A program made the translations under genes and the position numbers. The notes under the pieces are model-generated. The model saw nothing but the letters and a program-made list of their open reading frames with translations, did not search any database and was not told where the DNA came from. A stretch of DNA of 64,000 nucleotides. It comes from Candidatus Promineofilum glycogenicum (GTDB lineage Bacteria; Chloroflexota; Anaerolineae; Promineifilales; Promineifilaceae). This document shows positions 1 through 64,000 of this stretch, piece by piece (the stretch's first letter is position 1; the number at the start of each line of letters is the position of its first letter). Location of the stretch: assembly GCA_016707605.1 (NCBI GenBank), contig JADJHJ010000010.1, forward strand, positions 176,556 through 240,555. The letters run 5' to 3'.

Positions 1-1161
1 GGCAACAAGACCGTTTCGGCCGTCTTCGAGATCGCCCCGGTTTTCACCGTCAACGTCACCTCGGCCGGCAACGGCTCGGTGGCCGTCGACCCGCCCGGCA
101 CGCAGTTCACCGCCGGCACGCAGATCACCCTGACGGCCACGCCGTCCGAAGGGTTCTTCTTCGCCGGCTGGACGGGCAGCCTGGTCAGCAACAAGAACCC
201 CACCGTGCTGACCGTGGACGGCAACAAGAACATCATCGCCCACTTCACCGACGAGCCAGCCCCCCAGTCCGACGACTTCGCCGGTTGCGGCACGCCCAAC
301 GCCATGTGGACGTGGGTTGACCCGCTCGGCCAGGCCGACTACCGGATGACCGGCACACAGCTCAAGATCGTCATTCCCCCCGACGTCAACTATGAAGCGT
401 GGCGCAACGGCAACGAAGCGGCGCGAATGATGCAAGAGGTCGGCAATCTGGACAACTTCTCGCTGGTGGTCAAGCTGCAATCGGTCGTCACCCAGGGCTA
501 CCAGGCGCAGGGCATCATCATCGAGGCGGATGAAGATCACTTCATTCGTTTTGATCTCAACTACATCCCTGAAGACGAAGAAGGTGTCTCGCCGGTGAAG
601 CTGTTTGCCGGCACGGTTGAGAATGGAGTCGGCAAGATCAAGAAGAACGTGCCGATTACCATCAGCGGTTCCGACATCTACATCATGATCCGGCGCTTCG
701 GCGACGAGTGGCGGATGTACTACCGCTTCCAGAACTCCGGGCCGTGGACGGGCATCGGCAAGTTCAACTTTGTCCTAGACGTGCAGCGCGTCGGCGTCTT
801 TGCCGCCAGCCACCACCCCACGGGCAGCGAGAACGCCCCCGGCCACACGGCCACCTTCGACTTCTTCTTCAACGAAGATTCACCCATCGCCCCCGAAGAC
901 GGCAACGCGCCGGGCATCGTCATCAACAAGGTCGGCCAGGGCACTGTCACCCAGACGCCCGCCGGCCCCGACTACACTTGCGGCCAGCAGGTTCAACTGC
1001 GGGCCGCGCCGGCCAGCGGCTGGCGCTTCCAGAACTGGAGCGGCGATCTGAACGGCAGCAGCCTCAACCTGCCGCTGACCATCAGCCGCAAGCACACGGT
1101 CACGGCCACCTTTGTCCAGTTGACCAGCTTTGACCTGTTCCTGCCCGTGGCTATTCGTTAG
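1..1161 (+). CDS. Large secreted/surface protein, C-terminal part (5' end outside window): InlB-B-repeat-like module, LamG/concanavalin-like jelly-roll, terminal InlB-B repeat, ends ...LFLPVAIR
   Basis: Frame 1 is open from nt 1 into listed ORF 79..1161. The 'GW(T/S)G(D/S)' repeat signature and 'FDFFFN' LamG-like block are shared with CDS 1562..5563 and 14871..18588. Stop TAG at 1159-1161. Confidence 0.7.
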   Translation, partial: GNKTVSAVFEIAPVFTVNVTSAGNGSVAVDPPGTQFTAGTQITLTATPSEGFFFAGWTGSLVSNKNPTVLTVDGNKNIIAHFTDEPAPQSDDFAGCGTPNAMWTWVDPLGQADYRMTGTQLKIVIPPDVNYEAWRNGNEAARMMQEVGNLDNFSLVVKLQSVVTQGYQAQGIIIEADEDHFIRFDLNYIPEDEEGVSPVKLFAGTVENGVGKIKKNVPITISGSDIYIMIRRFGDEWRMYYRFQNSGPWTGIGKFNFVLDVQRVGVFAASHHPTGSENAPGHTATFDFFFNEDSPIAPEDGNAPGIVINKVGQGTVTQTPAGPDYTCGQQVQLRAAPASGWRFQNWSGDLNGSSLNLPLTISRKHTVTATFVQLTSFDLFLPVAIR

Positions 1162-1171
1162 CCGCGGCCAA

Positions 1172-1203
1172 GGCGGGCCGCCCGGTTAGCCGGGCGGCCC
1201 GCC
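1172..1203 (+). terminator. GC-rich perfect hairpin (GGCGGGCCGCCCGG-TTAG-CCGGGCGGCCCGCC) directly after the stop codon
   Basis: 14-bp perfect inverted repeat with a 4-nt loop, 11 nt after the stop; no U-tract follows, so an intrinsic terminator is plausible but not certain. Confidence 0.45.
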
Positions 1204-1561
1204 ACTTAAGAGGCGTTGTAAGCCGACGCCGCTATTCTGGCCATAGTGAGTCCCACGCCGATCGGGGTGGGCCTTAAAATGGAATGAACAAACCGGCTGA
1301 TAGGACTCTAATCGTACTTGGAGCCGCCATCCGTTTACCGGCTCGTGACCGGCAACGACCCCCTTATCGGTAACACCCACGCCCAGCCGGCGTACTGGAA
1401 TTTGCATACCGCTGTGGCCCACGCCGCGGCGACAACGTGAATTGGTTTGACCGGGAAGTGGCATCATCGCTTTCACTCAGGCAAAGCGCTGTGCCCCATC
1501 GAGGCAACTTCCACTCCCGGCTCGTTCTGATGTAGTCGATATTGCCTGGATAGAGGGAACC

Positions 1562-4500
1562 ATGTTAAGGAGCAATACACGCACTCTCTTTCTCGTCTTG
1601 GCCCTGGGCCTGTTGGGCGGGCTAGTGATGATTCGCCCGACGGCCGTCGAGGCCGGCATCTTCAATGCCAGTAATCAGGTCACTTACAAAGAGTACTGGG
1701 TCCACCATGACGAATTGACCGGCGGCTGCAACGCCGACGGCACGCCGACACACCCCGGCGGCACATGGTACATGGAAGTCGGCACGCGCCAGCGCTGCCC
1801 CAAGACGGTTGAATTCACCGTGCCCGATGATTTCAGCAACGCGGCCAAGGTCGAAATCTACCTTGACCTGTGGCGCGCCTACCATGAGCGCGGCCTCCAG
1901 TTCGAGATGAACGAAAGCGGCGTCGTCCATACCTCGCCCGTTGGCTATGACTGGAGCCGCACGCCCTGGATTCTGGAAGTTGACAAGGCCGAGTTAGAGC
2001 CTGGCCTGAATACCATCACCTTCTGGGCCACCCGGCTGACCCACATCCACGACATCGGCATTCGCATCTATCACAACAACGACAACCCGCTGCTGCCCGG
2101 CCCCGGCGGCGACGTGGAACCGCCGAACGGCCAACTGGTCTCCATTGAGGATGACGGCGGCGTCGTTTCGCCCGATGCCGGCGGCACGTTGATGGTCAAC
2201 GGCAATCAGTTGAAGCTGACGGCCGACATCTCGCCCGACACCCTCTACGTCGAGTTCCACGCCTGGTATGAAGGCTACGACGAGGACAACGACGGCGTCT
2301 TCCGCGACTGGCACAACCTGGGCCGCAACAACTGGTGGCCCGGCGGCCGCGAGGAGTTAGTCACCGGCGGCACCATCAACCACATCGCCACCGTCAAGCC
2401 CAAGAACAGCGCGACGACGGTGTCCACGACGTGGAACATGACCCACATCACCAACCAGTCGTTGATCAAGTTCAAGATCCGTGTGGTGGACGCCGCGGGC
2501 AACGTGCGCGAAGGGGCGGGCGGTATCTCGTCCGACTTCAAGTTGATGCGCAACGTACCCGTCAACGCCTTCATCCTCCACGACTTCACCGACTTCGGCC
2601 TGCACATGGACGGCAATCGGCCTGACTCGGTCAGCTACAACTTCATTATGCCGTCCACCATTGTCGACTACTACACCGAGTCGATTCTGGTCGGGGCCTA
2701 TTGGCGCAACCCCGCCTTCGCCATCAATGGTAGCGGCGGCATCTCGGCCAACTCCCCCGACTGGTCACTAGGGATCAAGTCGTTCCCCAAGGGCTACCTG
2801 GTCGCCGGGCTGAACCGCATCACCTATCAATACACCAATGGCGCCGGCCAATTTGTGGAGTACCCCGGCCCGATGTTCGTCCTGCGCCGGTCGGCGCCAG
2901 GCCCGGCCGACAACACCCCGCCGATCATCGGCGGCCAGTTGCCGGCGCCCAACGCGACCAACGTCGACGTCAAATCGCCCATCACCGCCCGCATCAGCGA
3001 CGACAAGTTCGGCGTTGACTGGCAGACGGTCAAGGTCACGGTCAACGGCGAGGACGTGACCAACAAGACCGACATCCAGGGTGTCATGGGCGACTACCTG
3101 CTGGTCTATGACCCGCCCGGCAACCTCGACTTCTCCACCGAGTACACGGTCAAGATCGAGGGCTGCGACCTGCTGAACAACTGCGCGTCGGCCGTGAACT
3201 ACAAGTTCAACACCGCCGCGCCCGACACCGCGCCGCCGGCCATTACCAACGTGGTGGCCGAGCCGCTGCCCAATGGCGTCAACATCAGTTGGACCACCAG
3301 CGAACCGGCCACCAGCCGCGTCGAATATGGCAAGACGACCAACTACGAGTTGGGCGTGGTCGAAGACACGACGCTGAAGACCAGCCACTACGCCGAAATC
3401 CGCGGCCTGCAACCCAGCACCCGCTACCACTTCCGGCTGAAGAGCACCGACGAGCAGGGCAACACCGCCACGACAAACGACAACACCTTCGACACGACCG
3501 AGTTCGGCGACCTGCTGTCCGATGACTTCAACGCCTGCGTCCTCGATTCGATGTGGACGGAGTTCGACCCGCAGGGCAATACCACCCTGAGCATGTCGGG
3601 CGAGACGCTGTCGCTGAGCTTCCCCGCCGGCGGCGCCCACGACTGGACGACCGGCGGCCCGCCGCGCGTCATGCAGTTGGCCGGCGACGTCGACTTCACC
3701 GTTGAGGTCAAGTTCGAATCGGCGTTGACCGTCCCCGGCCAGATGCAGGGCATCCTGATCGAAGAGGACGACGACACCTACGTCCGCGTCAGCTTCGAGC
3801 GCACGGCCACGGCCACGATCATGTTCTCGCGCTTCGTCAGCAACGGCGTCACCGTCAAGAGCGCCACCACGTCCTTCACCGATGGCACGGTCATCCCCAA
3901 CATGCTGCGCGTCAAGCGCGTCGGCGATAGCTTCCAGCGCTCCTACTACCAGGACGGCCAGTGGAAGGGGCAGGCGGCCTACACGATGGACATGACCCCC
4001 ATCCACGTCGGCGTCTTCGCCGGTGCGGCCGGCGCGGGCGGCACGGCTCCGGCCCACACCGCCGTCGTCGATTACTTCTTCAACACCGACATCCCCATCG
4101 TGCCCGAAGACGGCAATCCGATGAGCGTCGCCGTGGCCGTCGTCGGCAACGGCAGCGTGACCAAGCAGCCCAACAAGACCGTCTATACCTGCGGCGAGGA
4201 AGTCGTGCTGAGCGCGGTGACCGTCCCCGGCTGGTCGTTCGGCGGCTGGAGCGGCGACGTGACCGGCAGCGACCCGATGGCCTCGGTCATCATTGACGGG
4301 CCGAAGAACGCCACCGCCACCTTCACCCAGGATCAGTACGTCCTCAACGTGGCCATCGAAAACGACGGCGTCGGCGGCGAGCAGAACGCCGTGACGAAAA
4401 GCCCCGACCAGGCGACCTACGTCTACGGCGACCAGGTGCAACTGACCGCCGTGCCCCAACCGGGCTGGTCGTTCGTCGGCTGGACGGGCGCGGTCAACAG

Positions 4501-5563
4501 CGCCTCGCCCACCGTCATGCTGACGATGAACGAGAGCAAGTCCGTCACGGCCAAGTTTGAGCAGGATCAGTATGACCTGACGCTCAACGTCATCAACAAC
4601 GCTGTTGTGCCGGGCAGCGTCGGCGGGACGGTCTCGGCCACGCCGCAGAAGACGACCTACGTTTATGGTGACGTGGTCACGCTGCAAGCCAACACCAATC
4701 CCGGCTGGACATTCTCCGGCTGGAGCGGGGCCGTCACCTCGACTAATGCCACCGCGCAATTGACAATCACCGGCGACGCGGTCGTCAACGCCACCTTCAT
4801 CCAGGATCAGTACGAACTCGAAGTCGAGGTCGTCAGCCTGGGCAAGTCGGGCGTCGGCGGCTCCGTCTCGCTGAACCCGGCCAAGGGCAGCTACGTCTAC
4901 AACGACGTGGTCACCCTGGTGGCCGAGGCCAACGCCTGCTGGTCGTTCACGCGCTGGGAAGGCGACCTGAGCGGCACGAACGCGGTGGAAACGCTGACGG
5001 TGACGCGCGACATGGACGTGACCGCCGTCTTCACCCAGAATCGCCACACGCTGACCGTCAACAAGACCGGCCCCGGCCAGGTCGCGGTGACGCCGCAGAT
5101 GGCCGAATACTACTGCGGCGACAGCGTCACGCTGACGGCCACGCCGTCGCCCAACTTCTTCTTCACCGGCTGGTCGGGCGACCTGACCGGCGCGGAGAAC
5201 CCGCTGACCTTCACCATCGAGAAGAACACCGTCGTCACGGCGACCTTCTCCAACAACCCGCCGCCCATCGTCGAGCCGATTCCCGACAAGACGGTGAGCC
5301 TCAACGAACTCGTCACCTTCGCGGTGCGGGCCACTGACCCCGGCGGGACGACGGTCACGCTGACGGCCAACGGCCTGCCGCAGGGCGCGACGTTCGTGGA
5401 CAACGGCGGCGGCACAGGCACGTTCACCTGGCGGCCCAGCATCTCCCAGAGCGGCGAGTACACCATCACCTTCATCGCCTCCGATGGCAACGGCCAGGGC
5501 AGCCAGACCGTTCTCATCACCGTTGAAGGCCAGGCGGTCGTCTTGCCGATGATCATCCGCTAG
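1562..5563 (+). CDS. Giant secreted multidomain surface protein (1333 aa): signal peptide, Fn3-like domain, LamG-like jelly-roll, ~7 tandem divergent InlB-B repeats, cadherin/Ig-like module, C-terminal ...VVLPMIIR
   Basis: N-terminal MLRSNTRTLFLVLALGLLGGLVMIRPTAVEA signal peptide. Repeated '...GW(S/T)F.GW(S/T)G.V.G....T.T(M/V)....VTA.F' units. The 'TSRVEYGKTT...RYHFRLKSTDEQGN' block is Fn3/PAP-N-like. The same 'GILIEEDDD...VDYFFN' LamG block as the other two giants. Confidence 0.8.
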   Translation: MLRSNTRTLFLVLALGLLGGLVMIRPTAVEAGIFNASNQVTYKEYWVHHDELTGGCNADGTPTHPGGTWYMEVGTRQRCPKTVEFTVPDDFSNAAKVEIYLDLWRAYHERGLQFEMNESGVVHTSPVGYDWSRTPWILEVDKAELEPGLNTITFWATRLTHIHDIGIRIYHNNDNPLLPGPGGDVEPPNGQLVSIEDDGGVVSPDAGGTLMVNGNQLKLTADISPDTLYVEFHAWYEGYDEDNDGVFRDWHNLGRNNWWPGGREELVTGGTINHIATVKPKNSATTVSTTWNMTHITNQSLIKFKIRVVDAAGNVREGAGGISSDFKLMRNVPVNAFILHDFTDFGLHMDGNRPDSVSYNFIMPSTIVDYYTESILVGAYWRNPAFAINGSGGISANSPDWSLGIKSFPKGYLVAGLNRITYQYTNGAGQFVEYPGPMFVLRRSAPGPADNTPPIIGGQLPAPNATNVDVKSPITARISDDKFGVDWQTVKVTVNGEDVTNKTDIQGVMGDYLLVYDPPGNLDFSTEYTVKIEGCDLLNNCASAVNYKFNTAAPDTAPPAITNVVAEPLPNGVNISWTTSEPATSRVEYGKTTNYELGVVEDTTLKTSHYAEIRGLQPSTRYHFRLKSTDEQGNTATTNDNTFDTTEFGDLLSDDFNACVLDSMWTEFDPQGNTTLSMSGETLSLSFPAGGAHDWTTGGPPRVMQLAGDVDFTVEVKFESALTVPGQMQGILIEEDDDTYVRVSFERTATATIMFSRFVSNGVTVKSATTSFTDGTVIPNMLRVKRVGDSFQRSYYQDGQWKGQAAYTMDMTPIHVGVFAGAAGAGGTAPAHTAVVDYFFNTDIPIVPEDGNPMSVAVAVVGNGSVTKQPNKTVYTCGEEVVLSAVTVPGWSFGGWSGDVTGSDPMASVIIDGPKNATATFTQDQYVLNVAIENDGVGGEQNAVTKSPDQATYVYGDQVQLTAVPQPGWSFVGWTGAVNSASPTVMLTMNESKSVTAKFEQDQYDLTLNVINNAVVPGSVGGTVSATPQKTTYVYGDVVTLQANTNPGWTFSGWSGAVTSTNATAQLTITGDAVVNATFIQDQYELEVEVVSLGKSGVGGSVSLNPAKGSYVYNDVVTLVAEANACWSFTRWEGDLSGTNAVETLTVTRDMDVTAVFTQNRHTLTVNKTGPGQVAVTPQMAEYYCGDSVTLTATPSPNFFFTGWSGDLTGAENPLTFTIEKNTVVTATFSNNPPPIVEPIPDKTVSLNELVTFAVRATDPGGTTVTLTANGLPQGATFVDNGGGTGTFTWRPSISQSGEYTITFIASDGNGQGSQTVLITVEGQAVVLPMIIR

Positions 5564-5662
5564 TCAAGATTAGGCGACTTCGCGGCCAGGGCCGCTGCAC
5601 CGCAGCGGCCCTGGCCCAATGGCGCGACGCCGGCGCTGATAGTAAACAAGGAGATACAACGC

Positions 5663-6433
5663 ATGAAAGTTGGCATTCTGGCCGGTGGGCATGGCACACG
5701 CCTGGCCGAAGAGACAGAGATCAAGCCCAAGCCGATGGTCGAGATCGGCGGCCGGCCCATCCTGTGGCACATCATGATGCACTACTCGTGCTTCGGCCAC
5801 AACGATTTCGTCATTGCCCTGGGCTACAAGGGCGAAGTCATCAAGCGCTACATGGTCGATTACTGCTCGCTGAACAGCAATCTGACCATCAACCTGAAGG
5901 CCGGGCGCGTTGACCTGCACGACACCGAGGGCATTCAGGACTGGACCATCAACCTGATCGACACCGGCCTGCACACCATGACCGGCGGACGCATCAAGCG
6001 CCTCCAGCCCTACATGGGCGACAAGACGTTCATGCTGACCTGGGGCGACGGCGTCTCCACCGTCGATCTCAGCCGGCTGCTGGCCTTCCATCGCGCCCAC
6101 GGCCGTCTGATCACCATGACCGCCGTGCGCCCGCCCGCCCGCTATGGCCACATGGAGTTCGACGGCGACCGCATCCGCGAGTTCACCGAGAAGCCCCAGA
6201 CGGCCGAAGGCTGGATCAACGGCGCGTTCTTCGTCGCCGAGCCGCAGGTCTTCGACTACATCGACGGCGACGACACCCAATTCGAGAAAGAGCCGCTGGA
6301 GCGCCTGGCCGCCGAGGGCGAGCTGATGGCCTATAAGCACGACGGCTTCTGGCAATGTATGGACACCCGGCGCGACAAGTTCGTGCTGGAGAAACTTTGG
6401 GACAGCGGGGAAGCCCCCTGGAAGATCTGGTAA
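5663..6433 (+). CDS. rfbF: Glucose-1-phosphate cytidylyltransferase
   Basis: MKVGILAGGHGTRL...KPKPMVEIGGRPILWHIM...MTGGRIKR closely matches RfbF/DdhA. AAGGAG RBS upstream of ATG 5663. Confidence 0.9.
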   Translation: MKVGILAGGHGTRLAEETEIKPKPMVEIGGRPILWHIMMHYSCFGHNDFVIALGYKGEVIKRYMVDYCSLNSNLTINLKAGRVDLHDTEGIQDWTINLIDTGLHTMTGGRIKRLQPYMGDKTFMLTWGDGVSTVDLSRLLAFHRAHGRLITMTAVRPPARYGHMEFDGDRIREFTEKPQTAEGWINGAFFVAEPQVFDYIDGDDTQFEKEPLERLAAEGELMAYKHDGFWQCMDTRRDKFVLEKLWDSGEAPWKIW

Positions 6434-6454
6434 GTTAGGAGGACTCAATACATC

Positions 6455-7495
6455 ATGCGCGTTCTAGTGACTGGTCATAACGGCTATGTGGGTACGGTGC
6501 TCGTGCCCATGCTTCTGAAAGCGGGCCACGAAGTCGTCGGCCTGGATAGCAACTTGTATCAGGCGGCCACCTTCGGCGAGGAGGATGCCCCCGCCATCCC
6601 GGCTATCCAGCGCGACGTACGCGACGTGACCTACGAAGACCTCGACGGCTTCCAGGCCATTTTGCACCTGGCCGGCCTGTCCAACGACCCCCTGGGCGAC
6701 CTCAACCCGGCGTTGACTTACGACATCAACCACCGCGCCTCCGTCCGCATGGCCCAGATGGCCAAGGAACTGGGCACGGAGCGCTTCATCTTCTCGTCCT
6801 CGTGCAGCAACTACGGCGCGGGCGTCGATGACTGGTTGACCGAAGAGTCGGCCTTCAACCCGGTGACCCCCTACGGCAAGTCGAAGGTCATGGTCGAGCA
6901 GGACGTGGCCAAGCTGGCCGACGATAGCTTCAGCCCCACCTTCCTGCGCAGCTCCACGGCCTACGGCGTCTCGCCCCGCCTGCGCTTCGACCTGGTGCTC
7001 AACAACCTGACCGCCTGGGCCTACACCACCGGCCTGGTCTACCTGAAGAGCGACGGCACGCCCTGGCGGCCCGTCGTCCACATCGAGGACATGTCCCTGG
7101 CCTTCGTCGCCGCCCTGCACGCGCCGCGCGAACTCATCCACAACGAGGCGTTCAACGTCGGCCGCCCCGAAGAGAACTACCGCATCCGCGAACTGGCCGA
7201 GATCGTCGCCGAGACCGTCCCCGGCAGCCGGGTCGAGTTCGCCGAAGGGGCCAGCCCCGACAAGCGCAACTACCGCGTCGACAGCAGCAAGATCGCCCGC
7301 GTCCTGCCGGAGTACAAGCCCAAGTGGACGGCCCGCGCCGGGGCCAAGGACCTCTACGAGGCCTATCAGCGCGTCGGCCTGAAGCTGGACGAGTTCGAGG
7401 GGCCGCGCTACCGCCGCATCGACCACATCAAGATGCTCATGTCCAGCGGCCGGCTCGACAACGCCCTGCGCTGGCGCGAGGCCGTCCCCGCCTGA
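6455..7495 (+). CDS. NAD-dependent sugar epimerase/dehydratase (extended SDR)
   Basis: N-terminal Rossmann motif [11 protein letters not shown] and catalytic YGKSK; AGGAGG RBS; adjacent to CDP-sugar genes. Confidence 0.8.
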
Positions 7496-7500
7496 TGCCA

Positions 7501-7556
7501 AAACCGCAGATTTCGCAGATTAAAGAGAATAAATCTGCGAAATCTGCGGTTTTATC
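7501..7556. repeat. Palindromic 'cagatt' family element (gcagatttcgcagatt...aatctgcgaaatctgc)
   Basis: Near-perfect inverted repeat between two CDSs; related copies at 24412, 25905, 26966, 27285, 27420 and 44165. Confidence 0.7.
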
Positions 7557-7566
7557 GAGTACTCCT

Positions 7567-8841
7567 ATGTCAATCTATACCACCGAAACCGGCGACCGCA
7601 TCACCGGCTCGCCCAACCTGGAAACCATCATCGCCTTTGGCGAGACGCCCCTGGCCGACCGCCTGCTGCGCGCCGACCAGCTCGACGAGCCGGCCCTGAA
7701 GGCCCCCCTGACCCTGGCCTTCTGCCCCGACTCGTCGCTGGCCCAAATTCGCGAGACGGTCAACCCGGAGATTCTCTTCTACGCCGAGTACCCCTACTTC
7801 TCGTCGGTCTCGCAATCGCTGCTGAAGCACTTCCGCGAGAGCGCCGAGTACATCATGGACACCCGGCCGCTCGGCCCCGACAGCCTGGTCATGGAAGCCG
7901 CCAGCAACGACGGCTACCTGCTGAAGAACTTCGCCGAGCGGGGCATCCCCGTGCTGGGCATTGACCCGTCGGTGGCCCCGGCCACGGCCGCCCGCGAAGC
8001 CGGCATCCCGACGATGATCACCTTCTTCACCCGCGACCTGGCCGCCCAACTGGTGGCCGAGGGCAAGGCGGCCGACGTCTTCCTGGCCAACAACGTCCTG
8101 GCCCACGTGCCCGACCTCAACGGCTTCGTCGCCGGCATCAAGACCGTGCTGAAGCCGACCGGCGTGGCCGTCATCGAGTGCCCCTACGTCGTCGATCTGG
8201 TCGATCACGTCGAGTTCGACACCATCTACCACCAGCACCTGTGCTACTTCTCCATCACCGCCCTGGACAAGCTCTTCCGCCAGCACGGCCTGTACCTCAA
8301 CGACGTCAAGCGCACCCGGATTCACGGCGGTTCGCTGCGCCTCTTTGTCGAGCCGGTGGAAAAAGTCGGCCCGGTCGTCACCGAGATGTTGGCCACGGAG
8401 CGCGAGCGCAAGGTGGACACCATCGAGTACTACCGCGACTTCGCCGGCCGCGTGGCCCACGTCCGCGACAGCCTGCTGGCCATCCTGCGCGACCTGAAGG
8501 CCCAGGGCTGCCGCATCGCCGCCTATGGCGCGGCGGCCAAGGCCACGACGATGCTGGCCTACTGCGGCATCGATTCGTCGCTGGTGGACTACGTCGTCGA
8601 TCTGAACAAGTACAAGCACGGCCGCTACATGGGCGGCAACCACCTGCCCATCTACCCGGTCGAGAAGCTGGTGGAAGACCAGCCCGACTACGTGCTGATC
8701 CTGGCCTGGAACTTCGCCCAGGAGATCATGCGCCAGCAGTCGGCCTATGCTGAGGCCGGCGGCCGTTTCATCGTCCCTATCCCTGAGCCGCGCATCATCG
8801 AGCCGCAGGCTGTCGCGCCGCTCCAGGGCGTGGTGATGTAG
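7567..8841 (+). CDS. SAM-dependent sugar C-methyltransferase family protein (TylCIII-like class I MTase with C-methyltransferase C-terminal domain)
   Basis: The listed ORF begins inside the palindromic element, so the ATG at 7567 ([10 protein letters not shown]...) is the likely start. The [28 protein letters not shown] block is the class I SAM-binding motif, and the C-terminal region resembles the NDP-hexose C-methyltransferase family. The N-terminal Zn-ribbon cysteines are not evident. Confidence 0.65.
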
Positions 8842-8859
8842 CCTCTCAAGAGAGCGAGC

Positions 8860-9825
8860 ATGGCGACTTCACCTCATGTAACCCGACCGACCGGCCGCGG
8901 CCGCCGTGGCCTCGGCCGGCGGCTGGGCCGCTTCGGCAAACGGGCCTTCATCTCCGTGTTGGGCGAAGACCGCTTCCTGCGTGCCCGCGCCGCCCACCAT
9001 CTGCGCCGCCGCCGCCGCCACGGCCAGGGGTTGCTGCTCGTCCATACGATGGGCAAGGTCGGCTCGACCACCGTCGGCGCCTCGCTGCGCCAGCAGGGCA
9101 TCCGCCGCACGATGGCCATGTACCAGCCCCACTTCCTCAGTGATGAGGGCCGGGCCTTCGCCGAACAACTGGCCACCCAGGGCGTGGGCGGCTGGGAGCA
9201 GTTGGTCAAGAAAGAGCGCAGCGACTTCCTGCGCAGCCGGCTGCTGGGCCAGGAACTGGCGCGTATGCGCGCCGAGGGCGAACGGGTGAAGATCATCACC
9301 ATGGTGCGCGACCCGGTGGCCACCAACGTCTCCGGCCTGTTCCATAATCACACCTGGTGGCCGGCGGCGCTGAAGGCCGAGTGCGCCGCCGGCTCGCCCG
9401 GTTGCCTGGATGCGCTGAGCCAATACTTTCTGAACAGCTATCCCCACGACGTGCCGGAGACGTGGTTCGACATGGAGTTGCGCGCCCTCTATGGCGTGGA
9501 CGTCTATGCCCAGCCGTTCGACCCGCGGCGCGGCTATGCCGTCTACCACAGCGACACGGCCGACGTGCTGCTGCTGAAGCTGGAGACACTCAACCAGGTT
9601 GGGGCGGCGGCCGTGCGCGACTTTCTGGGCCTCGCGGCGTTCGAGTTGGTGCCCAGCAACACGGCCGAGGATAAGTCCTACGCCGACCTCTATAAAGCCT
9701 TCCGCCGCCAGGTGCATTTGCCCGCGGCCTATCTCGACCGCGTCTACGGCTCGCGCATGGCGCGTCACTTCTACGCGCCCGAGGAACTGGCCGCCTTCCG
9801 CGGCAAGTGGTCGGCTGCCCAATAA
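8860..9825 (+). CDS. Sulfotransferase-family-like protein (putative)
   Basis: 'LVHTMGKVGSTTV' resembles the 5'-PSB (PKxGTT) motif of PAPS-dependent sulfotransferases, and 'MVRDPVATNVS' resembles the 3'-PB region. Weak and motif-only. Confidence 0.35.
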   Translation: MATSPHVTRPTGRGRRGLGRRLGRFGKRAFISVLGEDRFLRARAAHHLRRRRRHGQGLLLVHTMGKVGSTTVGASLRQQGIRRTMAMYQPHFLSDEGRAFAEQLATQGVGGWEQLVKKERSDFLRSRLLGQELARMRAEGERVKIITMVRDPVATNVSGLFHNHTWWPAALKAECAAGSPGCLDALSQYFLNSYPHDVPETWFDMELRALYGVDVYAQPFDPRRGYAVYHSDTADVLLLKLETLNQVGAAAVRDFLGLAAFELVPSNTAEDKSYADLYKAFRRQVHLPAAYLDRVYGSRMARHFYAPEELAAFRGKWSAAQ

Positions 9826-9895
9826 GGCCAGGCCCGCCCCCGCGCGACGCCCTGGGCCGACTTCTTCACCGAGTCGAACCACGCAAGGCGCAGAC

Positions 9896-9950
9896 GCCAG
9901 CCAAGCGGCGTTCTTTGCGTCTTTGCGTGAGATATTCTTTAGCTTTGCGT
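9896..9950. repeat. Partial 'gcaaag' family palindromic element
   Basis: gcgttctttgcgtctttgcgtgag... motif shared with copies at 24450, 25830, 27330, 40640, 42340, 48290, 49110, 51540, 56270 and 58700. Confidence 0.5.
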
Positions 9951-9962
9951 GAAACTGAGCCT

Positions 9963-12900
9963 CTACGGTGCGCAGGTCACGTTCTCATAGAGGTGAACGC
10001 GGCCGTGGTGCCACCCCTTGGACAGAATGTCCACATCGCCGTCGCCATCGATGTCATAAGCCTGGCTGGATTGATAGTGGGAGTCGCCGTCGTAGACCAG
10101 GTGCTGTGCCCAACTGTCGCCCTGCCCCAAATTCTCGAAGATCCACAGCGACGCCGGCCGCTCCTGGGCCGACACCATGTTGTACTCGCCGATGATGACG
10201 TCCGGGTCGCCGTCGCCGTCCAGATCGCCCGCGTCCAGGCTCTCGGCGTGGCCGCGCGTCAGATTGGTGATGAGATGGTGCGGCCACGTCGCTTGCGGCG
10301 AATTGCCCTGCTCGTGCCAGGCGACCTTGCGCCCCTCGGGGTCGTGGGAGTAGCCGATGAAGGCGTCGAGGTCGGCGTCGCCGTCGATGTCCACCAGCTC
10401 GTGACGGCTGGCCTGGGTGTCGCCAACCTCGAAGATAGTGATCGGCGTCCAGGTGGCGGCGGGGTGGTTGTTGCGCAGCCAGATGTGGCCCATGAACACG
10501 TCCAGGTCGGCGTCGTCATCGAGATCGACGGCCGTCAACTGTTCGCCGGTAGACACGTCGGAGATCTTCTGCCGCGGCCAAGTCTGCGTTGCCGGGTTGG
10601 CGGGCACGGTGAACATCTGCACGCCGTGGGGATTGCGGTTGGGCTTCTCGGTGTCGTCCCAGGTAACGACGATTTGCAGCGGCCCACCGGGCGTCATCCG
10701 GGCGATGGCCACACCCTGAATCGGGTCGTTGGGCGGCATGGTGATGCCGGCCACGTCAAGCTTGTCGAACACGGTGAAGACGCCACCGCCCTCATTCCTG
10801 GCCCAGACGAACGGCCACCAGGCGCTCTCGTCCATCGGTTCGGTTGCGCCGGTGGAGGCCAGCAGGTCGCGGTCGCCGTCGCCGTCGAAGTCGTGGGCGG
10901 CGATGACGTCCTCGATCGGCGCGGGCAGTTGCGTGCGCGGCCAGACGCCGCCGGGCGCGCCGGGATTGGCGTACCAGAACTTGCCGGTCAGCACGTCGTC
11001 GCGGCCGTCGCCGTTGACGTCGAAGGTGAACAGGAAGGTCGCCCGGCCGGGCCGGGCGGCGTCGATGACGTGGCGCTGCCACTGCCACTGGCCGATGGCG
11101 CTCGTTCCGGCGCAGGCCGGTGGGGTGGCGCTGGGCGTGGCCGTCGGGCCGGGCGTGGCCGTGGCGGTGGGCGTGGCGGTTGAGGTCGGCTGTGGCGCGC
11201 CGTCGCCGGCCAACGCCAGGGCATCGATGGCCTCGTTGCCGTAGCTATACTGTGCCCCGCGCCAGACGAAACTGGGCGCGGGCTGGCAGGCCGTCGCCGC
11301 GCCCGTGCCGGCCAGCGCGCAGGAGAAGATGTCGGCCGTCCCCGCCACCAGATCGCCGATTTGGGTCCGCGCGCTGCCGACGAGATAGAGCGGCCCGCCT
11401 GGCCCGGCGGACGCGGCGGCGACGTGCTCGCCGCTCTGGCCCAGCCCCATGAGCGAACCGTCGAAGTAGAGCGACCAGGTTCCGGCCGTCGTCTCGCCCA
11501 GGCTGGCCGGCGCGAACAGCAGCAAATCTTCGTCGCGCCCGCTGGCCCCGGACACGGTGGCATTGCCGTTGGTGCTCAACAGCAGGCCCGCCGCCGTCAT
11601 CGACAGGCCGTCAACATCTTCCACGTTCGTCGTCAGACCGACATCGGAACCGTCGAAGTAGAGGCTAAAGCTCCCGGCCGTATTGGCCCCCAGCGAGGTG
11701 GGGACGAAGCGCACGACGTCCGAGTCATCCACGGCCAGACCCGACAGGGTGATCGCCGTGTCCACACTCAATAGAAGCGTGCCGTCATTCAATCCATGCA
11801 GCGCGTCGATATCGCTTCCAACCAGGCCGACGTCGGAGCCGTCCAGATAGAGCGACCACTGACCGCTGTTGATGTCGAAACGCAGAATGTCCTCGTCGGC
11901 GAAGGCAATGCCGCTAACGTTGCCGCCGGAGGAAGAGCTGAGCAGGTAGGCGTGGCCCGGTGGCGCGGTGGTCGCTGTGGCGGTCGCTGTGGCGGTTGGT
12001 GTGGCCGTTGCCGCGGCGGTTGGGGTGGGCGTGGCATCGGGCTGGCCGGCACAGGCGCGGCGCTCATAGAGCAGGACGTTGCCGTGCGACCAGCCGATGG
12101 AGACGATGTCGTCGTCGCCGTCGCCGTCGATGTCCACCAGTTGTGTGCCGTCGTGGTGTTCGTGCCCCGTGGCAACGAGGTGTTCGCGCCAGCCGCCGTT
12201 GCGGTTCTCGAAGACGAGGACGCGCCCGGCGGCCGGTTGGGCCAGGTTGTGCTCGCCGATGACCACATCCACGTCGCCGTCGCCATCGAGATCGCCCACG
12301 TCGAGGCTCTGCGGCCCGACGACCGTGCCGATAGCGTGTTCGACCCACAGCGCAGTGGGGTCGGCCGGTTGTTCATACCAGGCCACCGGCCGGATGACGC
12401 TGATGCCCTCGAAGCCGATGACCGCGTCCAGATCGCCGTCGCCATCCATATCGACCAGCCGGTTGCGGTCGGCCTCGTGGGCGGCGTCGAAGAGGGTGTG
12501 GGCCGTCCAGTCGGGCGCGTTGTTTTCCAGCCATTGCGCGCCCAGCAGCAAGTCGAGGTCGCCGTCGCGGTCGATGTCGCCGGCGCTGATCTCTTCGCCC
12601 GCCGCTGTCGCCGCGAGGGACGCCAGCGGCCAGGGCGCGCCGGTCGGGTTAGCGGGCACGCTCAGCGCCTCGGTGCCTCCGGCCATGTTGTGCCATGACA
12701 AAGCCACTTGTGGCCCCGCGCCGCTGAACGAGCCAACCACCGCCCCTTGCAGAAAGTTGCCGCTGCCGGCCGGCACATTGGTGTGAATCGTGAAGCCGCC
12801 CGCGCCGTTGTTCCTGGCCCAGACGAAGTCGTTGCCGAGGTGGTCTTGCGCCCCCTCCAACTCCGTGCCCAAAATGTCAGCGTCACCATCGCCGTCCAGG

Positions 12901-14156
12901 TCGGCCACAACGGCCATCTGGTTGAGCGGCGCGCCGATTGCCTGCCGCGTCCACGCCCCGCCGGGCGCGCCGGGGTTGCGGTACCACCACGCCCCGGCGA
13001 TCACGTCCGGCCGGTTGTCGCCGTCCAGATCGGCCGTGTCGACGAAAACGGCCCGCCGCGGGCGAGCGTCGTCGATGAGATGGGTCGTCCATTGCGCCAG
13101 CGGCTCGCAAGCCGGCGGGTCGCCGGCCGGGCCGTTGAGCCAGATGTCCAGCCGCGGCGTGTCCCACAGAAAGGGCTTACCCAGAATGTCCAGGTCGCCG
13201 TCGTTGTCCAAATCGGCCAGGCGCGACTCATGGTTGCCGTAGCCCGTGGCCACCTGCTGCGCGACAAAGTTGCCCTGGCTGTCGCCGTACAGCGCCAGCA
13301 GGCGGGCGTCGGCGTTTTCGGGTACGTCACTGCTAATGGTGCGCTGTTCGGCGATCAGCAGGTCGAGGTGGGCGTCGCCGTTGATGTCGCCGACGTCGAG
13401 CGAATGGCCATGCAGAACCGGGCCGATGTCCAGCGTGTGCCCCACCCAGGCTGCTCCGTCCCACTGGAACCAGCGCGCCGGACCGTCGCCGTCGCCGGGA
13501 ACCTGCACGATCTCCGGCCGGCCGCCGGGAACAAGCTGGGCCGCGGCCACACGAGCGAAGGGAACCGCCTCGATGAGGTGGGCAGTGAAGCCGTTGCCTT
13601 CGCGCTTGAACCAGCGCCCGCCGCCGATGATGTCGCTGCCGCCGTCGCCGTCCACGTCGGCCTGGGTCAGCCCTTCGTACTGGTTCGAGGGTGCTGTCCA
13701 GACGGTGGTCACGCCTGGCCAGGGCTGCGTGCCGCGCGGGTCGGCCGGTACGTTGACCAGCGATAGTTGCGCCGCGCCCTGATTCCAGAACACCAACTCT
13801 GCCCCCGGATCGTCGTCGAAGTTGCCGAACATCATATCGTGGTGCTTATTGGCCCCGCTGTCCTTGATGACCCGGCGCGTCCAGTCGCCGCTATAGGTCG
13901 GATAGGGGTTCTCCCACCACCAGATGTCGTTGTTCTGGTTGTTGGTTCCGGCGGCCACGTCCAGGTCGCCGTCGCCGTCGATGTCGTGGAACGCGCCGCC
14001 GGCCTCCAGTTGCAGGGCGTCGGTCTCGATCACCTGACGCGTCCAGCCCGTGGCGTCGCGACGATACCAGACCAGGGCCGGGCCGGGGTTGCGCCGCGCG
14101 CCGATGATGAAGTCGTTGTCGCCGTCCTCGTCCACGTCGAAGACGAACGTCAGCAC
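9963..14156 (-). CDS. Very large FG-GAP/VCBS-repeat (integrin-alpha-like beta-propeller) surface protein, ~1400 aa, with TP-rich linkers
   Basis: Many 'DxDGDGDxD' calcium-binding FG-GAP loops (DIDGDGDLD, DLDGDGDAD). Three propeller modules separated by T/P/A-rich linkers. The ORF starts at GTG 14156 with no signal peptide; see the next feature. Confidence 0.75.
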   Translation of the reverse strand: MLTFVFDVDEDGDNDFIIGARRNPGPALVWYRRDATGWTRQVIETDALQLEAGGAFHDIDGDGDLDVAAGTNNQNNDIWWWENPYPTYSGDWTRRVIKDSGANKHHDMMFGNFDDDPGAELVFWNQGAAQLSLVNVPADPRGTQPWPGVTTVWTAPSNQYEGLTQADVDGDGGSDIIGGGRWFKREGNGFTAHLIEAVPFARVAAAQLVPGGRPEIVQVPGDGDGPARWFQWDGAAWVGHTLDIGPVLHGHSLDVGDINGDAHLDLLIAEQRTISSDVPENADARLLALYGDSQGNFVAQQVATGYGNHESRLADLDNDGDLDILGKPFLWDTPRLDIWLNGPAGDPPACEPLAQWTTHLIDDARPRRAVFVDTADLDGDNRPDVIAGAWWYRNPGAPGGAWTRQAIGAPLNQMAVVADLDGDGDADILGTELEGAQDHLGNDFVWARNNGAGGFTIHTNVPAGSGNFLQGAVVGSFSGAGPQVALSWHNMAGGTEALSVPANPTGAPWPLASLAATAAGEEISAGDIDRDGDLDLLLGAQWLENNAPDWTAHTLFDAAHEADRNRLVDMDGDGDLDAVIGFEGISVIRPVAWYEQPADPTALWVEHAIGTVVGPQSLDVGDLDGDGDVDVVIGEHNLAQPAAGRVLVFENRNGGWREHLVATGHEHHDGTQLVDIDGDGDDDIVSIGWSHGNVLLYERRACAGQPDATPTPTAAATATPTATATATATTAPPGHAYLLSSSSGGNVSGIAFADEDILRFDINSGQWSLYLDGSDVGLVGSDIDALHGLNDGTLLLSVDTAITLSGLAVDDSDVVRFVPTSLGANTAGSFSLYFDGSDVGLTTNVEDVDGLSMTAAGLLLSTNGNATVSGASGRDEDLLLFAPASLGETTAGTWSLYFDGSLMGLGQSGEHVAAASAGPGGPLYLVGSARTQIGDLVAGTADIFSCALAGTGAATACQPAPSFVWRGAQYSYGNEAIDALALAGDGAPQPTSTATPTATATPGPTATPSATPPACAGTSAIGQWQWQRHVIDAARPGRATFLFTFDVNGDGRDDVLTGKFWYANPGAPGGVWPRTQLPAPIEDVIAAHDFDGDGDRDLLASTGATEPMDESAWWPFVWARNEGGGVFTVFDKLDVAGITMPPNDPIQGVAIARMTPGGPLQIVVTWDDTEKPNRNPHGVQMFTVPANPATQTWPRQKISDVSTGEQLTAVDLDDDADLDVFMGHIWLRNNHPAATWTPITIFEVGDTQASRHELVDIDGDADLDAFIGYSHDPEGRKVAWHEQGNSPQATWPHHLITNLTRGHAESLDAGDLDGDGDPDVIIGEYNMVSAQERPASLWIFENLGQGDSWAQHLVYDGDSHYQSSQAYDIDGDGDVDILSKGWHHGRVHLYENVTCAP

Positions 14157-14478
14157 TTGCTGGGTGCTGTTGGAGGGAGGGGGGTAAGTCGCCCGTGGCT
14201 GTTGACAGGTGTTGCCAGGGCAGGTTCGTGGAAGCGTTGCTCAGCAGCGCGGGGGCCAGGGCTATGAACTGCTGGTCAGAGCTGAGGCGTGTCGCCACTT
14301 CGGGCGCCTCTTGTACGGTGGCGTGCGCGTCCAGCCAAACCCAGCCAAACAGGATGCCCAGCGGGCCAAGTAGCCACCAGATGGCCAAAGCGAATCCCTC
14401 TCTCACGCGTATCTCTCCTTTGGCAGCCGGCGCTCCTGCGCCAACCGCGTCTATCGCACCCCGCAGGGCAGGCAGCAC
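14157..14478 (-). other. Probable N-terminal signal-anchor segment of the FG-GAP gene, in a different frame (frameshift at or near the C6/G6 run 14179-14184)
   Basis: ORF 13891..14478 encodes a hydrophobic segment FALAIWWLLGPLGILFGWVWL followed by an S/T/P linker. Its frame overlaps the FG-GAP frame, which is open back to 14244. Removing one C from the 6-C run gives a continuous signal-peptide-to-propeller protein. Confidence 0.4.
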
Positions 14479-14870
14479 AACATACGAGGCGAGCTTGCGC
14501 CTTGCAGCAACTGGCGGTTCTCTTGTCCGCGACGGTTCCCTTGGGAGGTGGCGATAGTATCACACGACCGCGATACGACAACCCCGCGTTCAGTAGAGAG
14601 GGGCGGCATTATGACCTAATTCACAGACGTGTGTTCTGGTACTTGCCCAATACAAAATACCAGCCAACAAATGAGTAGATACTCCATTAAGAAAGACTGT
14701 AAGCCATGCCTCCTATGCTACAGGTGACACCAGTGGCCGCGAGCGCGCGGCCCTGCCTCATAGCAAGGAGTAATCGAACCGGCTGGCTATCGGGCGGCCG
14801 AGCACCGCCCTCTTAAGGAGACTCGTTCGCCGCGCGACGATCTCGACACGTCTTGGGGTAAAGTAAATAC

Positions 14871-17800
14871 ATGAGCAGAAAAGTACAGTTACGCTTTCTC
14901 TTGACCATCTGCCTGCTGGCCTGCGGCGCGGCGCTGCTACCGGCGGCCCGTCCGTTGGGCGCCGCGCCCGACGCCTTTGGCCTGACGGTCAACGTCAACC
15001 CGGCCGGCAAAGGCTCGGTCAGCGTCAACCCGCCGCCGCCCTATAACAACGGCCAGGTCGTGACCCTGACGGCCACGCCCATCGCCGGCTGGACGTTCGA
15101 CAAGTGGGCCTTGGCCAGTGATCTCGTCTGGTGGGACGCCGACTGGGACTACCGCGTCGAGGTGACGGCCGCCGCCGCCGGCCACGCGCGCAAGAACAAG
15201 CCGGCCGAGTTCGCCCTCAACTTCACCCAAATCTGGAGCACGCTGGGCAAGACGGGCACGCTCGACCCCAACTCCATCCGCGTCGTCGAAGTGGACGCCA
15301 ACGACGCCGTCATCGACGCCGACGTGCCCTTCCAGTTTGACAAGGCCGGCGACTACCACGCCGCCAACAAGGCCGCCGGCACGCTGGTGCTCATCATGCA
15401 GGGCAACACCCCCGCCGGGGCCAGCCGCCGCTACCACGTCTACTTCGACGTGACCGGCAAGGGCTTTGCCCCGCCCGCCGTCGCCCCACAAGTTGTCCTG
15501 ACCGACGGCGTTGTTGACGAGAATAACGCCGCCTACAAGATCGAGACGCCCAATGGCGTCTACTACTATCATCTGCTCGGCGCCGGCTTCTCCAGCCTCG
15601 ATGACGCCGACGGCAACGACTGGATCGGTTTCCATTACAACGTCGCCGGCAGCGGCGGCAAGTTCCGCGGCATCCCCAATGCCGTTTCGCCCAACAACGG
15701 CGGCCACTTCCACCCCGGTTCCAAAACGATGATCAGCACCCTGGTCAGCCAGGGGCCGCTGAAGGTCACGATCCACGCCCAGGAGAAGAAACCGACCGCC
15801 GGCCGCCCCAAGTGGCAAGGTCAATTCGAGATCTACCCCGACTACGTTGTCTTCACCATGCTGGTCGCGCCCTATGAGTATTGGGTGCTCTATGAGGGCG
15901 CGCCGGGCGGGACGCTGAATATCAGCAGCGACTTTGTCATGCGCAGCAATGGCACGCAAACCCTGGCCTCGGTGGCCTGGGAAGGGGATTTGGAGCCGGA
16001 GGAGTGGGCCTACGTGGGCGACCCGACCCTCGGCCGCTCCCTCTTCCTCACCAACAACATCGAAGACACCAAAATCGACTCCTACCACCAGGATGACGGG
16101 GATATGACCGTGCTGGGCCTGGGCCGCAAGAGCGCCGACTACCAGCTTGACCCCCTGCTTGTGCCGCGCGAATTCACCTTCGGCCTGATGGAAGAAACGG
16201 TCTACGCCGACGCCAAGCCGGTCATCTACAACGCCTACAAGCCCCTGACGGCCACCGTCGGCGCGGCCGAGGCGCGGGCCGGGGCCAACCTGGGCAGCAC
16301 CAACCCGGTCAACTTCACCATCACCGGCCAGCACACCATCACCGCCCACTTCAAGCCGGTGCAGTACACCCTGAACGTGGTCGCCAGCCCGGCCGACAAG
16401 GGTTCGGTCACTAAGTCGCCCAACAAGACCAGCTACGACTTCAACGAGCCGGTCACGCTGACGGCCACGCCCATCGCCGGCTGGGCCTTCGCCGGCTGGA
16501 GCGGCGACGTGACGGGCACGACCAACCCGGTCACGGTCAACGTGACCAAGAATATGAACGTCACGGCCACGTTCGCCCAATCCTTCACCATCACCACCAG
16601 CGTTAGCCCGACCGGTGGCGGCACGGTGACGCTGAACCCCAACAAGGCCACCTATGCGCCGGGCGAACAGGTGCAGGTGACGGCCACGGCCAACAGCGGC
16701 TACTCCTTCACCAACTGGAGCGGCGACCTGAGCGGCACGAACCCGAGCCAGACGGTGACGGTCAACGGCAACCTCAACATCGTCGCCAACTTCAGCGCCG
16801 CGCAATACACCTTCACCGCCACCTCGTCCGGCAACGGCGGCGTGAGTTGGACGCCACAGAAGGCGCTCTACGGCGCGGGCGAGGTTGTGACGGCCACGGC
16901 CACGCCCAACTCCGGCTACTACTTCGTCGGCTGGACGGGGACAGGCAGCTTCACGTCGACGGCCAACCCGGTCGAAGTGACCATCGCCGGCAACACCACC
17001 ATCACCGCCCACTTCGCGCCCATCGTCTACTATACACTGACGGTCAACGCCGTCGGCGGCGGCACGGTGTCGCGCGATCCTGACCTGACCCAATACCCGA
17101 CGGGCACGGTCGTCACCCTGGAAGCCACGCCCAACGCCCAAAAGCGCTTCGCCAACTGGAGCGGCAGCGTCACCGGCACGGTCAACCCCATCCAGGTGAC
17201 GATCACCAGCAACATGGCCGTCACGGCCAACTTCGTGGACGACGTCTACCCGCTGACCACCAGCGTCACCGGCCAGGGAACTATATCGGCCCAACCCGAC
17301 CAGCCGGCCGGCTACTTCATCGGCCAGCAGGTGACGCTGACGGCCACGCCGGCCGTGGGCTGGCAGTTCGTCGAGTGGTCGGGCGACGCCAGCGGAACCT
17401 CGCCGACGACGACAATCACCATCGCCGGGGCGACCAACGTCACCGCCGCCTTCACCCAACTGCCTCCGGTCACGCTGACCACCAGCACGGCCGGCAACGG
17501 CACGGGCACGATCCAGATCAACCCCGACAAGGACGAGTACGCCGTGGGTGAACAGGTGACACTGACGGCCGTGCCCGGCGCTAACTCCGTCTTCGCCGGC
17601 TGGTCGGGCGACGCCAGCGGCAGCAATAATCCGCTGCAACTGACGATGAACGGCAACAAGAACGTCGTGGCCCGCTTCATCGTGCCCAGCGGCCCGTTCA
17701 GCGACAACTTCAACACGTGCAGCCTGGGCGCGGTGTGGGGCACGCCTATCGACGAGAACGGCGACACTACCTTCACCTACACCGGCAAGACCCTGCGCAT

Positions 17801-18588
17801 CGCCGTGCCCGAAGGCGACGATCACGTCATCAACAAATCCCTCAACAACGCCCCGCGCATCATGCAGGCCGCCGACGACACCGACCTAGACTACGTCGTC
17901 AAGTTCAACTCCGACGTCACCCAGAGCGTGCAGACGCAAGGCCTGGTCATCGAAGAGAGCGACGAGAAGCTGATGCGGGTGGACTTTTACTATAACCCCA
18001 ACCAGGAGCCGGGCGTGCCCAACGACGAGGTCGTCGTCTACGCCGGCGTCTGGACGCCAGGGGTACTGCAAGAAGAAGCTCCTGCCCATCGCCGCCGCCG
18101 ACGCCAACTACCTGCGCGTCACCCGCGTCGGCGTCAAGTGGACCGTCTTCTATAGCGCCACCGGCCAGGAAGACGACTGGCAGAAGGCCGATGACTTCAA
18201 CTACGCCATGAGTGTGAACCGCGCCGGCGTCTATGCCAGCAACCTGCGGCCCACCGGCGCGACCGTGGCCCCGGCCTTCACGGCCGAGATCGACTTCTTC
18301 CACAACGCCACCGGCGCGCCGCTGCCGGCCGACGCCCCGCTGCTGACGGTCAACGTCGTCGGCAACGGCGCGGTCAGCGCCACGCCGCCGGCGGCGCAAC
18401 TGGCCTGCGGCCAGACGGTCACGCTGCGGGCCACGCCCGGCCTGGGCATGGAGTTCAGCGGCTGGAGCGGCGACGCCATCGGCGCGCAGAACCCGCTGTC
18501 GATGGTCATCAACCGCCCGCGCACGGTAACGGCTACGTTTACCGGGGCGGCTATGCAGTACATTGCCTTGCCGATGATCATTCGATAG
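14871..18588 (+). CDS. Giant secreted surface protein 3 (~1240 aa): signal peptide, InlB-B repeat, DUF2341-like region, ~8 InlB-B repeats, LamG-like jelly-roll, terminal InlB-B repeat, ends ...IALPMIIR. Apparent +1 frameshift near 18058-18085.
   Basis: ORFs 14871..18155 and 18208..18588 belong to one gene. 'ANYLRVTRVGVKWTVFYSATGQ' (frame of the second ORF, open from ~18050) aligns with 'NMLRVKRVGDSFQRSYYQDGQ' of CDS 1562..5563. The frame break lies in ccaggggtactgcaagaagaagct. Signal peptide MSRKVQLRFLLTICLLACGAALLPAARPLGA. Confidence 0.7.
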
Positions 18589-18722
18589 GGGCCAGGGGCC
18601 AGGTTCCAGGGGCCAGGGAAGAGGTCCGGCCCGGCCTTCTTTGCGCTTTTGCCCATTAGCGCCTTGGGCGAGCTCTCTTCCCTGGAACCTGGCCCCTGGA
18701 ACCTGGAACCTTTCTTCCTGGC
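18589..18722. repeat. Composite palindromic element, 'ccagg' family (ggggccaggggccaggttccagg...cctggaacctggcccctggaacc) with an inner gcaaag-like core
   Basis: Long imperfect inverted repeat directly after the stop codon. The family recurs at 21807, 34850, 43089, 43265, 47695, 48400 and 61180. Confidence 0.7.
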
Positions 18723-18731
18723 TCCTACAAT

Positions 18732-19205
18732 CTAGCGATAAATAGTTGCCGCCGCCCCACGCAACTCCACAAAGATAGGGTGCAGGCAGGCCATGATCGC
18801 TGCCAGCCGCCCGGCCACTTCGGCGCGATACGCCTCGGTCAGCGGCGCGTCGGGGTAGACCTCGTAGATCTTCGTCCAGCCCTTATCCCACATCTCCGCC
18901 TCCACGCTCTCGCCCAATTCCGCCTTGATCTCGAACAGGTGGCGGCGGAAGCCGTCGAGCAGGAAGCGGTTGAGCGTGTGGTCGCGCGCCTCGCAGTGGA
19001 AGCCCAACTCCCAGCCCCCCTCCGGCCGGCCGGGGCGCTCATAGACGCGGCCGACCTCGTAGTGTAGCGACCCCTCGCCATAGTGAATCTGGAGCAGTGT
19101 GTGCCACGGGTGGCGCGTCTGGAACCCTTGCAGCGGCGCGGGCAGCAGCGGACGCAGCGCGTCGGGCAGCGACTTGACAAAGGCCGTGTGGGATAACGTG
19201 TTCAT
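18732..19205 (-). CDS. Hypothetical protein (157 aa from ATG 19205; the ORF could extend to 19304)
   Basis: Open frame, divergent from the MTase gene. No recognisable motif. A start at MNTLSHTAFV is preferred because the upstream extension overlaps a hairpin/direct-repeat region. Confidence 0.45.
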   Translation of the reverse strand: MNTLSHTAFVKSLPDALRPLLPAPLQGFQTRHPWHTLLQIHYGEGSLHYEVGRVYERPGRPEGGWELGFHCEARDHTLNRFLLDGFRRHLFEIKAELGESVEAEMWDKGWTKIYEVYPDAPLTEAYRAEVAGRLAAIMACLHPIFVELRGAAATIYR

Positions 19206-19320
19206 TCTCTCTGTAGTATAATCCCCCTCAGACAGTTGCCAACCCACCCATTGTAGCGCGGGATGGTATCCCGCATCCGGGCTACTGAAGAGGCGGGTTG
19301 CCAACCCGCCCTACAACACC

Positions 19321-21120
19321 ATGATCACCAAGCAGCGCACCTGGGGCCAGTTCGCCACACCGACCGACGTGGCCGATCTGCTGCTGGGCTTCTGCCTGCG
19401 CCGGCCGGCCGACCGGCTGCTGGATCCCAGTTGCGGCGACGGCGCGCTGTTGCGGCGGGCGGCGCGCTGGCAGTCGTGGCTCTCCGCCTCGGCCGCCGCC
19501 CCACCACGCGATACGCTCTTCGGCGTCGAACTCGACGGCGAGTCGGCCGCCCGCGCCGCCGCCATCGCCGGGACGACGATTGTGCCGGCCAACTTCTTCG
19601 CCCTGGCTCCGGCGGCATCGCCCGCCCTGCCCGCCAACTGGCCGCCGGCCGGCTTCGACGCCCTCGTCGGCAACCCGCCCTACACCCGCGCCGAGTGGAT
19701 CGGCCGCCTGGGCGACGCCGCCCAACTGCCTCTCTTCGCCGCCGACCCGCCCGACGCGCCCGCCCCCGCCCGCGCCGTCCCGCCCGACCTGGCCGCCGCG
19801 CTCAGCGGTCGCGCCGGGCTGCACGCCTACTTCCTGCTCCACAGCCTGCCCTTCCTGCGCGACCGCGGCCGGCTGGGCTTCGTCATGCCCAACGGCTGGC
19901 TCGACGTGGCCTATGGCGCGGCCCTCAAGCGCTTCCTGCTCGACCACTTTCGCGTCGTGGCCGTCATCGAGTCGGCCGTCGAGCGCTGGTTCGCCGCCGC
20001 CGGCGTCAACACCTGCCTGCTCATCCTGGAGCGGGCCGACGACGCCGCGGCGCGGGCGGCTAACCGCGTCCGCTTCGCCCGCCTGACCCGCCCGCTGCGC
20101 GACCTGCTGGGCGGTGCGGCCGACGACGCCCGGCGCGTGGTGGCCGTGGAGCAACTGGTCGGCCGCCTGCTGCCCGGCGACGACCGGCCGGGCGGCGACG
20201 TGGCCGTGCGCGTGCGCCGCCAGGGCGACCTCGACCCCGCCGCGCGCTGGGGCGAACTACTGCGCGCCCCGGCCGTGGCCCTGCGCCCGTCGGCCCCGTC
20301 CACCGCGCCTCTTGGCCGCTGGGCCGTCGTCCAGCGCGGCCACACCACCGGGGCCAACGACTTCTTCTACCTCGACGCCGCCCACGTCGCCCAGTGGGGC
20401 ATCGAACCGGAGTTCCGCCGGCCGCTGCTGAAGTCGCTGCGCGGCGTGGCCCGCCTCCATCTGAGCGCCGCCGACACCGACCACGAGCTGCTGGCCATCC
20501 CCGCCGAGGCCCGGCTGGCGGGCACGGCCGCCGCGGCCTACGTCGCCTGGGGCGAGGGGCGCGGCCTGCACCGCCGGGCGACCTGCGCCGCGCGCCGGCC
20601 GTGGTACTGCCTCCACGCCCAGCCCGACGGCCAACTGCTGCTGGCCAAGGGCGTCTGGCAGCGCCACTTCGCCCCCCTGGCCGATGGGCCGGTGGCCGTC
20701 GATCAGCAGATCTACCGCCTGCGGATGGACACGGCGCTGCTGCCCGTGGCCGCGGCGCTGCTCAATAGCGCCTGGTTCGCCTTGCAGTGCGAGTTGCGCG
20801 GGCGGGTGAACCTCGGCGAGGGGGTGCTGTGGCTGGCGACCTACGAACTGGCCGCCATTCCCCTGCCCGATCCGACGATCCTCGACGCCGGGCAGAGGGC
20901 AGCGCTGGCCGCGGCCCACGCCCACCTGAGCGCGCGCCCCATCGCCCCCACCTCGGCCGGCGACCTGGCCCAACCGGAGCGGCTGGCGCTCGATGAACTC
21001 GTCTTTGACCTGGTTGGTCTGTCAGCCGCCGAGCGCCGCGCCGCCCGCGAGGCGCTGCTGGCCTGCCTCGACGGCCGCTGCCGCCGCGCCACCCAGCTTG
21101 CCCCGGAGAACGGTGCGTGA
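19321..21120 (+). CDS. Gamma-class amino-DNA methyltransferase (N6-adenine or N4-cytosine; Eco57I/TaqI-like MTase domain plus C-terminal target-recognition-like half)
   Basis: Motif X-like 'WGQFATPTDVADLL', motif I 'LDPSCGDGALL' and motif IV 'GNPPYTR' (NPPY). 599 aa with no nuclease motif seen. Confidence 0.8.
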   Translation: MITKQRTWGQFATPTDVADLLLGFCLRRPADRLLDPSCGDGALLRRAARWQSWLSASAAAPPRDTLFGVELDGESAARAAAIAGTTIVPANFFALAPAASPALPANWPPAGFDALVGNPPYTRAEWIGRLGDAAQLPLFAADPPDAPAPARAVPPDLAAALSGRAGLHAYFLLHSLPFLRDRGRLGFVMPNGWLDVAYGAALKRFLLDHFRVVAVIESAVERWFAAAGVNTCLLILERADDAAARAANRVRFARLTRPLRDLLGGAADDARRVVAVEQLVGRLLPGDDRPGGDVAVRVRRQGDLDPAARWGELLRAPAVALRPSAPSTAPLGRWAVVQRGHTTGANDFFYLDAAHVAQWGIEPEFRRPLLKSLRGVARLHLSAADTDHELLAIPAEARLAGTAAAAYVAWGEGRGLHRRATCAARRPWYCLHAQPDGQLLLAKGVWQRHFAPLADGPVAVDQQIYRLRMDTALLPVAAALLNSAWFALQCELRGRVNLGEGVLWLATYELAAIPLPDPTILDAGQRAALAAAHAHLSARPIAPTSAGDLAQPERLALDELVFDLVGLSAAERRAAREALLACLDGRCRRATQLAPENGA

Positions 21121-21806
21121 GCGACGACGCTCGCCGCGCCCAGTACGCCGCCGTCTTTGACCTGCTGGCCGAGGTCTACGGCCGTCCCGTCTGGCGCTCC
21201 CACGGCCCGCCGCTCGACGAACTGATCTACACCATCCTGTCGCAGGCCACGGCCGACGTCAACACCGCCCGCGCCTACGCCGAACTGACCGCCCGCTTCC
21301 CCGACTGGCCGAGCGTCATGAACGCCCCGCCGCAAGCGGTCAGCGCCGCCATCCGCTCCGCCGGCCTGTCGAACATCAAGGGGCCGCGCATCCAGAACGC
21401 GCTGCGCCACGTTCTGCACGAGCGGGGAGAGCTGTCGCTCGACTTCCTGGCCGACCTGCCGCTGGACGAGGCGCAGGCCTGGCTGACGGCTATCGAAGGG
21501 GTGGGGCCGAAGACGGCGGCCATCGTCCTGCTTTTCTCGCTCGGCCGCCCCACTTTCCCGGTCGATACCCACGTCCACCGCGTCAGCCTGCGCCTGGGCC
21601 TGCTCCCGCCGCGCACCAACGCCGTCAAGGCCCACACCCTGCTGGCCGCCCTCGGCCCGCCGGAGACGTACTACGCCATGCACATCAACCTCATCCGCCA
21701 CGGCCGCGAACTCTGCCGCGCCCGCGCCCCGCTGTGCCACATCTGCCCGTTGCAAGACCACTGTGACTATTACCGATCCACCGCCGTCCGTGCCGCGGAT
21801 GCTTAG
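21117..21806 (+). CDS. nth: Endonuclease III-like HhH-GPD DNA glycosylase with C-terminal [4Fe-4S] cluster loop
   Basis: HhH 'GVGPKTAAIVLL' and 'PVDTHVHRV'. C-terminal C-X6-C-X2-C-X5-C (CRARAPLCHICPLQDHC). The GTG start overlaps the MTase stop (GTGA). Confidence 0.85.
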   Translation: MSDDARRAQYAAVFDLLAEVYGRPVWRSHGPPLDELIYTILSQATADVNTARAYAELTARFPDWPSVMNAPPQAVSAAIRSAGLSNIKGPRIQNALRHVLHERGELSLDFLADLPLDEAQAWLTAIEGVGPKTAAIVLLFSLGRPTFPVDTHVHRVSLRLGLLPPRTNAVKAHTLLAALGPPETYYAMHINLIRHGRELCRARAPLCHICPLQDHCDYYRSTAVRAADA

Positions 21807-21885
21807 GTTCCAGGTTCCGGGGGCCAGGTTCCAGGGGAAGACGTGTCTTCCCCTGGAACCTGGCCCCTGGAACCTTCTTTAGCGT
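21807..21885. repeat. 'ccagg' family palindromic element
   Basis: ggttccaggttccgggggccaggttccaggggaagacgtgtcttcccctggaacctggcccctggaacc. Confidence 0.7.
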
Positions 21886-21918
21886 CTTCGCGCCGAATCC
21901 TCTACAATAAACCCGCAC

Positions 21919-22566
21919 ATGGCCGCCACACGCACACGCACGAACGACGAGTGGGTCGAAGACCTGCGCCAATCCGGCCCGCGCCGCGAGGCCGCGCTCG
22001 ACGATCTGCGCCAGGTATTGGCCAACGGCCTGCGGCGCGGTCTCGTCGGCCAGGTGGACACCAACGCCCCCGAGTTCGATACCCTGGTCGATGACTTCGT
22101 GCAGGAGACGCTGCTGAAGGTGCTCGACAACCTCGGCTCCTTTGCCGGGCGCAGCCTCTTCACCACCTGGGCTAACAAAATCGCCCTCAACATCGGCCTG
22201 ACCGAGTTGCGGCGCAAGCGCTGGCGCGACAGCTCGCTCGACCAGTTGACCCAGACCGACGACGGCGAATTTACCCCGTCGTTTGTGGCCGACCTGTCGC
22301 CGCGGCCGGAGGCGCTGACCGAGCGGCGCGAACTGCTGGCCTACGTCAGCCGGCTCATCGGCGAGGAGTTGACCGAGAAGCAGCGCACCGCCCTCGTCGC
22401 CGCCGTCATTCAGGGCAAGCCGCTCAGCGAGGTGGCCCACATGATGGACTCTAACCAGAACGCCATCTACAAGCTGCTGTTCGACGCGCGGCAGCGCCTG
22501 CGGCGGCGCATGGCTGAAGATGGGTTGACGCCGGAGGATGTGCTGTCGTCGTTCGTCGATAACTAA
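21919..22566 (+). CDS. ECF-type sigma-70 family RNA polymerase sigma factor
   Basis: Region 2 (FVQETLLKVLDNLGSF...TTWANKIALN) and region 4 HTH (LSEVAHMMDSNQNAIYKLLFDARQRLRRRM). Confidence 0.85.
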   Translation: MAATRTRTNDEWVEDLRQSGPRREAALDDLRQVLANGLRRGLVGQVDTNAPEFDTLVDDFVQETLLKVLDNLGSFAGRSLFTTWANKIALNIGLTELRRKRWRDSSLDQLTQTDDGEFTPSFVADLSPRPEALTERRELLAYVSRLIGEELTEKQRTALVAAVIQGKPLSEVAHMMDSNQNAIYKLLFDARQRLRRRMAEDGLTPEDVLSSFVDN

Positions 22567-22569
22567 CCC

Positions 22570-22712
22570 ATGCGTCGCACCTTCTTCTCTCCCGGTGCAT
22601 CGCACTTTCTGAAGTGCGTTGCACCTTCTTGAGGGGTTCGCAAGGAAAGGGCGACACACTTAAGAAAGTGCCAGGCACTCGGGAAAGTGCCAGGCACTGA
22701 GAGCGGTAAGAA
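22570..22712. repeat. 'tgcgtcgcac' family palindromic element plus direct repeat aaagtgccaggcact x2
   Basis: tgcgtcgcaccttc...gtgcatcgcactttc...gtgcgttgcacc; the same family fills 29780-29960 and 46951-47340. Confidence 0.6.
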
Positions 22713-22742
22713 AGATTGGCAAGGATGCGTCAGAGAGGCAGA

Positions 22743-23054
22743 ATGTCAAGCGTGATCGACACTATACGACGGCTCCTGGAGCGCCCCGCCCAGTCTGAGC
22801 CTGGCGTCGTCGTCCCCCTCGACGACCCATCGATCGACCGTCTCCTGCACCTGCTTTGCGACACCCGCGACGATGAGCTGTCGTGTGATGAGGTGTTCAT
22901 CCGCCTGGACGAGTACGTGGACTGCCTGATCAGCCACGGCCAGGTAGTGGAGTCCCAACCCCTCATCGAGCACCACCTGGGCCTGTGCGCCGATTGCCGC
23001 GACGAGTTGCGCGCCCTGCAACGAGCGTTGGCCCGGGCCGCGGCCGACGACTGA
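22743..23054 (+). CDS. Putative zinc-finger (zf-HC2/ZAS-like) anti-sigma factor
   Basis: HHLGLCADC (HxxxCxxC) motif, small size, immediately downstream of the ECF sigma gene. ATG 22743 is preferred over the listed TTG 22716. Confidence 0.55.
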   Translation: MSSVIDTIRRLLERPAQSEPGVVVPLDDPSIDRLLHLLCDTRDDELSCDEVFIRLDEYVDCLISHGQVVESQPLIEHHLGLCADCRDELRALQRALARAAADD

Positions 23055-23123
23055 GACCCATCCCGGCCCACTCGCGCCGCCCTCTCCCCGGCGGTGGCGC
23101 GACCATCGAACACAGGAGCGAGC

Positions 23124-23408
23124 ATGATTCAAGCCATCTGGAACGGCGTCGTTCTGGCCCAGAGCGACCACACCGAAATCGTCGAGGGCAACCACTACTT
23201 TCCCCCTGAGTCCATCAGCCGCGACTACTTCCGCGACAGCGACCGCCATACCACCTGCCCGTGGAAGGGCGTCGCCAGCTACTACGACGTTGTCGTGGAC
23301 GGCCAGGAAGTCCGCAATGCCGCCTGGTACTACCCCGACCCCAAGCCGGCGGCCCACAACATTCGCAACCACGTCGCTTTCTATCGCATGGTTCAAATCA
23401 TCAAGTGA
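23124..23408 (+). CDS. DUF427-domain protein
   Basis: MIQAIWNGVVLAQSD...VEGNHYFP is the characteristic DUF427 N-terminus; AGGAG RBS before ATG 23124. Confidence 0.7.
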   Translation: MIQAIWNGVVLAQSDHTEIVEGNHYFPPESISRDYFRDSDRHTTCPWKGVASYYDVVVDGQEVRNAAWYYPDPKPAAHNIRNHVAFYRMVQIIK

Positions 23409-23412
23409 TATT

Positions 23413-24408
23413 ATGTTACTCGCAGGCGACATCGGCGGAACCAAAACTGTCCTAGCGCTCTTCGACGCCCAGGAGAGCGACGCGCTCATCGACCGCCACC
23501 CGGTGTTGGAGCGCACCTTCCCCAGCCAGCAGTACCACTCGCTGGAACTGATCATCGAGGAGTTTCTGGCCGAGTGCCCCCACCACGTTTCGGCCGGCAG
23601 CTTCGGCGTGGCCGGGCCGGTGGTCGGCGGGCGGGCGCAGGTGACCAACCTGCCCTGGGTCATCGAGGCCGACGACTTGGCCGCGCGCTTCGGCTTCGGC
23701 GTCCATCTGCTCAACGACCTGGAAGCCTTGGCCACGGCTGTGCCCCATCTGGAGCGCACCGACCTGGTGACGCTCAACGAAGGGGAGGTGGTGGAGCATG
23801 GGGCCATCGGCGTCATCGCCCCCGGTACGGGGCTGGGCGAGGGGTTCCTCGTCTGGCACGCCAGGGGCTACGTCTCCTACCCGTCGGAGGGCGGCCACTG
23901 CGCCTTCGGGCCGACGACGCCGCTGCAACTGGAGATGCTCAACTACTGGCTGCCGCGCATGGGCCACGTCAGCTATGAGCGCCTCTGCTCCGGCATCGGC
24001 ATCCCCAACGTCTACTCCTTCCTGCGCCAGACGGGCCGCTTCGAGGAGCCGCAATGGCTGCGCGACGCGCTGGCCGAGGCGGCCGACCTGACGCCGGTCA
24101 TCGTCCGCGCCGCCGTCAGCCGCGAGGCCGACATCTGCGTGGCCACGCTGGAGCTGTTCATGGAGATTCTGGGCGACCAGGCGGGCAATCTGGCTCTGAC
24201 GGTGCTGGCCACGGGCGGCATGTACCTCGGCGGCGGCATCCCCGGCCGCATCCTGCCCCAGTTGCAGCAAGGGCCGTTCATGAAGTTCTTCCGCGACAAG
24301 GGGCGCTTCAGCGAGATGATGGGCCGCATCCCCGTCCACGTCATCTACAACCCCAAGGCCGCCCTCTACGGCACGGCCTACGACGCCCTGTCCCTCTCGC
24401 CTGCTTGA
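23413..24408 (+). CDS. glk: Glucokinase (Glk family)
   Basis: MLLAGDIGGTKT..., GTGLGEGFL, PSEGGHCAFGP and GNLALTVLATGGMYLGGGI align with E. coli Glk along its length. Confidence 0.9.
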   Translation: MLLAGDIGGTKTVLALFDAQESDALIDRHPVLERTFPSQQYHSLELIIEEFLAECPHHVSAGSFGVAGPVVGGRAQVTNLPWVIEADDLAARFGFGVHLLNDLEALATAVPHLERTDLVTLNEGEVVEHGAIGVIAPGTGLGEGFLVWHARGYVSYPSEGGHCAFGPTTPLQLEMLNYWLPRMGHVSYERLCSGIGIPNVYSFLRQTGRFEEPQWLRDALAEAADLTPVIVRAAVSREADICVATLELFMEILGDQAGNLALTVLATGGMYLGGGIPGRILPQLQQGPFMKFFRDKGRFSEMMGRIPVHVIYNPKAALYGTAYDALSLSPA

Positions 24409-24411
24409 GAG

Positions 24412-24592
24412 GTGTAATCCGCAGATTAGGCAGATTTGGGCAGATTTAAGAACCTCACGCAAAGATCGCTAAGAACGCAAAGAACGCAAAGAACGCAAAG
24501 AGAAAATCTTCTTGGCGTTCTTTGCGTCCTTAGCGATCTTTGCGTGAGGTCTTCTTCTGAATCTGCCTAATCTGCCCAATCTGCGGATAAAC
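24412..24592. repeat. Nested composite palindromic element (cagatt arms flanking a gcaaag core)
   Basis: gcagattaggcagatttgggcagatt...TCACGCAAAGATCGCTAAGAACGCAAAG...CTTTGCGTGA...aatctgcctaatctgcccaatctgc; ~180-bp inverted repeat filling the glk-pgl spacer. Confidence 0.8.
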
Positions 24593-24595
24593 TAT

Positions 24596-25330
24596 TTGCA
24601 AATGAGTAACTCAACGATTCATATTGTGGAAGACGTGGCCAAGGCCGGGGCGGAGTACGTCGTCGCCGGGCTGCGGGCGGCGCTGGACGCGGCCGACACG
24701 GCCAGCCTCGTCCTGGCCGGCGGTAGCACGCCGCTGGCCCTCTACGCCCGGCTGGCCGAAGCCGACCTGCCCTGGGAGCGCGTCCACCTCTTCTGGGGCG
24801 ACGAGCGCCTCGTGCCACCCGACGACCCCGGCTCTAACTACGCCGCGGCCCACGATGCCCTGCTGCGCCACCTCGATCTGCCGGAGGCCAACGTCCACCG
24901 CGTCAAAGGCGAACTGGAGCCGGCGTCGGCCGTGGCCGACTACGCCGAGCAACTGCGCGCCTTCGCCATGCAGCACGACCCCGGCTGCCCCTCCCCCTGG
25001 CCGCGCTTCGACGTGGCCCTGCTGGGGCTGGGCGAAGACGGCCACACCGCCTCGCTCTTCCCCGGTTCGCCGGCGACCTGCGTTGTGCCGGTGCAGGCGG
25101 TCGAGGCGGAGTACGACGGCCGCCCCGCCCAGCGCGTCACCCTGACGCCCATCGTCTTCAACCACGCCCGGCGCGTGGCCTTCGTCGTCACCGGAGCCAA
25201 CAAGGCCGCCGCCGTCGCCGCCGCCCTCGGCCCAGAGCGCGACCCCGACCAATACCCCGCCCAGCGTATTGAGCCGGAGGAGGGGGAGGTGGTCTGGTTC
25301 TTGGACCCGGCCGCGGCGCCTAACGAGTAA
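24596..25330 (+). CDS. pgl: 6-phosphogluconolactonase
   Basis: LVLAGGSTPLALY..., VHLFWGDERLVPPDDPGSNY and GLGEDGHTASLFPGSP are Pgl hallmarks. Confidence 0.85.
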   Translation: MQMSNSTIHIVEDVAKAGAEYVVAGLRAALDAADTASLVLAGGSTPLALYARLAEADLPWERVHLFWGDERLVPPDDPGSNYAAAHDALLRHLDLPEANVHRVKGELEPASAVADYAEQLRAFAMQHDPGCPSPWPRFDVALLGLGEDGHTASLFPGSPATCVVPVQAVEAEYDGRPAQRVTLTPIVFNHARRVAFVVTGANKAAAVAAALGPERDPDQYPAQRIEPEEGEVVWFLDPAAAPNE

Positions 25331-25388
25331 AATCTCAACTCGGCTGTGCTATAATTGGTCCCAATCGCCCGAACAGGGAGGTAATGGT

Positions 25389-25616
25389 ATGGCTGTAGCG
25401 ACAATCGAGATAGAAGTCGAGGAGCGCGCCGCGCAGGTCTATAATAGTGCTTCGCCAGATGCCCAGGAGAAGCTACGCGCCCTGTTAAGCGTCTGGCTGA
25501 TCGAGTTCGCCGAAGCGACGCCCAACCTGGGTGTGCTGATGGATCAGATAAGTGACAGCGCCGCGGCCCGGGGCCTGATGCCCGACATCCTGGAGTCGCT
25601 GCTCGATGGCGAGTGA
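25389..25616 (+). CDS. Putative type II antitoxin (75 aa)
   Basis: GGGAGG RBS before ATG 25389. Small acidic protein overlapping by 11 nt with the downstream PIN-like ORF. Confidence 0.4.
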   Translation: MAVATIEIEVEERAAQVYNSASPDAQEKLRALLSVWLIEFAEATPNLGVLMDQISDSAAARGLMPDILESLLDGE

Positions 25617-25800
25617 ACGGCGCTTCGTCTTCGATACGAATTCGATTGTTAGTGCCTTGCTCCTTAGGCAATCCGTATCTCGTCAGGCGTTTGACCATGC
25701 GCGTGGTCAGGGGATCTTGCTCGTTTCACTGGATACGCTGGCCGAACTATCCGACGTTCTTCGTAGACCTCGATTTGCCAGGTACGTAACCGAACAGGAG
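25606..25800 (+). pseudogene. PIN-domain (VapC-like) toxin, N-terminal half only; truncated by a palindromic element
   Basis: RFVFDTNSIVSALL...LVSLDTLAELSDVLRRPRF matches the first ~65 aa of PIN toxins. The ORF then runs straight into gcaaag/cagatt repeat sequence (translating as NQRNKRQTQSSELGVLCDFA). Confidence 0.5.
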
Positions 25801-25941
25801 GACAATCAACGCAACAAACGCCAGACTCAAAGCTCTGAGCTTGGCGTGCTTTGCGACTTTGCGTGATGTTCTTTCTTTGCGCTGTTGGCGATCTTTGCGT
25901 GAGGTCTTCTTCTGAAATCTGCCCAATCTGCCTAATCTGCG
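25800..25941. repeat. Composite palindromic element (gcaaag core plus cagatt arm)
   Basis: gcttggcgtgctttgcgactttgcgtga...atctgcccaatctgcctaatctgcggat. Confidence 0.7.
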
Positions 25942-25943
25942 GA

Positions 25944-27263
25944 TCAATCCTCTTCATCCCCAACCAGACGCCGGGCGACAACGAGGCCACCCAAGAGCAG
26001 CACCGCCAAGCCGACGACGATACCGGCGTAGGCGTAGTCATAGCGGCGCGGATTGCCGCCCATGACCACCGGCCAGCGGTTCTCGTTGGCGAAGCCGGGG
26101 AAGAAGGCCGCGCCGGGGGCCAGCGACAGGGCGTACTCCTCTTCGTCTACTGTCACCCACAGCATCGGCGCGTCGTAGCGGACGGTGATTAGGCGCATCC
26201 GCCCGTCGGTAAAGACGCCCGGCACGAGCAGTTCCGGCTTCTGGCCGTTCTCGCCCCCGGCGGGTGTGCGCAGGCGGATGATGAGTGCGTCCTTCTCCTG
26301 CCCCAGCGTTACGTTACGCCGTTCGGCGTCGGCCGAGATCGAGACGATGCGCGCCGGGCCGCGCTGGGTTGGGTCGGCCGTGGCGGCGCTGACGGTAATG
26401 GCAAAGCGGTTGCCCTTGCTCACCGCGGTGGAGAAAGTATTGAAGGCCGTCTCAGTGGCCAGCCACTCCCCCGGCCCAATCGTTACTCCCTGCTCGCCTC
26501 GTGGGGTGGCTGGCCCCTCGCGCCAGGTAAGCGGCGGCAGATTTACTTCCGGCGCGTACACGAACTCGAATGGCGCTTCACCGGTGAATTGATACTCACC
26601 ACTTGCATGGTAGCTATCTAGAGGCCAGGTGAACCCTATCCATTTGACCTGCCCACTCCACTGCCGCCGCCCCACCGCCTCGTTGCCGACGACAAGCGGG
26701 AACGATGTATCCCAGTTGCTCAGGCGGACGCTGCGATAGAGATAGACGGTCAACGACGCGGCCAGTATCGCGTAGACGTTCAACCCCAGTAGTAGGTTGA
26801 GCGGCGTGACGTAGCGGCGCAGAGCGCGGCCGACGCCCATCGCCCAGGCGCGGTAGAGCCAGACTCCCAGCAGCGCCCCCAGCCCATTGGCCACCACGTC
26901 GGCCACCGACGGCGCGCGCGCCGGCAAAAACAACTGCGCCGTTTCCAGCACTAGCGACAGAAGAAGAAGAGAACCACAGATTACGCAGATTTCACAGATT
27001 TTCTCTTCTAATCTGTGAAATCTGTGTAATCTGTGGTTTCTTACCAATCCGGCCAGGCCGAAGCCGAGGGGGACGAACAGCAGCACGTTGAGCGGCACGT
27101 CGCGCAGCGTCAGCGGGCCGAGCGACAGGCGCTCCCAGGGCAAGCGGCCGTCCCACACGAAATCGAACGGCGTCAGTCGCAGCCACAAATTCAGCGCCAG
27201 CGCGCCCAGCGTGATCAGGCCCAACCACAGGCCCGGCTTTCTCAGGGACATCAGTAGACTCAA
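25944..27263 (-). CDS. VanZ-like family membrane protein with in-frame palindromic-element insertion
   Basis: Multiple TM helices; 'ETAQLFLPARAPSVADVVANGLGALLGVW' is the VanZ-like core. Residues ...NHRLHRFHRLEEKICEICVICGSLLL... are encoded by the cagatt-family element at 26966-27040. Confidence 0.55.
   Translation of the reverse strand: MSLLMSLRKPGLWLGLITLGALALNLWLRLTPFDFVWDGRLPWERLSLGPLTLRDVPLNVLLFVPLGFGLAGLVRNHRLHRFHRLEEKICEICVICGSLLLLSLVLETAQLFLPARAPSVADVVANGLGALLGVWLYRAWAMGVGRALRRYVTPLNLLLGLNVYAILAASLTVYLYRSVRLSNWDTSFPLVVGNEAVGRRQWSGQVKWIGFTWPLDSYHASGEYQFTGEAPFEFVYAPEVNLPPLTWREGPATPRGEQGVTIGPGEWLATETAFNTFSTAVSKGNRFAITVSAATADPTQRGPARIVSISADAERRNVTLGQEKDALIIRLRTPAGGENGQKPELLVPGVFTDGRMRLITVRYDAPMLWVTVDEEEYALSLAPGAAFFPGFANENRWPVVMGGNPRRYDYAYAGIVVGLAVLLLGGLVVARRLVGDEED
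26966..27040. repeat. Intragenic, in-frame 'cagatt' family palindromic element
   Basis: ccacagattacgcagatttcacagatt-ttctcttct-aatctgtgaaatctgtgtaatctgtgg inside the VanZ-like ORF. Confidence 0.75.
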
Positions 27264-27284
27264 GACAAGAGATATATCATCCGC

Positions 27285-27452
27285 AGATTGGGCAGATTCG
27301 GCAGATTGTAAGAGGAAAGAATCTCACGTAAAGATCGCTAAGGACGCCAGGTACGCCCATAAGATTTCTTCTTTGCGCGCTTGGCGTTCTTAGCGATCTT
27401 TGCGTGAGGCTCTTCTCTCTGAAAATCTGCTAAATCTGCCCAATCTGCGGAT
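27285..27452. repeat. Composite palindromic element (cagatt arms plus gcaaag core)
   Basis: ccgcagattgggcagattcggcagatt...tcacgtaaagatcgctaaggacgcc...cttagcgatctttgcgtga...aatctgctaaatctgcccaatctgcgg. Confidence 0.75.
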
Positions 27453-27454
27453 CA

Positions 27455-28561
27455 TCACTCTCCGGCCCAGGCCAGCCCCAACTCCACCGCGCGGGCCGTA
27501 TAGCGGGCAATGTGGTCGCGGGTCACGCGCCCCATGTCGTCGCCGCGCTGGTGGGCCTTGAACCAGTCGGTGATCTCCGTCAGCGCGTCCACCCAGGTGT
27601 AGACCGGCCGCCAGTCGAGCCGGTGGGCCGCCTTGTCCCAACTGAGGCGCAGCAGCCCCGTCTCCACCTCGGCGTAGCCCGGCCGGGTGTGCTCCCACGC
27701 CCCGCTGCCCCATAGCTCCACCAGCTTCTCGGCCAGCGCCTGGGCCGTCACCCCCTTCTGCTCCAGCGGGCCGAAGTTCCACGCCTCGCCCAAGGCCGGG
27801 CCGCGCCCCAGCAGTTGCGCCCCCAGCCACAGATAGCCGCTGAGCGGCTCCAGCACGTGCTGCCACGGCCGCACGCTGAGCGGGTTGCGCACGCCGATCG
27901 GCCGCCCGGCCATCAGCGCCTTCATGCAGTCGGGCACGAGGCGGTAGTCGGCGAAGTCGCCGCCGCCGATGACGTTGCCCGCCCGCGTCGAGGCGATGGC
28001 CAGGCCGTGGTTGTCATAGTCGCCCGGCGCGAAGTAGGTGCTGCGATAGGCGGCAATGGCCAGCTCGGCCATGGCTTTGCCCGCGCTATAGGGGTCGTGG
28101 CCGCCCAGCGTGTCGCTCTCGCGGTAGCCCCACAGCCACTCCTGATTCTCGTAGACCTTGTCGGTGGTGATGCTGACCAGGGCGCGGACGCTATCCGTTT
28201 GCCGGATCGCCTCCAGCACGTTGACCGTACCGCCGGTGTTGGTGTCGATGGTCAGCTTGGGCTGCTCCACCGAGCGCAGAACGATGGGCTGCGCCGCCAG
28301 GTGGAAGACGATCTCCGGCCGGTGGGTGGCGATGGTTTCGCATAGAGCATCGAAGTCGCGGATGTCGCCGCGCACGTCGCTGATGCGCTCGCTTAGCCCG
28401 GACAGCACGAAGTTGCTCGGCTGCGTGGGCGGCTCCGGCAGGCTATAGCCGATGACCGTGGCCCCCAGTTCGAGCAGCCAGGTCGTCAGCCACGAGCCTT
28501 TGAAGCCGGTGTGGCCGGTGATGAGGACGGGGAGGTTGGAGTAGGTGTTGGTGAAGGGCAT
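27455..28561 (-). CDS. rfbG: CDP-glucose 4,6-dehydratase
   Basis: VLITGHTGFKGSWL...EIVFHLAAQP...DKVYEN.EW.WGYRE...YSAGKA aligns closely with RfbG/DdhB. Confidence 0.9.
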   Translation of the reverse strand: MPFTNTYSNLPVLITGHTGFKGSWLTTWLLELGATVIGYSLPEPPTQPSNFVLSGLSERISDVRGDIRDFDALCETIATHRPEIVFHLAAQPIVLRSVEQPKLTIDTNTGGTVNVLEAIRQTDSVRALVSITTDKVYENQEWLWGYRESDTLGGHDPYSAGKAMAELAIAAYRSTYFAPGDYDNHGLAIASTRAGNVIGGGDFADYRLVPDCMKALMAGRPIGVRNPLSVRPWQHVLEPLSGYLWLGAQLLGRGPALGEAWNFGPLEQKGVTAQALAEKLVELWGSGAWEHTRPGYAEVETGLLRLSWDKAAHRLDWRPVYTWVDALTEITDWFKAHQRGDDMGRVTRDHIARYTARAVELGLAWAGE

Positions 28562-28604
28562 AGTAGTTGTCAGTTGTCAGTTATTTGTTGTCAGTTGCCA
28601 GTGG
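28562..28604. repeat. Short imperfect inverted repeat rich in 'gtcagttg' direct repeats
   Basis: agttgtcagttgtcagttatttgttgtcagttgccagtggtcaatggtcg...ctaacaactgaccactgacaac between two co-directional genes. Confidence 0.4.
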
Positions 28605-29774
28605 TCAATGGTCGTTCTTCACTAACAACTGACCACTGACAACTCTCTTATACACGTCCAGCGTCTCGCGCGCTGTGCGTTCCCAGGTAAATTGGGCCGC
28701 CTGTTGCGGGCCGGCGCGGCGCAGGTCGGCCGCCTGCTGCTCGTCCATCACCAGGGCGATGATCGCCCCGGCCATCGCCCGCGGGTCGTCGGGGCTGATG
28801 GCGAAGCCGGCCGGGCCGATGACCTCCGGCAGCGAGCCGCTGTCGCCGACGACGACCGGCGTGCCACAGGCCATCGCCTCCAGCGGCGGCAGGCCGAACC
28901 CCTCGTGGCGGCTGGGGAAGACGAACGCCTCCGCCCCGCGATAGAGCAGCGGCTTGTCGGCCTCGTCCACGTAGCCGATCCAGCGCACGAAGCGCCCCAG
29001 CCCGGCGCGTTCGATGATGTCGTCGTAGTCGGGGAAGGCCGGCGACGCCCCTTCCGGCTTGCGCCCGGCCAGCAGCAGCGGGTACTCCTCGCCCAGCGCC
29101 CCGGCGACGTAGGTGTAGGCGTGGAGCAGGGTGACGACGTTCTTGTGCGTCTCGTAGCCGCCCAGATAGAGCACGTAGAAGTCGGGCAGGTCGTACTTGC
29201 GCCGCACGGCCAGATCGACCAGGCTGTTGCCCGCCCGCGCGTTATACTCCGGCCCGACGCCCAGATAGACGACGGTCACGTCACCGTCGGCGATGCCCAG
29301 GTGAGTGAGGATGTCGGCTTTGCTGGCCTGCGAATCGGTCAGCACGTGGTTCGCCCCGCGCGCGGCGGCGCTGACCAGGGCGTTGTAGAGTCGCGCCCCC
29401 CGGCGGCGGCGATACTCCGGCACCAGCAGCGTCGTCAGGTCGTGGACGGTGACGACCAGCGGCGCGGGCGAGCGCAGCGGCGGACCGAAGTAGGGCACGT
29501 GGGCCAGCGTCGCCCCCAGGCGGCGGCAGGCGGCCGGGAAGCCGCGCTGCTCGAACAGCACCTTGCCCAGATGGCCGGGGCGCAGCGGCACAACGACGAC
29601 GCCCACGCCGTCGGGCACGCCCTCCGGCGGCGGGCCGTCCGGCAACTGGGGGTAAACCAGCGTCAGGACCACGTCCGGGGCCAGGCGGCGCAGGTGGGCG
29701 ACGAGTTGGCGGGTGTACTGGCCGCTGCCGGTGTGGGGCCGATCCCAGAAGTAGGCGTTGAGGGCGACGTGCAT
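28605..29774 (-). CDS. Family 4 glycosyltransferase (GT4)
   Basis: C-terminal ...FVFPSRHEGFGLPPLEAMACGTPVV... with the EX7E-type motif of Glycos_transf_1. Confidence 0.85.
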   Translation of the reverse strand: MHVALNAYFWDRPHTGSGQYTRQLVAHLRRLAPDVVLTLVYPQLPDGPPPEGVPDGVGVVVVPLRPGHLGKVLFEQRGFPAACRRLGATLAHVPYFGPPLRSPAPLVVTVHDLTTLLVPEYRRRRGARLYNALVSAAARGANHVLTDSQASKADILTHLGIADGDVTVVYLGVGPEYNARAGNSLVDLAVRRKYDLPDFYVLYLGGYETHKNVVTLLHAYTYVAGALGEEYPLLLAGRKPEGASPAFPDYDDIIERAGLGRFVRWIGYVDEADKPLLYRGAEAFVFPSRHEGFGLPPLEAMACGTPVVVGDSGSLPEVIGPAGFAISPDDPRAMAGAIIALVMDEQQAADLRRAGPQQAAQFTWERTARETLDVYKRVVSGQLLVKNDH

Positions 29775-29779
29775 TGGGC

Positions 29780-29960
29780 GCGATTATAAGCCACTCCGCA
29801 TCGTATCGCACTTTCTTCTCCCGGTGCGTTGCACTTTCCGGAGTGCATCGCACCTTCTTACAGCAAGGTGCGTCGCACTTTCCAGAAGTGCATCGCACCG
29901 CTCCTGAAAGGCGACTCCAGAAAGTGCGACGCACTCCAGAAAGTGCGACGCACTCCAGAA
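29780..29960. repeat. Array of 'tgcgtcgcac/gtgcgatgca' family palindromic units
   Basis: Repeated tcgcactttc / gtgcgacgcact units; the same family occurs at 22570 and as a 120-bp tandem array at 46951-47340. Confidence 0.7.
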
Positions 29961-30015
29961 AGTGCATCGCACTGGGGGCTATGTTATAGTTGCGGCGTGG
30001 GTGGCCGCAAAGGAC

Positions 30016-31290
30016 ATGGAAGAGCGTAGACGACAGTTCATTCCCGGTCTGGGCATCTTGCTGCTGGCGATCGTGCTGCTGAGCGCAGTCGGTTCGCTGC
30101 TCCACGACTACCGCGAGGTGGGCTACGAAGGCGTCGGCGCGCTCCTCTGGGGCGGGGCGGTGCTGCTCACCTTCATTCTGGGCACGGCCCATCTGTCGCG
30201 CCGCGTGTTGCCGCTACAGAACAATCTCGGTTGGGCGGAGGGCTTTCGTCTGCTGTGGCGCAGCTACCTGATGGGCGTCAACCGCCTGCTGGAAGGACGG
30301 CCGCGCGAACCGCTACACACCCCCAGCAAGAGCAAGAAGACCGCCGCCGCCGCGCTCTCGCCCAGCTTCCAACTGCTGGGCGCCGGCTTCCTCTTCAGCC
30401 ACGAAGCCGCGGCCATCACCCGCGGCAACAGCTTTGTCCGCGCCGATGGGCCGGGGCTGGTTTTTCTACATCCTGGCGAAGTGATCGCCCAGATCTTCGA
30501 CCTGCGCACGCAGACGCGCAAGCAGTCGGTCAGCGCCACCACCCGCGACGGCATCCCCGTGGAGACCAGCGTCTCCGTCACTTTTCACGTGCGGCGGCTG
30601 CCGCCCGGCGAGCGCCGCCCGCGCTCGGTGGAAACGGATGCCATCCCCTACCCCTACGACCGCCAGGCGCTCTTCGACCTGACCTACGCCGGCAGCGTCA
30701 GTGGCGACGCCGACCGGCTCAGTTGGGCCGACCAGATCTGCCCCCAGGCGGCGACGCTGCTGGTGGGCGAAATCGGCCGCTTCACCCTCGACCAACTGCT
30801 CGTCAGCGGTGGCGCGGAGCCGATGGGCGAAATCAAAGCCAACGTCAAGCGCGGCCTGGAGGCGCAGCAGACGAGCGACGACGGGCCGACGCTACCCAAG
30901 GGCGTCACCATCGCCGGAGTCGGCGTCGGCGGGCTGACGCTGCATAAGGACGTGGTGACCAAGCGCCTGGCTACCTGGCAGGTCGAGTGGGAAGGCCAGG
31001 CCACGAAAAGCATCGCTGAGGGCGATCTGGAGACGCAGCGGCTCGTCAACCGCGCCCGCGCTCGCGCCGTGGCCGACAGCCTCGATGGTTTGCTGAGCAG
31101 CATCGAGGCCGTGCAGACCCAGGGGCAAGGGGGCCAACTGCACGAAGTCATCCTCAGCCAACTGACCCAATCGCTGGAGGCGATGCTGACCAACCATGCC
31201 TTCGGTGAACTGCCGCAGCGCACCCAATTGCTGACCCTGGCCGCGGACACGTCGCACGAGTTGCGCCGGTTCATGGAGGGGGAAGGGTAG
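30016..31290 (+). CDS. SPFH/band-7-like membrane protein (paralogue A)
   Basis: N-terminal TM helices, then a core resembling band-7 (...VRADGPGLVFLHPGEVIAQIFDLRTQ...TRDGIPVETSVSVTFHV...). Start ATG 30016 is preferred because the listed start lies in the repeat. Confidence 0.5.
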   Translation: MEERRRQFIPGLGILLLAIVLLSAVGSLLHDYREVGYEGVGALLWGGAVLLTFILGTAHLSRRVLPLQNNLGWAEGFRLLWRSYLMGVNRLLEGRPREPLHTPSKSKKTAAAALSPSFQLLGAGFLFSHEAAAITRGNSFVRADGPGLVFLHPGEVIAQIFDLRTQTRKQSVSATTRDGIPVETSVSVTFHVRRLPPGERRPRSVETDAIPYPYDRQALFDLTYAGSVSGDADRLSWADQICPQAATLLVGEIGRFTLDQLLVSGGAEPMGEIKANVKRGLEAQQTSDDGPTLPKGVTIAGVGVGGLTLHKDVVTKRLATWQVEWEGQATKSIAEGDLETQRLVNRARARAVADSLDGLLSSIEAVQTQGQGGQLHEVILSQLTQSLEAMLTNHAFGELPQRTQLLTLAADTSHELRRFMEGEG

Positions 31291-31294
31291 TGTT

Positions 31295-32707
31295 GTGACC
31301 GCTCAGGCCACACCTCGCGCCACCCGCCCCGTCCGCCGCTTGCGCCGGCCGCCCACGCCCCGCTGGTTCAACTGGCCGCGCGTTGTCTTGGCCCTGTTGC
31401 TGATCGGCTACTGGCTCTTCGCCCGCGCTTTGGAGCGCATCGACGGCAATCTGGTGCTGGCCGGCATCTTCCTGCCTGACCTGTCCACCGGCCAGGCGGC
31501 GACGGTCAGCTTCTCGCCCTGGCTGCGTTTGCTGATCGAGCTGTTTCACCCGCGCGTTCTGCGCCACTTCATCCCCATCTTCGTCGGCTGGTGGCTGGCC
31601 GTCCAGGCGGCCGTCAGCCTGATGCAAATCCTCTACAACTGCCCCGACCGCAAGACGGCGGGCGAGTTTCTGCATCGCCAACGGCGCGACAAGGTAGGGC
31701 GGCTGGAATTGCCCTACGTCGTCTTGCCCAACACGCTGGAGAGCGTGCGCGAAGAGTCGATCCTGCTGCGCGTCGGCGGGCCGGTGCAGGTCGTCATCCC
31801 CAACGGCTATGCGGCCGTGACGGAGCGCAACGCCCGCTTCCTGCGCGTCTTGCCGCCCGGCTTCCACGTGCTGGGGCGCTTCGAGTATCTGCTCGGTGTG
31901 GTCGATCTCCAGCCCCAGTCGCGCACCACGCCCGAACCGGTGTCGCTGCTGACCCGCGAGGGCATCCCGGTTAAGGCCGAGATTGGCCTGACCTTCGCCA
32001 TCGACCCCGGCGACGCGCCGACGCCGTTGCGCCCCTTCCCGTTCCGGCCGGAGGCGGTGCGCAAGGCAGCCTACGGCGGTGCGGTGGGGGCCAATGGAAA
32101 GGTCTCGACGTGGGACGGTGGGCCGCTGGGCAAAGCTGTCGGCGCGCTGTCGGGCTGGGTGGTCAGCCACACGCTGGACGAGCTGCTGGTCGCCGACGCC
32201 TCGCACGACGCCCACCACCTCATGACCCAGGCGATCATTGATAAGGTGTGGGACAAGGACGGCCTGCTGAAAGACGGCATCAAGCCGCTACGCGTCCACG
32301 TCGGCCGTCTGACCCCACCCGATGAGGTTAGCCAGCAGTTTACGGAGGTGTGGCTGGCCGCCCAGCAGAAGGAAGACCAGTTGGCGCGGGCCAACGGCAC
32401 AGCCGAACTGGCCCAGGAGTTGGCGGCGGTCAACGCCGAGGGGCCGATGCTCATCATCCAGGCCCTGGCCGACCGGTTGCGCCAGGTGCAGCAAGAGGCG
32501 GGCGGCGGCATCTCCGGCTACGTGCTGGCCATCAGCCTGGTCGAGGCGTTGCGCCAGGTGTTCTACGTCAGCGCCCGCGAGGCGCGCGCCGCCACGCAGG
32601 ACACCAGGCAGTTGCCGGAGCTATCCGACGTTTCGCAGCGGTTGGCGAAGCTCGAAGAGGACTTGCAGCGGCCGACGGTGGCCTTCAATCCGTCGCGGTC
32701 GGAGTAG
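31295..32707 (+). CDS. SPFH/band-7-like membrane protein (paralogue B)
   Basis: TM helices plus '...RVGGPVQVVIPNGYAAVTERNARFLRVLPPGFHVLGRFEYLLGVVDLQPQ...TREGIPVKAEIGLTFAI' core; the GTG start is 4 nt after the paralogue A stop. Confidence 0.5.
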   Translation: MTAQATPRATRPVRRLRRPPTPRWFNWPRVVLALLLIGYWLFARALERIDGNLVLAGIFLPDLSTGQAATVSFSPWLRLLIELFHPRVLRHFIPIFVGWWLAVQAAVSLMQILYNCPDRKTAGEFLHRQRRDKVGRLELPYVVLPNTLESVREESILLRVGGPVQVVIPNGYAAVTERNARFLRVLPPGFHVLGRFEYLLGVVDLQPQSRTTPEPVSLLTREGIPVKAEIGLTFAIDPGDAPTPLRPFPFRPEAVRKAAYGGAVGANGKVSTWDGGPLGKAVGALSGWVVSHTLDELLVADASHDAHHLMTQAIIDKVWDKDGLLKDGIKPLRVHVGRLTPPDEVSQQFTEVWLAAQQKEDQLARANGTAELAQELAAVNAEGPMLIIQALADRLRQVQQEAGGGISGYVLAISLVEALRQVFYVSAREARAATQDTRQLPELSDVSQRLAKLEEDLQRPTVAFNPSRSE

Positions 32708-32722
32708 GGGCAGCCGAAGACG

Positions 32723-33919
32723 ATGGTCGAGCGTCCTTCCAGTTCCGGCACGAGTGAGGCGCGCTCCGGCGTCAGCGGGGCAGAGCCACGGGTGCGCCCG
32801 GAGGCCGTCACCGTGCTGGAGCGGCTGCTGCGGCTGCTGTTCCCCAACCCGCCGTCGCTCGACTGTATTACCATTGACGACGTACAGCGACGCTACCGGC
32901 TGACGGGGCTGGGCGCGCCGGCGCTGGCGGCCATCGAGCAGTCGCAGCGCATGGTGCGCGCCCGCGGTGATTACGCTCAGACGGGCCTGGGTGAGTTCCA
33001 CATCGGGCTGATCTACTTCCATTGGGGCGACCCGCGCGCGGCGGCCAACCAGTTTGCTCTGGCCCGCCAGCCGTGGACGCTGGCCGATGACAACTCGGCC
33101 AACTGCCTGAGCCACTTTGCCCAGGGGTTGGCCCTCTACCACGCCTTTCACAACGAGCCGGCCATGCTGCAATTTGGCCGGGCGGAGCGGCTGATGGCCC
33201 GGCCGGTGCACGGCTTGCCCGCGGCGCGCCACGCCGCGCTGGTGGAGCAGTTGCGACCGCTGCTGACGGCGGCCCAGGAGGCGCTACGCGAGGCGCTATG
33301 GCCGGCCGACCGCCCGCCGGACGGCCCCGACGCCGCGCCCGAACGCCTCTACGTGGCCGTGCCGCCGCTGCGCGACGCGCCGGCTACGCGCCCGCCCGGC
33401 GTTCCAACGCCCGATGTGGCCGCGCGACGGGCCTTCGAGCGCCCGCCGCCGCCGCGCGACCCGGCCACCCGCGCCTTGCCGCCCATCTCCAACCTGCCCG
33501 GCGGGCTGGGCGACGTGCCGCGCGGCCCCGTGCCTGGCCACATCGTCGTCGATGACCGCTTCGGGTGGTACGTCATCGCCGAGCGGCGCGGCGACTTCCT
33601 GCCGGCCGTGGTCGCCGGCACGTGGCTGCTGGCCGACAGCGAACCGGAGGAGCGGTCGGGCGCGACGGGGCGGGGCGAGTACGTCATCGTCGGCAGCCGC
33701 CGCGCCGGGCTGGGCAGCATCGCCGTGCAGTCCATCTCCCGCTCCAGCGCCGTGCCCTACGTCTACCTGGGTCGTCGCGCCGTCGGGCCGGACGGGGCGG
33801 CGCGCCTTTTCCTGGACGATGGGCCACAGCCGGCGGCGGCCGACGACGCGCAAGTGCTGGCCGTGGTCGAGGGGTTCTGGCAGGTATTGGACGGACAGTT
33901 GGCCGGCAAGAGGAGCTAG
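32723..33919 (+). CDS. Hypothetical protein (398 aa)
   Basis: Open frame with strong GC3 bias, co-directional with the SPFH pair. No recognisable motif. Confidence 0.45.
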   Translation: MVERPSSSGTSEARSGVSGAEPRVRPEAVTVLERLLRLLFPNPPSLDCITIDDVQRRYRLTGLGAPALAAIEQSQRMVRARGDYAQTGLGEFHIGLIYFHWGDPRAAANQFALARQPWTLADDNSANCLSHFAQGLALYHAFHNEPAMLQFGRAERLMARPVHGLPAARHAALVEQLRPLLTAAQEALREALWPADRPPDGPDAAPERLYVAVPPLRDAPATRPPGVPTPDVAARRAFERPPPPRDPATRALPPISNLPGGLGDVPRGPVPGHIVVDDRFGWYVIAERRGDFLPAVVAGTWLLADSEPEERSGATGRGEYVIVGSRRAGLGSIAVQSISRSSAVPYVYLGRRAVGPDGAARLFLDDGPQPAAADDAQVLAVVEGFWQVLDGQLAGKRS

Positions 33920-34849
33920 ATGGCAAAGCACGTGCTGGTGATCGGAGCGACGCTGCTGGACACAAAGGGCAAGCCCTCGGCCGGACTGGCCCCGGGTATG
34001 TCGAACCCGGCCGAGATTCGCTCGACGCGCGGCGGGACGGCGCGCAACGTGGCCGAGAACCTGGCCCGGCTGGGGGCCGAGGTGGTGCTCGTCTCGGCCG
34101 TGGGCGACGACACGACCGGGCGGCAACTGATGATCCAGACAGCCGAGGCGGGGGTCAACCTCGATTACGTTGAGATGGTGGCCGATTATCACACCGGCTC
34201 CTACATCGCCCTGCTGGACGAGGATGGGCGGCTGGCGGTGGCCCTCGATGACGTGGGCGTGATGGAGGTCATCGACGCGCCCTATCTGGCGGCGCGGAGC
34301 GATCTGTTCGCCGAGGCAGCGATGGTGATGTTTGACGGCAGCCTGAGCGAGGCGGCGATGGCCACGGTCGTGCGGCTGGCCCGTGAGAACGACGTGCCGC
34401 TGTGCGCCGACCCGTCGTCGGCCCGCCTGGCCCACAAGCTGCGCCCCTATCTGCCCTATCTGCACCTGCTCGTGCCCAACGAAGTGGAGGAGGCAGCGTT
34501 GTGCGACGTCGGCTTCACCGGCCACGACCCGACGGCGAGCCTGACGCTGGCCGGCCGTCTCGTCGCCGCCGGGGTGGCCAACGTCGTCGTCACCCTGGCC
34601 GACTTCGGGCTGGACTACGCCACCAGCGACGAGAGCGGCTACATTCCCCCGTCGCACACCCACATGGTGGACAGCACCGGCACGGGCGACGCGGTGACAG
34701 CGGCCATCCTCTTCGGGCTGCTCAACGATCTGTCGCCCATCGAGGCCATCCGCCTGGGCGCCGCCGCCGCCGCGCTAACCCTCCAATCCCCCGACACCGT
34801 CGTGCCCGACCTGAGCCTCGATATGCTCTATGACCACCTGATTGTCTAG
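33920..34849 (+). CDS. PfkB-family carbohydrate kinase (ribokinase/pseudouridine-kinase-like)
   Basis: N-terminal LVIGATLLD...TRGGTARNVAENLARLG and C-terminal DSTGTGDAVTAAILFGL (anion-hole DTxGAGD motif). Confidence 0.8.
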   Translation: MAKHVLVIGATLLDTKGKPSAGLAPGMSNPAEIRSTRGGTARNVAENLARLGAEVVLVSAVGDDTTGRQLMIQTAEAGVNLDYVEMVADYHTGSYIALLDEDGRLAVALDDVGVMEVIDAPYLAARSDLFAEAAMVMFDGSLSEAAMATVVRLARENDVPLCADPSSARLAHKLRPYLPYLHLLVPNEVEEAALCDVGFTGHDPTASLTLAGRLVAAGVANVVVTLADFGLDYATSDESGYIPPSHTHMVDSTGTGDAVTAAILFGLLNDLSPIEAIRLGAAAAALTLQSPDTVVPDLSLDMLYDHLIV

Positions 34850-34925
34850 GTTCCAGGGGCCAGGTTCCAGGGGCCAGGGGAAGAGCGCTCTTCCCTGGCC
34901 CCTGGAACCTGGCCCCTGGAACCTT
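34850..34925. repeat. 'ccagg' family palindromic element
   Basis: ggttccaggggccaggttccaggggccaggggaagagcgctcttccctggcccctggaacctggcccctggaacc (near-perfect). Confidence 0.8.
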
Positions 34926-34944
34926 GTTTCCTAGGCTCCATCAC

Positions 34945-35609
34945 ATGAACAACACCCTCGGCTTCATCCTGTGTCTCCTCTACGTTTTCGGCATGATCGG
35001 CCTGGCCGAACTGCTGCGCCGCTGGCGGGGCTATGGCTCCGGCTTCACGCGCAAGGTCATCCACATCGGCGTGGGCATGATGAGTTGGTTCCTGCCACCC
35101 TGTTCACGTCCCCCTGGCCGTTCGTCGCCGCCTGTGGCGCGTTCATGGTCATCAACCTGCTCGACTGGCGCTACGACTTCTTCAAAGCCATGAAGAGCAG
35201 CAGCCGCAGCAACCTGGGCACGGTCTACTTCCCGCTGGCGGCGGCCGTCGTCGCCCTCGTCTTCTGGGAGCAACCGCCGCTGATGGTGGCCGCGCTCATG
35301 CCCCTGACCTGGGGCGACGGCCTGGCCCCGGTCATTGGCGCGGCTTACGGCAAGCGCTTCTACCGCATCCACACCAGTACCCGCACCTTGGAAGGCTCGG
35401 CCGGCTTCTTCGTGGCCGGCTTCCTCTTCACCTGGCTGGCGCTGTGGGTGATGCCCGGCCTGCCCGACATCAGCCCCACCGCGGCCCTGTTGCCGGCGCT
35501 GATCATCATGGTCGTGACGACGCTCATTGAGGCCGTCTCCATCTGGGGGCTGGACAATCTGACGATCACTGCCGCGGCCATCCTGATCTTGAGCTTTTGG
35601 CCCTTCTAA
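34945..35609 (+). CDS. Dolichol-kinase/phytol-kinase/CdsA-like CTP-dependent polyprenol kinase family membrane protein; apparent 1-nt frameshift near 35090-35106
   Basis: ORFs 34924..35193 and 34971..35609 together give MNNTLGFILCLL...RKVIHIGVGMMSWFLP|TLFTSPWPFVAACGAF...LTWGDGLAPVIGAAYGKRFY. 'GDGLA...G..YGK' is the family signature. The frame change is in ttcctgccaccctgttc. Confidence 0.55.
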
Positions 35610-35621
35610 AAATGCTCAATG

Positions 35622-35676
35622 CGCGATACAAAATACGAGTGAAGAGAAAACTCTTCACTCGTATTTCGTATCGCGG
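35622..35676. terminator. AT-rich 25-bp-stem hairpin between convergent genes (bidirectional terminator candidate)
   Basis: cgcgatacaaaatacgagtgaagag-aaaa-ctcttcactcgtatttcgtatcgcg (one mismatch), between the + gene end at 35609 and the - gene end at 35739. Its composition differs from the MITE families. Confidence 0.6.
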
Positions 35677-35738
35677 CTTTGGAGCCGGATAGCCGGGACT
35701 GGTCAGGTCTTTTCAGACCCAACCGGGGTTAGAAACGG

Positions 35739-38700
35739 TTACGGAGTCGTCGTCAGCGGACTGCACTGGTAGTTGGCCGCCAGGCCGACCAGCGTGGCCG
35801 AATCCCCGCCCAGCGCGCCGACGCCGGTTTCGGCGTAGGGCGCGGGCGAGTAGACCTCGATGACGATCTCGTCCGTGCCCGCGGGCACATTGACCAAGTC
35901 GAAGACCAACAGGTTCAACAGGTCGCCGTTGGACGGGTTGGTCGGCTTCACCGTCTGCGTTACGTTGCCGGCCGTCACCGTCACCCACACCGGGCGGGCG
36001 TCCTTGTCGTTGTCGACCAGGGCCAGTTCGATGTGGAACGTCTCCGGGCCGAGCGGCGCGGCGATGGGCACGACGATCTCACGGTAGGGCGTCCAGCCCT
36101 GGGCTACGTCCCAGTACACTTCGCCCTCGGCGGCGTCGAAGGTATTCCAGACGTTGACGTAGGTGTGGGCGGCGTCGTTGTAGGTCGGGTAGAGGATGAA
36201 GGCGCGCGGCAGGTGGCCCTTCGTCCCGCTCTTCTGCAACCACCACTTACCGGTTACGCTCTTCGTCGCCGCCGTTACCGGCAAATCCGCACCATACCAG
36301 AAGTTGCCGTTGATGTTATCGGCCGGGCTAGTGATGGTGTCGACCTGGACATAGTTGTTCTTGCCGGGCTGGATGAAGCGCACGTACTTGGACAGACCGG
36401 TGTTCTTGGCTACCAACTGACCGTAGAGCTCGACCAGGTTGGTGGAGTTGGGAATGGTCAGCTTGGCCTGCACCTTATGGGCCTTGGTGCTGCCCATGCC
36501 GATGCCCAGGAGGTCAGTCCACTGATGGGTGGTCGCGGCCACGGGGCAGGTGTTGGTCGGCGGCGGGGTGTAGCTGTTGGTGAAGGTGCAGACCCAGGCG
36601 TCGCCGTCGGCCACGGTGATGGTCGCGTCGTGATCAACGGGGACGTTGGTCAGCGGCGCGCTTGTCTGTTTGACGCAGGAAACGTTGGCCAGCGACCAGC
36701 CGGTGGGCATGTTGATCTCGTCGATGGTGTACTGGCCCGCTTGCAGCGGCGGGGTGGTGACGTAGGGCGCGGCCGCATCGGTCAGAGTGACGTGGCTGTT
36801 GCTCCAGCTCACGTCGAAGGTGAACTGCGTCGCGCCACCGCCGGGAGCCACCTTGTCGATGGTGATCGTGCCACCCTGGTAGCAGGGGCCGTCGAGGTCG
36901 CTGGTGTAGAGCCAGGGGGTAAAGTCAACCTTGGCGCTGACCTTGTCGCCACTGCCGGGGCCGACCGGGCCGGGGCCGCTGGCGCTGTTCCACCAGTTGC
37001 ACGTGCCGTCGATGTCACCAGCCTCGGCTAACAGGTTGCTGATGCCCTCAGTGGTGTTGTTGGTGATGGCGTTGCGGTTGATGTGGATCGTCGACTTGTC
37101 GAAGGGCAGCGGCGTCACCGTCAGGACGCGCACGCCGCGGCCGTTGGCGTTCAGGATGTTCTTCGTCACCGTCACTTGCTGCGCCTCATAGAGGGTGATG
37201 GCGTTGGCCGTGCCGGTGATGGTGTTGCCCTGAATCGTTGCGTGGCCCCAGACGGTCGGGTCGGGTTCGCCCCAGACGCCGAGGCCGGCCGAAGCGCCCG
37301 TGCCGGTGATGGTGTTGTTCTCGATCAGGTTTTCCTGGGCCTGGGTGATTGCCGTGCCGTTGAACAGCCCGTTGATCGCATTGCCGCGGAAGACGAAATC
37401 GACAACACTGGGGTTGATGTAGAACGCCCGCTGGCCGCCGGCGGCCGTCAGCGGCTCGAAGATGTTGTCTTCGACCGTCAACGTGGCTACGTCGGGGTTG
37501 GCGGTGTATTCGGTGATCAGACCGAAGCCGTCGTCGCCGGTGCTGCACCCACCAACCGCGCCGACCTGGATGCGGTTGTTCTTGATGACTACGTCATCCG
37601 GGGCACTGGTCAGGTAGATATTGGTCGCGGCCAACGTCGGGCAGGCGGCGTCGATGCCCACGACAGTGAAGCCGTCGAGCGTCACGTCCGCGCCGCTGAT
37701 CAGCAGCGAGTGGGTGTAGTTGGTGTTCGTCTGCAAGGCGATGAAGGTCACGTTGCGGCCGTCGTCGGAGACAACCGTCAGCGACTTGTTGATCGTCGGG
37801 CTTTCGGGATACGTACCTTCGTTCACCAGCACGGTGTCGCCGTTCACACCGTGGTCGATCTCCGGCTGGATATCAGCCCCGATCTGGCGCACATTGTTGA
37901 AGGTGTAGGACGTGGTATAGGTATAGGCGCGCACGTCGTCGAACAGGTTCGGGCCGACGATGACCGCCTTGTTGTAGGTGTTATCGTCCCAGTACGATTC
38001 CCAGTCGAACTCGGAGTCATCGGGCACGCCGCGAGCGCGGATGTGCAGGCCGCCGACCGCGGTGTTGGTGAAGGTGTTGCCGGTGATGACCGCGCCGCCG
38101 ACCGGGTAGGTGTACCAGGGCACGGTCGTGTCCTCACCGTTGAAGCTGATGGACGGCCAGTTCTGGCCCGTGCCCATCGTGAACTCGTTGTCAGTGATTT
38201 GCCGGCCGGCCACAGGGCCACTGGCCCCCGCGCCGCTGCTGATGGCGATCTGGCTGCCGGCGCCGAAGACGTTGTTGTCCACGGTGTAGCTCTTGAGATA
38301 GGCCGTATCCGTGCCGGCGTCGTAGCGCCAGTCGTTAAAGTACGGGTAGGCCCCGTCGATGCCGTCGCCGGTCAGCAGGCTATCCTTCAGGGTGAAGGCG
38401 TCGCCGATGATCTCGATCGTCTTGTTCTCGCCGGGGGTGTTGGGGCCGATCTCCAGACCGGCGATGGTGACGTTGTCGCCCTCGACGAAGATGCCGCTGT
38501 GGCCGAAGTTATTGGTGGCGTTGGTGGTGATGTCGGCCTGGGTGGCGTTGGGGTTGGTGATGGCTACGTCGGCGGCCGTCACGCCCTGGATGGTGATGCC
38601 ATTCTTGGCGATGAACAGGCCGAACTGGTGCGGGCCGTTCGTGCCCAGCACAAAGCGGTTGGTGGCCGTCTCATCGTAGCTGCCGGGCAGCACGCGCACC

Positions 38701-39593
38701 TGGCCGTTGACCGCCACGGTGTCGATGGCTTTCTGGATCGTCTTGAAGGCGTCGGTCGTGCTCGTGCCGCCGTTGCTATCGCTGCCGGCTGCGTCGTCCA
38801 CGTAGCAGACGGTCGTGCACAGCGGGTTGGGCTCGAAGTTGGCCGAGACGACGTCCGCGCCGAAGGCCACGACGACGTTATCGACGTAGCCCGTGAACGT
38901 GCCCGCCCAGCCGGAGCCGACGCCGGTGTTGACGCCGTAAATGTAGACGGGGCTACTGGTGGTGAAGTCCGGAGCCGCACAGTCGCCGGGCTGGCCGGTC
39001 GGAACGGTGGTCTTCCAGTCGTTGAGCGTGACGCTGAAGTTCTGAATGGTTTTGTTACAGGCAACGCTGTTGGGGCCGCTGACGACACGCATCCAGAAGT
39101 AGTCGGTGAACAGGTTCTCCGCTTGCCAGGCATTGGCCGGCACAGCGCCATAACCGTTATAGATCGGCTCCCAGACCAGATAGCCGGTGTGGTCTTCCGC
39201 GCCCAGCCCCGCTGGAGCGTTGTCCTGCCAGAACATCAGGCGCAGAGCGGCGGCGAGGTGGGCGTCACTCGTGCTGGACGAGTCGCGATAGAAGTCATAC
39301 GACACGTCCGTCAGGCTGCCCAGCGTGCGGGCCGGCACATTCCACGTCTTCTGGAAGTCAGCCTTGCCCGCGTTACCGGGGCTGGTGAATTTGAGCGAGC
39401 CGAGACCGTCGCGCGGATTGTCGGCCGTGATGGCGACCGTACCGCTACCGGCGACATTTTGGGCTGACCAGCCATCAGGGTTGGCTGGGGTGACAATGGT
39501 GTTGGCCGCCGCGGCGATCTGTGGCAGGGCCAACGCCAGCAGCAACGCCGCCAGTAGGGCGACGAAGCCGAGAGTGCGAATGCGAGGGTTCAT
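35739..39593 (-). CDS. Large secreted right-handed parallel beta-helix (pectate-lyase-fold) repeat protein, 1284 aa
   Basis: Signal peptide MNPRIRTLGFVALLAALLLALALPQIAAA. Many 'N.TI.GN.I.G' beta-helix rungs (NNTITGTGASAGLGVWG..., IQGNTITGTANAITLY). The C-terminus carries 'CSPLTTTP'. Confidence 0.8.
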   Translation of the reverse strand: MNPRIRTLGFVALLAALLLALALPQIAAAANTIVTPANPDGWSAQNVAGSGTVAITADNPRDGLGSLKFTSPGNAGKADFQKTWNVPARTLGSLTDVSYDFYRDSSSTSDAHLAAALRLMFWQDNAPAGLGAEDHTGYLVWEPIYNGYGAVPANAWQAENLFTDYFWMRVVSGPNSVACNKTIQNFSVTLNDWKTTVPTGQPGDCAAPDFTTSSPVYIYGVNTGVGSGWAGTFTGYVDNVVVAFGADVVSANFEPNPLCTTVCYVDDAAGSDSNGGTSTTDAFKTIQKAIDTVAVNGQVRVLPGSYDETATNRFVLGTNGPHQFGLFIAKNGITIQGVTAADVAITNPNATQADITTNATNNFGHSGIFVEGDNVTIAGLEIGPNTPGENKTIEIIGDAFTLKDSLLTGDGIDGAYPYFNDWRYDAGTDTAYLKSYTVDNNVFGAGSQIAISSGAGASGPVAGRQITDNEFTMGTGQNWPSISFNGEDTTVPWYTYPVGGAVITGNTFTNTAVGGLHIRARGVPDDSEFDWESYWDDNTYNKAVIVGPNLFDDVRAYTYTTSYTFNNVRQIGADIQPEIDHGVNGDTVLVNEGTYPESPTINKSLTVVSDDGRNVTFIALQTNTNYTHSLLISGADVTLDGFTVVGIDAACPTLAATNIYLTSAPDDVVIKNNRIQVGAVGGCSTGDDGFGLITEYTANPDVATLTVEDNIFEPLTAAGGQRAFYINPSVVDFVFRGNAINGLFNGTAITQAQENLIENNTITGTGASAGLGVWGEPDPTVWGHATIQGNTITGTANAITLYEAQQVTVTKNILNANGRGVRVLTVTPLPFDKSTIHINRNAITNNTTEGISNLLAEAGDIDGTCNWWNSASGPGPVGPGSGDKVSAKVDFTPWLYTSDLDGPCYQGGTITIDKVAPGGGATQFTFDVSWSNSHVTLTDAAAPYVTTPPLQAGQYTIDEINMPTGWSLANVSCVKQTSAPLTNVPVDHDATITVADGDAWVCTFTNSYTPPPTNTCPVAATTHQWTDLLGIGMGSTKAHKVQAKLTIPNSTNLVELYGQLVAKNTGLSKYVRFIQPGKNNYVQVDTITSPADNINGNFWYGADLPVTAATKSVTGKWWLQKSGTKGHLPRAFILYPTYNDAAHTYVNVWNTFDAAEGEVYWDVAQGWTPYREIVVPIAAPLGPETFHIELALVDNDKDARPVWVTVTAGNVTQTVKPTNPSNGDLLNLLVFDLVNVPAGTDEIVIEVYSPAPYAETGVGALGGDSATLVGLAANYQCSPLTTTP

Positions 39594-39971
39594 GAGATTA
39601 TATCCTCCCCAAACTGGGAACTAAGTCGGCCGAGGTCAATGCCGCGGCCACCCACGGGCGAATGCCCTGGGCCTGGCATAAGTTGACAAGCCGTACCCTA
39701 AAGTCACCGCCGCCGGCGACGGTACGTCAGTTACCTCGATACACGAAAAGAAAAGCTGTATCTGGCCAACGCTAGTACTGGTGAACTAGATTGGCCTCCC
39801 ATCTTGCCTATTCGATACGATAAGCAATACCTCCAGAAGCCATCTCCCCCCTGTAGGAAATGGGGGACTCTCTTTGGGGAAATAGTCCCACTTGGATACA
39901 TCCTAAACGCTTTGTCGATAACTAAGTAGTGACAAATGGCACTGAATTCTAGTGACATTTGTCATCTCACA
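39594..39971. promoter_or_regulatory. 378-bp comparatively AT-rich leader/promoter region of the beta-helix gene, containing TGACA-tt-TGTCA at 39953-39964
   Basis: No ORF. GC is markedly lower than the flanking sequence. Perfect 5-bp inverted repeat with a 2-nt spacer, plus the related direct repeat tagtgacaaatg at 39927-39938. Confidence 0.3.
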
Positions 39972-40631
39972 TTATTTCCACCCCTCTTCGCCAATGAGCG
40001 GCACAAAAGCGACCGGCGCCAGGCGCTCTTCGTCGTAGCCGCCGTCGGGGCGACGGGTGACGAGGACGAGGTGTTGCTGCTGCCGGCTGCGGCCGACGGG
40101 CATGACCAGCCGCCCGCCCGGCGCGAGTTGGGCGCGCAGGGAGCCGGGCACGAGCGGGCCGCCGGCGGCGACGATGATGGCGTCATAGGGGGCGTGCTCG
40201 GGCCAGCCGCGCGTGCCGTCGCCGTGGTGGACGCGCACGTTGTCGTAGCCCAGGGCGGCCAGCCGCTCGCGGGCGTAATCGGCCAACTCGGCGTGGCGCT
40301 CCACGGTGTAGACTGCGGCGACGATGCGACTCAGTACCGCGGCGGCGTAGCCCGACCCGGCGCCGATCTCCAGCACGCGGTCACCCGGCCGCAGGGCCAG
40401 GGCGGCGATCATGGTGGCGACGACGTAGGGCTGCGAGATGGTCTGGTTGGCGGGGATGGGCAAGGGGCCGTCGTCGTAGGCGTAGGGGCGGGCGGCGCGG
40501 GGGACAAAGCGCTCGCGCGGGACGAGGCGCATGGCCCGCAGCACGGCCGGGTCGTCGATGTCCCGCCCGGCCAACTGCTCGGCCACCATCCGCGCCCGTG
40601 CCGCGTCGTAGTCGCGCTCGTCCTCTTCCAT
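39972..40631 (-). CDS. pcm: Protein-L-isoaspartate O-methyltransferase
   Basis: ...TISQPYVVATMIAAL...GDRVLEIGAGSGYAAAVLS...VYTVERH... are the classic PIMT motifs. Confidence 0.9.
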   Translation of the reverse strand: MEEDERDYDAARARMVAEQLAGRDIDDPAVLRAMRLVPRERFVPRAARPYAYDDGPLPIPANQTISQPYVVATMIAALALRPGDRVLEIGAGSGYAAAVLSRIVAAVYTVERHAELADYARERLAALGYDNVRVHHGDGTRGWPEHAPYDAIIVAAGGPLVPGSLRAQLAPGGRLVMPVGRSRQQQHLVLVTRRPDGGYDEERLAPVAFVPLIGEEGWK

Positions 40632-40734
40632 AATGAGAGATTCTCACGCAAAGACGCAAAGTACGCAAAGCTCAGAATCATTCTGAGCTTGGCGTACTTT
40701 GCGTACTTTGCGTCTTTGCATGAGAATCCCTTCC
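40632..40734. repeat. 'gcaaag' family palindromic element
   Basis: ctcacgcaaagacgcaaagtacgcaaagctcagaatcattctgagcttggcgtactttgcgtactttgcgtctttgcatgag. Confidence 0.8.
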
Positions 40735-41394
40735 ATGACCGGCCTGCTGTGGGAGATTTTCAACATTCTCAAGGAAGTGCTCAACCGCACGATCAAGCTG
40801 CCCGAGTTGCTGCTGACGCTGGTGGGGTTCCGCTCCACGAAGAAGCTGCGGCTGCGAGTGGTTATTCTGCGCGACGAGCGCGGCGTGCCGCTGGCCACCA
40901 ACGAGGAGGCACTGCCGGCCTATGAAGAGGCGCGGCGCATTCTGGCCCGCACGGCCGGGGTGACGGTGGAGCCGGCCGGCTGGCGCGTCGTCACCGCGCC
41001 CCACGGCGCGCCCAAGGCGGCGCTCGACGTGCGCTGCACCGATGGCGCGTGGCAGGACGACTTGGGGCAGGCGGGGGCGTTCTTCCGCGATCTCATGGCC
41101 AAGTCAACCGGCGGGACGCTGGTCGGCTATGGCGCGCCGCTGACGGTCTTTGTCGTGCGCAGCATGAGCACCCACAACGGCTGTTCGCTCGGCCCGGCGG
41201 CCGACTACGTGACCGTGGAGGCCAAGACGCTGCGGGGCACGCGCCGCCTGTTGGCCCACGAAGTGGCCCACGCCTGCGGCCTGTGGCACACCAAGAACCC
41301 GGCCAACCTGATGTTCCCCCGCGGCCCGGGCGAGGAGCTAACTCACATGCAAGCAGCCGTCTTGCGCACATCGCGCCACGTCACGCATTTCTAG
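40735..41394 (+). CDS. Putative small zinc metallopeptidase with HExxHxxGxxH (metzincin-like) motif
   Basis: HEVAHACGLWH at the C-terminal third, with no obvious signal peptide. Start ATG 40735 is preferred because the listed TTG start lies inside the repeat. Confidence 0.45.
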   Translation: MTGLLWEIFNILKEVLNRTIKLPELLLTLVGFRSTKKLRLRVVILRDERGVPLATNEEALPAYEEARRILARTAGVTVEPAGWRVVTAPHGAPKAALDVRCTDGAWQDDLGQAGAFFRDLMAKSTGGTLVGYGAPLTVFVVRSMSTHNGCSLGPAADYVTVEAKTLRGTRRLLAHEVAHACGLWHTKNPANLMFPRGPGEELTHMQAAVLRTSRHVTHF

Positions 41395-41500
41395 TGATTA
41401 GTGGTTAGTGACTAGTGACTAGTCCCTAACCACTAACCACTAATCCCTAATCCCTAATCCCTAATCCCTAATCCCTAATCCAATCCTGCCCTATGCTCCA
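41395..41500. repeat. Palindromic element with (TAATCCC)x6 heptamer tandem array
   Basis: gtgattagtggttagtgactagtgactagtccctaaccactaaccactaatccctaatccctaatccctaatccctaatccctaatcc; related gggatta/taatccc arms at 43715, 49745 and 58625. Confidence 0.7.
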
Positions 41501-41521
41501 CGCCCCCTCCAATCTGTACTT

Positions 41522-42334
41522 GTGCGGCGGCCGGACGAGGCGTTCGGTGCGGCCGACCCGGCGCGCTGGCACTACGCCGATCAACCCTATCTGCCTCTAG
41601 CTCAGCAGGAGCACGACGCCCTGGTCAACACCCTGCTGGGCGCGGGGGTGGAGGTCGTCTACCACGACGCGCCCTTGCCCGACCACGCCGACGCCATCTT
41701 CGTCCACGACCCGGCCCTGCTGACCGAGGGCGGGGCGATCATCCTGCGCATGGGCAAGGCGCTGCGGCACGGGGAGGAGGCGGCGCTGGCCCTGTCGCTG
41801 CGGCGGCTGGGCGTGCCCATCCTCTACGAACTGCACGGCGCGGCCACGGCCGAGGGGGGCGACCTGCTGTGGCTCGACGAGCGGACGCTGGCCGTCGGCC
41901 TGGGCTTCCGCACCAACGCCGCCGGCTTCGACCAGTTGGGCGAGGCGCTGGCCGGGCTGGGCGTGGCCCTTGTGCCCGTGCAACTGCCCTACTTCGAGGG
42001 GCCGGACGCCTGTCTGCACCTGATGTCGCTCATCAGTCTGGTGGATCGTGACCTGGCCGTGGTCTACCGGCCGCTGCTGCCCGTGCCGTTCTACCAGTTG
42101 CTCGAAGCGCGCGGCGTGGCCCTCATCGACGTGTCGGATGAGGAGTTCGCCACCATGGGCACGAACGTGCTGGCCCTGGCCCCGCGCCGCTGCCTGCTGC
42201 TGGAGCACAACCACGCCACGCGCCGGGCGCTGCTGGCCGCCGGCTGCGAGGTGATGACCTATCGCGGCGACGAGCTGTCGCTGAAGGCCGAGGGTGGGGC
42301 GACGTGTCTGACGCGGGCGCTATCTAGGGATTAG
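41522..42334 (+). CDS. Dimethylarginine dimethylaminohydrolase / amidinotransferase-superfamily protein
   Basis: C-terminal catalytic 'GGATCLTRAL' (GGxxC) and central '...EGGDLLWL...' region typical of the DDAH/ADI fold. Confidence 0.65.
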   Translation: MRRPDEAFGAADPARWHYADQPYLPLAQQEHDALVNTLLGAGVEVVYHDAPLPDHADAIFVHDPALLTEGGAIILRMGKALRHGEEAALALSLRRLGVPILYELHGAATAEGGDLLWLDERTLAVGLGFRTNAAGFDQLGEALAGLGVALVPVQLPYFEGPDACLHLMSLISLVDRDLAVVYRPLLPVPFYQLLEARGVALIDVSDEEFATMGTNVLALAPRRCLLLEHNHATRRALLAAGCEVMTYRGDELSLKAEGGATCLTRALSRD

Positions 42335-42470
42335 GGGAATAGCTCACGCCAAGGCGCGAAGAAGCCAAGACGCAAGAGATGTCACGCAAAGACGCAAAGA
42401 ACGCCAAGCCAAAGAGAGCTCTTTTGCGCCTTCTTGCGCCTTGGCGTGAGCTTCTTCCCAACAGGAGGAA
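42335..42470. repeat. 'gcaaag' family palindromic element
   Basis: gctcacgccaaggcgcgaagaagccaagacgcaagagatgtcacgcaaagacgcaaagaacgccaagcc...cttggcgtgagc. Confidence 0.75.
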
Positions 42471-42473
42471 CCT

Positions 42474-43732
42474 ATGCCGCGCATCCGAGAACTGGGCATC
42501 TACCAGAGCGCGCTGCCAACGGGGGCGCGCAACGCGATCAGCGACGTGGCCGGGGTGGCGGTCGGCCACTTCACGCTGGTGGCCGGGGAAGGGACGCCCG
42601 ACCCCGATTGGCAGCCCGGCCACGGCCCCTACCGCACCGGGGTGACGCTCATCCTGCCCCACGGCGGCAACCCCTACGCCGAGCCGGTCGTCGCTGCCGT
42701 CCACACCATCAACGGCTTCGGCAAGCCCATCGGCTTCGAGCAAGTGCGTGAGCTGGGGCTGCTGGAGACGCCCATCGCCCTGACCGGCACGCTCAACGGG
42801 CCGCGCGTGGCCGACGCGCTCATCACCCTGGCCATCGAGCAGAATCCCCACATCGGCGTCGGCTTCGCCGCCAGCGGCTGGCGCGGCTTCGCCAGCGTCA
42901 ACCCGCTGGTGGGTGAGACCAACGACGGCTATCTGAGCGACTTGCAGGGGCGGCCGATTGGCCTGGCCGAGGTGCGCGCCGCGCTGGTCGCGGCTTCGGC
43001 CGACGTGGTCGAAGGCGCGGTCGGCGCGGGCACGGGCACGAGCTGCTACGGCTGGAAGGGGGGCATCGGCACGGCCTCGCGGATACTTGAAGAAGGTTCC
43101 AGGGGCCAGGTTCCAGGGGCCAGGGAAGAACGCTCTTCCCTGGCCCCTGGCCCCTGGAACCTGGTCCCTCTCTGCCCGGCTATACCGTCGGCGCGCTGGT
43201 GCAGACGAACATGGGCCGGGCGGAGGAGTTGACGATCGGTGGCGTGCCGGTGGGGCGGCGACTGGAAGAAGGGGCCAGGGGCCAGGTTCCAGGTTCCAGG
43301 GAAGAGCGTTCTTCCCCTGGCCCCTGGCCCCTGGAACCTGGCCCCTCTCTTCCCGGCGGCTCCATCATGATCGTCCTGGCCACTGACGCCCCGCTCGACA
43401 GCCGCGGGCTGGGGCGACTGGCGGCGCGGGCGGTGTTCGGCTTGGCGCGCACGGGCACGCCCGGCCACGGCGGCAGCGGCGACTTCGTGATCGCCTTCTC
43501 GACGGCCACGAGAAACCGAGTTTCTTCTGAGAAACTCGGTTTCTACGAAACGCTCCACGAGCAGCCGCTCATGGACCTCTTCGCCCTGGCCGTAGTCGAG
43601 TGCGTCGAGGAAGCGATCTACAACAGCCTGCTCATGGCCCATACGACCATCGGCCGCCACGGCCACGTGCGCCATGCGCTGCCGGCGGATGAGGTGGCGC
43701 GCCTCGTCCAGGGATTAGGGATTAGGGATTAG
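42474..43732 (+). CDS. DmpA/peptidase-S58-family L-aminopeptidase with three in-frame palindromic-element insertions; a frame break sits inside the first element (homopolymer, 43138-43140)
   Basis: ...GAGTGTSCYGWKGGIGTASRIL [element 1, 43089-43172] PGYTVGALVQTNMGRAEELTIGGVPVGRRL [element 2, 43265-43352, in frame: EEGARGQVPGSREERSSPGPWPLEPGPSLP] GGSIMIVLATDAP...GDFVIAFSTA [element 3, 43505-43545, in frame: TRNRVSSEKLGFYETL] HEQPLMDLFALAVVE... Element 1 has 'ttccctgg' where element 2 has 'ttcccctgg'; adding one C restores one continuous ORF. Confidence 0.6.
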
Positions 43733-43795
43733 GGGAAGAGCGCTCTTCCCCTAATCCCTAGCCCCTAGCCCCTATTCTTAGCAACTTTTTACACA
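43700..43795. repeat. 'gggatta' family palindromic element
   Basis: gggattagggattagggattaggggaagagcgctcttcccctaatccctagcccctagccccta. Confidence 0.75.
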
Positions 43796-43816
43796 CCGCG
43801 TCGTATACTTCACGAC

Positions 43817-44158
43817 ATGAGATGGGTTCTGCGTTCCAAGATTCACAAGGCGACGGTGACTGATGCCAACGTCGCTTACGTCGGTAGCATCACGATAGAC
43901 GAGGAGTTGATTGAGCGGGTCGGCCTGTGGCCGGGGGAGAAGGTGCTGGTGGTCAGCAACACCAGCGGCGCGCGGCTGGAGACGTATGTCATCGCCGGCG
44001 AGCGCGGGTCGGGCGTCATCAACATGAACGGCGCGGCGGCGCACTTGATCAAACGGGGCGAGGAGATTATTATCATCGGCTTCGAGTTGGCCGACAGGCC
44101 GATTGAGGCGCGGCAGATATTAGTGGATACGGACAACCGCTTCGTTCGGGAACTCTGA
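43817..44158 (+). CDS. panD: Aspartate 1-decarboxylase
   Basis: MRWVLRSKIHKATVTDANVAYVGSITIDEEL...VINMNGAAAHLIKRGEEIIIIGF aligns with PanD, including the Gly-Ser processing site. Confidence 0.9.
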   Translation: MRWVLRSKIHKATVTDANVAYVGSITIDEELIERVGLWPGEKVLVVSNTSGARLETYVIAGERGSGVINMNGAAAHLIKRGEEIIIIGFELADRPIEARQILVDTDNRFVREL

Positions 44159-44159
44159 C

Positions 44160-44245
44160 GCAGAAAGCAACCACAGATGACACAGATTTCACAGATTTCG
44201 CTCCAAAAAATCTGTGTCATCTGTGAAATCTGTGGTTACTTCTTC
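44160..44245. repeat. 'cagatt' family palindromic element
   Basis: ccacagatgacacagatttcacagatttcgctccaaaaaatctgtgtcatctgtgaaatctgtgg. Confidence 0.8.
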
Positions 44246-44273
44246 TATGAGGTCTGAAGAAAAGGAAATCGCC

Positions 44274-44948
44274 ATGACGCAATCGACAGAACTGAGTAGC
44301 CGCGAATGGGAAGTCGTCAACCAATTGCTGGAAGGGAAAAGCAATAAGGAAATCGCTGCCGCGCTGCACATTTCCGTGCGCACCGTCGAATTCCATCTGA
44401 AAAACGTCTATGACAAGCTCCAGGTAAGCTCCAGGACGGAATTGATCCTAAAACTAGGGCAATCCACAGTTGTGGACCGGGAGGAAGTTGCCCAGAATGG
44501 CGATACGTCCGATTCAGAGCCGTTGGCTAAATCTTGGAAACAGGCAGTTTCCGGAATCGGCAAGGAGCTTGGCATGCAAGAGTTTGTGACTGAGAGTGCC
44601 CGCAAGGGCGGCGAAACGGTGACGTTCTTTGAATCGATTGTTTTGTGTCTCTCGAAATACGCGCAGTTTGACGGCCGCGCGTCGCGGTCGGAGTTCTGGT
44701 GGTTTGCGCTGTTCGTCGTCCTCGTCACCGGGGCATTGACGTACCTGAGCGAAGCCGTGGCCAGCGTGTTCCTGATCGCCGTGTTGTTGCCGCTGCTAGC
44801 GGCCGGGGCGCGCCGTCTCCAAGACGCCGGCCGAAGCCCCTGGTACCAACTATACCTGCTGGTCCCGGTGGGCGGGATCGTGATCATGGGTTTCCTGTGG
44901 GCGGAGCCGCCGGTGGATTCTCTGCCTGAGAAGACGCTCTCGGTGTGA
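44274..44948 (+). CDS. LuxR-family HTH regulator fused to a DUF805-like membrane domain
   Basis: LSSREWEVVNQLLEGKSNKEIAAALHISVRTVEFHLKNVYDKL is a LuxR/GerE HTH. The C-terminal 'SRSEFWWFALFVVLVTGAL...' region is DUF805-like. ATG 44274 with a GGAAA RBS is preferred because the listed start is in the repeat. Confidence 0.65.
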   Translation: MTQSTELSSREWEVVNQLLEGKSNKEIAAALHISVRTVEFHLKNVYDKLQVSSRTELILKLGQSTVVDREEVAQNGDTSDSEPLAKSWKQAVSGIGKELGMQEFVTESARKGGETVTFFESIVLCLSKYAQFDGRASRSEFWWFALFVVLVTGALTYLSEAVASVFLIAVLLPLLAAGARRLQDAGRSPWYQLYLLVPVGGIVIMGFLWAEPPVDSLPEKTLSV

Positions 44949-45074
44949 TCGTAGGCGTTCTGAATCGGCGCCCGCAATAGCCGCCGCGGCTACCCTGCCT
45001 GAAGGCAGCGACTCGTCCGGGCAACACATCACCGAGGATGCGTTGCCCGGACGAGTCGTTATAATCACCACCCC

Positions 45075-46577
45075 ATGAACGATGCCGCCCCCTACGTCAA
45101 TGCCCGCCGTCTGGTCAAGGTCTTCCCCACCCCCGCGGGCGACTTCACGGCGCTGAAGGGCATTGACTTGCAGGCTAATCGCGGCGAGTTTGTGGCCGTC
45201 ATCGGCAAGTCGGGCAGCGGCAAATCCACCCTCATCAACCTCATCACCGGCATCGACCGGCCGACCGGCGGCGAAATCCACATCGGCGGCGAGCCGCTGC
45301 ACACCTTCGACGAGGAGCGGCTGGCGGCCTGGCGCGGGCGCAACCTGGGCATCGTCTTCCAGTTCTTCCAACTCCTGCCGACGCTGACGCTGGTCGAGAA
45401 CGTCATGCTGCCGATGGAGATCAACCGCCTCTACGCCCCGGCCGAGCGGCGCGAGCGGGCCATGGGCCTGCTGCAACAGGTGGCGATGGACGAGCAGGCG
45501 CGCAAGCTGCCCTCGGCCGTCTCCGGCGGCCAGCAGCAGCGGGTGGCCATCGCCCGTGCCCTGGCCAACGACCCCGGCCTGATCGTCGCCGACGAGCCGA
45601 CAGGCAACCTCGACAGCCGCACGGCGGAGAGCATCTTCGCCCTCTTCCAACGGCTGGCGGCCGCGGGCAAGACGATCCTCATGGTCACCCACGACGAGGC
45701 CCGCGCCGCGCGCACCGACCGGGCGATCATGATCGCCGACGGCGCGGTGGTCAACGAGCACGTGACGCGGGCGCTGGCGGCGCTGAACTACGACCAGTTG
45801 GCCGAGGTGCAGCGCCACGTGGCGGCTACGAGCTATGCGCCGGGCAACGTCGTCGTGCGCCAGGGGGAGCCGGGCGAGCAGTTCTTCGTCATCACCGGCG
45901 GCCGGGCCGAGGTGTGCGTGCGTCAGCCCGACGGCCGCGACGTGCCCGTCGACCGGCTGGGCGCGGGGCAGTACTTCGGCGAGATGGCCCTGGTGGGGCG
46001 GCAACCGCGGCGGGCGACGGTGCGCGCCGCCGGGGACGAGCCGCTGCGCCTGGTGGCCCTCGACGCGGCCACCTTTGACCGGCTGGTAACCGAGTCGCCG
46101 GCGCTGCGCGACGAGTTGCAGAGCCTCATCAGCCTGCGGCAGATGCAGAGCCAGGTGACGGCGCTGGCCGACCTGGCCCAGACCGACGCTGGGCGCGAGG
46201 CGCTGCGCCGCCTGACCGCCGGCGCGCCGGCGCGCGCCTTCGCCCCCGGCGAGACGATCATCCGCCAGGGGGAGCTGGGCGAGGTGTTCTACTTCATCCT
46301 GGAGGGCGCGGTGGAGGTGTTCGTGCGACGCGGCGAGGACGAGACGCTCATCGACCGCCACGGCCCCGGCGGCCACTTCGGCGAGCTGGCCCTGCTGGGC
46401 GACCGGCGGCGGACGGCGACGGTGCGTGCCGCCCCCCTCGCCCTTGGGGAGAGGGATGGGGTGGGGGCGCGGGTGTTGGAACTGGACGCGGCGGCGTTCG
46501 AGTCGTTGCGGCAGTTGTCGGGGCAGTTCGCGGCCGAAGTAGACAAGGCGGCGGCGGAAAGGGCGTCGCGCTTGTAG
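45075..46577 (+). CDS. ABC transporter ATP-binding protein (MacB/LolD-like NBD) fused to two C-terminal cyclic-nucleotide-binding (cNMP) domains
   Basis: Walker [10 protein letters not shown], signature [15 protein letters not shown] and Walker [13 protein letters not shown]. Two CAP-family cNMP domains follow (...[13 protein letters not shown]...[12 protein letters not shown]...RRATVRAA and ...[13 protein letters not shown]...[12 protein letters not shown]...RTATVRAA). Confidence 0.8.
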
Positions 46578-46651
46578 GGCGGGTTGGTAACCCGCTGTGG
46601 GGACGCAGGGAAGACACAGGTTAAGAAACCTGTGCCACAAGGGAGGATGAC

Positions 46652-49600
46652 GTGGGCACGCTGTGGCGGAAGACGTGGCGCGATTTGTGGCTCTTCAAGG
46701 CGCGGACGGCGCTGGTGGTGCTGGCCATCGCCGTGGGCACGGCCGCGGCCGGGGTGGCCGTGACCAGCCTCATCGTCCTGCGCCGCGACCTGCGCGACGG
46801 CTACCGGGCCACCAATCCGGCCCACGCCATTCTCGACACCTCCCCCTTCGATCCGGCCTTGGCCCAGCGCGTGGCCGAGCGGCCGGGCGTGGCCGCGGCC
46901 GAGGCGCGGCGGGTGGATTCGGCCCGGTTGTTGGTTGCCGCGTGTGAAGACCCTGCCCTCTCCGTGCGTCGCACCTTCTAGGGTGCGTCGCACGTCTCTT
47001 ATGCAGCGGCTGGCGGAGAGGTGCAACGCACTGCGGAAAGTGCGATGCACCGGGCGCTCTCCGTGCGTCGCACCTTCTGGGGTGCGTCGCACGTCTCTTA
47101 TGCAGCGGCTGGCGGAGAGGTGCAACGCACTGCGGAAAGTGCGATGCACCGGGCGCTCTCCGTGCGTCGCACCTTCTGGGGTGCGTCGCACGTCTCTTAT
47201 GCAGCGGCTCTCGGAGAGGTGCAACGCACTGCGGAAAGTGCGATGCACCGGGCGCCTCCGTGCGTCGCACCTTCTGGGTGCGTCGCCGTCAGCGGCTTCG
47301 GAGAGGTGCGACACGGAAAGTGCGATGCACCGGGCAAGTGCGATGCACCAGGAGTGCACGGTGGAGACGCGCCAGGTGGTGCTATGGACTCTGCCCGACG
47401 CCCCGCCAACCATCGGGCGTCTGTTGCCCCAGGATGGCGCGCCCGTGCCCCCGCCGCCGGGCACGCTGCTGCTGGAGCGCTCCGCCCAGGCGGTGCTGCC
47501 CATCGCTGTGGGCGACACGGTGACGCTGCGGCTGAGCGACGGCGACACCTTTCGCCTGACCGTGGCCGGCTTCGTCAACGACATGGCCGTGCCGCCGACG
47601 ACCGTCCAGCCGACCGTCTTCGCCTACATCGCCGACGCCACGGCGGCCCGGCTGGGGCTGGGGGAGCAGGCCAATCAGTTGTTCATTCGCCTTGGCCCCT
47701 TGACGCCTTGGCGTGAGCTCTCTTCCCTGGCCCCTGGCCCCTGGCCCCTAGAACCTACCCGAGCGGAAGTCGAGACAACCGTCACCGCCGTCACCGACTG
47801 GCTGGAAGACGAGGGCGTCGTCGTAGCGCGGGCGGGCATCCCGGAGCCGGGCGTCCACTTGATGCAGGGCAACGTCGACACCGGCCTGCTGATGGTCGGC
47901 ATCCTGGGCGGGCTGACGCTGCTGTTGAGCGCCTTCCTGGTGGCCAACGTCGTCGGCGCGGTCATTGCCCAGCAGACGGCGCAGATCGGCGTGCTGAAGG
48001 CGCTGGGCGGCGGGCGGGGGCTGGTGTTGCGTCTCTACGGGCGGCTGGTGCTCATCTTCGGCGGGCTGGCCCTGCTGCTGGCCGTGCCGTTGGGGCTGGT
48101 GGGAGCGTGGTTCATGTCGTCCACGCTGGCGGCGCAACTCAACTACGACATCCCCTCGTTTGGGCTGACGGCAGGCACGCTACTGGTGCAGGCCGCGGGG
48201 GCACTGCTGGTGCCGCTGCTGGCGGCGCTCGGCCCGGTGTTGGCGGCGGCGCGGCTGCCCGTGCGCGACGCCTTGGCCGGCGAGAAGAGCTCACGCAAAG
48301 GCGCAAAGGAAGAAAAGGCGCAAAGGAAGAAAAGAAAGAACACCACTTCTTCCTTTTCTTACTTCTCTTCTTTGCGCCTTGGCCCCTTTGCGCCTTGGCG
48401 TGAGCTCTCTTCCCCGGCCCCTAGCCCCTGGCCCCTGGCCCCTCGCCTGGGCCTGCGCAACGTCGCCCGCCGCCCGGCGCGGCTGGCCCTGACCGTGGCG
48501 GCGCTGGCGCTGGCCGGGGCGCTGTTCATGGCCACCTTCGGCCTGCGGCTGGGGCTGTACGAGGCGATAGAGATTCTGGTGGGCGAGTTCCCCAGTGACG
48601 TGATCATCGACCTGGAGCAGCCGCAAGCCGTGGCCCGGCTGCGGCGGGCTGCCGATGAGGTAGAAACCGAGTTTCTTCTTAGAAACTCGGTTTCTAGCCG
48701 GGTGGAGCTGTGGGGCGTGGCCGACGCGCGGCGGCTCTACCCCGACGGCCGCGCCGGCAGCAGCTTCACCCTCTACGGCGTGCCGCCCACGACACAGATC
48801 GCGCCGTTTGCCGAACGGGCCGGACGCTGGCTGGGAAAGGATGAAGGCGGAAGGCTGAGGGATGATTCATCCCTCAGCCTTCCGCCTTCATCTTTGTATA
48901 TCAACTACGAGGCCGAGAAGCTACTGGGCCGGCCGGGCGTGGGCGACGAGTTGGCGCTGCGGCTGAACGGGCGCGAGGACGTGGCCGCGCACCTGGTGGG
49001 CATCAGCCTGCGGCCGTTCGACGCCCTGGCCTACATGCCCATCGCCGACTTCGAGCGGGCGACGGGGGAGCGGGGGCGGGCGGGGCGTGTTGTTGTTTAT
49101 CTGGAGGAAGACGCTCACGCCAAGGCGCAAAGAAGCGAAGGCGCAAAGGAAGAACAAGAAGTTCTTTCTTCTCTTCCTTTGCGCCTTGGCCCCTTAGCGC
49201 CTTTGCGTGAGCGTCTTTCGGCAGCGGCCGTGGCCGACGAACTTACCGCCCGCCTCGAAGCCGCCGGCATCGCCGTGGCCCGCACGGAGACGGCCGACGG
49301 CCAGCGCGCCGCCTACCGGGCGCAGTTCGACACGCTGGTGCTGCTGCTGATGAGTCTGGCCGGGCTGACGGCGCTGGTCGGCGGGCTGGGGCTGGGCAAC
49401 ACGATGGCCCTCAACGTGCTGGAGCGGTCGCGGGAGATCGGCGTGCTGCGGGCGCTGGGGGCGCGGCGGCCGTTGCTGCGGCGGCTGGTGCTGGCCGAGG
49501 GGCTGCTCATCGCCCTGGGCAGCGTGGCCCTGGCCGTGCCCCTGGCTGTGCCCCTGACGCTGGCCCTCGACCGGGTCATGGGCGTGTCGCTGCTGGGCAG

Positions 49601-49739
49601 CCCGCTGACCTTCGCCTTCTCTGCCCCGGCGGCGGTGGGCTGGCTGGCGCTGGTGCTGCTCATCGCCGTGGTGGCTTGCTGGCTGCCGGCGGAGCGGGCG
49701 GGGCGGATGACGGTTAGGGAGGCGTTGGCGTATGAGTAG
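46652..49739 (+). CDS. ABC transporter permease with MacB-type periplasmic domain and two FtsX-like TM modules, carrying a 120-bp x3 tandem array and at least five further in-frame palindromic-element insertions; in-frame TAG and frame change inside the array (46979)
   Basis: ORF 46652..46981 (TM1 plus the start of the periplasmic domain) ends at TAG in array copy 1 (copies 2 and 3 have TGG). ORF 46935..49739 reads through the array in another frame and continues ...TVETRQVVLWTLPDAP... to FtsX1, a second periplasmic domain and FtsX2. In-frame elements lie at 47695-47760 (ccagg), 48285-48450 (gcaaag plus ccagg), 48655-48700 (gaaaccgag), 48835-48895 (perfect 53-bp palindrome) and 49100-49215 (gcaaag). 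Confidence 0.55.
46951..47340. repeat. Tandem array: 3 full copies plus a degenerate copy of a 120-bp unit ('tgcgtcgcac' family), in frame within the permease gene
   Basis: The unit ctccgtgcgtcgcaccttctggggtgcgtcgcacgtctcttatgcagcggctggcggagaggtgcaacgcactgcggaaagtgcgatgcaccgggcgct repeats at 46963, 47083 and 47203. Copy 1 has TAG where the others have TGG. Confidence 0.8.
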
Positions 49740-49810
49740 GAGTTAGGGATTAGGGATTAGGGGAAGAGCGCTCTTCCCCTAATCCCTAATCCTAGCCCCT
49801 AATCCCTGGC
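49740..49810. repeat. 'gggatta' family palindromic element
   Basis: gagttagggattagggattaggggaagagcgctcttcccctaatccctaatcctagcccctaatccctggcccc. Confidence 0.75.
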
Positions 49811-49997
49811 CCCTTCCTAACGAGCGTCCGGAAGCGAGTCAACAAATAGAGCGATGACCTGCCGCAACTGGGCGTTGTCGTCGCCTGTAGTCAACGCGGC
49901 GCGCGCCCCATCGATCAGACGGCGCGCCTCCTCCACATCCCCTTCCACCAGCGCCACGCGCCCCAGAAAGGTCAGCGCCAGACTCTCCATGTCGTCT

Positions 49998-50042
49998 GAG
50001 CACTAGAAACCGAGTTTCTTCCGAGAAACTCGGTTTCTAGGT
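49998..50042. repeat. 'gaaaccgagtttc' family palindrome
   Basis: ctagaaaccgagtttcttccgagaaactcggtttctag; other copies at 43505, 48660 and 59350. Confidence 0.75.
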
Positions 50043-50132
50043 CCTTGCGCCTTTTGCCACTTAGCGCCTTTGCGTGACCTCTCCTATAATAGAGCCACCA
50101 CACGCCGTAACCCGGCCGACAAGGAGCAGCCC

Positions 50133-51535
50133 ATGCCCAAACCCACCACAAGCCCCTGACCGACACCGTTTACACCCGCGCCCCCTACTGGGCCGACGTG
50201 CCCGACGAGCAATGGATGGATTGGCGCTGGCAGATGTCCAACCGCCTCAACTCGGCCGACGAGCTGGCCCGCGTCATCAACCTGACCGACTCCGAACGCC
50301 GCGCCCTCTCCGCCAAGGGCCTCTTCCGCGTCGACATCACCCCCTACTTCGCCAGCCTCATCGACCCCAACGACCCCCTCTGCCCCGTCCGCAAGCAGGT
50401 CATCCCCACCGACCGCGAGATGGTTCCCTTCCAGTCGATGATGGAAGACAGCCTGGCCGAGGACAAGCACTCGCCCGTGCCCGGCCTCGTCCACCGCTAC
50501 CCCGACCGGGTGCTGATGCTCATCACCACCCAGTGCGCCAGCTACTGCCGCTACTGCACCCGCAGCCGCATCGTCGGCGACCCGACCCAGACCTTCAGCC
50601 GGGCCGAGTTCGACGCCCAGATCGACTACATCGAGCGCACGCCGCAGATCCGCGACGTGCTGCTGAGTGGCGGCGACCCGATGGTGCTGGCCCCCAGGCT
50701 GCTGGACATGATCCTCGGCCGCCTGCGGGCCATCCCCCACGTCGAGATCATCCGCATCGGCTCGCGCGTGCCCGTCTTCCTGCCCATGCGCGTCACGCCC
50801 GAGTTCTGCGACATGCTCGACAAGTACCACCCGTTCTGGCTCAACATCCACGTCAACCACCCCAAGGAGATCACCCCCGAACTGGCCGCGGCCGCCGACC
50901 GGCTGACCCGCGCCGGCGTGCCCCTGGGCAACCAGAGCGTGCTGCTGGCCGGGGTCAACGACTCCGTCCACATTCAGCGCAAACTGGTGCATGAGCTGGT
51001 CAAGATTCGCGTCCGCCCCTACTACCTCTACCAGTGCGACCTGGTCGAAGGCTCCGGCCACCTGCGGACGACGGTCAGCAAGGGCATCGAGATCATCGAA
51101 GGGCTGCGCGGCCACACGTCGGGCTACGCCGTGCCCCAGTACGTCGTCGACGCCCCCGGCGGCGGCGGCAAGATCCCGGTCATGCCCAACTACGTCATCA
51201 GCCAGGCCCCCGGCAAGGTCGTGCTGCGCAACTTCGAGGGCTTCATCACCACCTACACCGAGCCGCTGGACTACGATCCGCACGAGATTCAGCACCAGGA
51301 AGCGCTCATCGCCCGCCGCCCGGAGCCGGGGCAGGAGGGCGTGCTGGCCCTGCTGGAAGGGGAGCGCATGGCCATCGAGCCGGAGGGCTTCGGCGACACC
51401 CACGCCCGCGGCGGCGGCGAACACCGCCTGCGCAGCGGCGACATCGCCCAGAAGTGGCAGCCCCTCGGCGTCGGCTCCATCGAAGTCCATAAGCCGCGGG
51501 AGCGGCTGGCGTCGGGGAACAACGAGACGGAGTAA
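50133..51535 (+). CDS. kamA: L-lysine 2,3-aminomutase (radical SAM, KamA family); apparent 1-nt frameshift between ATG 50133 and ~50160
   Basis: ...YWADVPDEQWMDWRWQ..., CASYCRYCTRSR (CxxxCxxC), GGDPM and the C-terminal region align with B. subtilis KamA over its full length. AAGGAG RBS 7 nt before ATG 50133 (MPKPTTSP* in frame 0). The KamA frame is open from 50111 but has no good start; the indel is probably in the ccc/cccc runs. Confidence 0.85.
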
Positions 51536-51640
51536 GAAAAGAATCTCACGCAAAGACGCAAAGAACGCCAAGCTTCTGAAGCTTGGCGTTCTTTGCGTCT
51601 TTGCGTGAGATTCTTTCTTTGCGTCTTTGCGTCTTTGCGT
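51536..51640. repeat. 'gcaaag' family palindromic element
   Basis: aagaatctcacgcaaagacgcaaagaacgccaagcttctgaagcttggcgttctttgcgtctttgcgtgagattctt. Confidence 0.85.
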
Positions 51641-51683
51641 TAAATTCTGAGTGTCCTAGCGTTGTACTCTTGGCGTTGTTTCC

Positions 51684-53777
51684 ATGACCGATAGCGCCGA
51701 CGACACCCTGACCGCCTCCACCGCAGGCTTATCGCCCACGGTGGTTAGCCACGTCGAAGGCGAGGCCGTCATCATCGGCGACAACGCCCGCCAGCAGATC
51801 AGCTACTACGGCGACATCATCGTCCGCGTCGATTCGCTGGAGGAGCTGCCGCCGAAGCCGGGCGAGCCGCCCTACAAGGGCCTGACCTACTACACCGAGG
51901 CCGACGAGGCCATCTTCTTCGGCCGCGAGCAACTGAGCGACGACCTGGCCGCCCGGTTGCAAACGACGCCCTTCCTGGCCGTGGCCGGGGCGTCGGGCAG
52001 CGGCAAGTCGTCGCTGTTGCGCGCCGGGGTCATTCCCCGCTTGCGGCGGCGCAACTGGCTGACCACCATCCTGACCCCCACGGCCGACCCACTGGGCCAA
52101 CTGGCGGCCGGCCTGTGCCGCGACGAGACCGACCTTAGCGCCGCCGACGCCCTGCGCGCCCAACTGGCCGCCGACCCGCAGACGTTGCGCCGCAAGGCCG
52201 ACCAACTGCTGGCCCGCGCCGGGGCCGGCCGGCTGCTGCTCATCGTCGACCAGTTCGAGGAGTTGTTCACCCAGTGCCACGACGAGGCCGGGCGGCGGGC
52301 GTTCATCGACAACCTGCTGGCCGCGGCGCGGGCCAACGGCCGGGCGACCGTCCTCATCGGCCTGCGGGCCGACTTTATGGGCCGGCTGACCGAGGTCGAA
52401 GAGTTGCGGGCGCTGGTGGAGCAGAACTTCGCCTTGCTGGGGCCGATGCAGCAGGAAGACCTGGTGCGGGTCATCGCCGAGCCGGCGCGCATCGGCGGCT
52501 GGGCCTTCGTCAGCGGCCTGGTCGAGCAGTTCCTGAGCGACGTGGGCCAGGAGCCGGGGCGGCTGCCGCTGCTATCCCACGCCCTGCTGGAGACGTGGGC
52601 GCGGCGGGCCGGGCACGTCATGACGCTGAAGGGCTACCGCGCCGCCGGCGGCGTCGAAGGGGCCATCGCCAAAACGGCCGAGGACACCTTGCGCCGGCTG
52701 GACGGGCCGGGCGAACAGGCCATTGTGCAGGCCATTTTCCTCTCCCTCACCGAGTTAGGCGAGGGATCGGAGGACACGCGCCGCATTGCCCGGCGCGACG
52801 AACTGGCGCGGGCCGGCAACCCGGCGGCGGTCGACGCCGTACTCAACACGCTGGCCGGGGCGCGGCTGGTGACGCTCGAAGCCGACAGCGTCCAGGTGGC
52901 CCACGAAGCGCTCATCCGCCGCTGGCCGCGGTTGCGCGAGTGGCTGGCCGACAACCGCGAGCGGCTGCGGTTTGAGCGGCAGTTGGAGGCGGACGCGGCC
53001 GAATGGCAGCGCCTCAGGCGCGACCCCGGCGCGCTTTATCGTGGGGCGCGGTTGGTTCAGGCGCAGGAGTGGATGCAGAACGGACGTGCTTTGTCGCCTC
53101 TCGTGAGCGAGTTCATGAGCGCGTCGGCAGTGGAGGCGGAGGAAGAGGCGCGGCAGGCACAGCAGTTGGCGCGGGCGGGGCTGGTGCGTCGGTTTTTGTA
53201 TATAGCGGCCGGGTTGGCGGCGGTTGCGGTTTTGGCGGCGATTATAGCCGGGATATTTGGTTACCAGCAGAATCAAACGGCCGGCGCCCTGTCAATCGAG
53301 ACGACCCGCGCTGTATCGGCCGAAGTAGACGCGAACGAGGCGCGAGCGACCTCCGAGTTCAATGAAGCGGAGGCCCAGGCGGCGCGAGCCACGTCCGAAG
53401 CCAATGCGGAGGAGGCCGTTAGTGCCGAAGCCACGGCCGTGGTCGCTCAGGGCGAGGCCGAAGCAGCACGGGCTGAGGTCGAACGGTTGAACCGGGTGAC
53501 CCGCGCCCAACGGCTGGCAGCCGAAGCCGAGAATTTATTAGTACGAGATCCGGAAGATGCGCTCCTGCTGGCTGCAGCCGCCTATCAAGGCACGAATTTG
53601 AGACATGGAACGACTACCGGCGAAGCGCGTGCGGCTTTGTATCATGCACTGGCCTCTCCTTACGAAACTACTTTAATGGTGTACGAAAATGAAACCTTTA
53701 TGCCCTTAATAGAAGCTGGACGAACTGAAGAGGTGTGGTCTGGTCACCTGCATTCAGCCCGGACGGAACGCGGGTAA
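51684..53777 (+). CDS. STAND-class P-loop NTPase (NACHT/nSTAND-like, of the type usually fused to WD40) with winged-helix region, one TM helix and coiled coil; runs into the WD40 repeats after a frame break
   Basis: YKGLTYYTEADEAIFFGRE, Walker A AVAGASGSGKSSLLRAG and Walker B LLLIVDQFEELF match the NTPase found in bacterial NACHT/WD40 proteins. The TM segment is FLYIAAGLAAVAVLAAIIAGIFGY; an Ala/Glu-rich coiled coil follows. Confidence 0.7.
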   Translation: MTDSADDTLTASTAGLSPTVVSHVEGEAVIIGDNARQQISYYGDIIVRVDSLEELPPKPGEPPYKGLTYYTEADEAIFFGREQLSDDLAARLQTTPFLAVAGASGSGKSSLLRAGVIPRLRRRNWLTTILTPTADPLGQLAAGLCRDETDLSAADALRAQLAADPQTLRRKADQLLARAGAGRLLLIVDQFEELFTQCHDEAGRRAFIDNLLAAARANGRATVLIGLRADFMGRLTEVEELRALVEQNFALLGPMQQEDLVRVIAEPARIGGWAFVSGLVEQFLSDVGQEPGRLPLLSHALLETWARRAGHVMTLKGYRAAGGVEGAIAKTAEDTLRRLDGPGEQAIVQAIFLSLTELGEGSEDTRRIARRDELARAGNPAAVDAVLNTLAGARLVTLEADSVQVAHEALIRRWPRLREWLADNRERLRFERQLEADAAEWQRLRRDPGALYRGARLVQAQEWMQNGRALSPLVSEFMSASAVEAEEEARQAQQLARAGLVRRFLYIAAGLAAVAVLAAIIAGIFGYQQNQTAGALSIETTRAVSAEVDANEARATSEFNEAEAQAARATSEANAEEAVSAEATAVVAQGEAEAARAEVERLNRVTRAQRLAAEAENLLVRDPEDALLLAAAAYQGTNLRHGTTTGEARAALYHALASPYETTLMVYENETFMPLIEAGRTEEVWSGHLHSARTERG

Positions 53778-55360
53778 TGACAGCGAGTTGGGACGGCGTG
53801 GCGCGGTTGTGGGACGCAGCTAGCGGGGAAGTAGGTCCCGAGGGTGGGGTCAATTCCGCGGTCTTCAGTCCGGACGGAACATTCGTGGCGACGGCGGGCG
53901 GTGACGGAGCGGCCCGGCTGTGGGACGCTGAGAACGGCGCGGAACTGGCCGTACTGCAAGGTCCCGGGGATGGGATCAGGATTATCGTCTTCAGTCCAGA
54001 TGGCACGCGAGTCGTCACGGTGAGTGATGGGACGCCGCAGCTATGGGATGTTGAGAGCGGCATGGAACTGGGCGTGCTGATCGGGCATGAGTCTATGGTT
54101 CAGTCCGTGGCGTTCAGTTCCGGATGGCACGCAGTTGGTTACGGCAGGCGCTGATGAGACCGCGCGCCTATGGGACGTTGCGAGCAGGGAGGAACTGGCT
54201 GTGCTGGCAGGTCATGAGGGATGGGTCAATTCCGCGGTGTTCAGTCCGGATGGCATGCGCGTGTTGACGGCAAGTGAAGATATGACCGCGCGGCTGTGGG
54301 ACGCTAAGAGCGGTGCGGAATTGACCATGCTGGCAGGGCATCGTGACCGCCTTACCTCAGCGGTATTCAGTCCAGACGGGACACGTATAGTAACCACCAG
54401 CCGTGACGGGACCGCGCGACTGTGGGACGTCAGAAGAGGGATGGAATTAGCCACAATGGTCGAGCATACTATGATAGTCAATTCCGCTGCGTTCAACCCG
54501 GATGGGACGCAGGTGGCAACGGCAGGATGGGACTTGACTGTACGGGTGTGGGACGCTGAGAGCGGCGAGGCGCCGGCCATGCTGGAAGGTCACGACGATC
54601 TAATCAGATCCGTCGCCTTCAGCCCCAATGGTGAACAACTGGTGACGGCGAGCCATGATGGAACAGCGCGGCTATGGGACGTGGCGAGCAGGGAGGAACT
54701 GGCTGTGCTGGAAGGTCATGAGGGTTGGGTCATGTCCGCGGTCTTTAACCCGGACGGAACGAAGGTGATCACGACGGGCTTGGATGGAACAGTGCGGTTG
54801 TGGGACACGGGAACCAGGACAGAGTTGGCCATCCTGAGTCTATATGAAGCAATAATCGATCACCCGTCATTCAGTCCTGAGACATCAGGGATAGTAGCGA
54901 TAAGTGCGGACTTTACGCGGTTAGTAATATCAGGCGCAGACGGGATGGCATGGCTGTGGGACTTAGCCAGCTCTGATCCAGCTGTTGAATTGGCCGGGCA
55001 CAGACGAACCATCTTCTCTGCGGCGTTCAGCCCGGACGGAACGATGGTTGTAACAACGAGCGCTGATGGCACGGCGCGAGTGTGGAAGACGGTGACTGGC
55101 GAGCTTCTGGCCGTGCTGGATGGACACAAAGATTTGGTATGGGCCGCGGCGTTCAGCCCCGACGGGACGCGGGTGGTAACAGCGAGCTGGGACGAAACGG
55201 CCCGACTGTGGGACGCGACCAGTGGGCGTCAACTGGACATATTTACTGGCGATGGAGATAAGTCTCAGCTGTTTTCAGTCCAGACGGATCTCGGGTGGTA
55301 ACGGCAGCCAACAACGGGACGGTGCGAATCTGGGCCGTGGCAGCGTGCCTTTGGAAATGA
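53735..55360 (+). pseudogene. WD40 beta-propeller repeat region (~13 repeats), probably the C-terminal half of the STAND gene; split by at least three 1-nt frameshifts (~53735-53760, ~54115-54122, ~55255-55275)
   Basis: Repeated 'VxSAVFSPDGTRVxTAS.DGTARLWD' units across ORFs 53735..54154, 54087..55301 and the frame ending TGA 55358-55360 (...VFSPDGSRVVTAANNGTVRIWAVAACLWK*). 'gcgttcagttccggatgg' carries an extra t relative to the other eight repeats (gcgttcagtccggatgg). Confidence 0.6.
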
Positions 55361-55491
55361 TCGCTGAAGCGCAGCGGCGACTACAGCGCGAACCAACCGC
55401 CATCATCCCCGACTTCTGCTCCCGCTACTACCAGGACGCCCCCAACGACTGCCCCGACACCCTCGCCAAACTCTTCCCGGAGGACAACTAA
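55357..55491 (+). CDS. Small ORF (44 aa) translationally coupled (ATGA overlap) to the WD40 gene end
   Basis: MIAEAQRRLQREPTAIIPDFCSRYYQDAPNDCPDTLAKLFPEDN. The ATG overlaps the WD40 stop, and the next gene starts 4 nt after its stop. No recognisable motif. Confidence 0.3.
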   Translation: MIAEAQRRLQREPTAIIPDFCSRYYQDAPNDCPDTLAKLFPEDN

Positions 55492-55494
55492 CCC

Positions 55495-64000: not shown

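Follow-up and report, generated by a model that had tools for sequence, protein, structure and literature searches.

The closest described counterpart of the protein tails reported here is the YLP-box, which NCBIfam already models as a 'YLP-box putative sorting motif' in the entries NF050076.1 (sort_motif_YLP, 11 positions) and NF053834.1 (ultrashort_CTERM, 10 positions), with curated cut-offs of 15 bits and 10 bits, respectively. The entries are labelled 'putative', and in the literature we found no paper, mechanism, partner enzyme or experimental evidence of sorting, cleavage or attachment for the YLP-box. Its canonical form, [VIL][YF]LPL[VI]xR, has exactly four residues from the proline to the C-terminus, with L-P-L fixed and Y or F at -7. 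Since NCBIfam curates the YLP-box, the tail class is not unprecedented; the tails described below are probably a hitherto unrecognised variant of this known orphan, putative sorting signal.

Tail-bearing proteins of the window

The window (the whole 64-kb stretch of DNA that was analysed) encodes on its forward strand three LamG/InlB-B giants with the C-termini FDLFLPVAIR, QAVVLPMIIR and QYIALPMIIR, in each of which the stop codon follows directly after the terminal Arg. The first-pass annotation had given these three endings, with stops at 1161, 5563 and 18588, and they proved correct when the ORFs were re-read in the sequence, although its treatment of gene 3 as a single ORF did not stand because of a 1-nt frameshift.

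Giant protein 1 is represented by its C-terminal 386 codons (1..1161), the ORF running off the window start. It has two InlB-B (Flg_new_2) repeats and a DUF1349/LamG-like domain, with the tail at 1129-1158 and the stop at 1159-1161, and its orthologues in two other loci have 1539 aa (L162, ending FLPMAIR) and 1497 aa (L160, ending FLPVAIR). Giant protein 2 (1333 aa, 1562..5563) begins with the signal peptide MLRSNTRTLFLVLALGLLGGLVMIRPTAVEA and contains Big_5, fn3 and DUF1349/LamG-like domains, five InlB-B repeats and a terminal He_PIG/Big_9 Ig domain, followed by the tail at 5531-5560 and the stop at 5561-5563. The motif had been described as following the last InlB-B repeat, which does not hold for this protein, where the Ig domain (aa 1234-1321) precedes the tail. 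Giant protein 3 (14871..18588, approximately 1238 aa with the frames joined) has a signal peptide, at least seven InlB-B repeats, a LamG-like domain and then a final InlB-B repeat, with the tail at 18556-18585 and the stop at 18586-18588. Here the frame-0 ORF (14871-18155) needs joining to the tail-bearing frame starting at about 17995, and the frameshift was placed approximately at 18069..18075, in the tract GCAAGAAGAAGC. In the alignment with the intact orthologue in L162 (1238 aa, ending ISLPVIIR), one frame covered aa 1-1069 and the following frame aa 1040-1238. A second gene of the window, encoding a Peptidase_S58 protein, is also split (42474-43232 and 43199-43732), which suggests assembly indel errors; gene 3, too, probably owes its frameshift to an indel of the assembly.

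A fourth tail carrier had been overlooked beside the three giants. This is a 774-aa protein unrelated to them (58854..61178), with the signal peptide MTTLTRLLAALLTALLIVAAAPAAAQ, an N-acetylmuramoyl-L-alanine amidase (Amidase_2) domain, a Golvesin_C domain and the ending NFVLPFVVSN (61146-61175; stop at 61176-61178). By inspection, proteins 2 and 3 and the amidase each begin with a basic segment, a run of hydrophobic residues and an AxA-like site. The endings of the FG-GAP giant (...ENVTCAP) and of the beta-helix giant (...QCSPLTTTP) are indeed different, as had been stated. Among the conserved neighbours of the giants, which we regard as context rather than signal, are sugar and capsule genes on the same strand (5663..9825) encoding an NTP_transferase, an NAD-dependent epimerase/dehydratase, a C-methyltransferase and an NKWYS capsular-polysaccharide protein; the same gene order was found beside the orthologous giants in L162, and in L160 the giants are flanked by sugar genes.

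The tail takes the form of two hydrophobic residues, [L/M]-P, three further hydrophobic residues and then R or a short polar end at the free carboxyl group (9-10 residues), and it is preceded by InlB-B, He_PIG or post-Golvesin_C segments, which are three different domain types. The pattern LP[VMLIA][AILVM][ILVM]R occurred four times in the six-frame translation of the whole window, three of these occurrences being the C-termini of the giants and the remaining one lying inside a 7-codon ORF; the same six-frame search confirmed that the internal InlB-B repeats carry no such motif. The tail in the window is real and non-random, beyond what chance would give.

From the canonical motif to the window tails

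The canonical form is almost confined to Chloroflexota, which account for 79 of the 120 genome hits. In this phylum the pattern was followed by a stop codon in 76 cases and by TGG in three, whereas elsewhere the ratio was 24:17. The pattern ended ORFs of at least 200 aa in 55 hits, and 11 further ORFs were cut by the locus edge. Among ORFs that had not been used as search seeds, about seven C-terminal tails stood against seven internal ones over approximately 190,000 aa, a roughly 70-fold positional enrichment, and the unseeded position -8 was V, L or I in 49/62. Signal-peptide-like N-termini, called with a home-made heuristic rather than SignalP, were present in 25 of 30 complete tail-bearing ORFs compared with 54/290 other ORFs. 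The carriers comprised 56 mutually unrelated proteins and 77 Pfam families, all of extracellular type, and included enzymes (amidase and S8, C25 and trypsin-like peptidases). A small number of internal YLP boxes also exist (L055, L039). In homologues with a choice-of-anchor Q domain, approximately 42/120 had YLP-like tails behind the DIGAYE end, and the same place was occupied by PEP-CTERM-like signals (4), LPXTG-like signals with a transmembrane helix and a basic end (4-6) or dockerin-like modules (4); the YLP tail is interchangeable with known anchor modules behind this domain.

The tail pattern was matched by 116 of 120 homologues of protein 2 and loosely by three more (119/120 with a proline-centred hydrophobic tail), and across 28 orthologues at 50-91% identity the proline was invariant while the flanking linker varied. 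The tail was present on all giants of the syntenic clusters L160 and L162, and nearly all of the 120 amidase homologues (P0241-P0360) had a tail of the same kind (e.g. AIMLPVVQR, FILPVIAR, MVLPLILR, FLPIVLKN). The sources name the homologues as Promineifilum, Promineifilaceae, Ardenticatenaceae, Anaerolineae or Chloroflexota. This lineage can do without the terminal Arg, as in the endings GG, GP, SN, RP and KP, and this weakens models demanding an exact free -R-COOH. Homologues at 35-40% identity end in VYLPLVQR, VFLPLVSR and similar sequences, which match NF050076 and NF053834, and on this sequence evidence the window tails grade via distant homologues into the canonical [VIL][YF]LPL[VI]xR-COOH.

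The three giants themselves gave no match to NF050076 or NF053834 at E<=1 as full proteins or at E<=10 as 21-22-aa C-terminal peptides; the controls VYLPLVQR (17.2 and 16.7 bits) and KVYLPLIVR (17.1 and 15.1 bits) matched both models. Six of the 70 non-redundant tails of the giant family reached a YLP model, and tails of the window type were among the 64 without a match. As the window tails fall below both models, the case for calling them a YLP-box is built on position, on spacing and on the gradation among homologues. Protein 1 (L-F-L-P-V-A-I-R) agrees with the consensus at -8, -7, -6, -5 and -1. Proteins 2 and 3 (V-V-L-P-M-I-I-R and I-A-L-P-M-I-I-R) agree in L-P, spacing and terminal R but have V or A in place of Y/F at -7, the amidase tail (F-V-L-P-F-V-V-S-N) ends in SN rather than R, and M, V or F replaces the L after the proline in the window tails. 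The features in common with the YLP-box are placement at the extreme C-terminus (the giants end at the Arg, and two residues, SN, follow the amidase core LPFVV), an L-P core with three mostly hydrophobic residues and, in the giants, a terminal Arg, and presence on signal-peptide-bearing, unrelated extracellular proteins of Chloroflexota. In addition, the models are matched at the corresponding position by P0101, P0104 and other distant homologues of protein 2.

Explanations for the tail

We consider it likely that the four window tails represent the orphan YLP-box of Chloroflexota, an ultrashort motif for C-terminal sorting, in a form particular to their lineage, and that they are read by a shared factor. 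The window comes from a Promineifilaceae-type filamentous Chloroflexota bacterium, and in this scheme Sec exports each of four envelope proteins that carry the tail, namely the three LamG/InlB-B giants of a glycan-synthesis cluster and a cell-wall amidase. The tail is too short for a membrane span and is without the transmembrane helix and basic cluster of sortase/exosortase signals; after export a single shared factor, whose gene would lie elsewhere in the genome, may recognise it as a free C-terminal peptide. Candidates for such a factor are a protease, a transpeptidase or a receptor located in the wall or outer layer, and it would keep the cargo on the multilayered cell envelope rather than letting it diffuse off. 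The envelope of filamentous Chloroflexota is multilayered and includes an outer layer that is shared as well as a protein layer of unknown composition (PMC13319060), so there is a place to which proteins could be sorted. We infer the sorting function itself from sequence, and the same applies to recognition of the tail, cleavage, attachment target and destination envelope layer. The tag for C-terminal sorting, anchoring or processing that the first-pass annotation had proposed is supported by the diversity of preceding domains, by the predicted lack of structure in the tail, by conservation, by the links to signal peptides and cargo, and by anchor swapping.

An alternative that we hold to be possible but unlikely is that the tail acts as a sticky end on its own: a short hydrophobic peptide carrying a single basic residue, it would be held non-covalently at the outer face of the cytoplasmic membrane or by some hydrophobic constituent of the wall or outer layer, and neither a dedicated sorting factor nor cleavage would be involved. 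All of the tail is hydrophobic and it is predicted to be unstructured, its Promineifilaceae variant varies the terminal residue yet keeps the hydrophobic-P-hydrophobic core, and no partner gene was found near the carriers, as no gene family was recurrent in the 8-kb neighbourhoods of the 79 Chloroflexota loci. The lack of such a gene, and of any candidate sorting enzyme in the 64-kb window, counts against the shared-factor reading. However, shared sorting enzymes with many substrates are often encoded away from them, as Haft describes for myxosortase (10.1101/2023.06.07.544157). Moreover, a stretch of 7-9 hydrophobic residues interrupted by a central proline is too short to anchor a protein stably in the membrane, and the sequence specificity of the canonical motif (L-P-L, Y/F at -7, four residues after P) fits recognition by a protein better than generic greasiness. 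It is improbable that the tail is instead a structural element, either the last beta-strand or a strand donated to a neighbouring subunit for sheath or S-layer polymerisation, even though its hydrophobic alternation suits a strand and paralogous giants in a conserved glycan-synthesis cluster would be compatible with a lattice or sheath glycoprotein. The matches to the Flg_new_2 (PF18998) domain stop short of the tail, at ...TATF (profile positions 70-72 of 73), and AlphaFold2 modelled the two last domains of protein 2 with pLDDT >90 and the last 10 residues as a low-confidence coil (approximately 57); in this model the tail is not part of the domain fold. A terminal InlB-B strand, which the first-pass annotation had itself named as the case against its reading, was rejected on these domain boundaries and the predicted coil, on the motif-free internal repeats, and on the tails behind non-InlB-B domains. 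Polymerisation also gives no reason for a tail on the amidase and peptidases among the carriers, and it does not suit homologues that swap the tail for PEP-CTERM-like, LPXTG-like or dockerin modules.

A functionless C-terminus, inherited by paralogous duplication or gene conversion or arising as a by-product of a conserved 3'-end DNA element, is very improbable. The three giants have domains in common, and the tails of proteins 2 and 3 are near-identical as DNA (TTGCCGATGATCATYCGMTAG). The two LPMIIR copies nevertheless differ by synonymous changes only (ATC/ATT, CGC/CGA), so that conservation acts on the peptide and not on a DNA element, and orthologues encode the same residues by different codons. 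The proline is invariant beside a variable linker down to 50% identity, and the tail is also found on the unrelated amidase family and on the 56 mutually unrelated proteins across the phylum; taken with the synonymous differences, these observations largely refute a functionless tail.

Comparison with other sorting systems

The probable lineage variant of the YLP-box shares with the LPXTG/sortase system a C-terminal tag on Sec-exported surface proteins that begins with L-P, and an LPXTG-like signal occupies the exact site of the YLP tail in choice-of-anchor Q homologues. The window tails differ, however, in having no T-G, no hydrophobic stretch of at least 15 residues and no basic cluster, approximately nine residues ending the protein. 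No sortase was found in the window or the neighbouring loci, and TIGR01167, the LPXTG model, was absent from the NCBIfam hits of the window proteins. An LPXTG signal was rejected, as LPVAIR, LPMIIR and LPFVVSN lead straight to the protein end. The earlier statement that the motif matches none of LPXTG, PEP-CTERM and GlyGly-CTERM was borne out, and the same was found for MYXO-CTERM and PGF-CTERM: the window proteins had no NCBIfam CTERM match and no basic cluster, and in none did a transmembrane helix follow the last folded domain.

The logic of the PEP-CTERM/exosortase, PGF-CTERM/archaeosortase, GlyGly-CTERM/rhombosortase and MYXO-CTERM/myxosortase systems, with many substrates per enzyme, lineage restriction and numerous copies in each genome, would also be that of the YLP-type tail, and behind the choice-of-anchor Q domain PEP-CTERM-like tails can stand in its place. 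Haft's work on myxosortase indicates that enzymes of the CTERM type are not necessarily encoded beside their substrates (10.1101/2023.06.07.544157). Their signals, in contrast to the YLP-type tail, combine a signature motif with a transmembrane helix and an Arg/Lys cluster (approximately 20-30 aa), and a tail without a transmembrane helix cannot present a cleavage site in the membrane as CTERM signals do.

The Chloroflexota phylum is without BAM and LPS genes (PMC13319060). The type IX C-terminal domain (Por_Secre_tail), which is removed or exchanged by the sortase-like PorU, likewise serves the C-terminal sorting of varied secreted and surface proteins within a single phylum, but it is a folded beta-sandwich of approximately 70-100 aa needing an outer membrane, whereas the YLP-type tail has approximately nine unstructured residues. 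PTS1 (-SKL), KDEL and the CaaX box are made up of few residues, which are recognised either at the free C-terminus or at a fixed distance from it. The YLP-box shares such a fixed distance, with four residues after the proline, and its likeness to these eukaryotic signals would be an analogy only, across other compartments and other machinery and with no homology.

C-terminal tails of exported proteins in the window

The three giant LamG/InlB-B secreted proteins end, as the first-pass annotation had claimed, in FLPVAIR, VLPMIIR and ALPMIIR: the reading frames of protein 1 (1..1161, +), protein 2 (1562..5563, +) and protein 3 (14871..18588, +) terminate in ...FDLFLPVAIR, ...QAVVLPMIIR and ...QYIALPMIIR, with stops at 1161, 5563 and 18588, respectively. 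The tail, meaning here the last 9–10 residues, is hydrophobic and centred on a proline, and resembles the YLP-box, a curated C-terminal motif of Chloroflexota ([VIL][YF]LPL[VI]xR-COOH). The annotation had placed the motif after the last InlB-B repeat in each giant, which has to be amended for protein 2, where Pfam places He_PIG/Big_9, an Ig-type domain match (aa 1234–1321), before the tail. The contig collection has no record with the exact sequence of protein 2.

Gene 3 is interrupted: an ORF at 14871–18155 overlaps the frame bearing the tail, and an intact 1238-aa orthologue from the syntenic locus L162 aligns through residues 1–1069 in one frame and 1040–1238 in the next, which indicates a 1-nt indel at ~18069–18075, in the tract GCAAGAAGAAGC. 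The Peptidase_S58 gene of the window is also split, into overlapping ORFs (42474–43232 and 43199–43732, +) in different frames that span profile positions 1–171 and 180–306 of 307, which points to an assembly indel error and not a true pseudogene; this second split gene makes assembly indel errors the likelier cause of the interruption in gene 3.

Across the six frames of the 64-kb window (66% G+C), the class LP[VMLIA][AILVM][ILVM]R occurs four times, three of these being the C-termini of the giants and the remaining one lying in a 7-codon ORF, so that chance was rejected as the source of the tails. A DNA-level repeat was likewise rejected, since the two LPMIIR copies (proteins 2 and 3) show synonymous differences and the same tail residues are encoded by other codons in orthologues elsewhere, which places the constraint on the tail peptide and not on a DNA element. 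The annotation had also considered that the motif might simply be the last strand of the InlB-B domain. Pfam matches to the InlB-B repeat (Flg_new_2) stop at ...TATF, profile position 70–72 of 73, with the tail beyond; the motif is absent from the internal repeats; and AlphaFold2, run on the final 169 residues of protein 2 together with 28 orthologues, gives a mean pLDDT of 91.6, with both domains >90 and the last residue block as coil with an average of 57. The strand reading was rejected on these three grounds and the tail is, as observed in the domain matches and predicted by the model, an appendage.

A fourth secreted tail carrier, unrelated to the giants, is an N-acetylmuramoyl-L-alanine amidase with a Golvesin_C domain (58854–61178, +; 774 aa), which has the signal peptide MTTLTRLLAALLTALLIVAAAPAAAQ and ends in ...NFVLPFVVSN. 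The C-terminus of the M23 peptidase of the window has no tail. The FG-GAP giant (9963–14156, −; ...YENVTCAP) and the beta-helix/NosD/SpaA giant (35739–39593, −; ...NYQCSPLTTTP) were correctly described as ending differently, neither having the tail. Both have a Cys 3–8 residues before the C-terminus and a terminal Pro, with no YLP-type tail, and the likeness may be fortuitous or may reflect another C-terminal signal; the position of the FG-GAP gene is taken in L162 by a sulfotransferase gene. Elsewhere in the window (51684–56238, +), genes for an nSTAND1 NTPase (697 aa), a seven-repeat WD40 protein (54087–55301) and an EAD7/EAD1 protein (55495–56238) follow one another, apparently as a STAND module of the conflict or signalling type, unrelated to the tails.

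Conservation in Promineifilaceae and distribution of the canonical motif

Homologues of protein 2 came from MAGs named Promineifilum, Promineofilum or Chloroflexota, Promineifilum being placed in Ardenticatenia, Promineifilales. Among the best 120, a hydrophobic-P-hydrophobic tail was found in the last 22 residues of 116 and more loosely in three, and the one sequence without it is apparently truncated. The tail proline is invariant in orthologues at 50–91% identity, with conservative variation of the neighbouring residues; in the best 120 homologues the proline +4 residue is R in 73, G in 17 and K in 12, usually with 0–2 further residues after it. Two loci, L160 (Promineifilum sp. GCA_035444305.1) and L162, hold syntenic clusters with the same giants, all of them tailed (KVYLPMVIDK, LLLPLTVGNDPNKR, KLFLPVAIR, LVVPLILR, VFLPMAIR, VVLPMIIR, ISLPVIIR), adjoining NTP-transferase, epimerase, C-methyltransferase, NKWYS and sulfotransferase genes. 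The tail-bearing giants always lie inside a sugar-nucleotide/glycan cluster (window 5663–9825; L160; L162) of NTP-transferase, epimerase/dehydratase, sugar C-methyltransferase, NKWYS, sulfotransferase, GT1 glycosyltransferase and flippase genes, a setting which suggests that the giants are glycosylated, or bind a methylated/sulfated envelope glycan via LamG/DUF1349.

When metagenome contigs were searched for V[LV]P[LMI]I[LIMF]R-stop, there were 39 matches, most of which end in TGG (Trp) and are internal to transporters and sulfatase-like proteins, the sole convincing match being a 1511-aa protein (L145) ending in ...RIVLPIILR; no further family with the window variant came out of this search. 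The window-type variant was later found beyond the giants, on the amidase family, where nearly all of the 120 homologues listed are tailed (e.g. AIMLPVVQR, FILPVIAR, MVLPLILR, FLPIVLKN).

More distant homologues of protein 2 (35–40% identity) end in VYLPLVQR, VFLPLVSR, VFLPLVTR or IFLPLINRQ. A genome scan (one genome per species, GTDB) for [YF]LPL[VIM]xR followed by a TRR codon, written in G+C-rich codons, returned at least 120 loci, and 79 of the 120 listed are from Chloroflexota, covering Anaerolineae, Caldilineae, Chloroflexia (including Oscillochloris, Chloroploca and Herpetosiphonaceae), Thermoflexales and Ardenticatenia. TRR, which is either a stop codon or TGG (Trp), provides a built-in control: among the listed matches the ratio of stop to Trp was 76:3 in Chloroflexota versus 24:17 in other phyla. 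Of the Chloroflexota stop cases listed, 55 end ORFs of at least 200 aa and another 11 run off the locus, whereas 18 of the 24 in other phyla are ORFs of <100 aa. The pattern left position −8 free, yet V, L or I stands there in 49 of 62 cases. Non-seed ORFs in the locus flanks contained ~7 C-terminal tails and 7 internal occurrences in ~190,000 residues, a ~70-fold C-terminal enrichment. A simple heuristic assigned signal-peptide-like N-termini to 25 of 30 complete ORFs with the tail and to 54 of the 290 others. No relationship links the 56 long carriers to one another (mean column identity 7%), and the 77 Pfam families that they match are all of kinds usual in extracellular proteins (among them SdrD_B, CarboxypepD_reg, beta-helix, DUF11, Peptidase_C25, S8, trypsin, cadherin, PKD, RCC1 and LVIVD). 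Several MAGs gave two or three matches despite the narrow codon pattern, and carriers are therefore numerous per genome.

Among the 79 listed Chloroflexota loci, the only Dehalococcoidia match is a 74-codon ORF and there is none from Thermomicrobia or Ktedonobacteria; where the taxon label allows a call, the convincing listed matches belong to filamentous lineages, a distribution that may be genuinely phyletic or may stem from the codon-usage bias of the search pattern. Internal canonical boxes occur in L055:2473-5409 (−), as ...YRLYLPLVLRTDL... at residue 517 of a 979-aa ORF whose C-terminus is also a YLP box, and in L039:459-3134 (−), as ...FVYLPLIAKSLPPTPTPTPT..., 181 residues upstream of the end; they could be gene fusions after stop-codon loss, or internal processing sites. 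Three Thermoleophilaceae (Actinomycetota) MAGs encode an orthologous ~330-aa protein (L016:3000-3983, L030:6188-7189, L100:5369-6385) with a twin-arginine-like N-terminus (..RREFL..) and the C-terminus ...AYLPLMLR; the motif may occur here independently of Chloroflexota, or this end may simply be conserved within the family. A contig assigned to Deltaproteobacteria has an ORF of InlB-B-like repeats (L054:4093-4704, −) ending in ...FQLYLPLVVR; the contig was apparently misbinned and belongs to Chloroflexota, or the ORF was transferred horizontally.

The curated YLP-box and known anchoring modules

An NCBIfam scan of the 56 carriers matched two very short models, NF050076.1 (sort_motif_YLP; 11 positions, cut-off 15 bits) in 18 and NF053834.1 (ultrashort_CTERM; 10 positions, cut-off 10 bits) in 13, both described as 'YLP-box putative sorting motif-containing protein'. 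The canonical VYLPLVQR scores above the cut-offs (17.2 and 16.7 bits), the window tails gave no match to either model even at E<=10, and in the giant family 6 of 70 non-redundant tails were detected, all of the canonical type. No paper mentioning the motif was found, and the myxosortase preprint by Haft, 2023 (10.1101/2023.06.07.544157) does not mention it; the YLP-box, curated in NCBIfam, is therefore a database-level, orphan, 'putative' signal. The window tails are best read as an unrecognised lineage variant of this orphan, putative sorting motif and not as a new kind. The first-pass view of a tag that matches none of LPXTG, PEP-CTERM and GlyGly-CTERM stands, with the qualification that the class is already in NCBIfam.

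Seven of the 56 carriers contain a choice-of-anchor Q domain, with the tail at most 8–15 residues past the terminal DIGAYE motif. When this domain alone, with the tail left out, was used as the query, all of the best 120 matches were choice-of-anchor Q proteins, in which DIGAYE is followed by YLP-like ultrashort tails (~42), PEP-CTERM-like signals (PEP, transmembrane helix, RRR; 4), an LPXTG-like motif with transmembrane helix and basic end (4–6) or dockerin-like modules (4), the remainder running into further domains or being cut. These alternative endings mean that the YLP tail fills the slot of known anchoring modules. Some choice-of-anchor Q tails are lengthened by 1–4 residues (FLPLILKNY, YLPVVVKQ, YLPLVCGDAAP, YLPIIAGKD), which brings the sloppy endings of the window lineage within the natural range of the motif.

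Reading of the tail and comparison with known sorting systems

The carriers have export signals, and the tail is terminal, predicted to be disordered, conserved, largely restricted to one lineage, present on diverse cargo and interchangeable with known anchors; on these properties the sorting or anchoring tag proposed at first pass holds as an inference. Cargo would be exported by Sec, after which the tail would be read by a shared factor and the cargo kept on the envelope. In filamentous Chloroflexota the cytoplasmic membrane is accompanied by peptidoglycan, an inner layer and an outer layer that is shared and bears a lattice-like coat of uncharacterised protein; BAM and LPS genes are absent (PMC13319060). 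This layered envelope is a plausible destination.

In the canonical form, the fixed four residues from the proline to the free carboxylate suggest that the C-terminus itself is read. Judged from sequence, Promineifilaceae appear to have relaxed the free-C-terminus requirement, with Y/F at −7 and the terminal Arg dispensable (variants VLPMIIR, LPFVVSN and LPVVVGG), and to have kept the hydrophobic-[L/M]-P-hydrophobic x3 core, which suggests that the core is the part read by the partner. A bolder reading, possible if still short of probable, is that the YLP-type tail, Promineifilaceae variant included, represents a new mechanistic class: a ~9-residue signal that lacks a transmembrane helix and whose free C-terminus is recognised beyond the cytoplasmic membrane. 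The machinery that recognises it would have no relation to sortases, exosortases, rhombosortases or type IX secretion, and in each genome would bring enzymes and adhesins by the dozen to the outer layer shared by the filamentous cells or to their protein layer. That the hydrophobic tail is, rather than a signal read by a shared factor, a self-sufficient sticky end, with the canonical spacing to the carboxylate still to be accommodated, seems unlikely. A strand between subunits, set beside an end modelled as coil, is a good deal more improbable, and a functionless relic shared by paralogues is hardly credible in view of a tail carried by unrelated proteins.

Wastewater sludge, soils and hot springs all harbour abundant Chloroflexota, and to our knowledge the composition and assembly of their unusual multilayered envelope are not understood. 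A short envelope tag would make the surface proteome listable for any Chloroflexota genome, supply a phylogenetic-profiling query for the missing sorting machinery and might itself serve, being very small, as a tag in surface display. As the window shows, curated HMMs miss a whole lineage variant, that of Promineifilaceae, so that both pattern-based detection and the motif definition have to be made wider; the value of the finding lies in that wider definition and in a handle on envelope assembly.

LPXTG and PEP-CTERM signals have a transmembrane helix and a basic cluster, whereas the YLP-type tail has neither, so that it cannot work as a member of either class, and both assignments were rejected. 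The remainder of the window, annotated with Pfam, gave no sortase, rhomboid, CPBP or exosortase-like gene, and ORF clustering over the 79 listed Chloroflexota loci, searched for a recurrent neighbour as candidate sorting enzyme, gave no family in more than 4 loci. This matches one-enzyme/many-substrate systems, in which the enzyme is encoded elsewhere (10.1101/2023.06.07.544157).

What the first reader, a model, noticed from the sequence alone, without database searches (positions are those of the whole stretch)
19321..21806. Methyltransferase and endonuclease-III-like glycosylase in an overlapping (GTGA) operon
A 599-aa gamma-class amino-MTase (NPPY) with a target-recognition-like C-terminal half is translationally coupled to a 229-aa HhH-GPD/[4Fe-4S] DNA glycosylase. 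No nuclease gene is present. A MTase-glycosylase pairing is not a canonical R-M arrangement. Three roles for the glycosylase seem possible:
- a restriction-like enzyme excising bases at unmodified sites
- a repair or 'demethylation' partner
- an anti-phage factor acting on modified bases

The divergent upstream 157-aa hypothetical gene and the downstream ECF sigma / anti-sigma pair may be co-regulated with it.
Basis: partly seen in the sequence, partly recalled or inferred. Interest (0 to 1): 0.6.

Follow-up and report, generated by a model that had tools for sequence, protein, structure and literature searches.

The report
Orphan adenine methylase plus repair glycosylase
A DNA adenine methyltransferase with no restriction partner is co-transcribed with an endonuclease-III-like repair glycosylase in one lineage of sludge Chloroflexota; the pairing is real and conserved but looks like an inherited housekeeping operon, not a new defence system.

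Summary
A 599-aa gamma-class N6-adenine MTase (NPPY) at 19321-21120 overlaps by GTGA a 229-aa HhH-GPD/[4Fe-4S] glycosylase at 21117-21806, and no nuclease gene is nearby.

The pair is a true conserved operon. The glycosylase lies directly downstream on the same strand in 54 of 57 assessable species of Promineifilaceae/Ardenticatenaceae-type Chloroflexota, often with 4-nt overlaps.

The evidence favours a vertically inherited chromosomal arrangement over an R-M-like or defence module:
- Flanking genes are ordinary chromosomal genes, and no phage relatives of the MTase were found.
- The MTase's recognition half is as conserved as its catalytic half.
- Its best structural matches are M.BseCI and the orphan MTase CamA.
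- The glycosylase belongs to a widespread DrEndoIII1-type family. In a glycosylase-anchored metagenome sample, 58 of 60 relatives lack the MTase and sit beside unrelated metabolic genes.
- No residue separates linked from unlinked glycosylases.
- Uncoupling occurs in both directions.

The conserved divergent 157-aa gene has a YktB/YbjN chaperone-like fold, not a nuclease fold. The ECF sigma/anti-sigma pair is not part of the conserved unit.

A functional tie, such as repair of methylase-associated lesions, remains possible but untested. Whether these genomes also carry a canonical nth could not be checked. Interest is modest.

The parts
19321..21120 (+). Solitary gamma-class N6-adenine DNA methyltransferase, 599 aa. 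It has an N-terminal catalytic domain (motif I at nt 19423-19443, NPPY at nt 19672-19683) and a C-terminal M_Eco57I_C-type recognition half.
   Evidence: Full-length structural matches are M.BseCI, CamA and BpuSI (the model is moderate, pLDDT 65). Outgroup homologs are 880-1160-aa Type IIG-like fusions.
21117..21806 (+). Endonuclease-III-like HhH-GPD/[4Fe-4S] DNA glycosylase, 229 aa, of the DrEndoIII1 type. Lys132 is at nt 21510-21512, Asp150 at nt 21564-21566 and Cys200-Cys216 at nt 21714-21764.
21117..21120 (+). GTGA start/stop overlap (translational coupling), with a GGAG Shine-Dalgarno-like element at 21105-21108.
   Evidence: Equivalent ATGA/GTGA/TTGA overlaps or short gaps occur in relatives.
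18732..19205 (-). Divergently transcribed conserved 157-aa protein of unknown function with a YktB/DUF1054 and YbjN / type-III-chaperone-like alpha/beta fold. It is frequent in the neighbourhood but only loosely linked.
19206..19320 (.). Divergent promoter region. The conserved TAGTATAAT box (19214-19222) reads as TATAAT on + and TATACT on -. The window-specific palindromes at 19259-19275 and 19292-19310 are not conserved.

Best explanation
This is a vertically inherited chromosomal operon of Promineifilaceae/Ardenticatenaceae-type Chloroflexota. It co-expresses two DNA-maintenance enzymes.

(i) The first is an orphan N6-adenine DNA methyltransferase. It is a nuclease-less relative of Eco57I/Type IIG enzymes and is architecturally like M.BseCI and CamA. 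It most likely writes m6A at one fixed motif across the chromosome (inferred).

(ii) The second is an EndoIII-like glycosylase of the DrEndoIII1 group. It has a full catalytic set (HhH Lys, Asp, 4Fe-4S) and most likely does general base-excision repair, with or without AP-lyase nicking (inferred from residues).

The operon is read from a compact divergent promoter, and the glycosylase is translated by coupling to the MTase stop codon. The pairing arose within this lineage, when the MTase came to lie upstream of a pre-existing stand-alone glycosylase gene, and has been kept since.

It is not a restriction-modification or defence module. Any functional dependence between the two enzymes is at most an add-on, for example repair of by-product lesions of methylation.

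Shown: gene identities, coupling, conservation, phyletic pattern and contexts. Inferred: the enzyme activities, the target base, and the absence of mechanistic dependence.
For: - Adjacency: same strand, under 400 nt, in 54 of 57 species, with many 4-nt overlaps. 3 of 3 further glycosylase orthologs lie next to the MTase.
- Co-inheritance: MTase and glycosylase pairwise identities correlate, r = 0.78.
- Contexts: flanks are ordinary genes (glucokinase, histidine kinases, proteases, RecR, MgsA). No integrase, transposase or defence genes. No viral relatives. No close plasmid copies of the pair.
- MTase conservation: the C-terminal recognition half is as conserved as the catalytic half over 56 species (0.62 vs 0.65). 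That is the pattern of fixed-specificity orphan MTases. The top structural matches include the orphan MTase CamA.
- Glycosylase family without the MTase: 58 of 60 metagenome relatives lack it. They lie next to unrelated genes such as asparaginase II, an MBL hydrolase, FTHFS, SpoIIE and MFS. The same holds on haloarchaeal and Azospirillum replicons.
- No specialisation: no discriminating residue, and catalytic residues are conserved equally in both sets.
- Uncoupling both ways: MTase without an adjacent glycosylase in L021, L051 and L091. A glycosylase 75% identical to a linked one sits behind a response regulator in L141.
- No nuclease: the upstream gene is not a nuclease.
Against: - Tight translational coupling kept across divergence down to about 45-50% MTase identity is more than neutral synteny usually preserves. 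The outer flanks are kept in only about 15 of 67 species. This hints at selection on co-expression and possibly a functional tie.
- The glycosylase's closest characterised relatives, DrEndoIII1 and DrEndoIII3, have weak or no activity on classical EndoIII substrates (PMC9268735). Its true substrate is therefore unknown.
- It scores below every curated Nth equivalog cutoff.
- I could not check whether these genomes carry a second, canonical nth.
- L141 and similar short contigs cannot show that the MTase is absent from the genome, only that it is not adjacent.
Confidence: 0.62

Rival explanations
1. Damage-control partner. The glycosylase is kept in the operon because the MTase generates lesions as a by-product, for example off-target N1/N3 alkylation, or abasic or oxidised bases at flipped-out targets. 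A co-expressed HhH-GPD enzyme removes them in proportion to MTase dose.
For: The coupling is conserved while the flanks are not. The HhH-GPD superfamily includes alkyl-base glycosylases (PMC11754123, found). DNA MTases are reported to damage DNA by alkylation, with AlkB-dependent mutagenesis (bioRxiv 10.64898/2026.01.24.701492). The DrEndoIII1-type clade has atypical, poorly defined substrates (PMC9268735).
Against: No residue signature separates MTase-linked from unlinked glycosylases. The MTase persists without an adjacent glycosylase in at least three species. The documented MTase-damage precedents concern C5-cytosine MTases, not N6-adenine enzymes.
Confidence: 0.2
2. Restriction glycosylase. 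The HhH-GPD enzyme excises the unmethylated target base at the MTase's motif and nicks the abasic site. This would make it a functional analogue of R.PabI built on a different fold.
For: An m6A-type MTase is paired with a glycosylase that keeps the Schiff-base lysine. There is no other nuclease. R.PabI shows that methyl-inhibited base excision can act as restriction (PMC4357717).
Against: The pattern is vertical and lineage-wide, in stable housekeeping contexts, with no mobile or defence neighbours. The recognition domain is conserved rather than diversifying. The 229-aa minimal EndoIII fold has no extra sequence-reading module. Close glycosylase relatives exist without the adjacent MTase, which a toxic restriction activity should not tolerate. 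No viral or plasmid copies were found.
Confidence: 0.05
3. Eraser or anti-phage reader. The glycosylase removes methylated or hypermodified bases. It could excise m6A to reset the epigenetic mark (ROS1-like), or attack modified phage DNA.
For: The plant 5mC glycosylase ROS1 scores slightly better than E. coli Nth in the PDB search (1.7e-21 vs 1e-19). EndoIII-like domains are used as modified-base sensors in END nucleases (PMC12191111).
Against: In END nucleases the EndoIII domain is catalytically dead and fused to a nuclease. Here it is intact and free-standing. Co-expressing a writer and an eraser from one coupled transcript would be futile. There is no defence-island context. The family mostly occurs without any MTase.
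Confidence: 0.04

Closest known systems
CamA (C. difficile) and other lineage-conserved orphan N6-adenine MTases (Dam, CcrM)
   Same: A solitary m6A-type MTase with no cognate nuclease, conserved across a whole lineage with a conserved recognition domain. The CamA and M.BseCI structures are the best full-length matches to the model.
   Different: Only 12-15% sequence identity. The target motif and cellular role are unknown here. None of those enzymes is described as translationally coupled to a glycosylase.
M.Eco57I / Type IIG R-M enzymes (Eco57I, MmeI, BpuSI)
   Same: Eco57I-type catalytic domain plus an M_Eco57I_C recognition domain. The nearest outgroup homologs are Type IIG-like fusions.
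   Different: No fused or adjacent nuclease, and a vertical, non-mobile distribution.
D. radiodurans EndoIII-1 (DR2438; PDB 4unf/8a5c) and EndoIII-3
   Same: Best solved relatives (E 1e-51, about 46-50% identity). They share a ~10-residue insertion relative to E. coli Nth. The catalytic Lys and Asp and the 4Fe-4S motif are present.
   Different: It lacks DrEndoIII1's signature Arg61 and Tyr100, having Ala (with a Gln one position earlier) and the canonical Leu. It scores below the NF053634 cutoff (193 vs 400). The Deinococcus genes are not reported with an MTase partner.
M.MthTI / Mig.MthI (C5-MTase with an HhH-GPD T/G mismatch glycosylase), and Dcm/Vsr
   Same: A DNA MTase encoded beside a repair enzyme, and in Mig's case an HhH-GPD [4Fe-4S] glycosylase. 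There are weak matches to the Mig-type PADLOC model (1.8e-7) and to PDB 1kea (3e-7).
   Different: There the partner MTase makes 5mC, whose deamination creates the T/G substrate. Here the MTase is an amino (N6) type, so that rationale does not apply. The glycosylase is EndoIII-like, not Mig/MutY-like. The Mig biology is stated from my own knowledge.
R.PabI / R.CcoLI restriction glycosylases
   Same: An m6A MTase paired with a base-excising enzyme and no phosphodiesterase (PMC4357717).
   Different: Those enzymes have the HALFPIPE fold, are sequence-specific and belong to mobile R-M systems. Here the fold is HhH-GPD, the inheritance is vertical, and there is no evidence of sequence specificity.

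Membership tests
Gamma-class N6-adenine DNA MTase (Pfam N6_Mtase / Eco57I) | AdoMet motif I followed by the catalytic (N/D)PP(Y/F) motif IV, scoring above the Pfam gathering thresholds | tested here: met
   49.5 and 43.8 bits against cutoffs of 20.4 and 25.3. LDPSCGDG at residues 34-41 precedes NPPY at 118-121, and both are invariant.
Gamma-class N6-adenine DNA MTase (Pfam N6_Mtase / Eco57I) | C-terminal target-recognition domain | tested here: met
   PF22837 M_Eco57I_C is on record for the identical protein. PADLOC MTase_II 7.5e-42 spans residues 329-522. Full-length structural alignment to M.BseCI and CamA (the model is weak in this half).
Type II / IIG restriction-modification system | A cognate endonuclease, fused or adjacent | tested here: not met
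   No nuclease domain in the 599-aa protein. The neighbours are a chaperone-like fold protein, a glycosylase and an ECF sigma factor.
Type II / IIG restriction-modification system | Mobile, patchy distribution with diversifying specificity | tested here: not met
   67 species of one lineage, stable contexts and a conserved recognition half. No viral copies.
Endonuclease III (Nth, TIGR01083 equivalog) | HhH-GPD fold with catalytic Lys and Asp and a Cx6Cx2Cx5C 4Fe-4S loop | tested here: met
Endonuclease III (Nth, TIGR01083 equivalog) | Score above the curated equivalog cutoff | tested here: not met
   96.6 bits against a cutoff of 211.7. PRK10702 gives 75 against 405.
Endonuclease III (Nth, TIGR01083 equivalog) | Excision of oxidised pyrimidines with AP-lyase activity | not testable with these tools
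   Needs an enzyme assay.
DrEndoIII1-type monofunctional glycosylase (NF053634) | Score above the curated cutoff | tested here: not met
   Best NCBIfam hit, but 192.9 bits against a cutoff of 400.
DrEndoIII1-type monofunctional glycosylase (NF053634) | Arg61 and Tyr100 in the DNA-intercalating loops (PMC9268735) | tested here: not met
   Ala and Leu at the aligned columns. The clade insertion LSLDFLADLP is shared.
Restriction glycosylase (R.PabI, HALFPIPE) | HALFPIPE fold | tested here: not met
   The protein is HhH-GPD.
Restriction glycosylase (R.PabI, HALFPIPE) | Methyl-inhibited, sequence-specific base excision | not testable with these tools
   Needs an enzyme assay on methylated and unmethylated motif DNA.
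MADS defence system (MAD2 methyltransferase) | Score above the NF047738 cutoff, with the other mad genes present | tested here: not met
   57 bits against a cutoff of 720. No other mad genes among the neighbours.
Lineage-conserved orphan MTase (functional class: Dam/CcrM/CamA-like) | No cognate nuclease, present across a lineage, conserved specificity domain | tested here: met
Lineage-conserved orphan MTase (functional class: Dam/CcrM/CamA-like) | Genome-wide methylation of one motif with a regulatory or replication role | not testable with these tools
   Needs SMRT/ONT methylome data and genetics.

The most novel reading that the evidence does not exclude
The coupling is functional. The EndoIII-like enzyme reads the MTase's mark. 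For example, it could excise a base at the motif only when the motif is unmethylated or hemimethylated, as a domesticated HhH-GPD analogue of R.PabI used for strand discrimination or chromosome surveillance. Alternatively it could clear methylation-derived lesions. Either way, this would be a previously undescribed bacterial m6A-linked base-excision pathway fixed in one Chloroflexota lineage.
Probability: 0.12. Interest if true: 0.8.

Novelty: new member of a known kind. Interest (0 to 1): 0.3.

Why it matters
If the ordinary reading holds, this adds one more lineage-conserved orphan adenine methyltransferase, in the abundant activated-sludge filament group Promineifilaceae. It is a candidate epigenetic regulator worth matching to a motif in existing nanopore MAG data.

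It is also a cautionary example. A translationally coupled MTase-glycosylase pair can look like an exotic R-M system and still be inherited housekeeping.

If the two enzymes do depend on each other, the operon would give a handle on the unknown natural substrate of the DrEndoIII1/3-type glycosylases. These have weak or no activity on classical EndoIII substrates. It would also be a first link between bacterial m6A and base-excision repair.

Tried and rejected
- **Upstream gene as a hidden restriction enzyme: rejected.** The confident model (pLDDT 92) has a YktB/YbjN/T3SS-chaperone-like fold and no nuclease matches. There is no Pfam hit even at E<5.
- **C-protein-like operator in the divergent intergenic region: rejected.** The window's palindromes are absent from relatives. 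Only a -10-like TAGTATAAT box is conserved.
- **ECF sigma / anti-sigma as part of the unit: rejected.** They are present in about 16 of 67 species.
- **Phage or plasmid origin: no support.** No viral relatives. Only distant plasmid hits for either gene, and none as a pair.
- **Second Nth paralog:** none in the window or in 1.4 Mb of held related loci.
- **AFDB fold search:** the library was unavailable.
- **NJ tree of linked and unlinked glycosylases:** linked members were not recovered as one pure clade. The tree has no support values, so I rely on nearest-neighbour and column statistics instead.
- **MTase structure model:** only moderate quality (pLDDT 65, poor in residues 339-464). I use it only for overall architecture.
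- **Literature searches:** searches for an MTase-EndoIII operon or for Promineifilum methylation motifs found nothing relevant.
Full report
**1. What is in the sequence**

The two ORFs are exactly as reported. One runs 19321-21120 (+, 599 aa) and the other 21117-21806 (+, 229 aa, GTG start). The junction GCGTGAGC makes the glycosylase's GTG overlap the MTase's TGA by four bases, and a GGAG lies 8 nt upstream. Gene calls on near-identical activated-sludge and wastewater contigs agree.

Gene 1 matches Pfam N6_Mtase and Eco57I. It has motif I before NPPY, which is the gamma-class order, and both motifs are invariant in homologs. M_Eco57I_C is on record for the identical protein.

Gene 2 is an HhH-GPD protein with the endonuclease-III iron-sulfur motif.

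No nuclease is present. PADLOC sees only methyltransferase models for gene 1, and a weak Mig-type model for the glycosylase.

**2. The glycosylase's family**

- Its closest solved relatives are D. radiodurans EndoIII-1 (E 1e-51) and EndoIII-3. Plant ROS1 and E. coli Nth follow far behind, at about 1e-21 and 1e-19.
- It scores below every curated Nth cutoff and below the DR2438-family cutoff.
- It keeps the catalytic Lys132 and Asp150 and all four cluster cysteines.
- It shares a ~10-residue insertion with DrEndoIII1.
- It has the canonical Leu where DrEndoIII1 has Tyr100, and Ala where DrEndoIII1 has Arg61.
- Published work shows that DrEndoIII1 is a weak, mostly monofunctional enzyme, and that DrEndoIII3 has no detectable activity on classical substrates (PMC9268735). 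Groups 1 and 3 form clades separate from canonical Nth (PMC10523315).

The natural substrate of this type of enzyme is therefore genuinely uncertain.

**3. Is the pairing conserved?**

It is, within one lineage. A scan of one genome per species with an MTase alignment gave 67 loci at 39% identity or more. Nearly all are Promineifilaceae, Ardenticatenaceae or Anaerolineae MAGs.

- The glycosylase lies directly downstream on the same strand in 54 of 57 assessable species.
- Many of these have ATGA, GTGA or TTGA overlaps.
- Three further glycosylase orthologs looked up independently are also preceded by the MTase.
- The outer flanks (ECF sigma, anti-sigma, DUF427, glucokinase) persist in only about 15 of 67 species. 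The pair is therefore the persistent unit.
- MTase and glycosylase pairwise identities co-vary, r = 0.78.

**4. Is it a specialised MTase-linked glycosylase clade?**

It is not. I ran a reciprocal scan of metagenomes seeded from the edge of the linked lineage. It returned 80 glycosylase relatives at 46-61% identity to the window protein. That range overlaps the 53-82% seen among linked orthologs.

- Only 2 of 60 assessable loci have the MTase upstream.
- The others sit beside unrelated genes. One arrangement recurs: an MBL-fold hydrolase, asparaginase II and then the glycosylase. This family therefore also forms conserved adjacencies with plainly unrelated partners.
- More distant members on haloarchaeal and Azospirillum replicons have no MTase neighbour either.
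- No alignment column cleanly separates linked from unlinked proteins, and catalytic residues are equally conserved in both sets.
- Uncoupling occurs in both directions. The MTase lacks an adjacent glycosylase in L021, L051 and L091. A glycosylase 75% identical to a linked one follows a response regulator in L141.

**5. Is it defence-like or mobile?**

There is no sign of it.

- Flanks in divergent lineages are ordinary chromosomal genes.
- No viral contig carries a relative of the MTase.
- Plasmid hits are distant and unpaired.
- The MTase's recognition half is as conserved as its catalytic half over 56 species. That is the opposite of the diversification typical of R-M specificity domains.
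- Its nearest outgroup homologs (26-34% identity) are 880-1160-aa Type IIG-like fusions. The Chloroflexota enzyme therefore looks like a nuclease-less relative.
- The model, of moderate quality, aligns over its full length best with M.BseCI and with the orphan MTase CamA.

**6. The neighbours**

The divergent upstream gene is 157 aa, strongly conserved, and has no known domain.

- Its confident model has a YktB/DUF1054 and YbjN / type-III-chaperone-like fold, not a nuclease fold.
- It is adjacent and divergent in 42 of 59 species and within 6.4 kb in eight more.
- In some lineages it is transcribed behind a Ser/Thr kinase instead. Its tie to the operon is therefore loose.
- The intergenic spacer carries a conserved -10-like box usable in both directions. 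The window-specific palindromes are not conserved.

**7. Interpretation**

The best-supported reading has three parts:
- an inherited housekeeping operon that couples an orphan m6A methyltransferase to a base-excision glycosylase;
- an origin within this lineage;
- no restriction or defence role.

The persistence of tight coupling leaves room for a functional tie. Repair of methylase-associated lesions is the most plausible version. Restriction-like, eraser and anti-phage roles are disfavoured by the phyletic pattern, and by the existence of unlinked close relatives.

The main gap is that I could not test whether these genomes also carry a canonical nth. Enzyme assays and methylome data would settle the rest.

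Noticed in passing
window 14871-18588: The large Flg_new_2/DUF1349-type repeat surface-protein gene appears frameshifted near 18050-18070. The 1094-aa ORF ends in an Arg-rich tail. Another frame is open from 17980 to 18588 and continues sensible protein. The homolog on L094 is called as one 1246-aa gene, and the region is indel-rich relative to it. This could be a pseudogene, strain variation or an assembly error.
   Followed up: partly
window 21919-23054: The ECF sigma factor (21919-22566) is followed by a small protein (22716-23054) carrying an HX3CX2C motif (HLGLCADC). That motif is typical of zinc-binding, redox-sensing ZAS anti-sigma factors. The pair follows the glycosylase in only about 16 of 67 species.
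   Followed up: partly
window 19259-19275 and 19292-19310: Two near-perfect palindromes, GCGGGATggtATCCCGC and GGCGGGTTGcCAACCCGCC, plus a direct repeat GTTGCCAACCCRCCC, sit in the divergent intergenic spacer. They lie in a ~55-nt stretch that is absent from relatives with 54-64-nt spacers. It may be a small inserted repeat element.
   Followed up: partly
L102, L112, L131, L134, L136, L151, L172 (about 2000-4650 in each): In other lineages the same glycosylase family is the last gene of a recurrent same-strand row: an MBL-fold hydrolase (~288 aa), asparaginase II (~350 aa), then the glycosylase. This is a conserved adjacency with no obvious functional logic.
   Followed up: partly
L021 3967-7376, L089 1186-4544, L091 1968-5329: Homologs of the 157-aa chaperone-fold protein overlap the stop of a ~970-aa Ser/Thr kinase-TPR-DIP2311_C gene on the same strand. 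This suggests the small protein's real partner may be that kinase.
   Followed up: no
L012 11991-14246: In one species four small genes, the last a winged-helix (HTH_34) regulator, are inserted between the MTase and the glycosylase on the same strand.
   Followed up: partly
window 20001-22000: This is the highest-GC 2-kb bin of the window (0.735, against about 0.61-0.72 elsewhere). It coincides with the 3' half of the MTase and with the glycosylase.
   Followed up: no

What the first reader, a model, noticed from the sequence alone, without database searches (positions are those of the whole stretch)
42474..43732. Three palindromic elements inserted in frame in one DmpA-family aminopeptidase gene
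Elements 2 (90 nt) and 3 (~48 nt) are read through without stops. They insert EEGARGQVPGSREERSSPGPWPLEPGPSLP and TRNRVSSEKLGFYETL into an otherwise typical S58 peptidase. Element 1 is a near-copy of element 2. It breaks the frame only because a C-run is one C shorter than in element 2 (ttccctgg versus ttcccctgg); with that C restored, the whole gene is one ORF. This resembles Rickettsia palindromic elements (RPEs) inserting into proteins, but with several families and several copies per gene.
Basis: seen in the sequence. Interest (0 to 1): 0.7.

Follow-up and report, generated by a model that had tools for sequence, protein, structure and literature searches.

The report
Palindromic repeats translated inside peptidase gene
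A peptidase gene of an uncultured sludge bacterium (Chloroflexota) carries copies of the genome's own short hairpin-forming DNA repeats inside three protein loops, read in frame as extra amino acids, which shows that "selfish DNA inside proteins", best known from Rickettsia, is also common in a free-living lineage.

Summary
Window 42474-43732 (+) is a DmpA/S58 peptidase gene containing three palindromes: E1 (43089-43172), E2 (43262-43353) and E3 (43511-43544). A fourth (43707-43775) encodes the last six residues and the stop codon. All belong to repeat families found elsewhere in the window, about one palindrome per 2 kb against none in shuffles.

About 55 related species lack any insert at site 1, and most lack one at site 2. 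Other relatives carry different repeat families at the same three sites, always in frame. On a model of an insert-free orthologue the sites are a beta-hairpin turn, the linker just before the Gly|Ser self-cleavage site, and a strand-to-helix loop.

Two corrections:
- E3 replaces a native loop of equal length, so it adds no length.

Best reading: stop-free hairpin repeats tolerated and translated in permissive loops, analogous to Rickettsia palindromic elements but unrelated to them. How they move is unknown: no target-site duplications and no transposase in the window. Whether the frameshift is real needs reads. This is a new variant of a known kind.

The parts
42474..43732 (+). DmpA/S58 (P1 family) aminopeptidase gene, split by one frameshift into ORFs 42474-43232 and 43199-43732
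   Evidence: ORF list. The repaired ORF hits PF03576 at 333 bits. PDB 2drh E=3e-82 and 1b65 E=4e-52.
43089..43172 (+). E1: family-A palindrome. Four AGG(TT/GG)CC heptamers, centre GGGAAGAACGCTCTTCCC, four mirrored heptamers. Lies in protein site 1.
   Evidence: Absent from about 55 orthologues, where site 1 is 27 nt.
43123..43125 (+). G-run (GGG) at the E1 centre. Intact near-identical alleles L081 and L083 have GGGG here. This is the frameshift relative to them.
   Evidence: DNA alignments. The G/C-run length at the centre varies among family-A copies.
43262..43353 (+). E2: family-A palindrome read in frame as EEGARGQVPGSREERSSPGPWPLEPGPSLP. Lies in protein site 2 and ends 3 codons before the Gly|Ser cleavage site.
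   Evidence: No stop in any of the six frames.
43358..43363 (+). Codons GGC TCC, the conserved Gly|Ser autoprocessing site. Ser is the N-terminal nucleophile of the beta chain (SIMIVLATDA).
   Evidence: Invariant S297 and LATDAP in alignment A1. Aligned to DmpA and 2drh. A DmpA beta chain begins SIIVVIATDA (PMC9570944).
43511..43544 (+). E3: perfect 15-bp palindrome AGAAACCGAGTTTCT-TCTG-AGAAACTCGGTTTCT, read as RNRVSSEKLGF. Lies in protein site 3.
   Evidence: Three more copies in the window at 48662-48695, 50005-50038 and 59348-59381.
43707..43775 (+). Fourth element (family B, AGGGATT units, same centre GGGGAAGAGCGCTCTTCCCC). Encodes the last residues GLGIRD and the TAG stop of the gene.
   Evidence: L082 has one extra AGGGATT unit here.
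42323..42460 (+). Composite palindrome (family-B unit plus family-C ACGCAAAG-type arms) filling the spacer before the gene. Its first units give the upstream ADI-like gene its ..SRD-TAG end.
   Evidence: It is an indel hot spot between strains.
34848..34924 (.). Intergenic family-A copy with 32-nt arms, 100% complementary. It starts inside the TAG stop of the pfkB-like gene.
61177..61254 (.). Intergenic family-A copy with the same centre GGAAGAACGCTCTTCC as E1. It starts inside a TAG stop.
47688..49217 (+). Stretch of the ORF 46764-49739, the body of a FtsX/MacB-like permease gene, that reads in frame through five palindromic elements: 47688-47749, 48275-48447, 48661-48696 (E3 family), 48840-48892 and 49108-49217.
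   Evidence: Translation without stops. Two FtsX Pfam domains. Palindromes.

Best explanation
The segments are copies of short, hairpin-forming dispersed repeats that are very abundant in this Promineifilaceae-like Chloroflexota genome, about one per 2 kb. Most copies sit at or just after gene ends. A substantial minority lie inside coding sequence.

In the dmpA gene they occupy the three places where the protein tolerates extra length:
- the turn of a beta-hairpin (site 1, E1);
- the linker that becomes the C-terminal tail of the alpha chain after Gly|Ser self-cleavage (site 2, E2);
- a strand-to-helix loop (site 3, E3).

Family A is made of 7-nt units with no stop codon in any of the six frames. 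Such a copy needs only a total length divisible by three to be read through as a Pro/Gly/Arg/Glu-rich loop. Families that contain TAG or TAA survive only at gene ends, where they often supply the stop codon.

The elements are passengers, filtered by selection on the host ORF. In this window's allele, one base lost from the G-run at the centre of E1 breaks the frame.

Shown: the elements are repeats; they are absent from most orthologues; the frame is kept in all other alleles; the sites are loops. Inferred: that they are translated and tolerated; how they spread.
For: - Repeat nature: 28 strong palindromes in 64 kb against 0 in three shuffles. Family motifs are far above chance. Tandem 7-9-nt units are present.
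- Insertion: site 1 is 27 nt in about 55 species and site 2 is 42-45 nt in most insert-free species.
- Independent hits: the same sites carry other families in relatives. Site 1 has family C in L001 and L089. Site 2 has at least 8 unit types. Site 3 has a GACCTCTGAGGTC hairpin in L001 and L084-L090.
- Frame kept: every element-bearing site in about 40 orthologous loci has a length divisible by 3. P0002 is intact at 97% identity.
- Stop-free rule: family-A core copies have no stops in 6 frames. Family B has stops in all 6 frames, and its 4 copies all lie at gene ends.
- Loops: AF2 model of insert-free P0110 (pLDDT 79, pTM 0.87; TM 0.85-0.88 to 2drh). Sites fall between E189-200 and E209-218, in coil 234-246 before Ser248, and in coil 301-315.
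- Dynamism: between 98-99% identical strains nearly all indels lie in the elements. Examples are a 76-nt element nested in the E1 centre and a change of one 7-nt unit. L084 shows a secondary deletion between CTGGAA repeats.
Against: - No target-site duplication of 4 nt or more at 28 palindromes, and no transposase or reverse transcriptase in the window. Mobility is therefore inferred, not demonstrated.
- The two arms of E1 and E2 differ in the order of their units. That fits poorly with simple copying of a hairpin master.
- Some relatives have one-armed tandem arrays at site 2 (L016, L026, L028), which could arise locally by slippage.
- E3 does not lengthen the loop relative to the family norm.
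- Translation of the inserts has not been observed.
- The elements are better conserved than third codon positions between diverged orthologues. That hints at homogenisation or selection rather than pure neutrality.
Confidence: 0.8

Rival explanations
1. The window's dmpA is a real, recently inactivated pseudogene. The 1-nt loss in the E1 centre is a genuine mutation at an unstable palindrome, not a consensus error.
For: - Palindromic elements are the indel hot spots between near-identical strains.
- G/C-run length at the centre varies among family-A copies.
- L082 also has GGG on the left of the centre, with frame kept by a 76-nt nested insert.
- The window's centre GGGAAGAACGCTCTTCCC is perfectly symmetric, while the in-frame alleles are asymmetric.
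- The 5' part of the FtsX-like gene is also interrupted at a repeat.
Against: - It is a single lesion in an otherwise 97-98% identical gene.
- Three independent assemblies of the same population are in frame.
- Homopolymer miscalls are common in assemblies.
- The ten other window ORFs checked, five overlapping pairs, are separate genes and show no frameshifts.
Confidence: 0.45
2. The segments are native, fast-evolving low-complexity loops that grew in place by replication slippage and local inverted duplication. They are not copies of dispersed elements.
For: - Site 2 varies in length in many species.
- One-armed tandem arrays exist there (L016, L026, L028).
- E3 has the same length as the native loop.
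- Unit-number changes between strains point to slippage.
Against: - The same sequences, including the 16-nt centre and the 34-nt E3 core, recur between genes and in unrelated genes.
- E1 and E2 are absent from about 55 species.
- Different families occupy the same site in sister lineages.
Confidence: 0.05
3. The inserts have been taken over for a function. They could act as mRNA hairpins that pause ribosomes or direct RNA processing. Alternatively, E2 could act as a spacer peptide that tunes self-cleavage, as spacer peptides do in other Ntn hydrolases.
For: - Elements are more conserved than third codon positions between diverged orthologues: E3 94% against 70%, E2 about 90% against 70%.
- E2-type inserts before the cleavage site persist across a clade 70-97% identical.
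- Most intergenic copies sit right at stop codons, like terminator or stabiliser hairpins.
Against: - Relatives do without them, or with unrelated sequences, at the same sites.
- Arms are imperfectly complementary and vary unit by unit.
- The conservation can be explained by homogenisation among hundreds of genomic copies.
Confidence: 0.1
4. The gene is expressed despite the frameshift, through programmed -1 ribosomal frameshifting stimulated by the E1 hairpin.
For: The downstream frame is -1 relative to the upstream frame, and a strong hairpin lies in the overlap 43091-43232.
Against: - No X_XXY_YYZ slippery heptamer in frame anywhere in the overlap.
- Relatives encode one ORF.
Confidence: 0.02

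Closest known systems
Rickettsia palindromic elements (RPEs)
   Same: Dispersed palindromic repeats of several families. They are often inserted in frame in unrelated housekeeping genes and translated as extra peptide segments compatible with the fold (review PMC10969869). Here E2 and E3 are read through, and E1 is read through in allele P0002. All three lie in loops.
   Different: - RPEs are about 100-150 bp and occur in AT-rich obligate intracellular Rickettsia.
- These are 34-92 nt and GC-rich, in a free-living filamentous Chloroflexota.
- Apart from the E3 family, they are built from tandem 7-9-nt units arranged as mirror images.
- They are nested in one another, several per gene, and also supply stop codons at gene ends.
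- No sequence relationship is expected, and none was tested.
REP / REPIN elements mobilised by RAYT transposases
   Same: Short imperfect palindromes at high copy number, concentrated just downstream of genes, without target-site duplications. They form clusters by inserting into one another (PMC3116915). All of these features are seen here.
   Different: - REPs are almost wholly extragenic: 14 of 1,067 overlap genes in P. fluorescens. Here roughly 9-10 of about 33 elements are inside ORFs.
- No GTAG/CGTC tag at E3 ends.
- No RAYT in the window.
- The arms are tandem-unit arrays of variable unit order.
Cyanobacterial STRR heptamer repeats and the GGGNATC / GGGGA(C/T)T repeats of Xanthomonas and Nostoc
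   Same: Tandem 7-nt G-rich units, typically about four per array. They are scattered over the genome and enriched within 50 bp of stop codons (PMC4692102). A related case is the TAACTGA heptamers of Beggiatoaceae (PMC4679880). Units here are AGGGGCC, AGGTTCC and AGGGATT, four per arm.
   Different: [quoted passage not shown] Here each array is paired with its mirror image around a conserved palindromic centre. Copies are commonly translated, and the host phylum is different.
Intragenic MITEs (ERIC, Correia, cyanobacterial MITEs)
   Same: Small non-autonomous repeats that can create in-frame fusions with host ORFs (PMC10969869).
   Different: MITEs have terminal inverted repeats bounding a non-palindromic body, make target-site duplications and have a cognate IS. 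None of these was found here.

Membership tests
Peptidase S58 / DmpA (P1 family Ntn hydrolase) - the host gene | Significant full-length match to Pfam PF03576 | tested here: met
   333 bits against a cut-off of 23.9, profile positions 1-306 of 307, on the repaired ORF.
Peptidase S58 / DmpA (P1 family Ntn hydrolase) - the host gene | Conserved Gly|Ser self-cleavage site with Ser as the nucleophile (G-SIxxVLATDAP) | tested here: met
   GG|SIMIVLATDAP at 43355-43390. S297 and LATDAP are invariant in A1. Aligned to DmpA ERG|SIIVVLATD. Beta-chain N-terminus in PMC9570944.
Peptidase S58 / DmpA (P1 family Ntn hydrolase) - the host gene | DmpA-type Ntn fold | tested here: inconclusive
   The model of the window's own repaired protein failed (pLDDT 36). 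The insert-free orthologue P0110 (about 70% identical) gives TM 0.85-0.88 to 2drh and 0.82 to 1b65.
Peptidase S58 / DmpA (P1 family Ntn hydrolase) - the host gene | Uninterrupted reading frame | tested here: not met
   One frameshift inside E1. The frame is intact in P0002, P0001 and all other loci.
Rickettsia palindromic elements | Dispersed palindromic repeat inserted in frame in ORFs at structurally permissive sites | tested here: met
Rickettsia palindromic elements | Sequence membership in the ten RPE families; about 100-150 bp; Rickettsiales host | tested here: not met
   Lengths are 34-92 nt. The host is Chloroflexota. No RPE library was available for a direct sequence comparison.
MITE | Target-site duplication flanking the element | tested here: not met
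   0 of 28 palindromes have a flanking direct repeat of 4 nt or more, against 6.4% in the random control.
MITE | Cognate transposase or IS with matching ends in the genome | not testable with these tools
   No transposase Pfam hit among about 35 window ORFs. The rest of the genome is not available, because the source genome was not among the GTDB representatives.
REP / REPIN-RAYT | Short imperfect palindromes, high copy number, no target-site duplication, clustered or nested | tested here: met
   Nested composites at 24421-24584, 27269-27462 and 42323-42460.
REP / REPIN-RAYT | Overwhelmingly extragenic location | tested here: not met
   About 9-10 of about 33 elements lie in frame inside ORFs: dmpA x3, the FtsX-like ORF x5, VanZ x1, and possibly an amidase ORF.
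REP / REPIN-RAYT | GTAG or CGTC tag at one end; RAYT gene nearby | tested here: not met
   E3 copies begin GAG, TAG, TAG and CAG followed by AAAC. No Y1 transposase in the window. The rest of the genome is not testable.
STRR-type heptamer repeats | Tandem arrays of a 7-nt unit dispersed over the genome | tested here: met
   TRF finds period-7 arrays at 18587, 21805, 34848, 41392, 43094, 43270, 43710, 47725, 48412 and 49743.
STRR-type heptamer repeats | Direct arrays, under-represented in coding regions, in cyanobacteria | tested here: not met
   The arrays are mirrored around a palindromic centre, are frequently coding, and the host is Chloroflexota.

The most novel reading that the evidence does not exclude
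The mirror-image arrays are not transposed units. They may be scars of a DNA-end process not described in bacteria. In this reading both 3' ends of a break are extended from the same short template (7-9-nt units plus the ..GGGAAGAGC end) and then joined.

This would explain several observations:
- a palindromic centre;
- arms with independent unit order;
- the lack of target-site duplications;
- nesting at palindrome centres;
- species-specific unit sequences at the same permissive loop in dozens of Promineifilaceae.

A weaker version is an undescribed hairpin-mobilising system specific to filamentous Chloroflexota. Such a system would also furnish stop codons and 3' hairpins for a large share of genes.
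Probability: 0.1. Interest if true: 0.85.

Novelty: new variant of a known kind. Interest (0 to 1): 0.6.

Why it matters
In-frame colonisation of proteins by selfish palindromes has so far been treated mainly as a curiosity of Rickettsia. Here it appears at high density in a free-living, environmentally important lineage of activated-sludge filamentous bacteria.

It also comes with a natural experiment. Dozens of species have independently filled the same three loops of one enzyme with different repeats.

This gives:
- a map of where an Ntn-hydrolase fold tolerates 20-60 extra residues;
- a simple rule for which repeats can live in genes: stop-free in six frames and a length divisible by three;
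- a source of rapid protein-length variation, gene inactivation and possibly inversion between strains.

Practically, such elements cause split-gene calls and misassemblies in Chloroflexota metagenome-assembled genomes.

Tried and rejected
- AlphaFold on the repaired window protein with 38 close homologues failed (pLDDT 36). I used an insert-free orthologue with 119 sequences instead.
- Rfam found no known RNA family anywhere in the window.
- No target-site duplications.
- No slippery site for -1 frameshifting.
- No transposase or reverse transcriptase in the window.
- The GTDB genome scan did not find the source genome; the nearest hit was 78% identical. A genome-wide census was therefore impossible.
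- The metagenome scan gave no allele closer than 82%. The GGG/GGGG question could only be addressed with three ENA contigs.
- Checked whether other window genes are frameshifted, as a sign of homopolymer assembly errors. Five overlapping ORF pairs are separate genes. Only the 5' end of the FtsX-like gene looks interrupted.
- Full-text searches for a description of such repeats in Chloroflexi/Promineofilum found nothing.
- The idea that the CCWGG motif in family A or the back-to-back GCTCTTC at the centre reflects a restriction or repair system was not tested and is not claimed.
- Testing whether mirrored units co-vary between arms, done by eye, gave mixed results: perfect in 34848 and 21805, scrambled in E1, E2 and 18584.
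Full report
**What is in the sequence**

Window 42474-43732 (+) contains two overlapping ORFs, 42474-43232 and 43199-43732. Adding one base inside the first palindrome fuses them into a 419-codon ORF. That ORF matches Pfam Peptidase_S58 end to end (333 bits). It also matches solved DmpA-family structures: 2drh at E=3e-82, 1b65 at 4e-52, plus BapA.

- E1: arms 43094-43129 / 43134-43169.
- E2: arms 43270-43301 / 43315-43346.
- E3: 43511-43525 / 43530-43544, a perfect stem.

Each folds far better than dinucleotide shuffles, with z of -7.9, -6.5 and -6.8. E1 and E2 share the same build. Each has four 7-nt units AGG(TT/GG)CC, then a centre GGG(G)AAGARCGYTCTT(C)CCC, then four mirrored units. They also share short flanks, GAAGAAGG and CCCTCTCTKCCCGGC, that intergenic copies lack.

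A fourth element, made of AGGGATT units around the same centre (43707-43775), encodes the last six residues (GLGIRD) and the TAG stop.

**They are dispersed repeats, not chance**

A palindrome scan finds 28 strong palindromes in 64 kb against none in three shuffles. About five more were seen only by other tools. The E3 arm motif occurs eight times (four copies) against 0.11 expected. The 16-nt centre occurs six times against 0.06 expected.

The families are:
- A: AGGGGCC / AGGTTCC units.
- B: AGGGATT units.
- C: ACGCAAAG(A) units.
- D: CACAGATTT / GCAGATT units.
- The 38-nt E3 family, TAGAAACCGAGTTTCT-TCNN-AGAAACTCGGTTTCTA.
- A few singletons.

No Rfam family matches anywhere in the window.

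**Organism and relatives**

The closest proteins and contigs come from activated-sludge and wastewater metagenomes. Named relatives are Promineifilum, Ardenticatenaceae and Promineifilaceae, all Chloroflexota. The source genome itself is not among the GTDB representatives; the best hit is 78% identical.

Three syntenic ENA contigs (L081, L082, L083) are 96-99% identical to the window over 4.8-7.3 kb. They represent the same population.

**Are they insertions?**

I measured the DNA between conserved flanking motifs in 80 genomes and about 40 metagenome loci.

- Site 1 (between GTASR and TVGALVQ) is 27 nt in about 55 species and 101 nt here.
- Site 2 (between GVPVG and SIMIVLATD) is 42-45 nt in most insert-free species, up to about 60 nt in some, and 105 nt here.
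- Site 3 (between GDFVIAFS and EQP) is 60 nt in most species and 57 nt here.

E1 and E2 are therefore net insertions of about 75 and 60 nt.

E3 is a genuine family member, but it sits where the native loop of about 20 residues (..NRVPDRP....RP..) has been lost. The closest lineages show three states at this site:
- a 27-nt stump (TAAPGATIH);
- E3;
- an unrelated hairpin, GACCTCTGAGGTC..GACCTCAGAGGTC.

Different families occupy the same sites in sister lineages:
- Site 1 has family C in L001, L089, L092 and L093.
- Site 2 has at least eight unrelated unit types across species, including 8-mers, low-GC 7-mers and some one-armed arrays.
- L082 and L088 have a further palindrome nested in the centre of E1.
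- L084-L086 have one that overwrites the left arm of E2.
- L084 shows a secondary loss at site 1. It is exactly L085 minus everything between two CTGGAA repeats, leaving 18 nt rather than the ancestral 27.

**Frame and the stop-codon rule**

Every element-bearing site in the roughly 40 other loci has a length divisible by three, and the same frame on both sides where I could check. The window's E1 is the only exception.

Core family-A copies have no stop codon in any of the six frames. A 7-nt unit cycles through all three frames. An array therefore encodes the same 7-residue periodic peptide (..PGPWPLE.. / ..ARGQVPG..) whatever frame it is entered in.

Family B has stops in all six frames. Its four window copies all lie at or just after gene ends.

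Overall, roughly 9-10 of about 33 elements are inside ORFs:
- three in dmpA;
- five in the ORF 46764-49739, the body of a FtsX-like permease gene;
- one inside the VanZ domain of a minus-strand gene;
- possibly one in an amidase ORF.

By contrast, REPs in Pseudomonas fluorescens are about 99% extragenic (PMC3116915).

**Where in the protein**

A model of the repaired window protein was unusable (pLDDT 36). A model of the insert-free orthologue P0110, built with 119 sequences, is good. It has pLDDT 79 and pTM 0.87. It superposes on 2drh (TM 0.85-0.88), BapA and DmpA.

On that model:
- Site 1 is the turn between strands 189-200 and 209-218.
- Site 2 is the coil 234-246, immediately before the strand that starts with the nucleophile Ser248.
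- Site 3 is the coil 301-315, between strand 289-300 and helix 316-339.

In DmpA-family enzymes the precursor cleaves itself at Gly|Ser, giving a beta chain that begins SI(I/M)VV.. (PMC9570944). The E2 peptide would therefore end up as a floppy C-terminal tail of the alpha chain, three residues from the cut. That the inserts are translated and tolerated is an inference from ORF conservation. It has not been observed directly.

**The frameshift**

However, L081 and L083 keep TTCCCTGG and instead have GGGG where the window has GGG at 43123-43125.

The G- and C-run lengths at the centre vary among family-A copies: GGGG/CCC, GGG/CCCC and GGGG/CCCC. The window's E1 is the only GGG/CCC copy, perfectly symmetric but out of frame. 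L082 also has GGG, and is in frame only because its nested insert is 76 nt.

Between these near-identical strains almost all indels fall inside palindromic elements. Examples are a change of one 7-nt unit at 43709, +45 nt at 42458, +76 nt at the E1 centre and 27 nt at 41476. A real mutation is therefore plausible. A homopolymer consensus error is equally plausible.

The ten other window ORFs checked, five overlapping pairs, are separate genes and not frameshifted. There is no slippery heptamer for programmed -1 frameshifting. Only reads can settle this.

**Mechanism of spread**

This remains unresolved. There are no target-site duplications. No transposase or reverse transcriptase is present among about 35 window ORFs.

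The elements nest at each other's centres. Family D arms enclose family C palindromes at 24421-24584 and 27269-27462. The centre of families A and B, GAAGAGC|GCTCTTC, is where C-type GAGCTCACGC.. arms sit in composites such as 48275-48447.

The arms of E1, E2 and 18584-18714 differ in unit order, whereas 34848-34924 and 21812-21875 are perfect or nearly perfect. The elements are better conserved between diverged orthologues than third codon positions. E3 is 94% identical against 70%, and E2 about 90% against 70%. This suggests homogenisation with other copies, re-insertion, or selection.

The most economical reading is a REP/REPIN-like hairpin element system plus slippage and recombination. 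A templated end-addition process is a speculative alternative, given under the novel case.

**Comparison with known systems**

In behaviour these elements match Rickettsia palindromic elements. They are multi-family, inserted in frame, lie in loops, and occur in unrelated genes (PMC10969869). In sequence, size, unit structure and host they do not.

They share position and lack of duplications with REPs. They share the heptamer make-up and closeness to stop codons with cyanobacterial STRR and GGGNATC-type repeats (PMC4692102, PMC4679880). They differ in being mirrored and frequently coding.

Full-text searches found no description of such elements in Chloroflexota. That is absence of evidence within an incomplete library.

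**Verdict**

I rate it a new variant of a known kind, with moderate to high interest.

Noticed in passing
window 46764-49739 (+): The ORF 46764-49739, the body of a FtsX/MacB-like permease gene, reads in frame through five palindromic elements of four families: 47688-47749, 48275-48447, 48661-48696, 48840-48892 and 49108-49217.
   Followed up: partly
window 46652-47300: The 5' part of the same FtsX-like gene starts at about 46652 (VGTLWRKTWRDLW.., also the called start in L081-L083). It runs into a 99-nt x3.4 tandem repeat (46958-47290). It then hits a TAG at 46979-46981, where later repeat units have TGG. The downstream ORF is in another frame. This is a possible second repeat-associated disruption.
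   Followed up: partly
L083:3616-3880 versus window 43089-43352: A metagenome contig 96-99% identical to the window carries an exact 161-nt inversion of window 43140-43300, with breakpoints at the centres of E1 and E2. Its called protein (P0003) reads antisense through the segment. It is either real recombination between palindrome copies or a misassembly.
   Followed up: partly
window, gene ends (e.g. 18586, 21804, 34847, 41392, 42332, 43730, 49737, 58635, 61176): Nine to ten genes end in a TAG that forms the first bases of an AGGxxCC or AGGGATT unit. Family D (GCAGATT) elements follow TGA stops within 1-15 nt. Roughly 20 of about 50 genes have an element at or just after the stop.
   Followed up: partly
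window 26972-27038 (gene on the - strand, 25944-27323): A family-D palindrome lies in frame inside the Pfam VanZ match of a minus-strand gene. The match spans 112 residues for 91 profile positions.
   Followed up: partly
window 24421-24584, 27269-27462, 42323-42460, 48275-48447: Composite, nested palindromes. Outer arms of one family (D, B or A) enclose a complete palindrome of family C. The centre of families A and B is two back-to-back GCTCTTC motifs.
   Followed up: no
window 41955-46731 versus L081, L082, L083: Between strains 98-99% identical, almost every indel lies inside a palindromic element: unit gain or loss of 7 nt, 45-nt arm segments, and a 76-nt nested element.
   Followed up: yes
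window 29831-29973, 22657-22698, 46958-47290: Another repeat type: 19-20-nt units containing GTGCGTCGCAC / GTGCATCGCAC with CTTTC..GAAAG, in tandem upstream of genes and inside the 99-nt repeat.
   Followed up: no
L002, L004, L005, L016, L026, L028, L035, L061, L091, L115, L119 (dmpA site 2): Each species carries its own short-unit repeat at the loop before the Gly|Ser site, either mirrored or one-armed, with 7- or 8-nt units. One case is a low-GC AAGATTA-type unit. This suggests the phenomenon is family-wide in Promineifilaceae and relatives.
   Followed up: partly
window 19222-21117; 51660-53777 and 54104-54341: An Eco57I-like N6 DNA methylase ORF. Separately, an nSTAND1 NTPase followed by 126-nt (WD40-like) tandem repeats.
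   Followed up: no
window 43094-43346 and all family-A copies: Every family-A heptamer contains CCWGG (CCAGG in the left arm, CCTGG in the right). No link to a methylase or mismatch-repair system was tested.
   Followed up: no

Follow-up and report, generated by a model that had tools for sequence, protein, structure and literature searches.

The RPEs of Rickettsia, an obligate intracellular alphaproteobacterium, are described as dispersed palindromic repeats of about 100-150 bp, found both between genes and in frame within unrelated genes (Ogata et al. 2000, 2002; PMC10969869, PMC3733652). They are translated at positions compatible with the protein fold and yield family-specific conserved peptides (PMC10969869, PMC3733652). 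REPs and REPINs are palindromic repeats tagged by GTAG/CGTC and moved by RAYT transposases (PMC3733652, PMC3116915). They are short hairpins located mainly just downstream of genes, with a minority in ORFs, where they add a few residues. Cyanobacterial heptamer repeats (STRR), small dispersed repeats and Nezha MITEs have arms made of tandem heptanucleotides, form hairpins, can be inserted into one another, and occasionally have copies in genes; they were reportedly described by Mazel et al. in 1990, Elhai et al. in 2008, and Zhou et al. in 2008. Other MITEs giving intragenic in-frame fusions (ERIC, BOX, Correia/NEMIS; PMC10969869) are non-autonomous repeats able to make translational fusions. 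For Promineifilum and the Chloroflexi, the literature searched contains no description of in-frame palindromic or REP elements.

The window analyzed here, i.e., the whole stretch of 64,000 nucleotides, comes from a Candidatus Promineifilum genome, and its forward strand carries at 46652-49739 a MacB/YbbP-type tandem-FtsX permease gene (type VII ABC), running from a GTG start at 46652 to a TAG stop at 49737-49739. The product contains the FtsX-like C-terminal permease domain twice (Pfam PF02687, two stretches, E 1.1e-24), in agreement with the identity and limits proposed in the preliminary description of this DNA. Profile searches against PDB sequences match MacB (E 5e-27), YtrF, LolE, and LolF, and Foldseek relates the AlphaFold model (pLDDT 83.7, pTM 0.80) to YbbAP (9ge6, 9ge7; E 1e-21), and to MacB (5gko, 5lil) and LolCDE (E 1e-16 to 1e-13). 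According to the helices and strands of this model, each half of the permease consists of a transmembrane (TM) helix, a large extracytoplasmic domain, and three further TM helices. The adjacent gene, at 45075-46577 on the same strand, encodes the partner ABC ATPase (Pfam ABC_tran, E 3.7e-34), with two C-terminal cNMP_binding domains (E 1.9e-41), and this synteny is kept in five related loci (L002-L006). The system therefore shares two FtsX domains, two extracytoplasmic domains, and a neighboring ATPase gene with MacB, YbbP, and LolCDE, but differs from them by the cNMP-binding domains of the ATPase and by about 170-240 additional permease residues originating from repeat elements.

These residues are encoded by six inserted segments from five dispersed repeat families, i.e., one family more than the minimum of four previously proposed. 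Their inserted nature is revealed by the short loops present at the six sites in most of 58 aligned orthologues; about 50 orthologues, of ~790-810 aa, are devoid of most of the inserts. Extracytoplasmic domain 1 holds two segments, the cytoplasmic TM4-TM5 linker one, and extracytoplasmic domain 2 the other three, which answers the earlier suggestion to map them onto the topology. Their GC content is 0.49-0.60, against 0.70-0.80 otherwise. In the AlphaFold model, all of them lie between DSSP secondary-structure elements, and five of the six correspond to its low-confidence segments; the predicted structure thus places the inserts in loops, where the fold would tolerate added residues. Sites 2, 4, 5, and 6 have no stop-free forward frame other than that of the gene; at site 3, a second forward frame is also free of stops. 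The claim that all six are palindromic has to be narrowed, since site 2 is a non-palindromic half-element, while inserts 3-6 and the repeat units of insert 1 fold far better than shuffled sequences (z -5.5 to -12.8).

Insert 1 (46937-47361, + strand) is a tandemly amplified palindromic element with four GTGCNNNGCAC boxes, located in a beta-hairpin loop of extracytoplasmic domain 1. Most orthologues do not have it, one copy is found at the same site in L002 (protein P0007), and the family is also intergenic in the window, at 22560-22700 and 29815-29985. Insert 2 (47688-47750, +) belongs to the loop that precedes the final helix of the same domain; this loop counts 24 aa against 8 aa in orthologues (block pLDDT 52). 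The insert consists of a gcaaagg-family right arm and a run of CCCTGGC heptamers, and its alignment shows that it repeats, in direct orientation, the right-hand part of site 3 (48377-48447). Insert 3 (48284-48447, +) combines a large gcaaagg-family palindrome (48284-48412) with a CCCTGGC half-arm (48413-48447), and extends the TM4-TM5 linker to 58 aa, compared with about 25 aa in uninserted orthologues; its inverted repeats were found, with a fold of -74 kcal/mol (z -9.8) and pLDDT values of 38-56. The 'ccagg' sequences listed as palindromes in the preliminary description (47725-47750 and 48413-48447) are not palindromic in the permease gene (z +0.6), and are better regarded as half-elements.

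The other elements named there, of gcaaag and gaaaccgag type, were recovered as palindromes, as was the perfect 53-bp one. Insert 4 (48660-48697, +), at a helix-to-strand junction of extracytoplasmic domain 2, is a gaaaccgag-family hairpin of structure TAGAAACCGAGTTTCT-N4-AGAAACTCGGTTTCTA that encodes ETEFLLRNSVS; it is absent in L002 and L005, identical in L006, and has further copies in the window at 43511, 50005, and 59348. Insert 5 (48837-48895, +) is a 59-nt palindrome in another loop of this domain (z -12.8), with the perfect 53-bp core at 48840-48892, arms extending to 29 nt with one G-T pair, and AAGGNTG heptamers as building blocks. Insert 6 (49101-49224, +) is a gcaaagg-family palindrome with 53-nt arms, detected as an inverted repeat (fold -85 kcal/mol, z -11.4). 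Its loop precedes the final helix of extracytoplasmic domain 2, at the position equivalent to that of insert 2, and counts 44 aa against 12 aa in orthologues, others of which carry different element families there. Downstream, a palindrome of GGGATTA heptamers (49743-49814, inverted repeats) begins three bases past the permease stop codon, the usual intergenic place of window hairpins according to the census of post-stop hairpins. It is followed at 50003-50085 by an intergenic gaaaccgag hairpin copy (50003-50040) and a gcaaagg-family right arm, identified from inverted repeats, motif copies, and alignment.

The array forming most of insert 1 was initially described as three copies of a 120-bp (40-aa) unit. 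Three full copies are indeed present (46958-47056, 47057-47155, and 47156-47254; each a hairpin of -57 to -61 kcal/mol, z -5.5 to -7), but the period is 99 bp, or 33 aa (TRF 46958-47290, 3.4 copies, 97% matches), and a degenerate fourth unit of 82 nt follows at 47255-47336 (+). As noted earlier, unit 1 contains an in-frame TAG (46979-46981, +), where units 2 and 3, and unit 1 of L003, L004, and L081, read TGG. Unit alignment identifies the 82-nt unit, which corresponds to unit 3 of L081, an intact 'TT' variant, minus 17 nt, as the origin of a +1 frame change. Compared with intact alleles, the window has 181 additional nucleotides (99 + 82, i.e., 3n+1), so the reading passes from frame A (ORF 46652-46981, 109 aa) to frame B (ORF 46935-49739), the native reading being picked up again at ~47337. 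Because of the TAG and this shift, the window allele as assembled cannot yield a full-length protein, and the NCBI annotation splits the gene into two pieces (MBK7218190.1 and MBK7218191.1). Recoding of TAG was rejected, as the permease's own stop is TAG and conspecific alleles read TGG at 46979-46981.

Array copy number varies between populations: one in a relative, two in the conspecific contigs L003 and L004 (possibly an underestimate, as short-read assemblies can collapse 99-bp tandem repeats), at least 3.2 in the conspecific L081, and three plus the degenerate unit in the window. In this respect it resembles intragenic VNTRs, being in frame with a copy number that differs between populations; nevertheless, its unit is a whole dispersed palindromic element and not a native coding repeat. 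The GTGCNNNGCAC-box element also occurs in arrays in intergenic DNA (L082, L085). A two-unit array peptide (66 aa) queried against 1.84 billion protein representatives returned 339 matches, which give no support for broad translation of the element in the permease frame. The best matches, TPR_12-like repeat proteins, were discarded as a chance resemblance (LERALRIFETFYGTNHVEVA versus RALSVRRTFWGASHVSYA).

Conspecific alleles indicate how the gene copes with its inserts. The ORFs of P0121 (L004) and P0125 (L003), 968 aa each, are intact, comprise all six inserts, read TGG, and show no frameshift. In L081, reading proceeds from the start codon across at least 3.2 in-frame units, the first of which has TGG, and the L001 array shares the frame of the gene downstream of it. 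None of these four independent short-read contigs has the TAG or the +1 shift; both lesions are specific to the window assembly and confined to the array, and are not a population-wide property of the gene. Beyond the array, substitutions alone distinguish the window from L003 and L004, which bears out the earlier view that the two lesions are the sole disruptions. The dN/dS values relative to the window allele are 0.18 (L003) and 0.15 (L004), and the permease gene has been under purifying selection with the inserts present. Together with the loop positions and the short-loop orthologues, whose existence the preliminary description had made decisive, these data make it well supported that the inserts are apparently tolerated in loops of a putatively functional permease, one of the two options offered there.

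The same loops hold different element families in other orthologues and thus constitute shared hot spots. Sites 1 and 4 are filled in some alleles and empty in others, and inserts 1 and 4 have a homoplastic distribution on the NJ tree, so a single insertion followed by vertical descent does not explain everything; repeated gain, precise loss, or recombination may be involved. No convincing target-site duplication was seen when filled and empty sites 1 and 4 were compared, and site 4 looks like a four-codon replacement.

The elements are not restricted to this gene. The window contains 44 hairpin loci, compared with 3-6 in composition-matched shuffles, and every family motif is strongly over-represented. 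The families found as inserts also occur in its intergenic DNA, with the exception of the insert 5 palindrome, a singleton for which no second copy was found within the window. Some elements are nested, three are in frame in the S58 peptidase gene (42474-43732), and one in the ORF 58731-61178. The automated intragenic/intergenic classifier gives no more than a lower bound for coding DNA, as it missed several intragenic copies (43094, 43275, and 48837). In other genomes, at least 10 of 78 gaaaccgag copies are intragenic and in frame, and the 36-nt gaaaccgag hairpin recurs unchanged in different Chloroflexota classes and in Ca. Poribacteria. L003 and L006 share the very same site-4 hairpin (100% identity), within flanks of about 80% identity. 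At site 5, L005 carries a related perfect palindrome whose stem differs from that of the window by three fully compensatory pair changes and none that is disruptive, with flanks 85-87% identical. In L084 and L085, GTGCNNNGCAC-box elements adjoin TATAAT boxes between divergent genes. Contigs of short-read assemblies end in these repeats. An Rfam 15 search of the whole window gave nothing at the gathering score, the sub-threshold matches being to generic miRNA-hairpin models.

Comparison with the known systems brings out likenesses to each of them. Like RPEs, the window elements are dispersed palindromes found between genes as well as in frame in unrelated coding sequences, where they are putatively translated and occupy fold-compatible sites. 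Nevertheless, their host is a free-living filamentous Chloroflexi bacterium, they measure 36-130 nt, their arms are made of tandem 7-19-nt sub-repeats, and one gene carries at least five families at six sites. One element forms a tandem array in frame, and insertions may be nested. They are set apart from RPE-1 to RPE-10 by host phylum, length, and architecture, and membership is not claimed. They share with REPs and REPINs the short hairpins mainly just downstream of genes, with a smaller share within ORFs, but the gaaaccgag hairpin has no GTAG/CGTC tag in 78 copies and is exactly conserved across phyla, whereas REPs are usually species-specific. Its flanks show no conservation beyond one base: position -2 is uniform, and enrichment is limited to T at -1 and A at +1, which extends the palindrome. 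No RAYT gene was seen near the permease locus, and there are no transposase-family Pfam matches among genes called within about 6 kb in L003-L006. Tandem-heptanucleotide arms, hairpins, nesting, and intragenic copies are common to STRR/Nezha repeats, from which the window elements differ by phylum, by sequence, and by a far denser set of in-frame copies in one gene. Finally, they may make translational fusions as MITEs do, but neither terminal inverted repeats around a non-palindromic core nor target-site duplications were seen when filled and empty sites 1 and 4 were compared.

The best explanation, which we hold with high confidence, is that short hairpin repeats of five families supply six in-frame loop segments that are translated and tolerated, with a variable array and lesions that are either recent or artefactual. 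The host genome is saturated with such repeats, whose arms consist of tandem 7-19-nt sub-repeats; most copies lie just downstream of stop codons, and some copies or fragments within genes. An intragenic copy would survive only if its net length were a multiple of three, if it contained no stop in the host frame, and if it fell in a loop where added residues spare the fold. Six segments of five families would have passed these filters in the permease gene and be translated. The 99-nt element with its four GTGCNNNGCAC boxes would then have grown into an in-frame tandem array via slippage or unequal recombination. The insertions, their families, the intact alleles, the purifying selection, the loop positions, and the variation in copy number are observed directly; from these we infer the filter on surviving copies, the origin of the array by slippage, and the mode of element spread.

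Either the lesions of the window allele are very recent, or they are long-read consensus errors. The latter reading has about an even chance: the TAG at 46979 and the +1 shift would be Nanopore-type errors in a repeat that short reads cannot polish, and the real gene would be intact with ~four 99-bp units. The 3 kb contain no lesions other than these two, both of which fall within the array, the four short-read contigs have neither, and the 82-nt unit departs from the consensus mostly by deletions, including in homopolymers (GGGG to GGG, TTT to TT). In addition, a C5 to C4 deletion at ~50152 truncates the conserved N-terminus of the next gene, where L003 and the more distant L002 have C5. A single Ca. 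Promineofilum MAG is found in a published activated-sludge set for which CANU, Racon, medaka, and Illumina Racon were used (PMC8012365); the window contig, 279,779 bp long and from a Promineofilum MAG at NCBI with locus tag IPH95_14345, possibly belongs to this set. Nevertheless, 17 missing bases and several substitutions in a single 99-nt unit far exceed what polishing normally leaves in a consensus, a G-to-A change is not a typical residual error, and a 76-nt difference in the neighboring S58 gene looks like a real structural variant. This S58 peptidase gene is also out of frame relative to conspecific alleles, exactly at a repeat element, which favors the other reading. It is quite possible, if somewhat doubtful, that the permease has truly been inactivated in this strain, the array being a mutational hot spot for nonsense changes and out-of-frame units. 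As the TAG and the shift are present in the assembled sequence, the 'freshly inactivated' gene envisaged in the preliminary description may apply to the window allele, though to none of the four other contigs. The plain differences in array copy number, the lack of other lesions, and the low dN/dS would fit a very recent event; two independent lesions within 360 bp of an otherwise clean gene would, however, be unusual for a fresh pseudogene, and all the indications of consensus error count against it.

Other readings concern the inserts themselves. That the segments are native low-complexity linkers of the permease family, never inserted, is hardly credible. The TM4-TM5 linker varies in all orthologues, and many of its 'uninserted' versions look palindrome-derived (e.g., TKYEIRD...SYFVSRISYL), but short-loop orthologues exist at five sites, the alignments refute the idea for sites 1, 2, 4, 5, and 6, identical sequences occur as dispersed intergenic repeats, and alleles are filled or empty at sites 1 and 4. 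It is improbable, though less so, that the hairpins are retained for a function, either as mRNA or DNA structures involved in translation pausing at domain boundaries, operon regulation, or protein binding, or as variable surface loops subject to diversifying selection. The compensatory pairs at site 5, the identity of the site-4 hairpin despite diverged flanks, the exact cross-phylum conservation of the 36-nt hairpin, and the proximity of GTGCNNNGCAC-box elements to TATAAT boxes would all suit such a role. Nevertheless, most orthologues manage without inserts, the inserted peptides are modeled with low confidence, the family differs between orthologues, and symmetric changes may also come from replacement by family members or hairpin-templated repair.

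Until now, in-frame 'protein-coding palindromes' were regarded as peculiar to Rickettsia, apart from scattered cases among REPs. The permease inserts are a new and unusually dense RPE-like case, with a copy-number-variable intragenic array of a whole palindromic element; the phenomenon now extends to a free-living, environmentally important wastewater Chloroflexi lineage, at a much higher local density. Within 64 kb, six sites of one gene are occupied by five families and two further genes are affected; the nested insertions, the polymorphic in-frame array of a whole element, and the insertion hot spots shared by orthologues accompany them. On the practical side, such repeats break short-read assemblies and may cause genes of long-read MAGs to be wrongly called pseudogenes. 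Site-5 compensatory changes, zero divergence at site 4, and cross-phylum identity of the 36-nt hairpin suggest active palindrome upkeep, and the elements might, rather speculatively, form a distinct hairpin class, common to Chloroflexota and Ca. Poribacteria, actively kept palindromic and able to be carried in coding DNA, instead of being junk that is passively tolerated. If so, a dedicated machinery would recognize hairpins to mobilize or homogenize them, or the hairpins would have a function, for instance in pausing translation at domain boundaries or in binding proteins, and GTGCNNNGCAC-box arrays could provide genes with reversible on/off or length switches. The locus raises the questions of how short hairpin repeats spread when no transposase signature can be recognized, and whether novel protein sequence arises from them, and it offers a natural data set on which protein loops accept insertions.

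The permease gene occupies positions 46652-49739 of the forward strand, from a GTG start to a TAG stop. In the window, it translates as a 109-aa ORF ended by a TAG (46652..46981, frame A) and a 934-aa ORF (46935..49739, frame B), for which an exact look-up returned the NCBI entries MBK7218190.1 (109 aa, IPH95_14345) and MBK7218191.1 (804 aa), both placed on a 279,779-bp contig from a Promineofilum MAG. Its earlier designation as a tandem-FtsX permease holds: the product contains two FtsX domains, the profile built from 58 orthologues hits MacB, YtrF, LolE, and LolF among PDB sequences, and the AlphaFold model (pLDDT 83.7, pTM 0.80) finds YbbAP, MacB, and LolCDE as structural matches. Named homologues belong to Candidatus Promineofilum/Promineifilum. 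The partner ABC ATPase, encoded upstream (45075-46577), unusually carries two C-terminal cNMP-binding domains, an architecture shared by the conspecific and related loci L002-L006, and this suggests, on domain content, a MacB-type transporter regulated by cyclic nucleotides.

Six repeat-derived segments lie in the gene (46937-47361, 47688-47750, 48284-48447, 48660-48697, 48837-48895, and 49101-49224; inserts 1-6), with a GC content of 0.49-0.60 vs. 0.70-0.80 in the remaining gene. The tandem array of insert 1, previously described as having a 120-bp unit, in fact has a period of 99 (TRF: 46958-47290, 3.4 copies, 97% matches), with three full units followed by a degenerate 82-nt one (47255-47336). 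Each unit folds into a strong hairpin (-57 to -61 kcal/mol, z -5.5 to -7) and includes four GTGCNNNGCAC boxes, every one of which is itself a small palindrome. Strong hairpins are also found at 48284-48412 (z -9.8), 48660-48697 (z -6.5), 49101-49224 (z -11.4), and 48837-48895 (z -12.8), the latter having as its core the perfect 53-nt palindrome reported initially. Insert 2 forms no palindrome (z +0.6), and is a direct repeat of 48377-48447, the right-hand portion of the element after it. Across the window, 44 hairpin loci were counted, compared with 3-6 in shuffles, the majority directly 3' of stop codons.

Five repeat families (A-E) are represented in the gene. The preliminary description had listed at least four palindromic ones (ccagg, gcaaag, gaaaccgag, and the 53-bp palindrome); dispersed families do exist, but the CCCTGGC runs within the permease are non-palindromic single arms, full palindromes of that family (family C, CCCTGGC / GGTTCCAGG heptamer elements) being located elsewhere in the window, e.g., at 34846-34926. 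Family A, the GTGCNNNGCAC-box element of the array, has intergenic copies at 22560-22700 and 29815-29985, as well as in three other loci: L082 (1287-1655, reverse strand; at least four 91-bp units in tandem), L085 (7840-8050; two units), and L084 (7215-7330). In L084 and L085, it adjoins TATAAT-like boxes, directly upstream, between divergent genes, and its own GTGCNNNGCAC boxes look like putative operator-type dimer binding sites. Family B (TCACGCAAAG / GCGCAAAGG) accounts for sites 3 and 6, with its right half at site 2, and has intergenic copies at 24449, 40636, 51527, 56269, and 58721. Family E, an AAGGNTG-heptamer palindrome, occurs in the window as a single copy, at site 5.

Family D, a 36-nt hairpin (TAGAAACCGAGTTTCT-N4-AGAAACTCGGTTTCTA), occurs in the window at 43511, 48662, 50005, and 59348, three of the four copies being intragenic (S58 peptidase, permease, and ORF 58731..61178). 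A scan of the genome collection returned at least 78 exact copies in at least 74 loci. Among the matches listed, the hosts are Promineifilum, Ardenticatenia, Anaerolineae, Caldilineales, Litorilinea, and Chloroflexia and, beyond Chloroflexota, several genomes of Ca. Poribacteria, complete chromosomes included, as well as one Rhodospirillales MAG. At least 10 of the 78 listed copies are intragenic and in frame, using three reading frames. The loops comprise two reverse-complement pairs (CAGA/TCTG and CGGA/TCCG).

The segments were proposed to be insertions rather than native sequence, and the orthologues agree. The homologue search found 114 proteins, mostly of 790-810 aa, and in alignments of the orthologues the window protein is longer at six places, with loops of 144, 24, 58, 17, 25, and 44 aa at sites 1-6, against baselines of 4-5, 8, ~25, 9, 12-16, and 12 aa, respectively. 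When related, syntenic loci are compared as DNA, two sites have both filled and empty alleles: insert 1 is absent in L005 and L006 and present as a single in-frame copy at the same site in L002, while insert 4 is absent in L002 and L005 and identical in L006. The same loops are occupied by different element families in other orthologues and are, therefore, shared hot spots. Even in many 'uninserted' orthologues, the TM4-TM5 linker has a palindrome-derived look. As a separate observation, the L002 protein (P0007) has a second extracytoplasmic domain from which ~100 aa are missing between sites 5 and 6 (L002 7800-7900), and a GGTTCCAGG-family palindrome is present at the junction, so that the loss looks like an element-associated deletion.

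Two explanations had been offered for a gene interrupted in this way: tolerance of the elements in loops of a functional protein, or fresh inactivation. The former is supported by intact alleles. Clustered at 90% with the window protein are P0121 (L004) and P0125 (L003), encoded on two conspecific contigs from wastewater metagenomes. Both proteins have 968 aa, the same start residue as the window protein, all six inserts, and two array units, with W in place of the window stop and no frameshift. Beyond the array, ~50 substitutions but not a single indel separate the window from these alleles (dN/dS 0.18 for L003 and 0.15 for L004). Two further contigs agree: L001, which begins within the array, continues into the gene without a change of frame, and in L081, found by metagenome scan, the frame set by the start codon stays open over at least 3.2 units, the first of which has TGG, until the contig terminates within the array. 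The array copy number is therefore variable: L002 has one unit, L003 and L004 have two each, L081 has at least 3.2, and the window has three plus a degenerate one.

Mapped on the AlphaFold model (P0125 numbering), as had been recommended, the inserts sit between or at the ends of secondary-structure elements: insert 1 (~98-177) between strands 80-96 and 177-187, insert 2 (290-305) between strand 280-287 and helix 310-326, insert 3 (~482-538) between TM4 (447-473) and TM5 (536-584), insert 4 (611-622) at the end of helix 600-617, ahead of strand 621-635, insert 5 (673-687) between strands 661-664 and 687-690, and insert 6 (760-792) between strand 749-758 and helix 797-810. Five of the inserts make up the model's low-pLDDT stretches, the exception being insert 4, which is confident and helix-extending. 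Inserts 2 and 6 occupy matching positions in the protein's two halves. Among the forward frames, that of the gene alone is free of stops at sites 2, 4, 5, and 6, and it is one of two at site 3, as expected from a survivorship filter, in which intragenic copies would persist only if open in the host frame.

The in-frame TAG in array copy 1 and the frame change within the array are both present in the window: the TAG ends the 109-aa ORF, and the array holds 181 nt (3n+1) more than in L003/L004, i.e., a 99-nt unit and the 82-nt one. The latter is the counterpart of an intact 'TT' variant unit of L081, minus 17 nt, partly homopolymer. Fresh inactivation may thus describe this allele, but L003 and L004 lack both lesions (position 46979 is A in the window and G in these contigs) and L081 has TGG; the lesions are specific to the allele or the assembly. 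TAG recoding is excluded, because the permease itself terminates at TAG. Comparison with L003 over the ~10 kb common to both gives three indels in the bodies of called genes: the 181 nt of the array, 76 nt inside a repeat of the S58 peptidase gene, and a C5-to-C4 change at ~50152. The last shifts the frame in the conserved N-terminus (MPKPTTSPLTDT...) of the next gene, radical-SAM/KamA-like (ORF 50198..51535), which is thereby cut off; this homopolymer is C5 in both L003 and the more distant L002, and C4 is probably an assembly error of the kind made with long reads. A fourth indel (27 nt, ~41476), at the extreme start of the ADI/DDAH gene call, probably lies upstream of the true start. For the two lesions of the array, a consensus error has about an even chance of being the cause, and genuine damage of very recent date is a slightly less likely reading. 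A published activated-sludge MAG set, combining Nanopore assembly and Illumina polishing (PMC8012365), has just one MAG of Ca. Promineofilum, from which the window may originate.

The stems themselves appear well kept. Between the window and L005 (gene 3001-5769), the site-5 palindrome shows seven differences, with flanks 85-87% identical: six pair up as three fully compensatory changes, the remaining one mends a G-T, and none disrupts the stem, both palindromes being perfect, with their arms translated. At site 4, the hairpins of L003 and L006 show no difference, with flanks ~80% identical. Both patterns could result from selection for structure, from replacement by a different family member, or from hairpin-templated repair.

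Other repeats of the window deserve mention. The upstream S58 (DmpA-like) peptidase gene (42474-43732; ORFs 42474..43232 and 43199..43732) contains three in-frame hairpin elements (43094-43169, 43275-43346, and 43511-43544). Its frame is lost past the first in the window, while the protein of L003 (1746-3080) and L004 (1416-2750) is intact at 444 aa, owing to a 76-nt GACGCGGAGA-family element nested in the first element's loop. An intergenic composite palindrome with 96-nt arms (27269-27462), in which a GCAGATT-heptamer outer element surrounds a gcaaag-family element, reads as a further nested insertion. Palindromic elements at 58721-58783 and 56269-56351 lie at the 5' ends of the long ORFs 58731..61178 and 56265..58637, whose automatic start calls probably take in upstream repeat DNA as coding. 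In the window-protein cluster, the short-read contigs of P0119, P0120, and P0126 break off exactly at palindromes, and the proteins called on them end or start with peptides such as CLLYTSRCV and MCIRDS, probably translations of sequencing adapters; assemblies appear to break at the hairpins.

In their heptamer arms and nested insertions, the window elements recall the STRR and small dispersed repeats of cyanobacteria. Rfam returned no family match for these elements, which differ from MITEs in lacking TIR/TSD at the filled-versus-empty sites 1 and 4, and family D differs from REPs, the flanks of the 78 copies listed showing no GTAG tag, CGTC tag, or conserved sequence. REPs within ORFs are on record (PMC3733652), and the nearest parallel is, by analogy, the Rickettsia palindromic elements, inserted in frame in many genes (PMC10969869, PMC3733652). 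A literature search found no account of in-frame hairpin inserts in Promineifilum or Chloroflexi. The feature is real, and is an unusually dense form, itself new, of the already known phenomenon of in-frame palindromic repeats.
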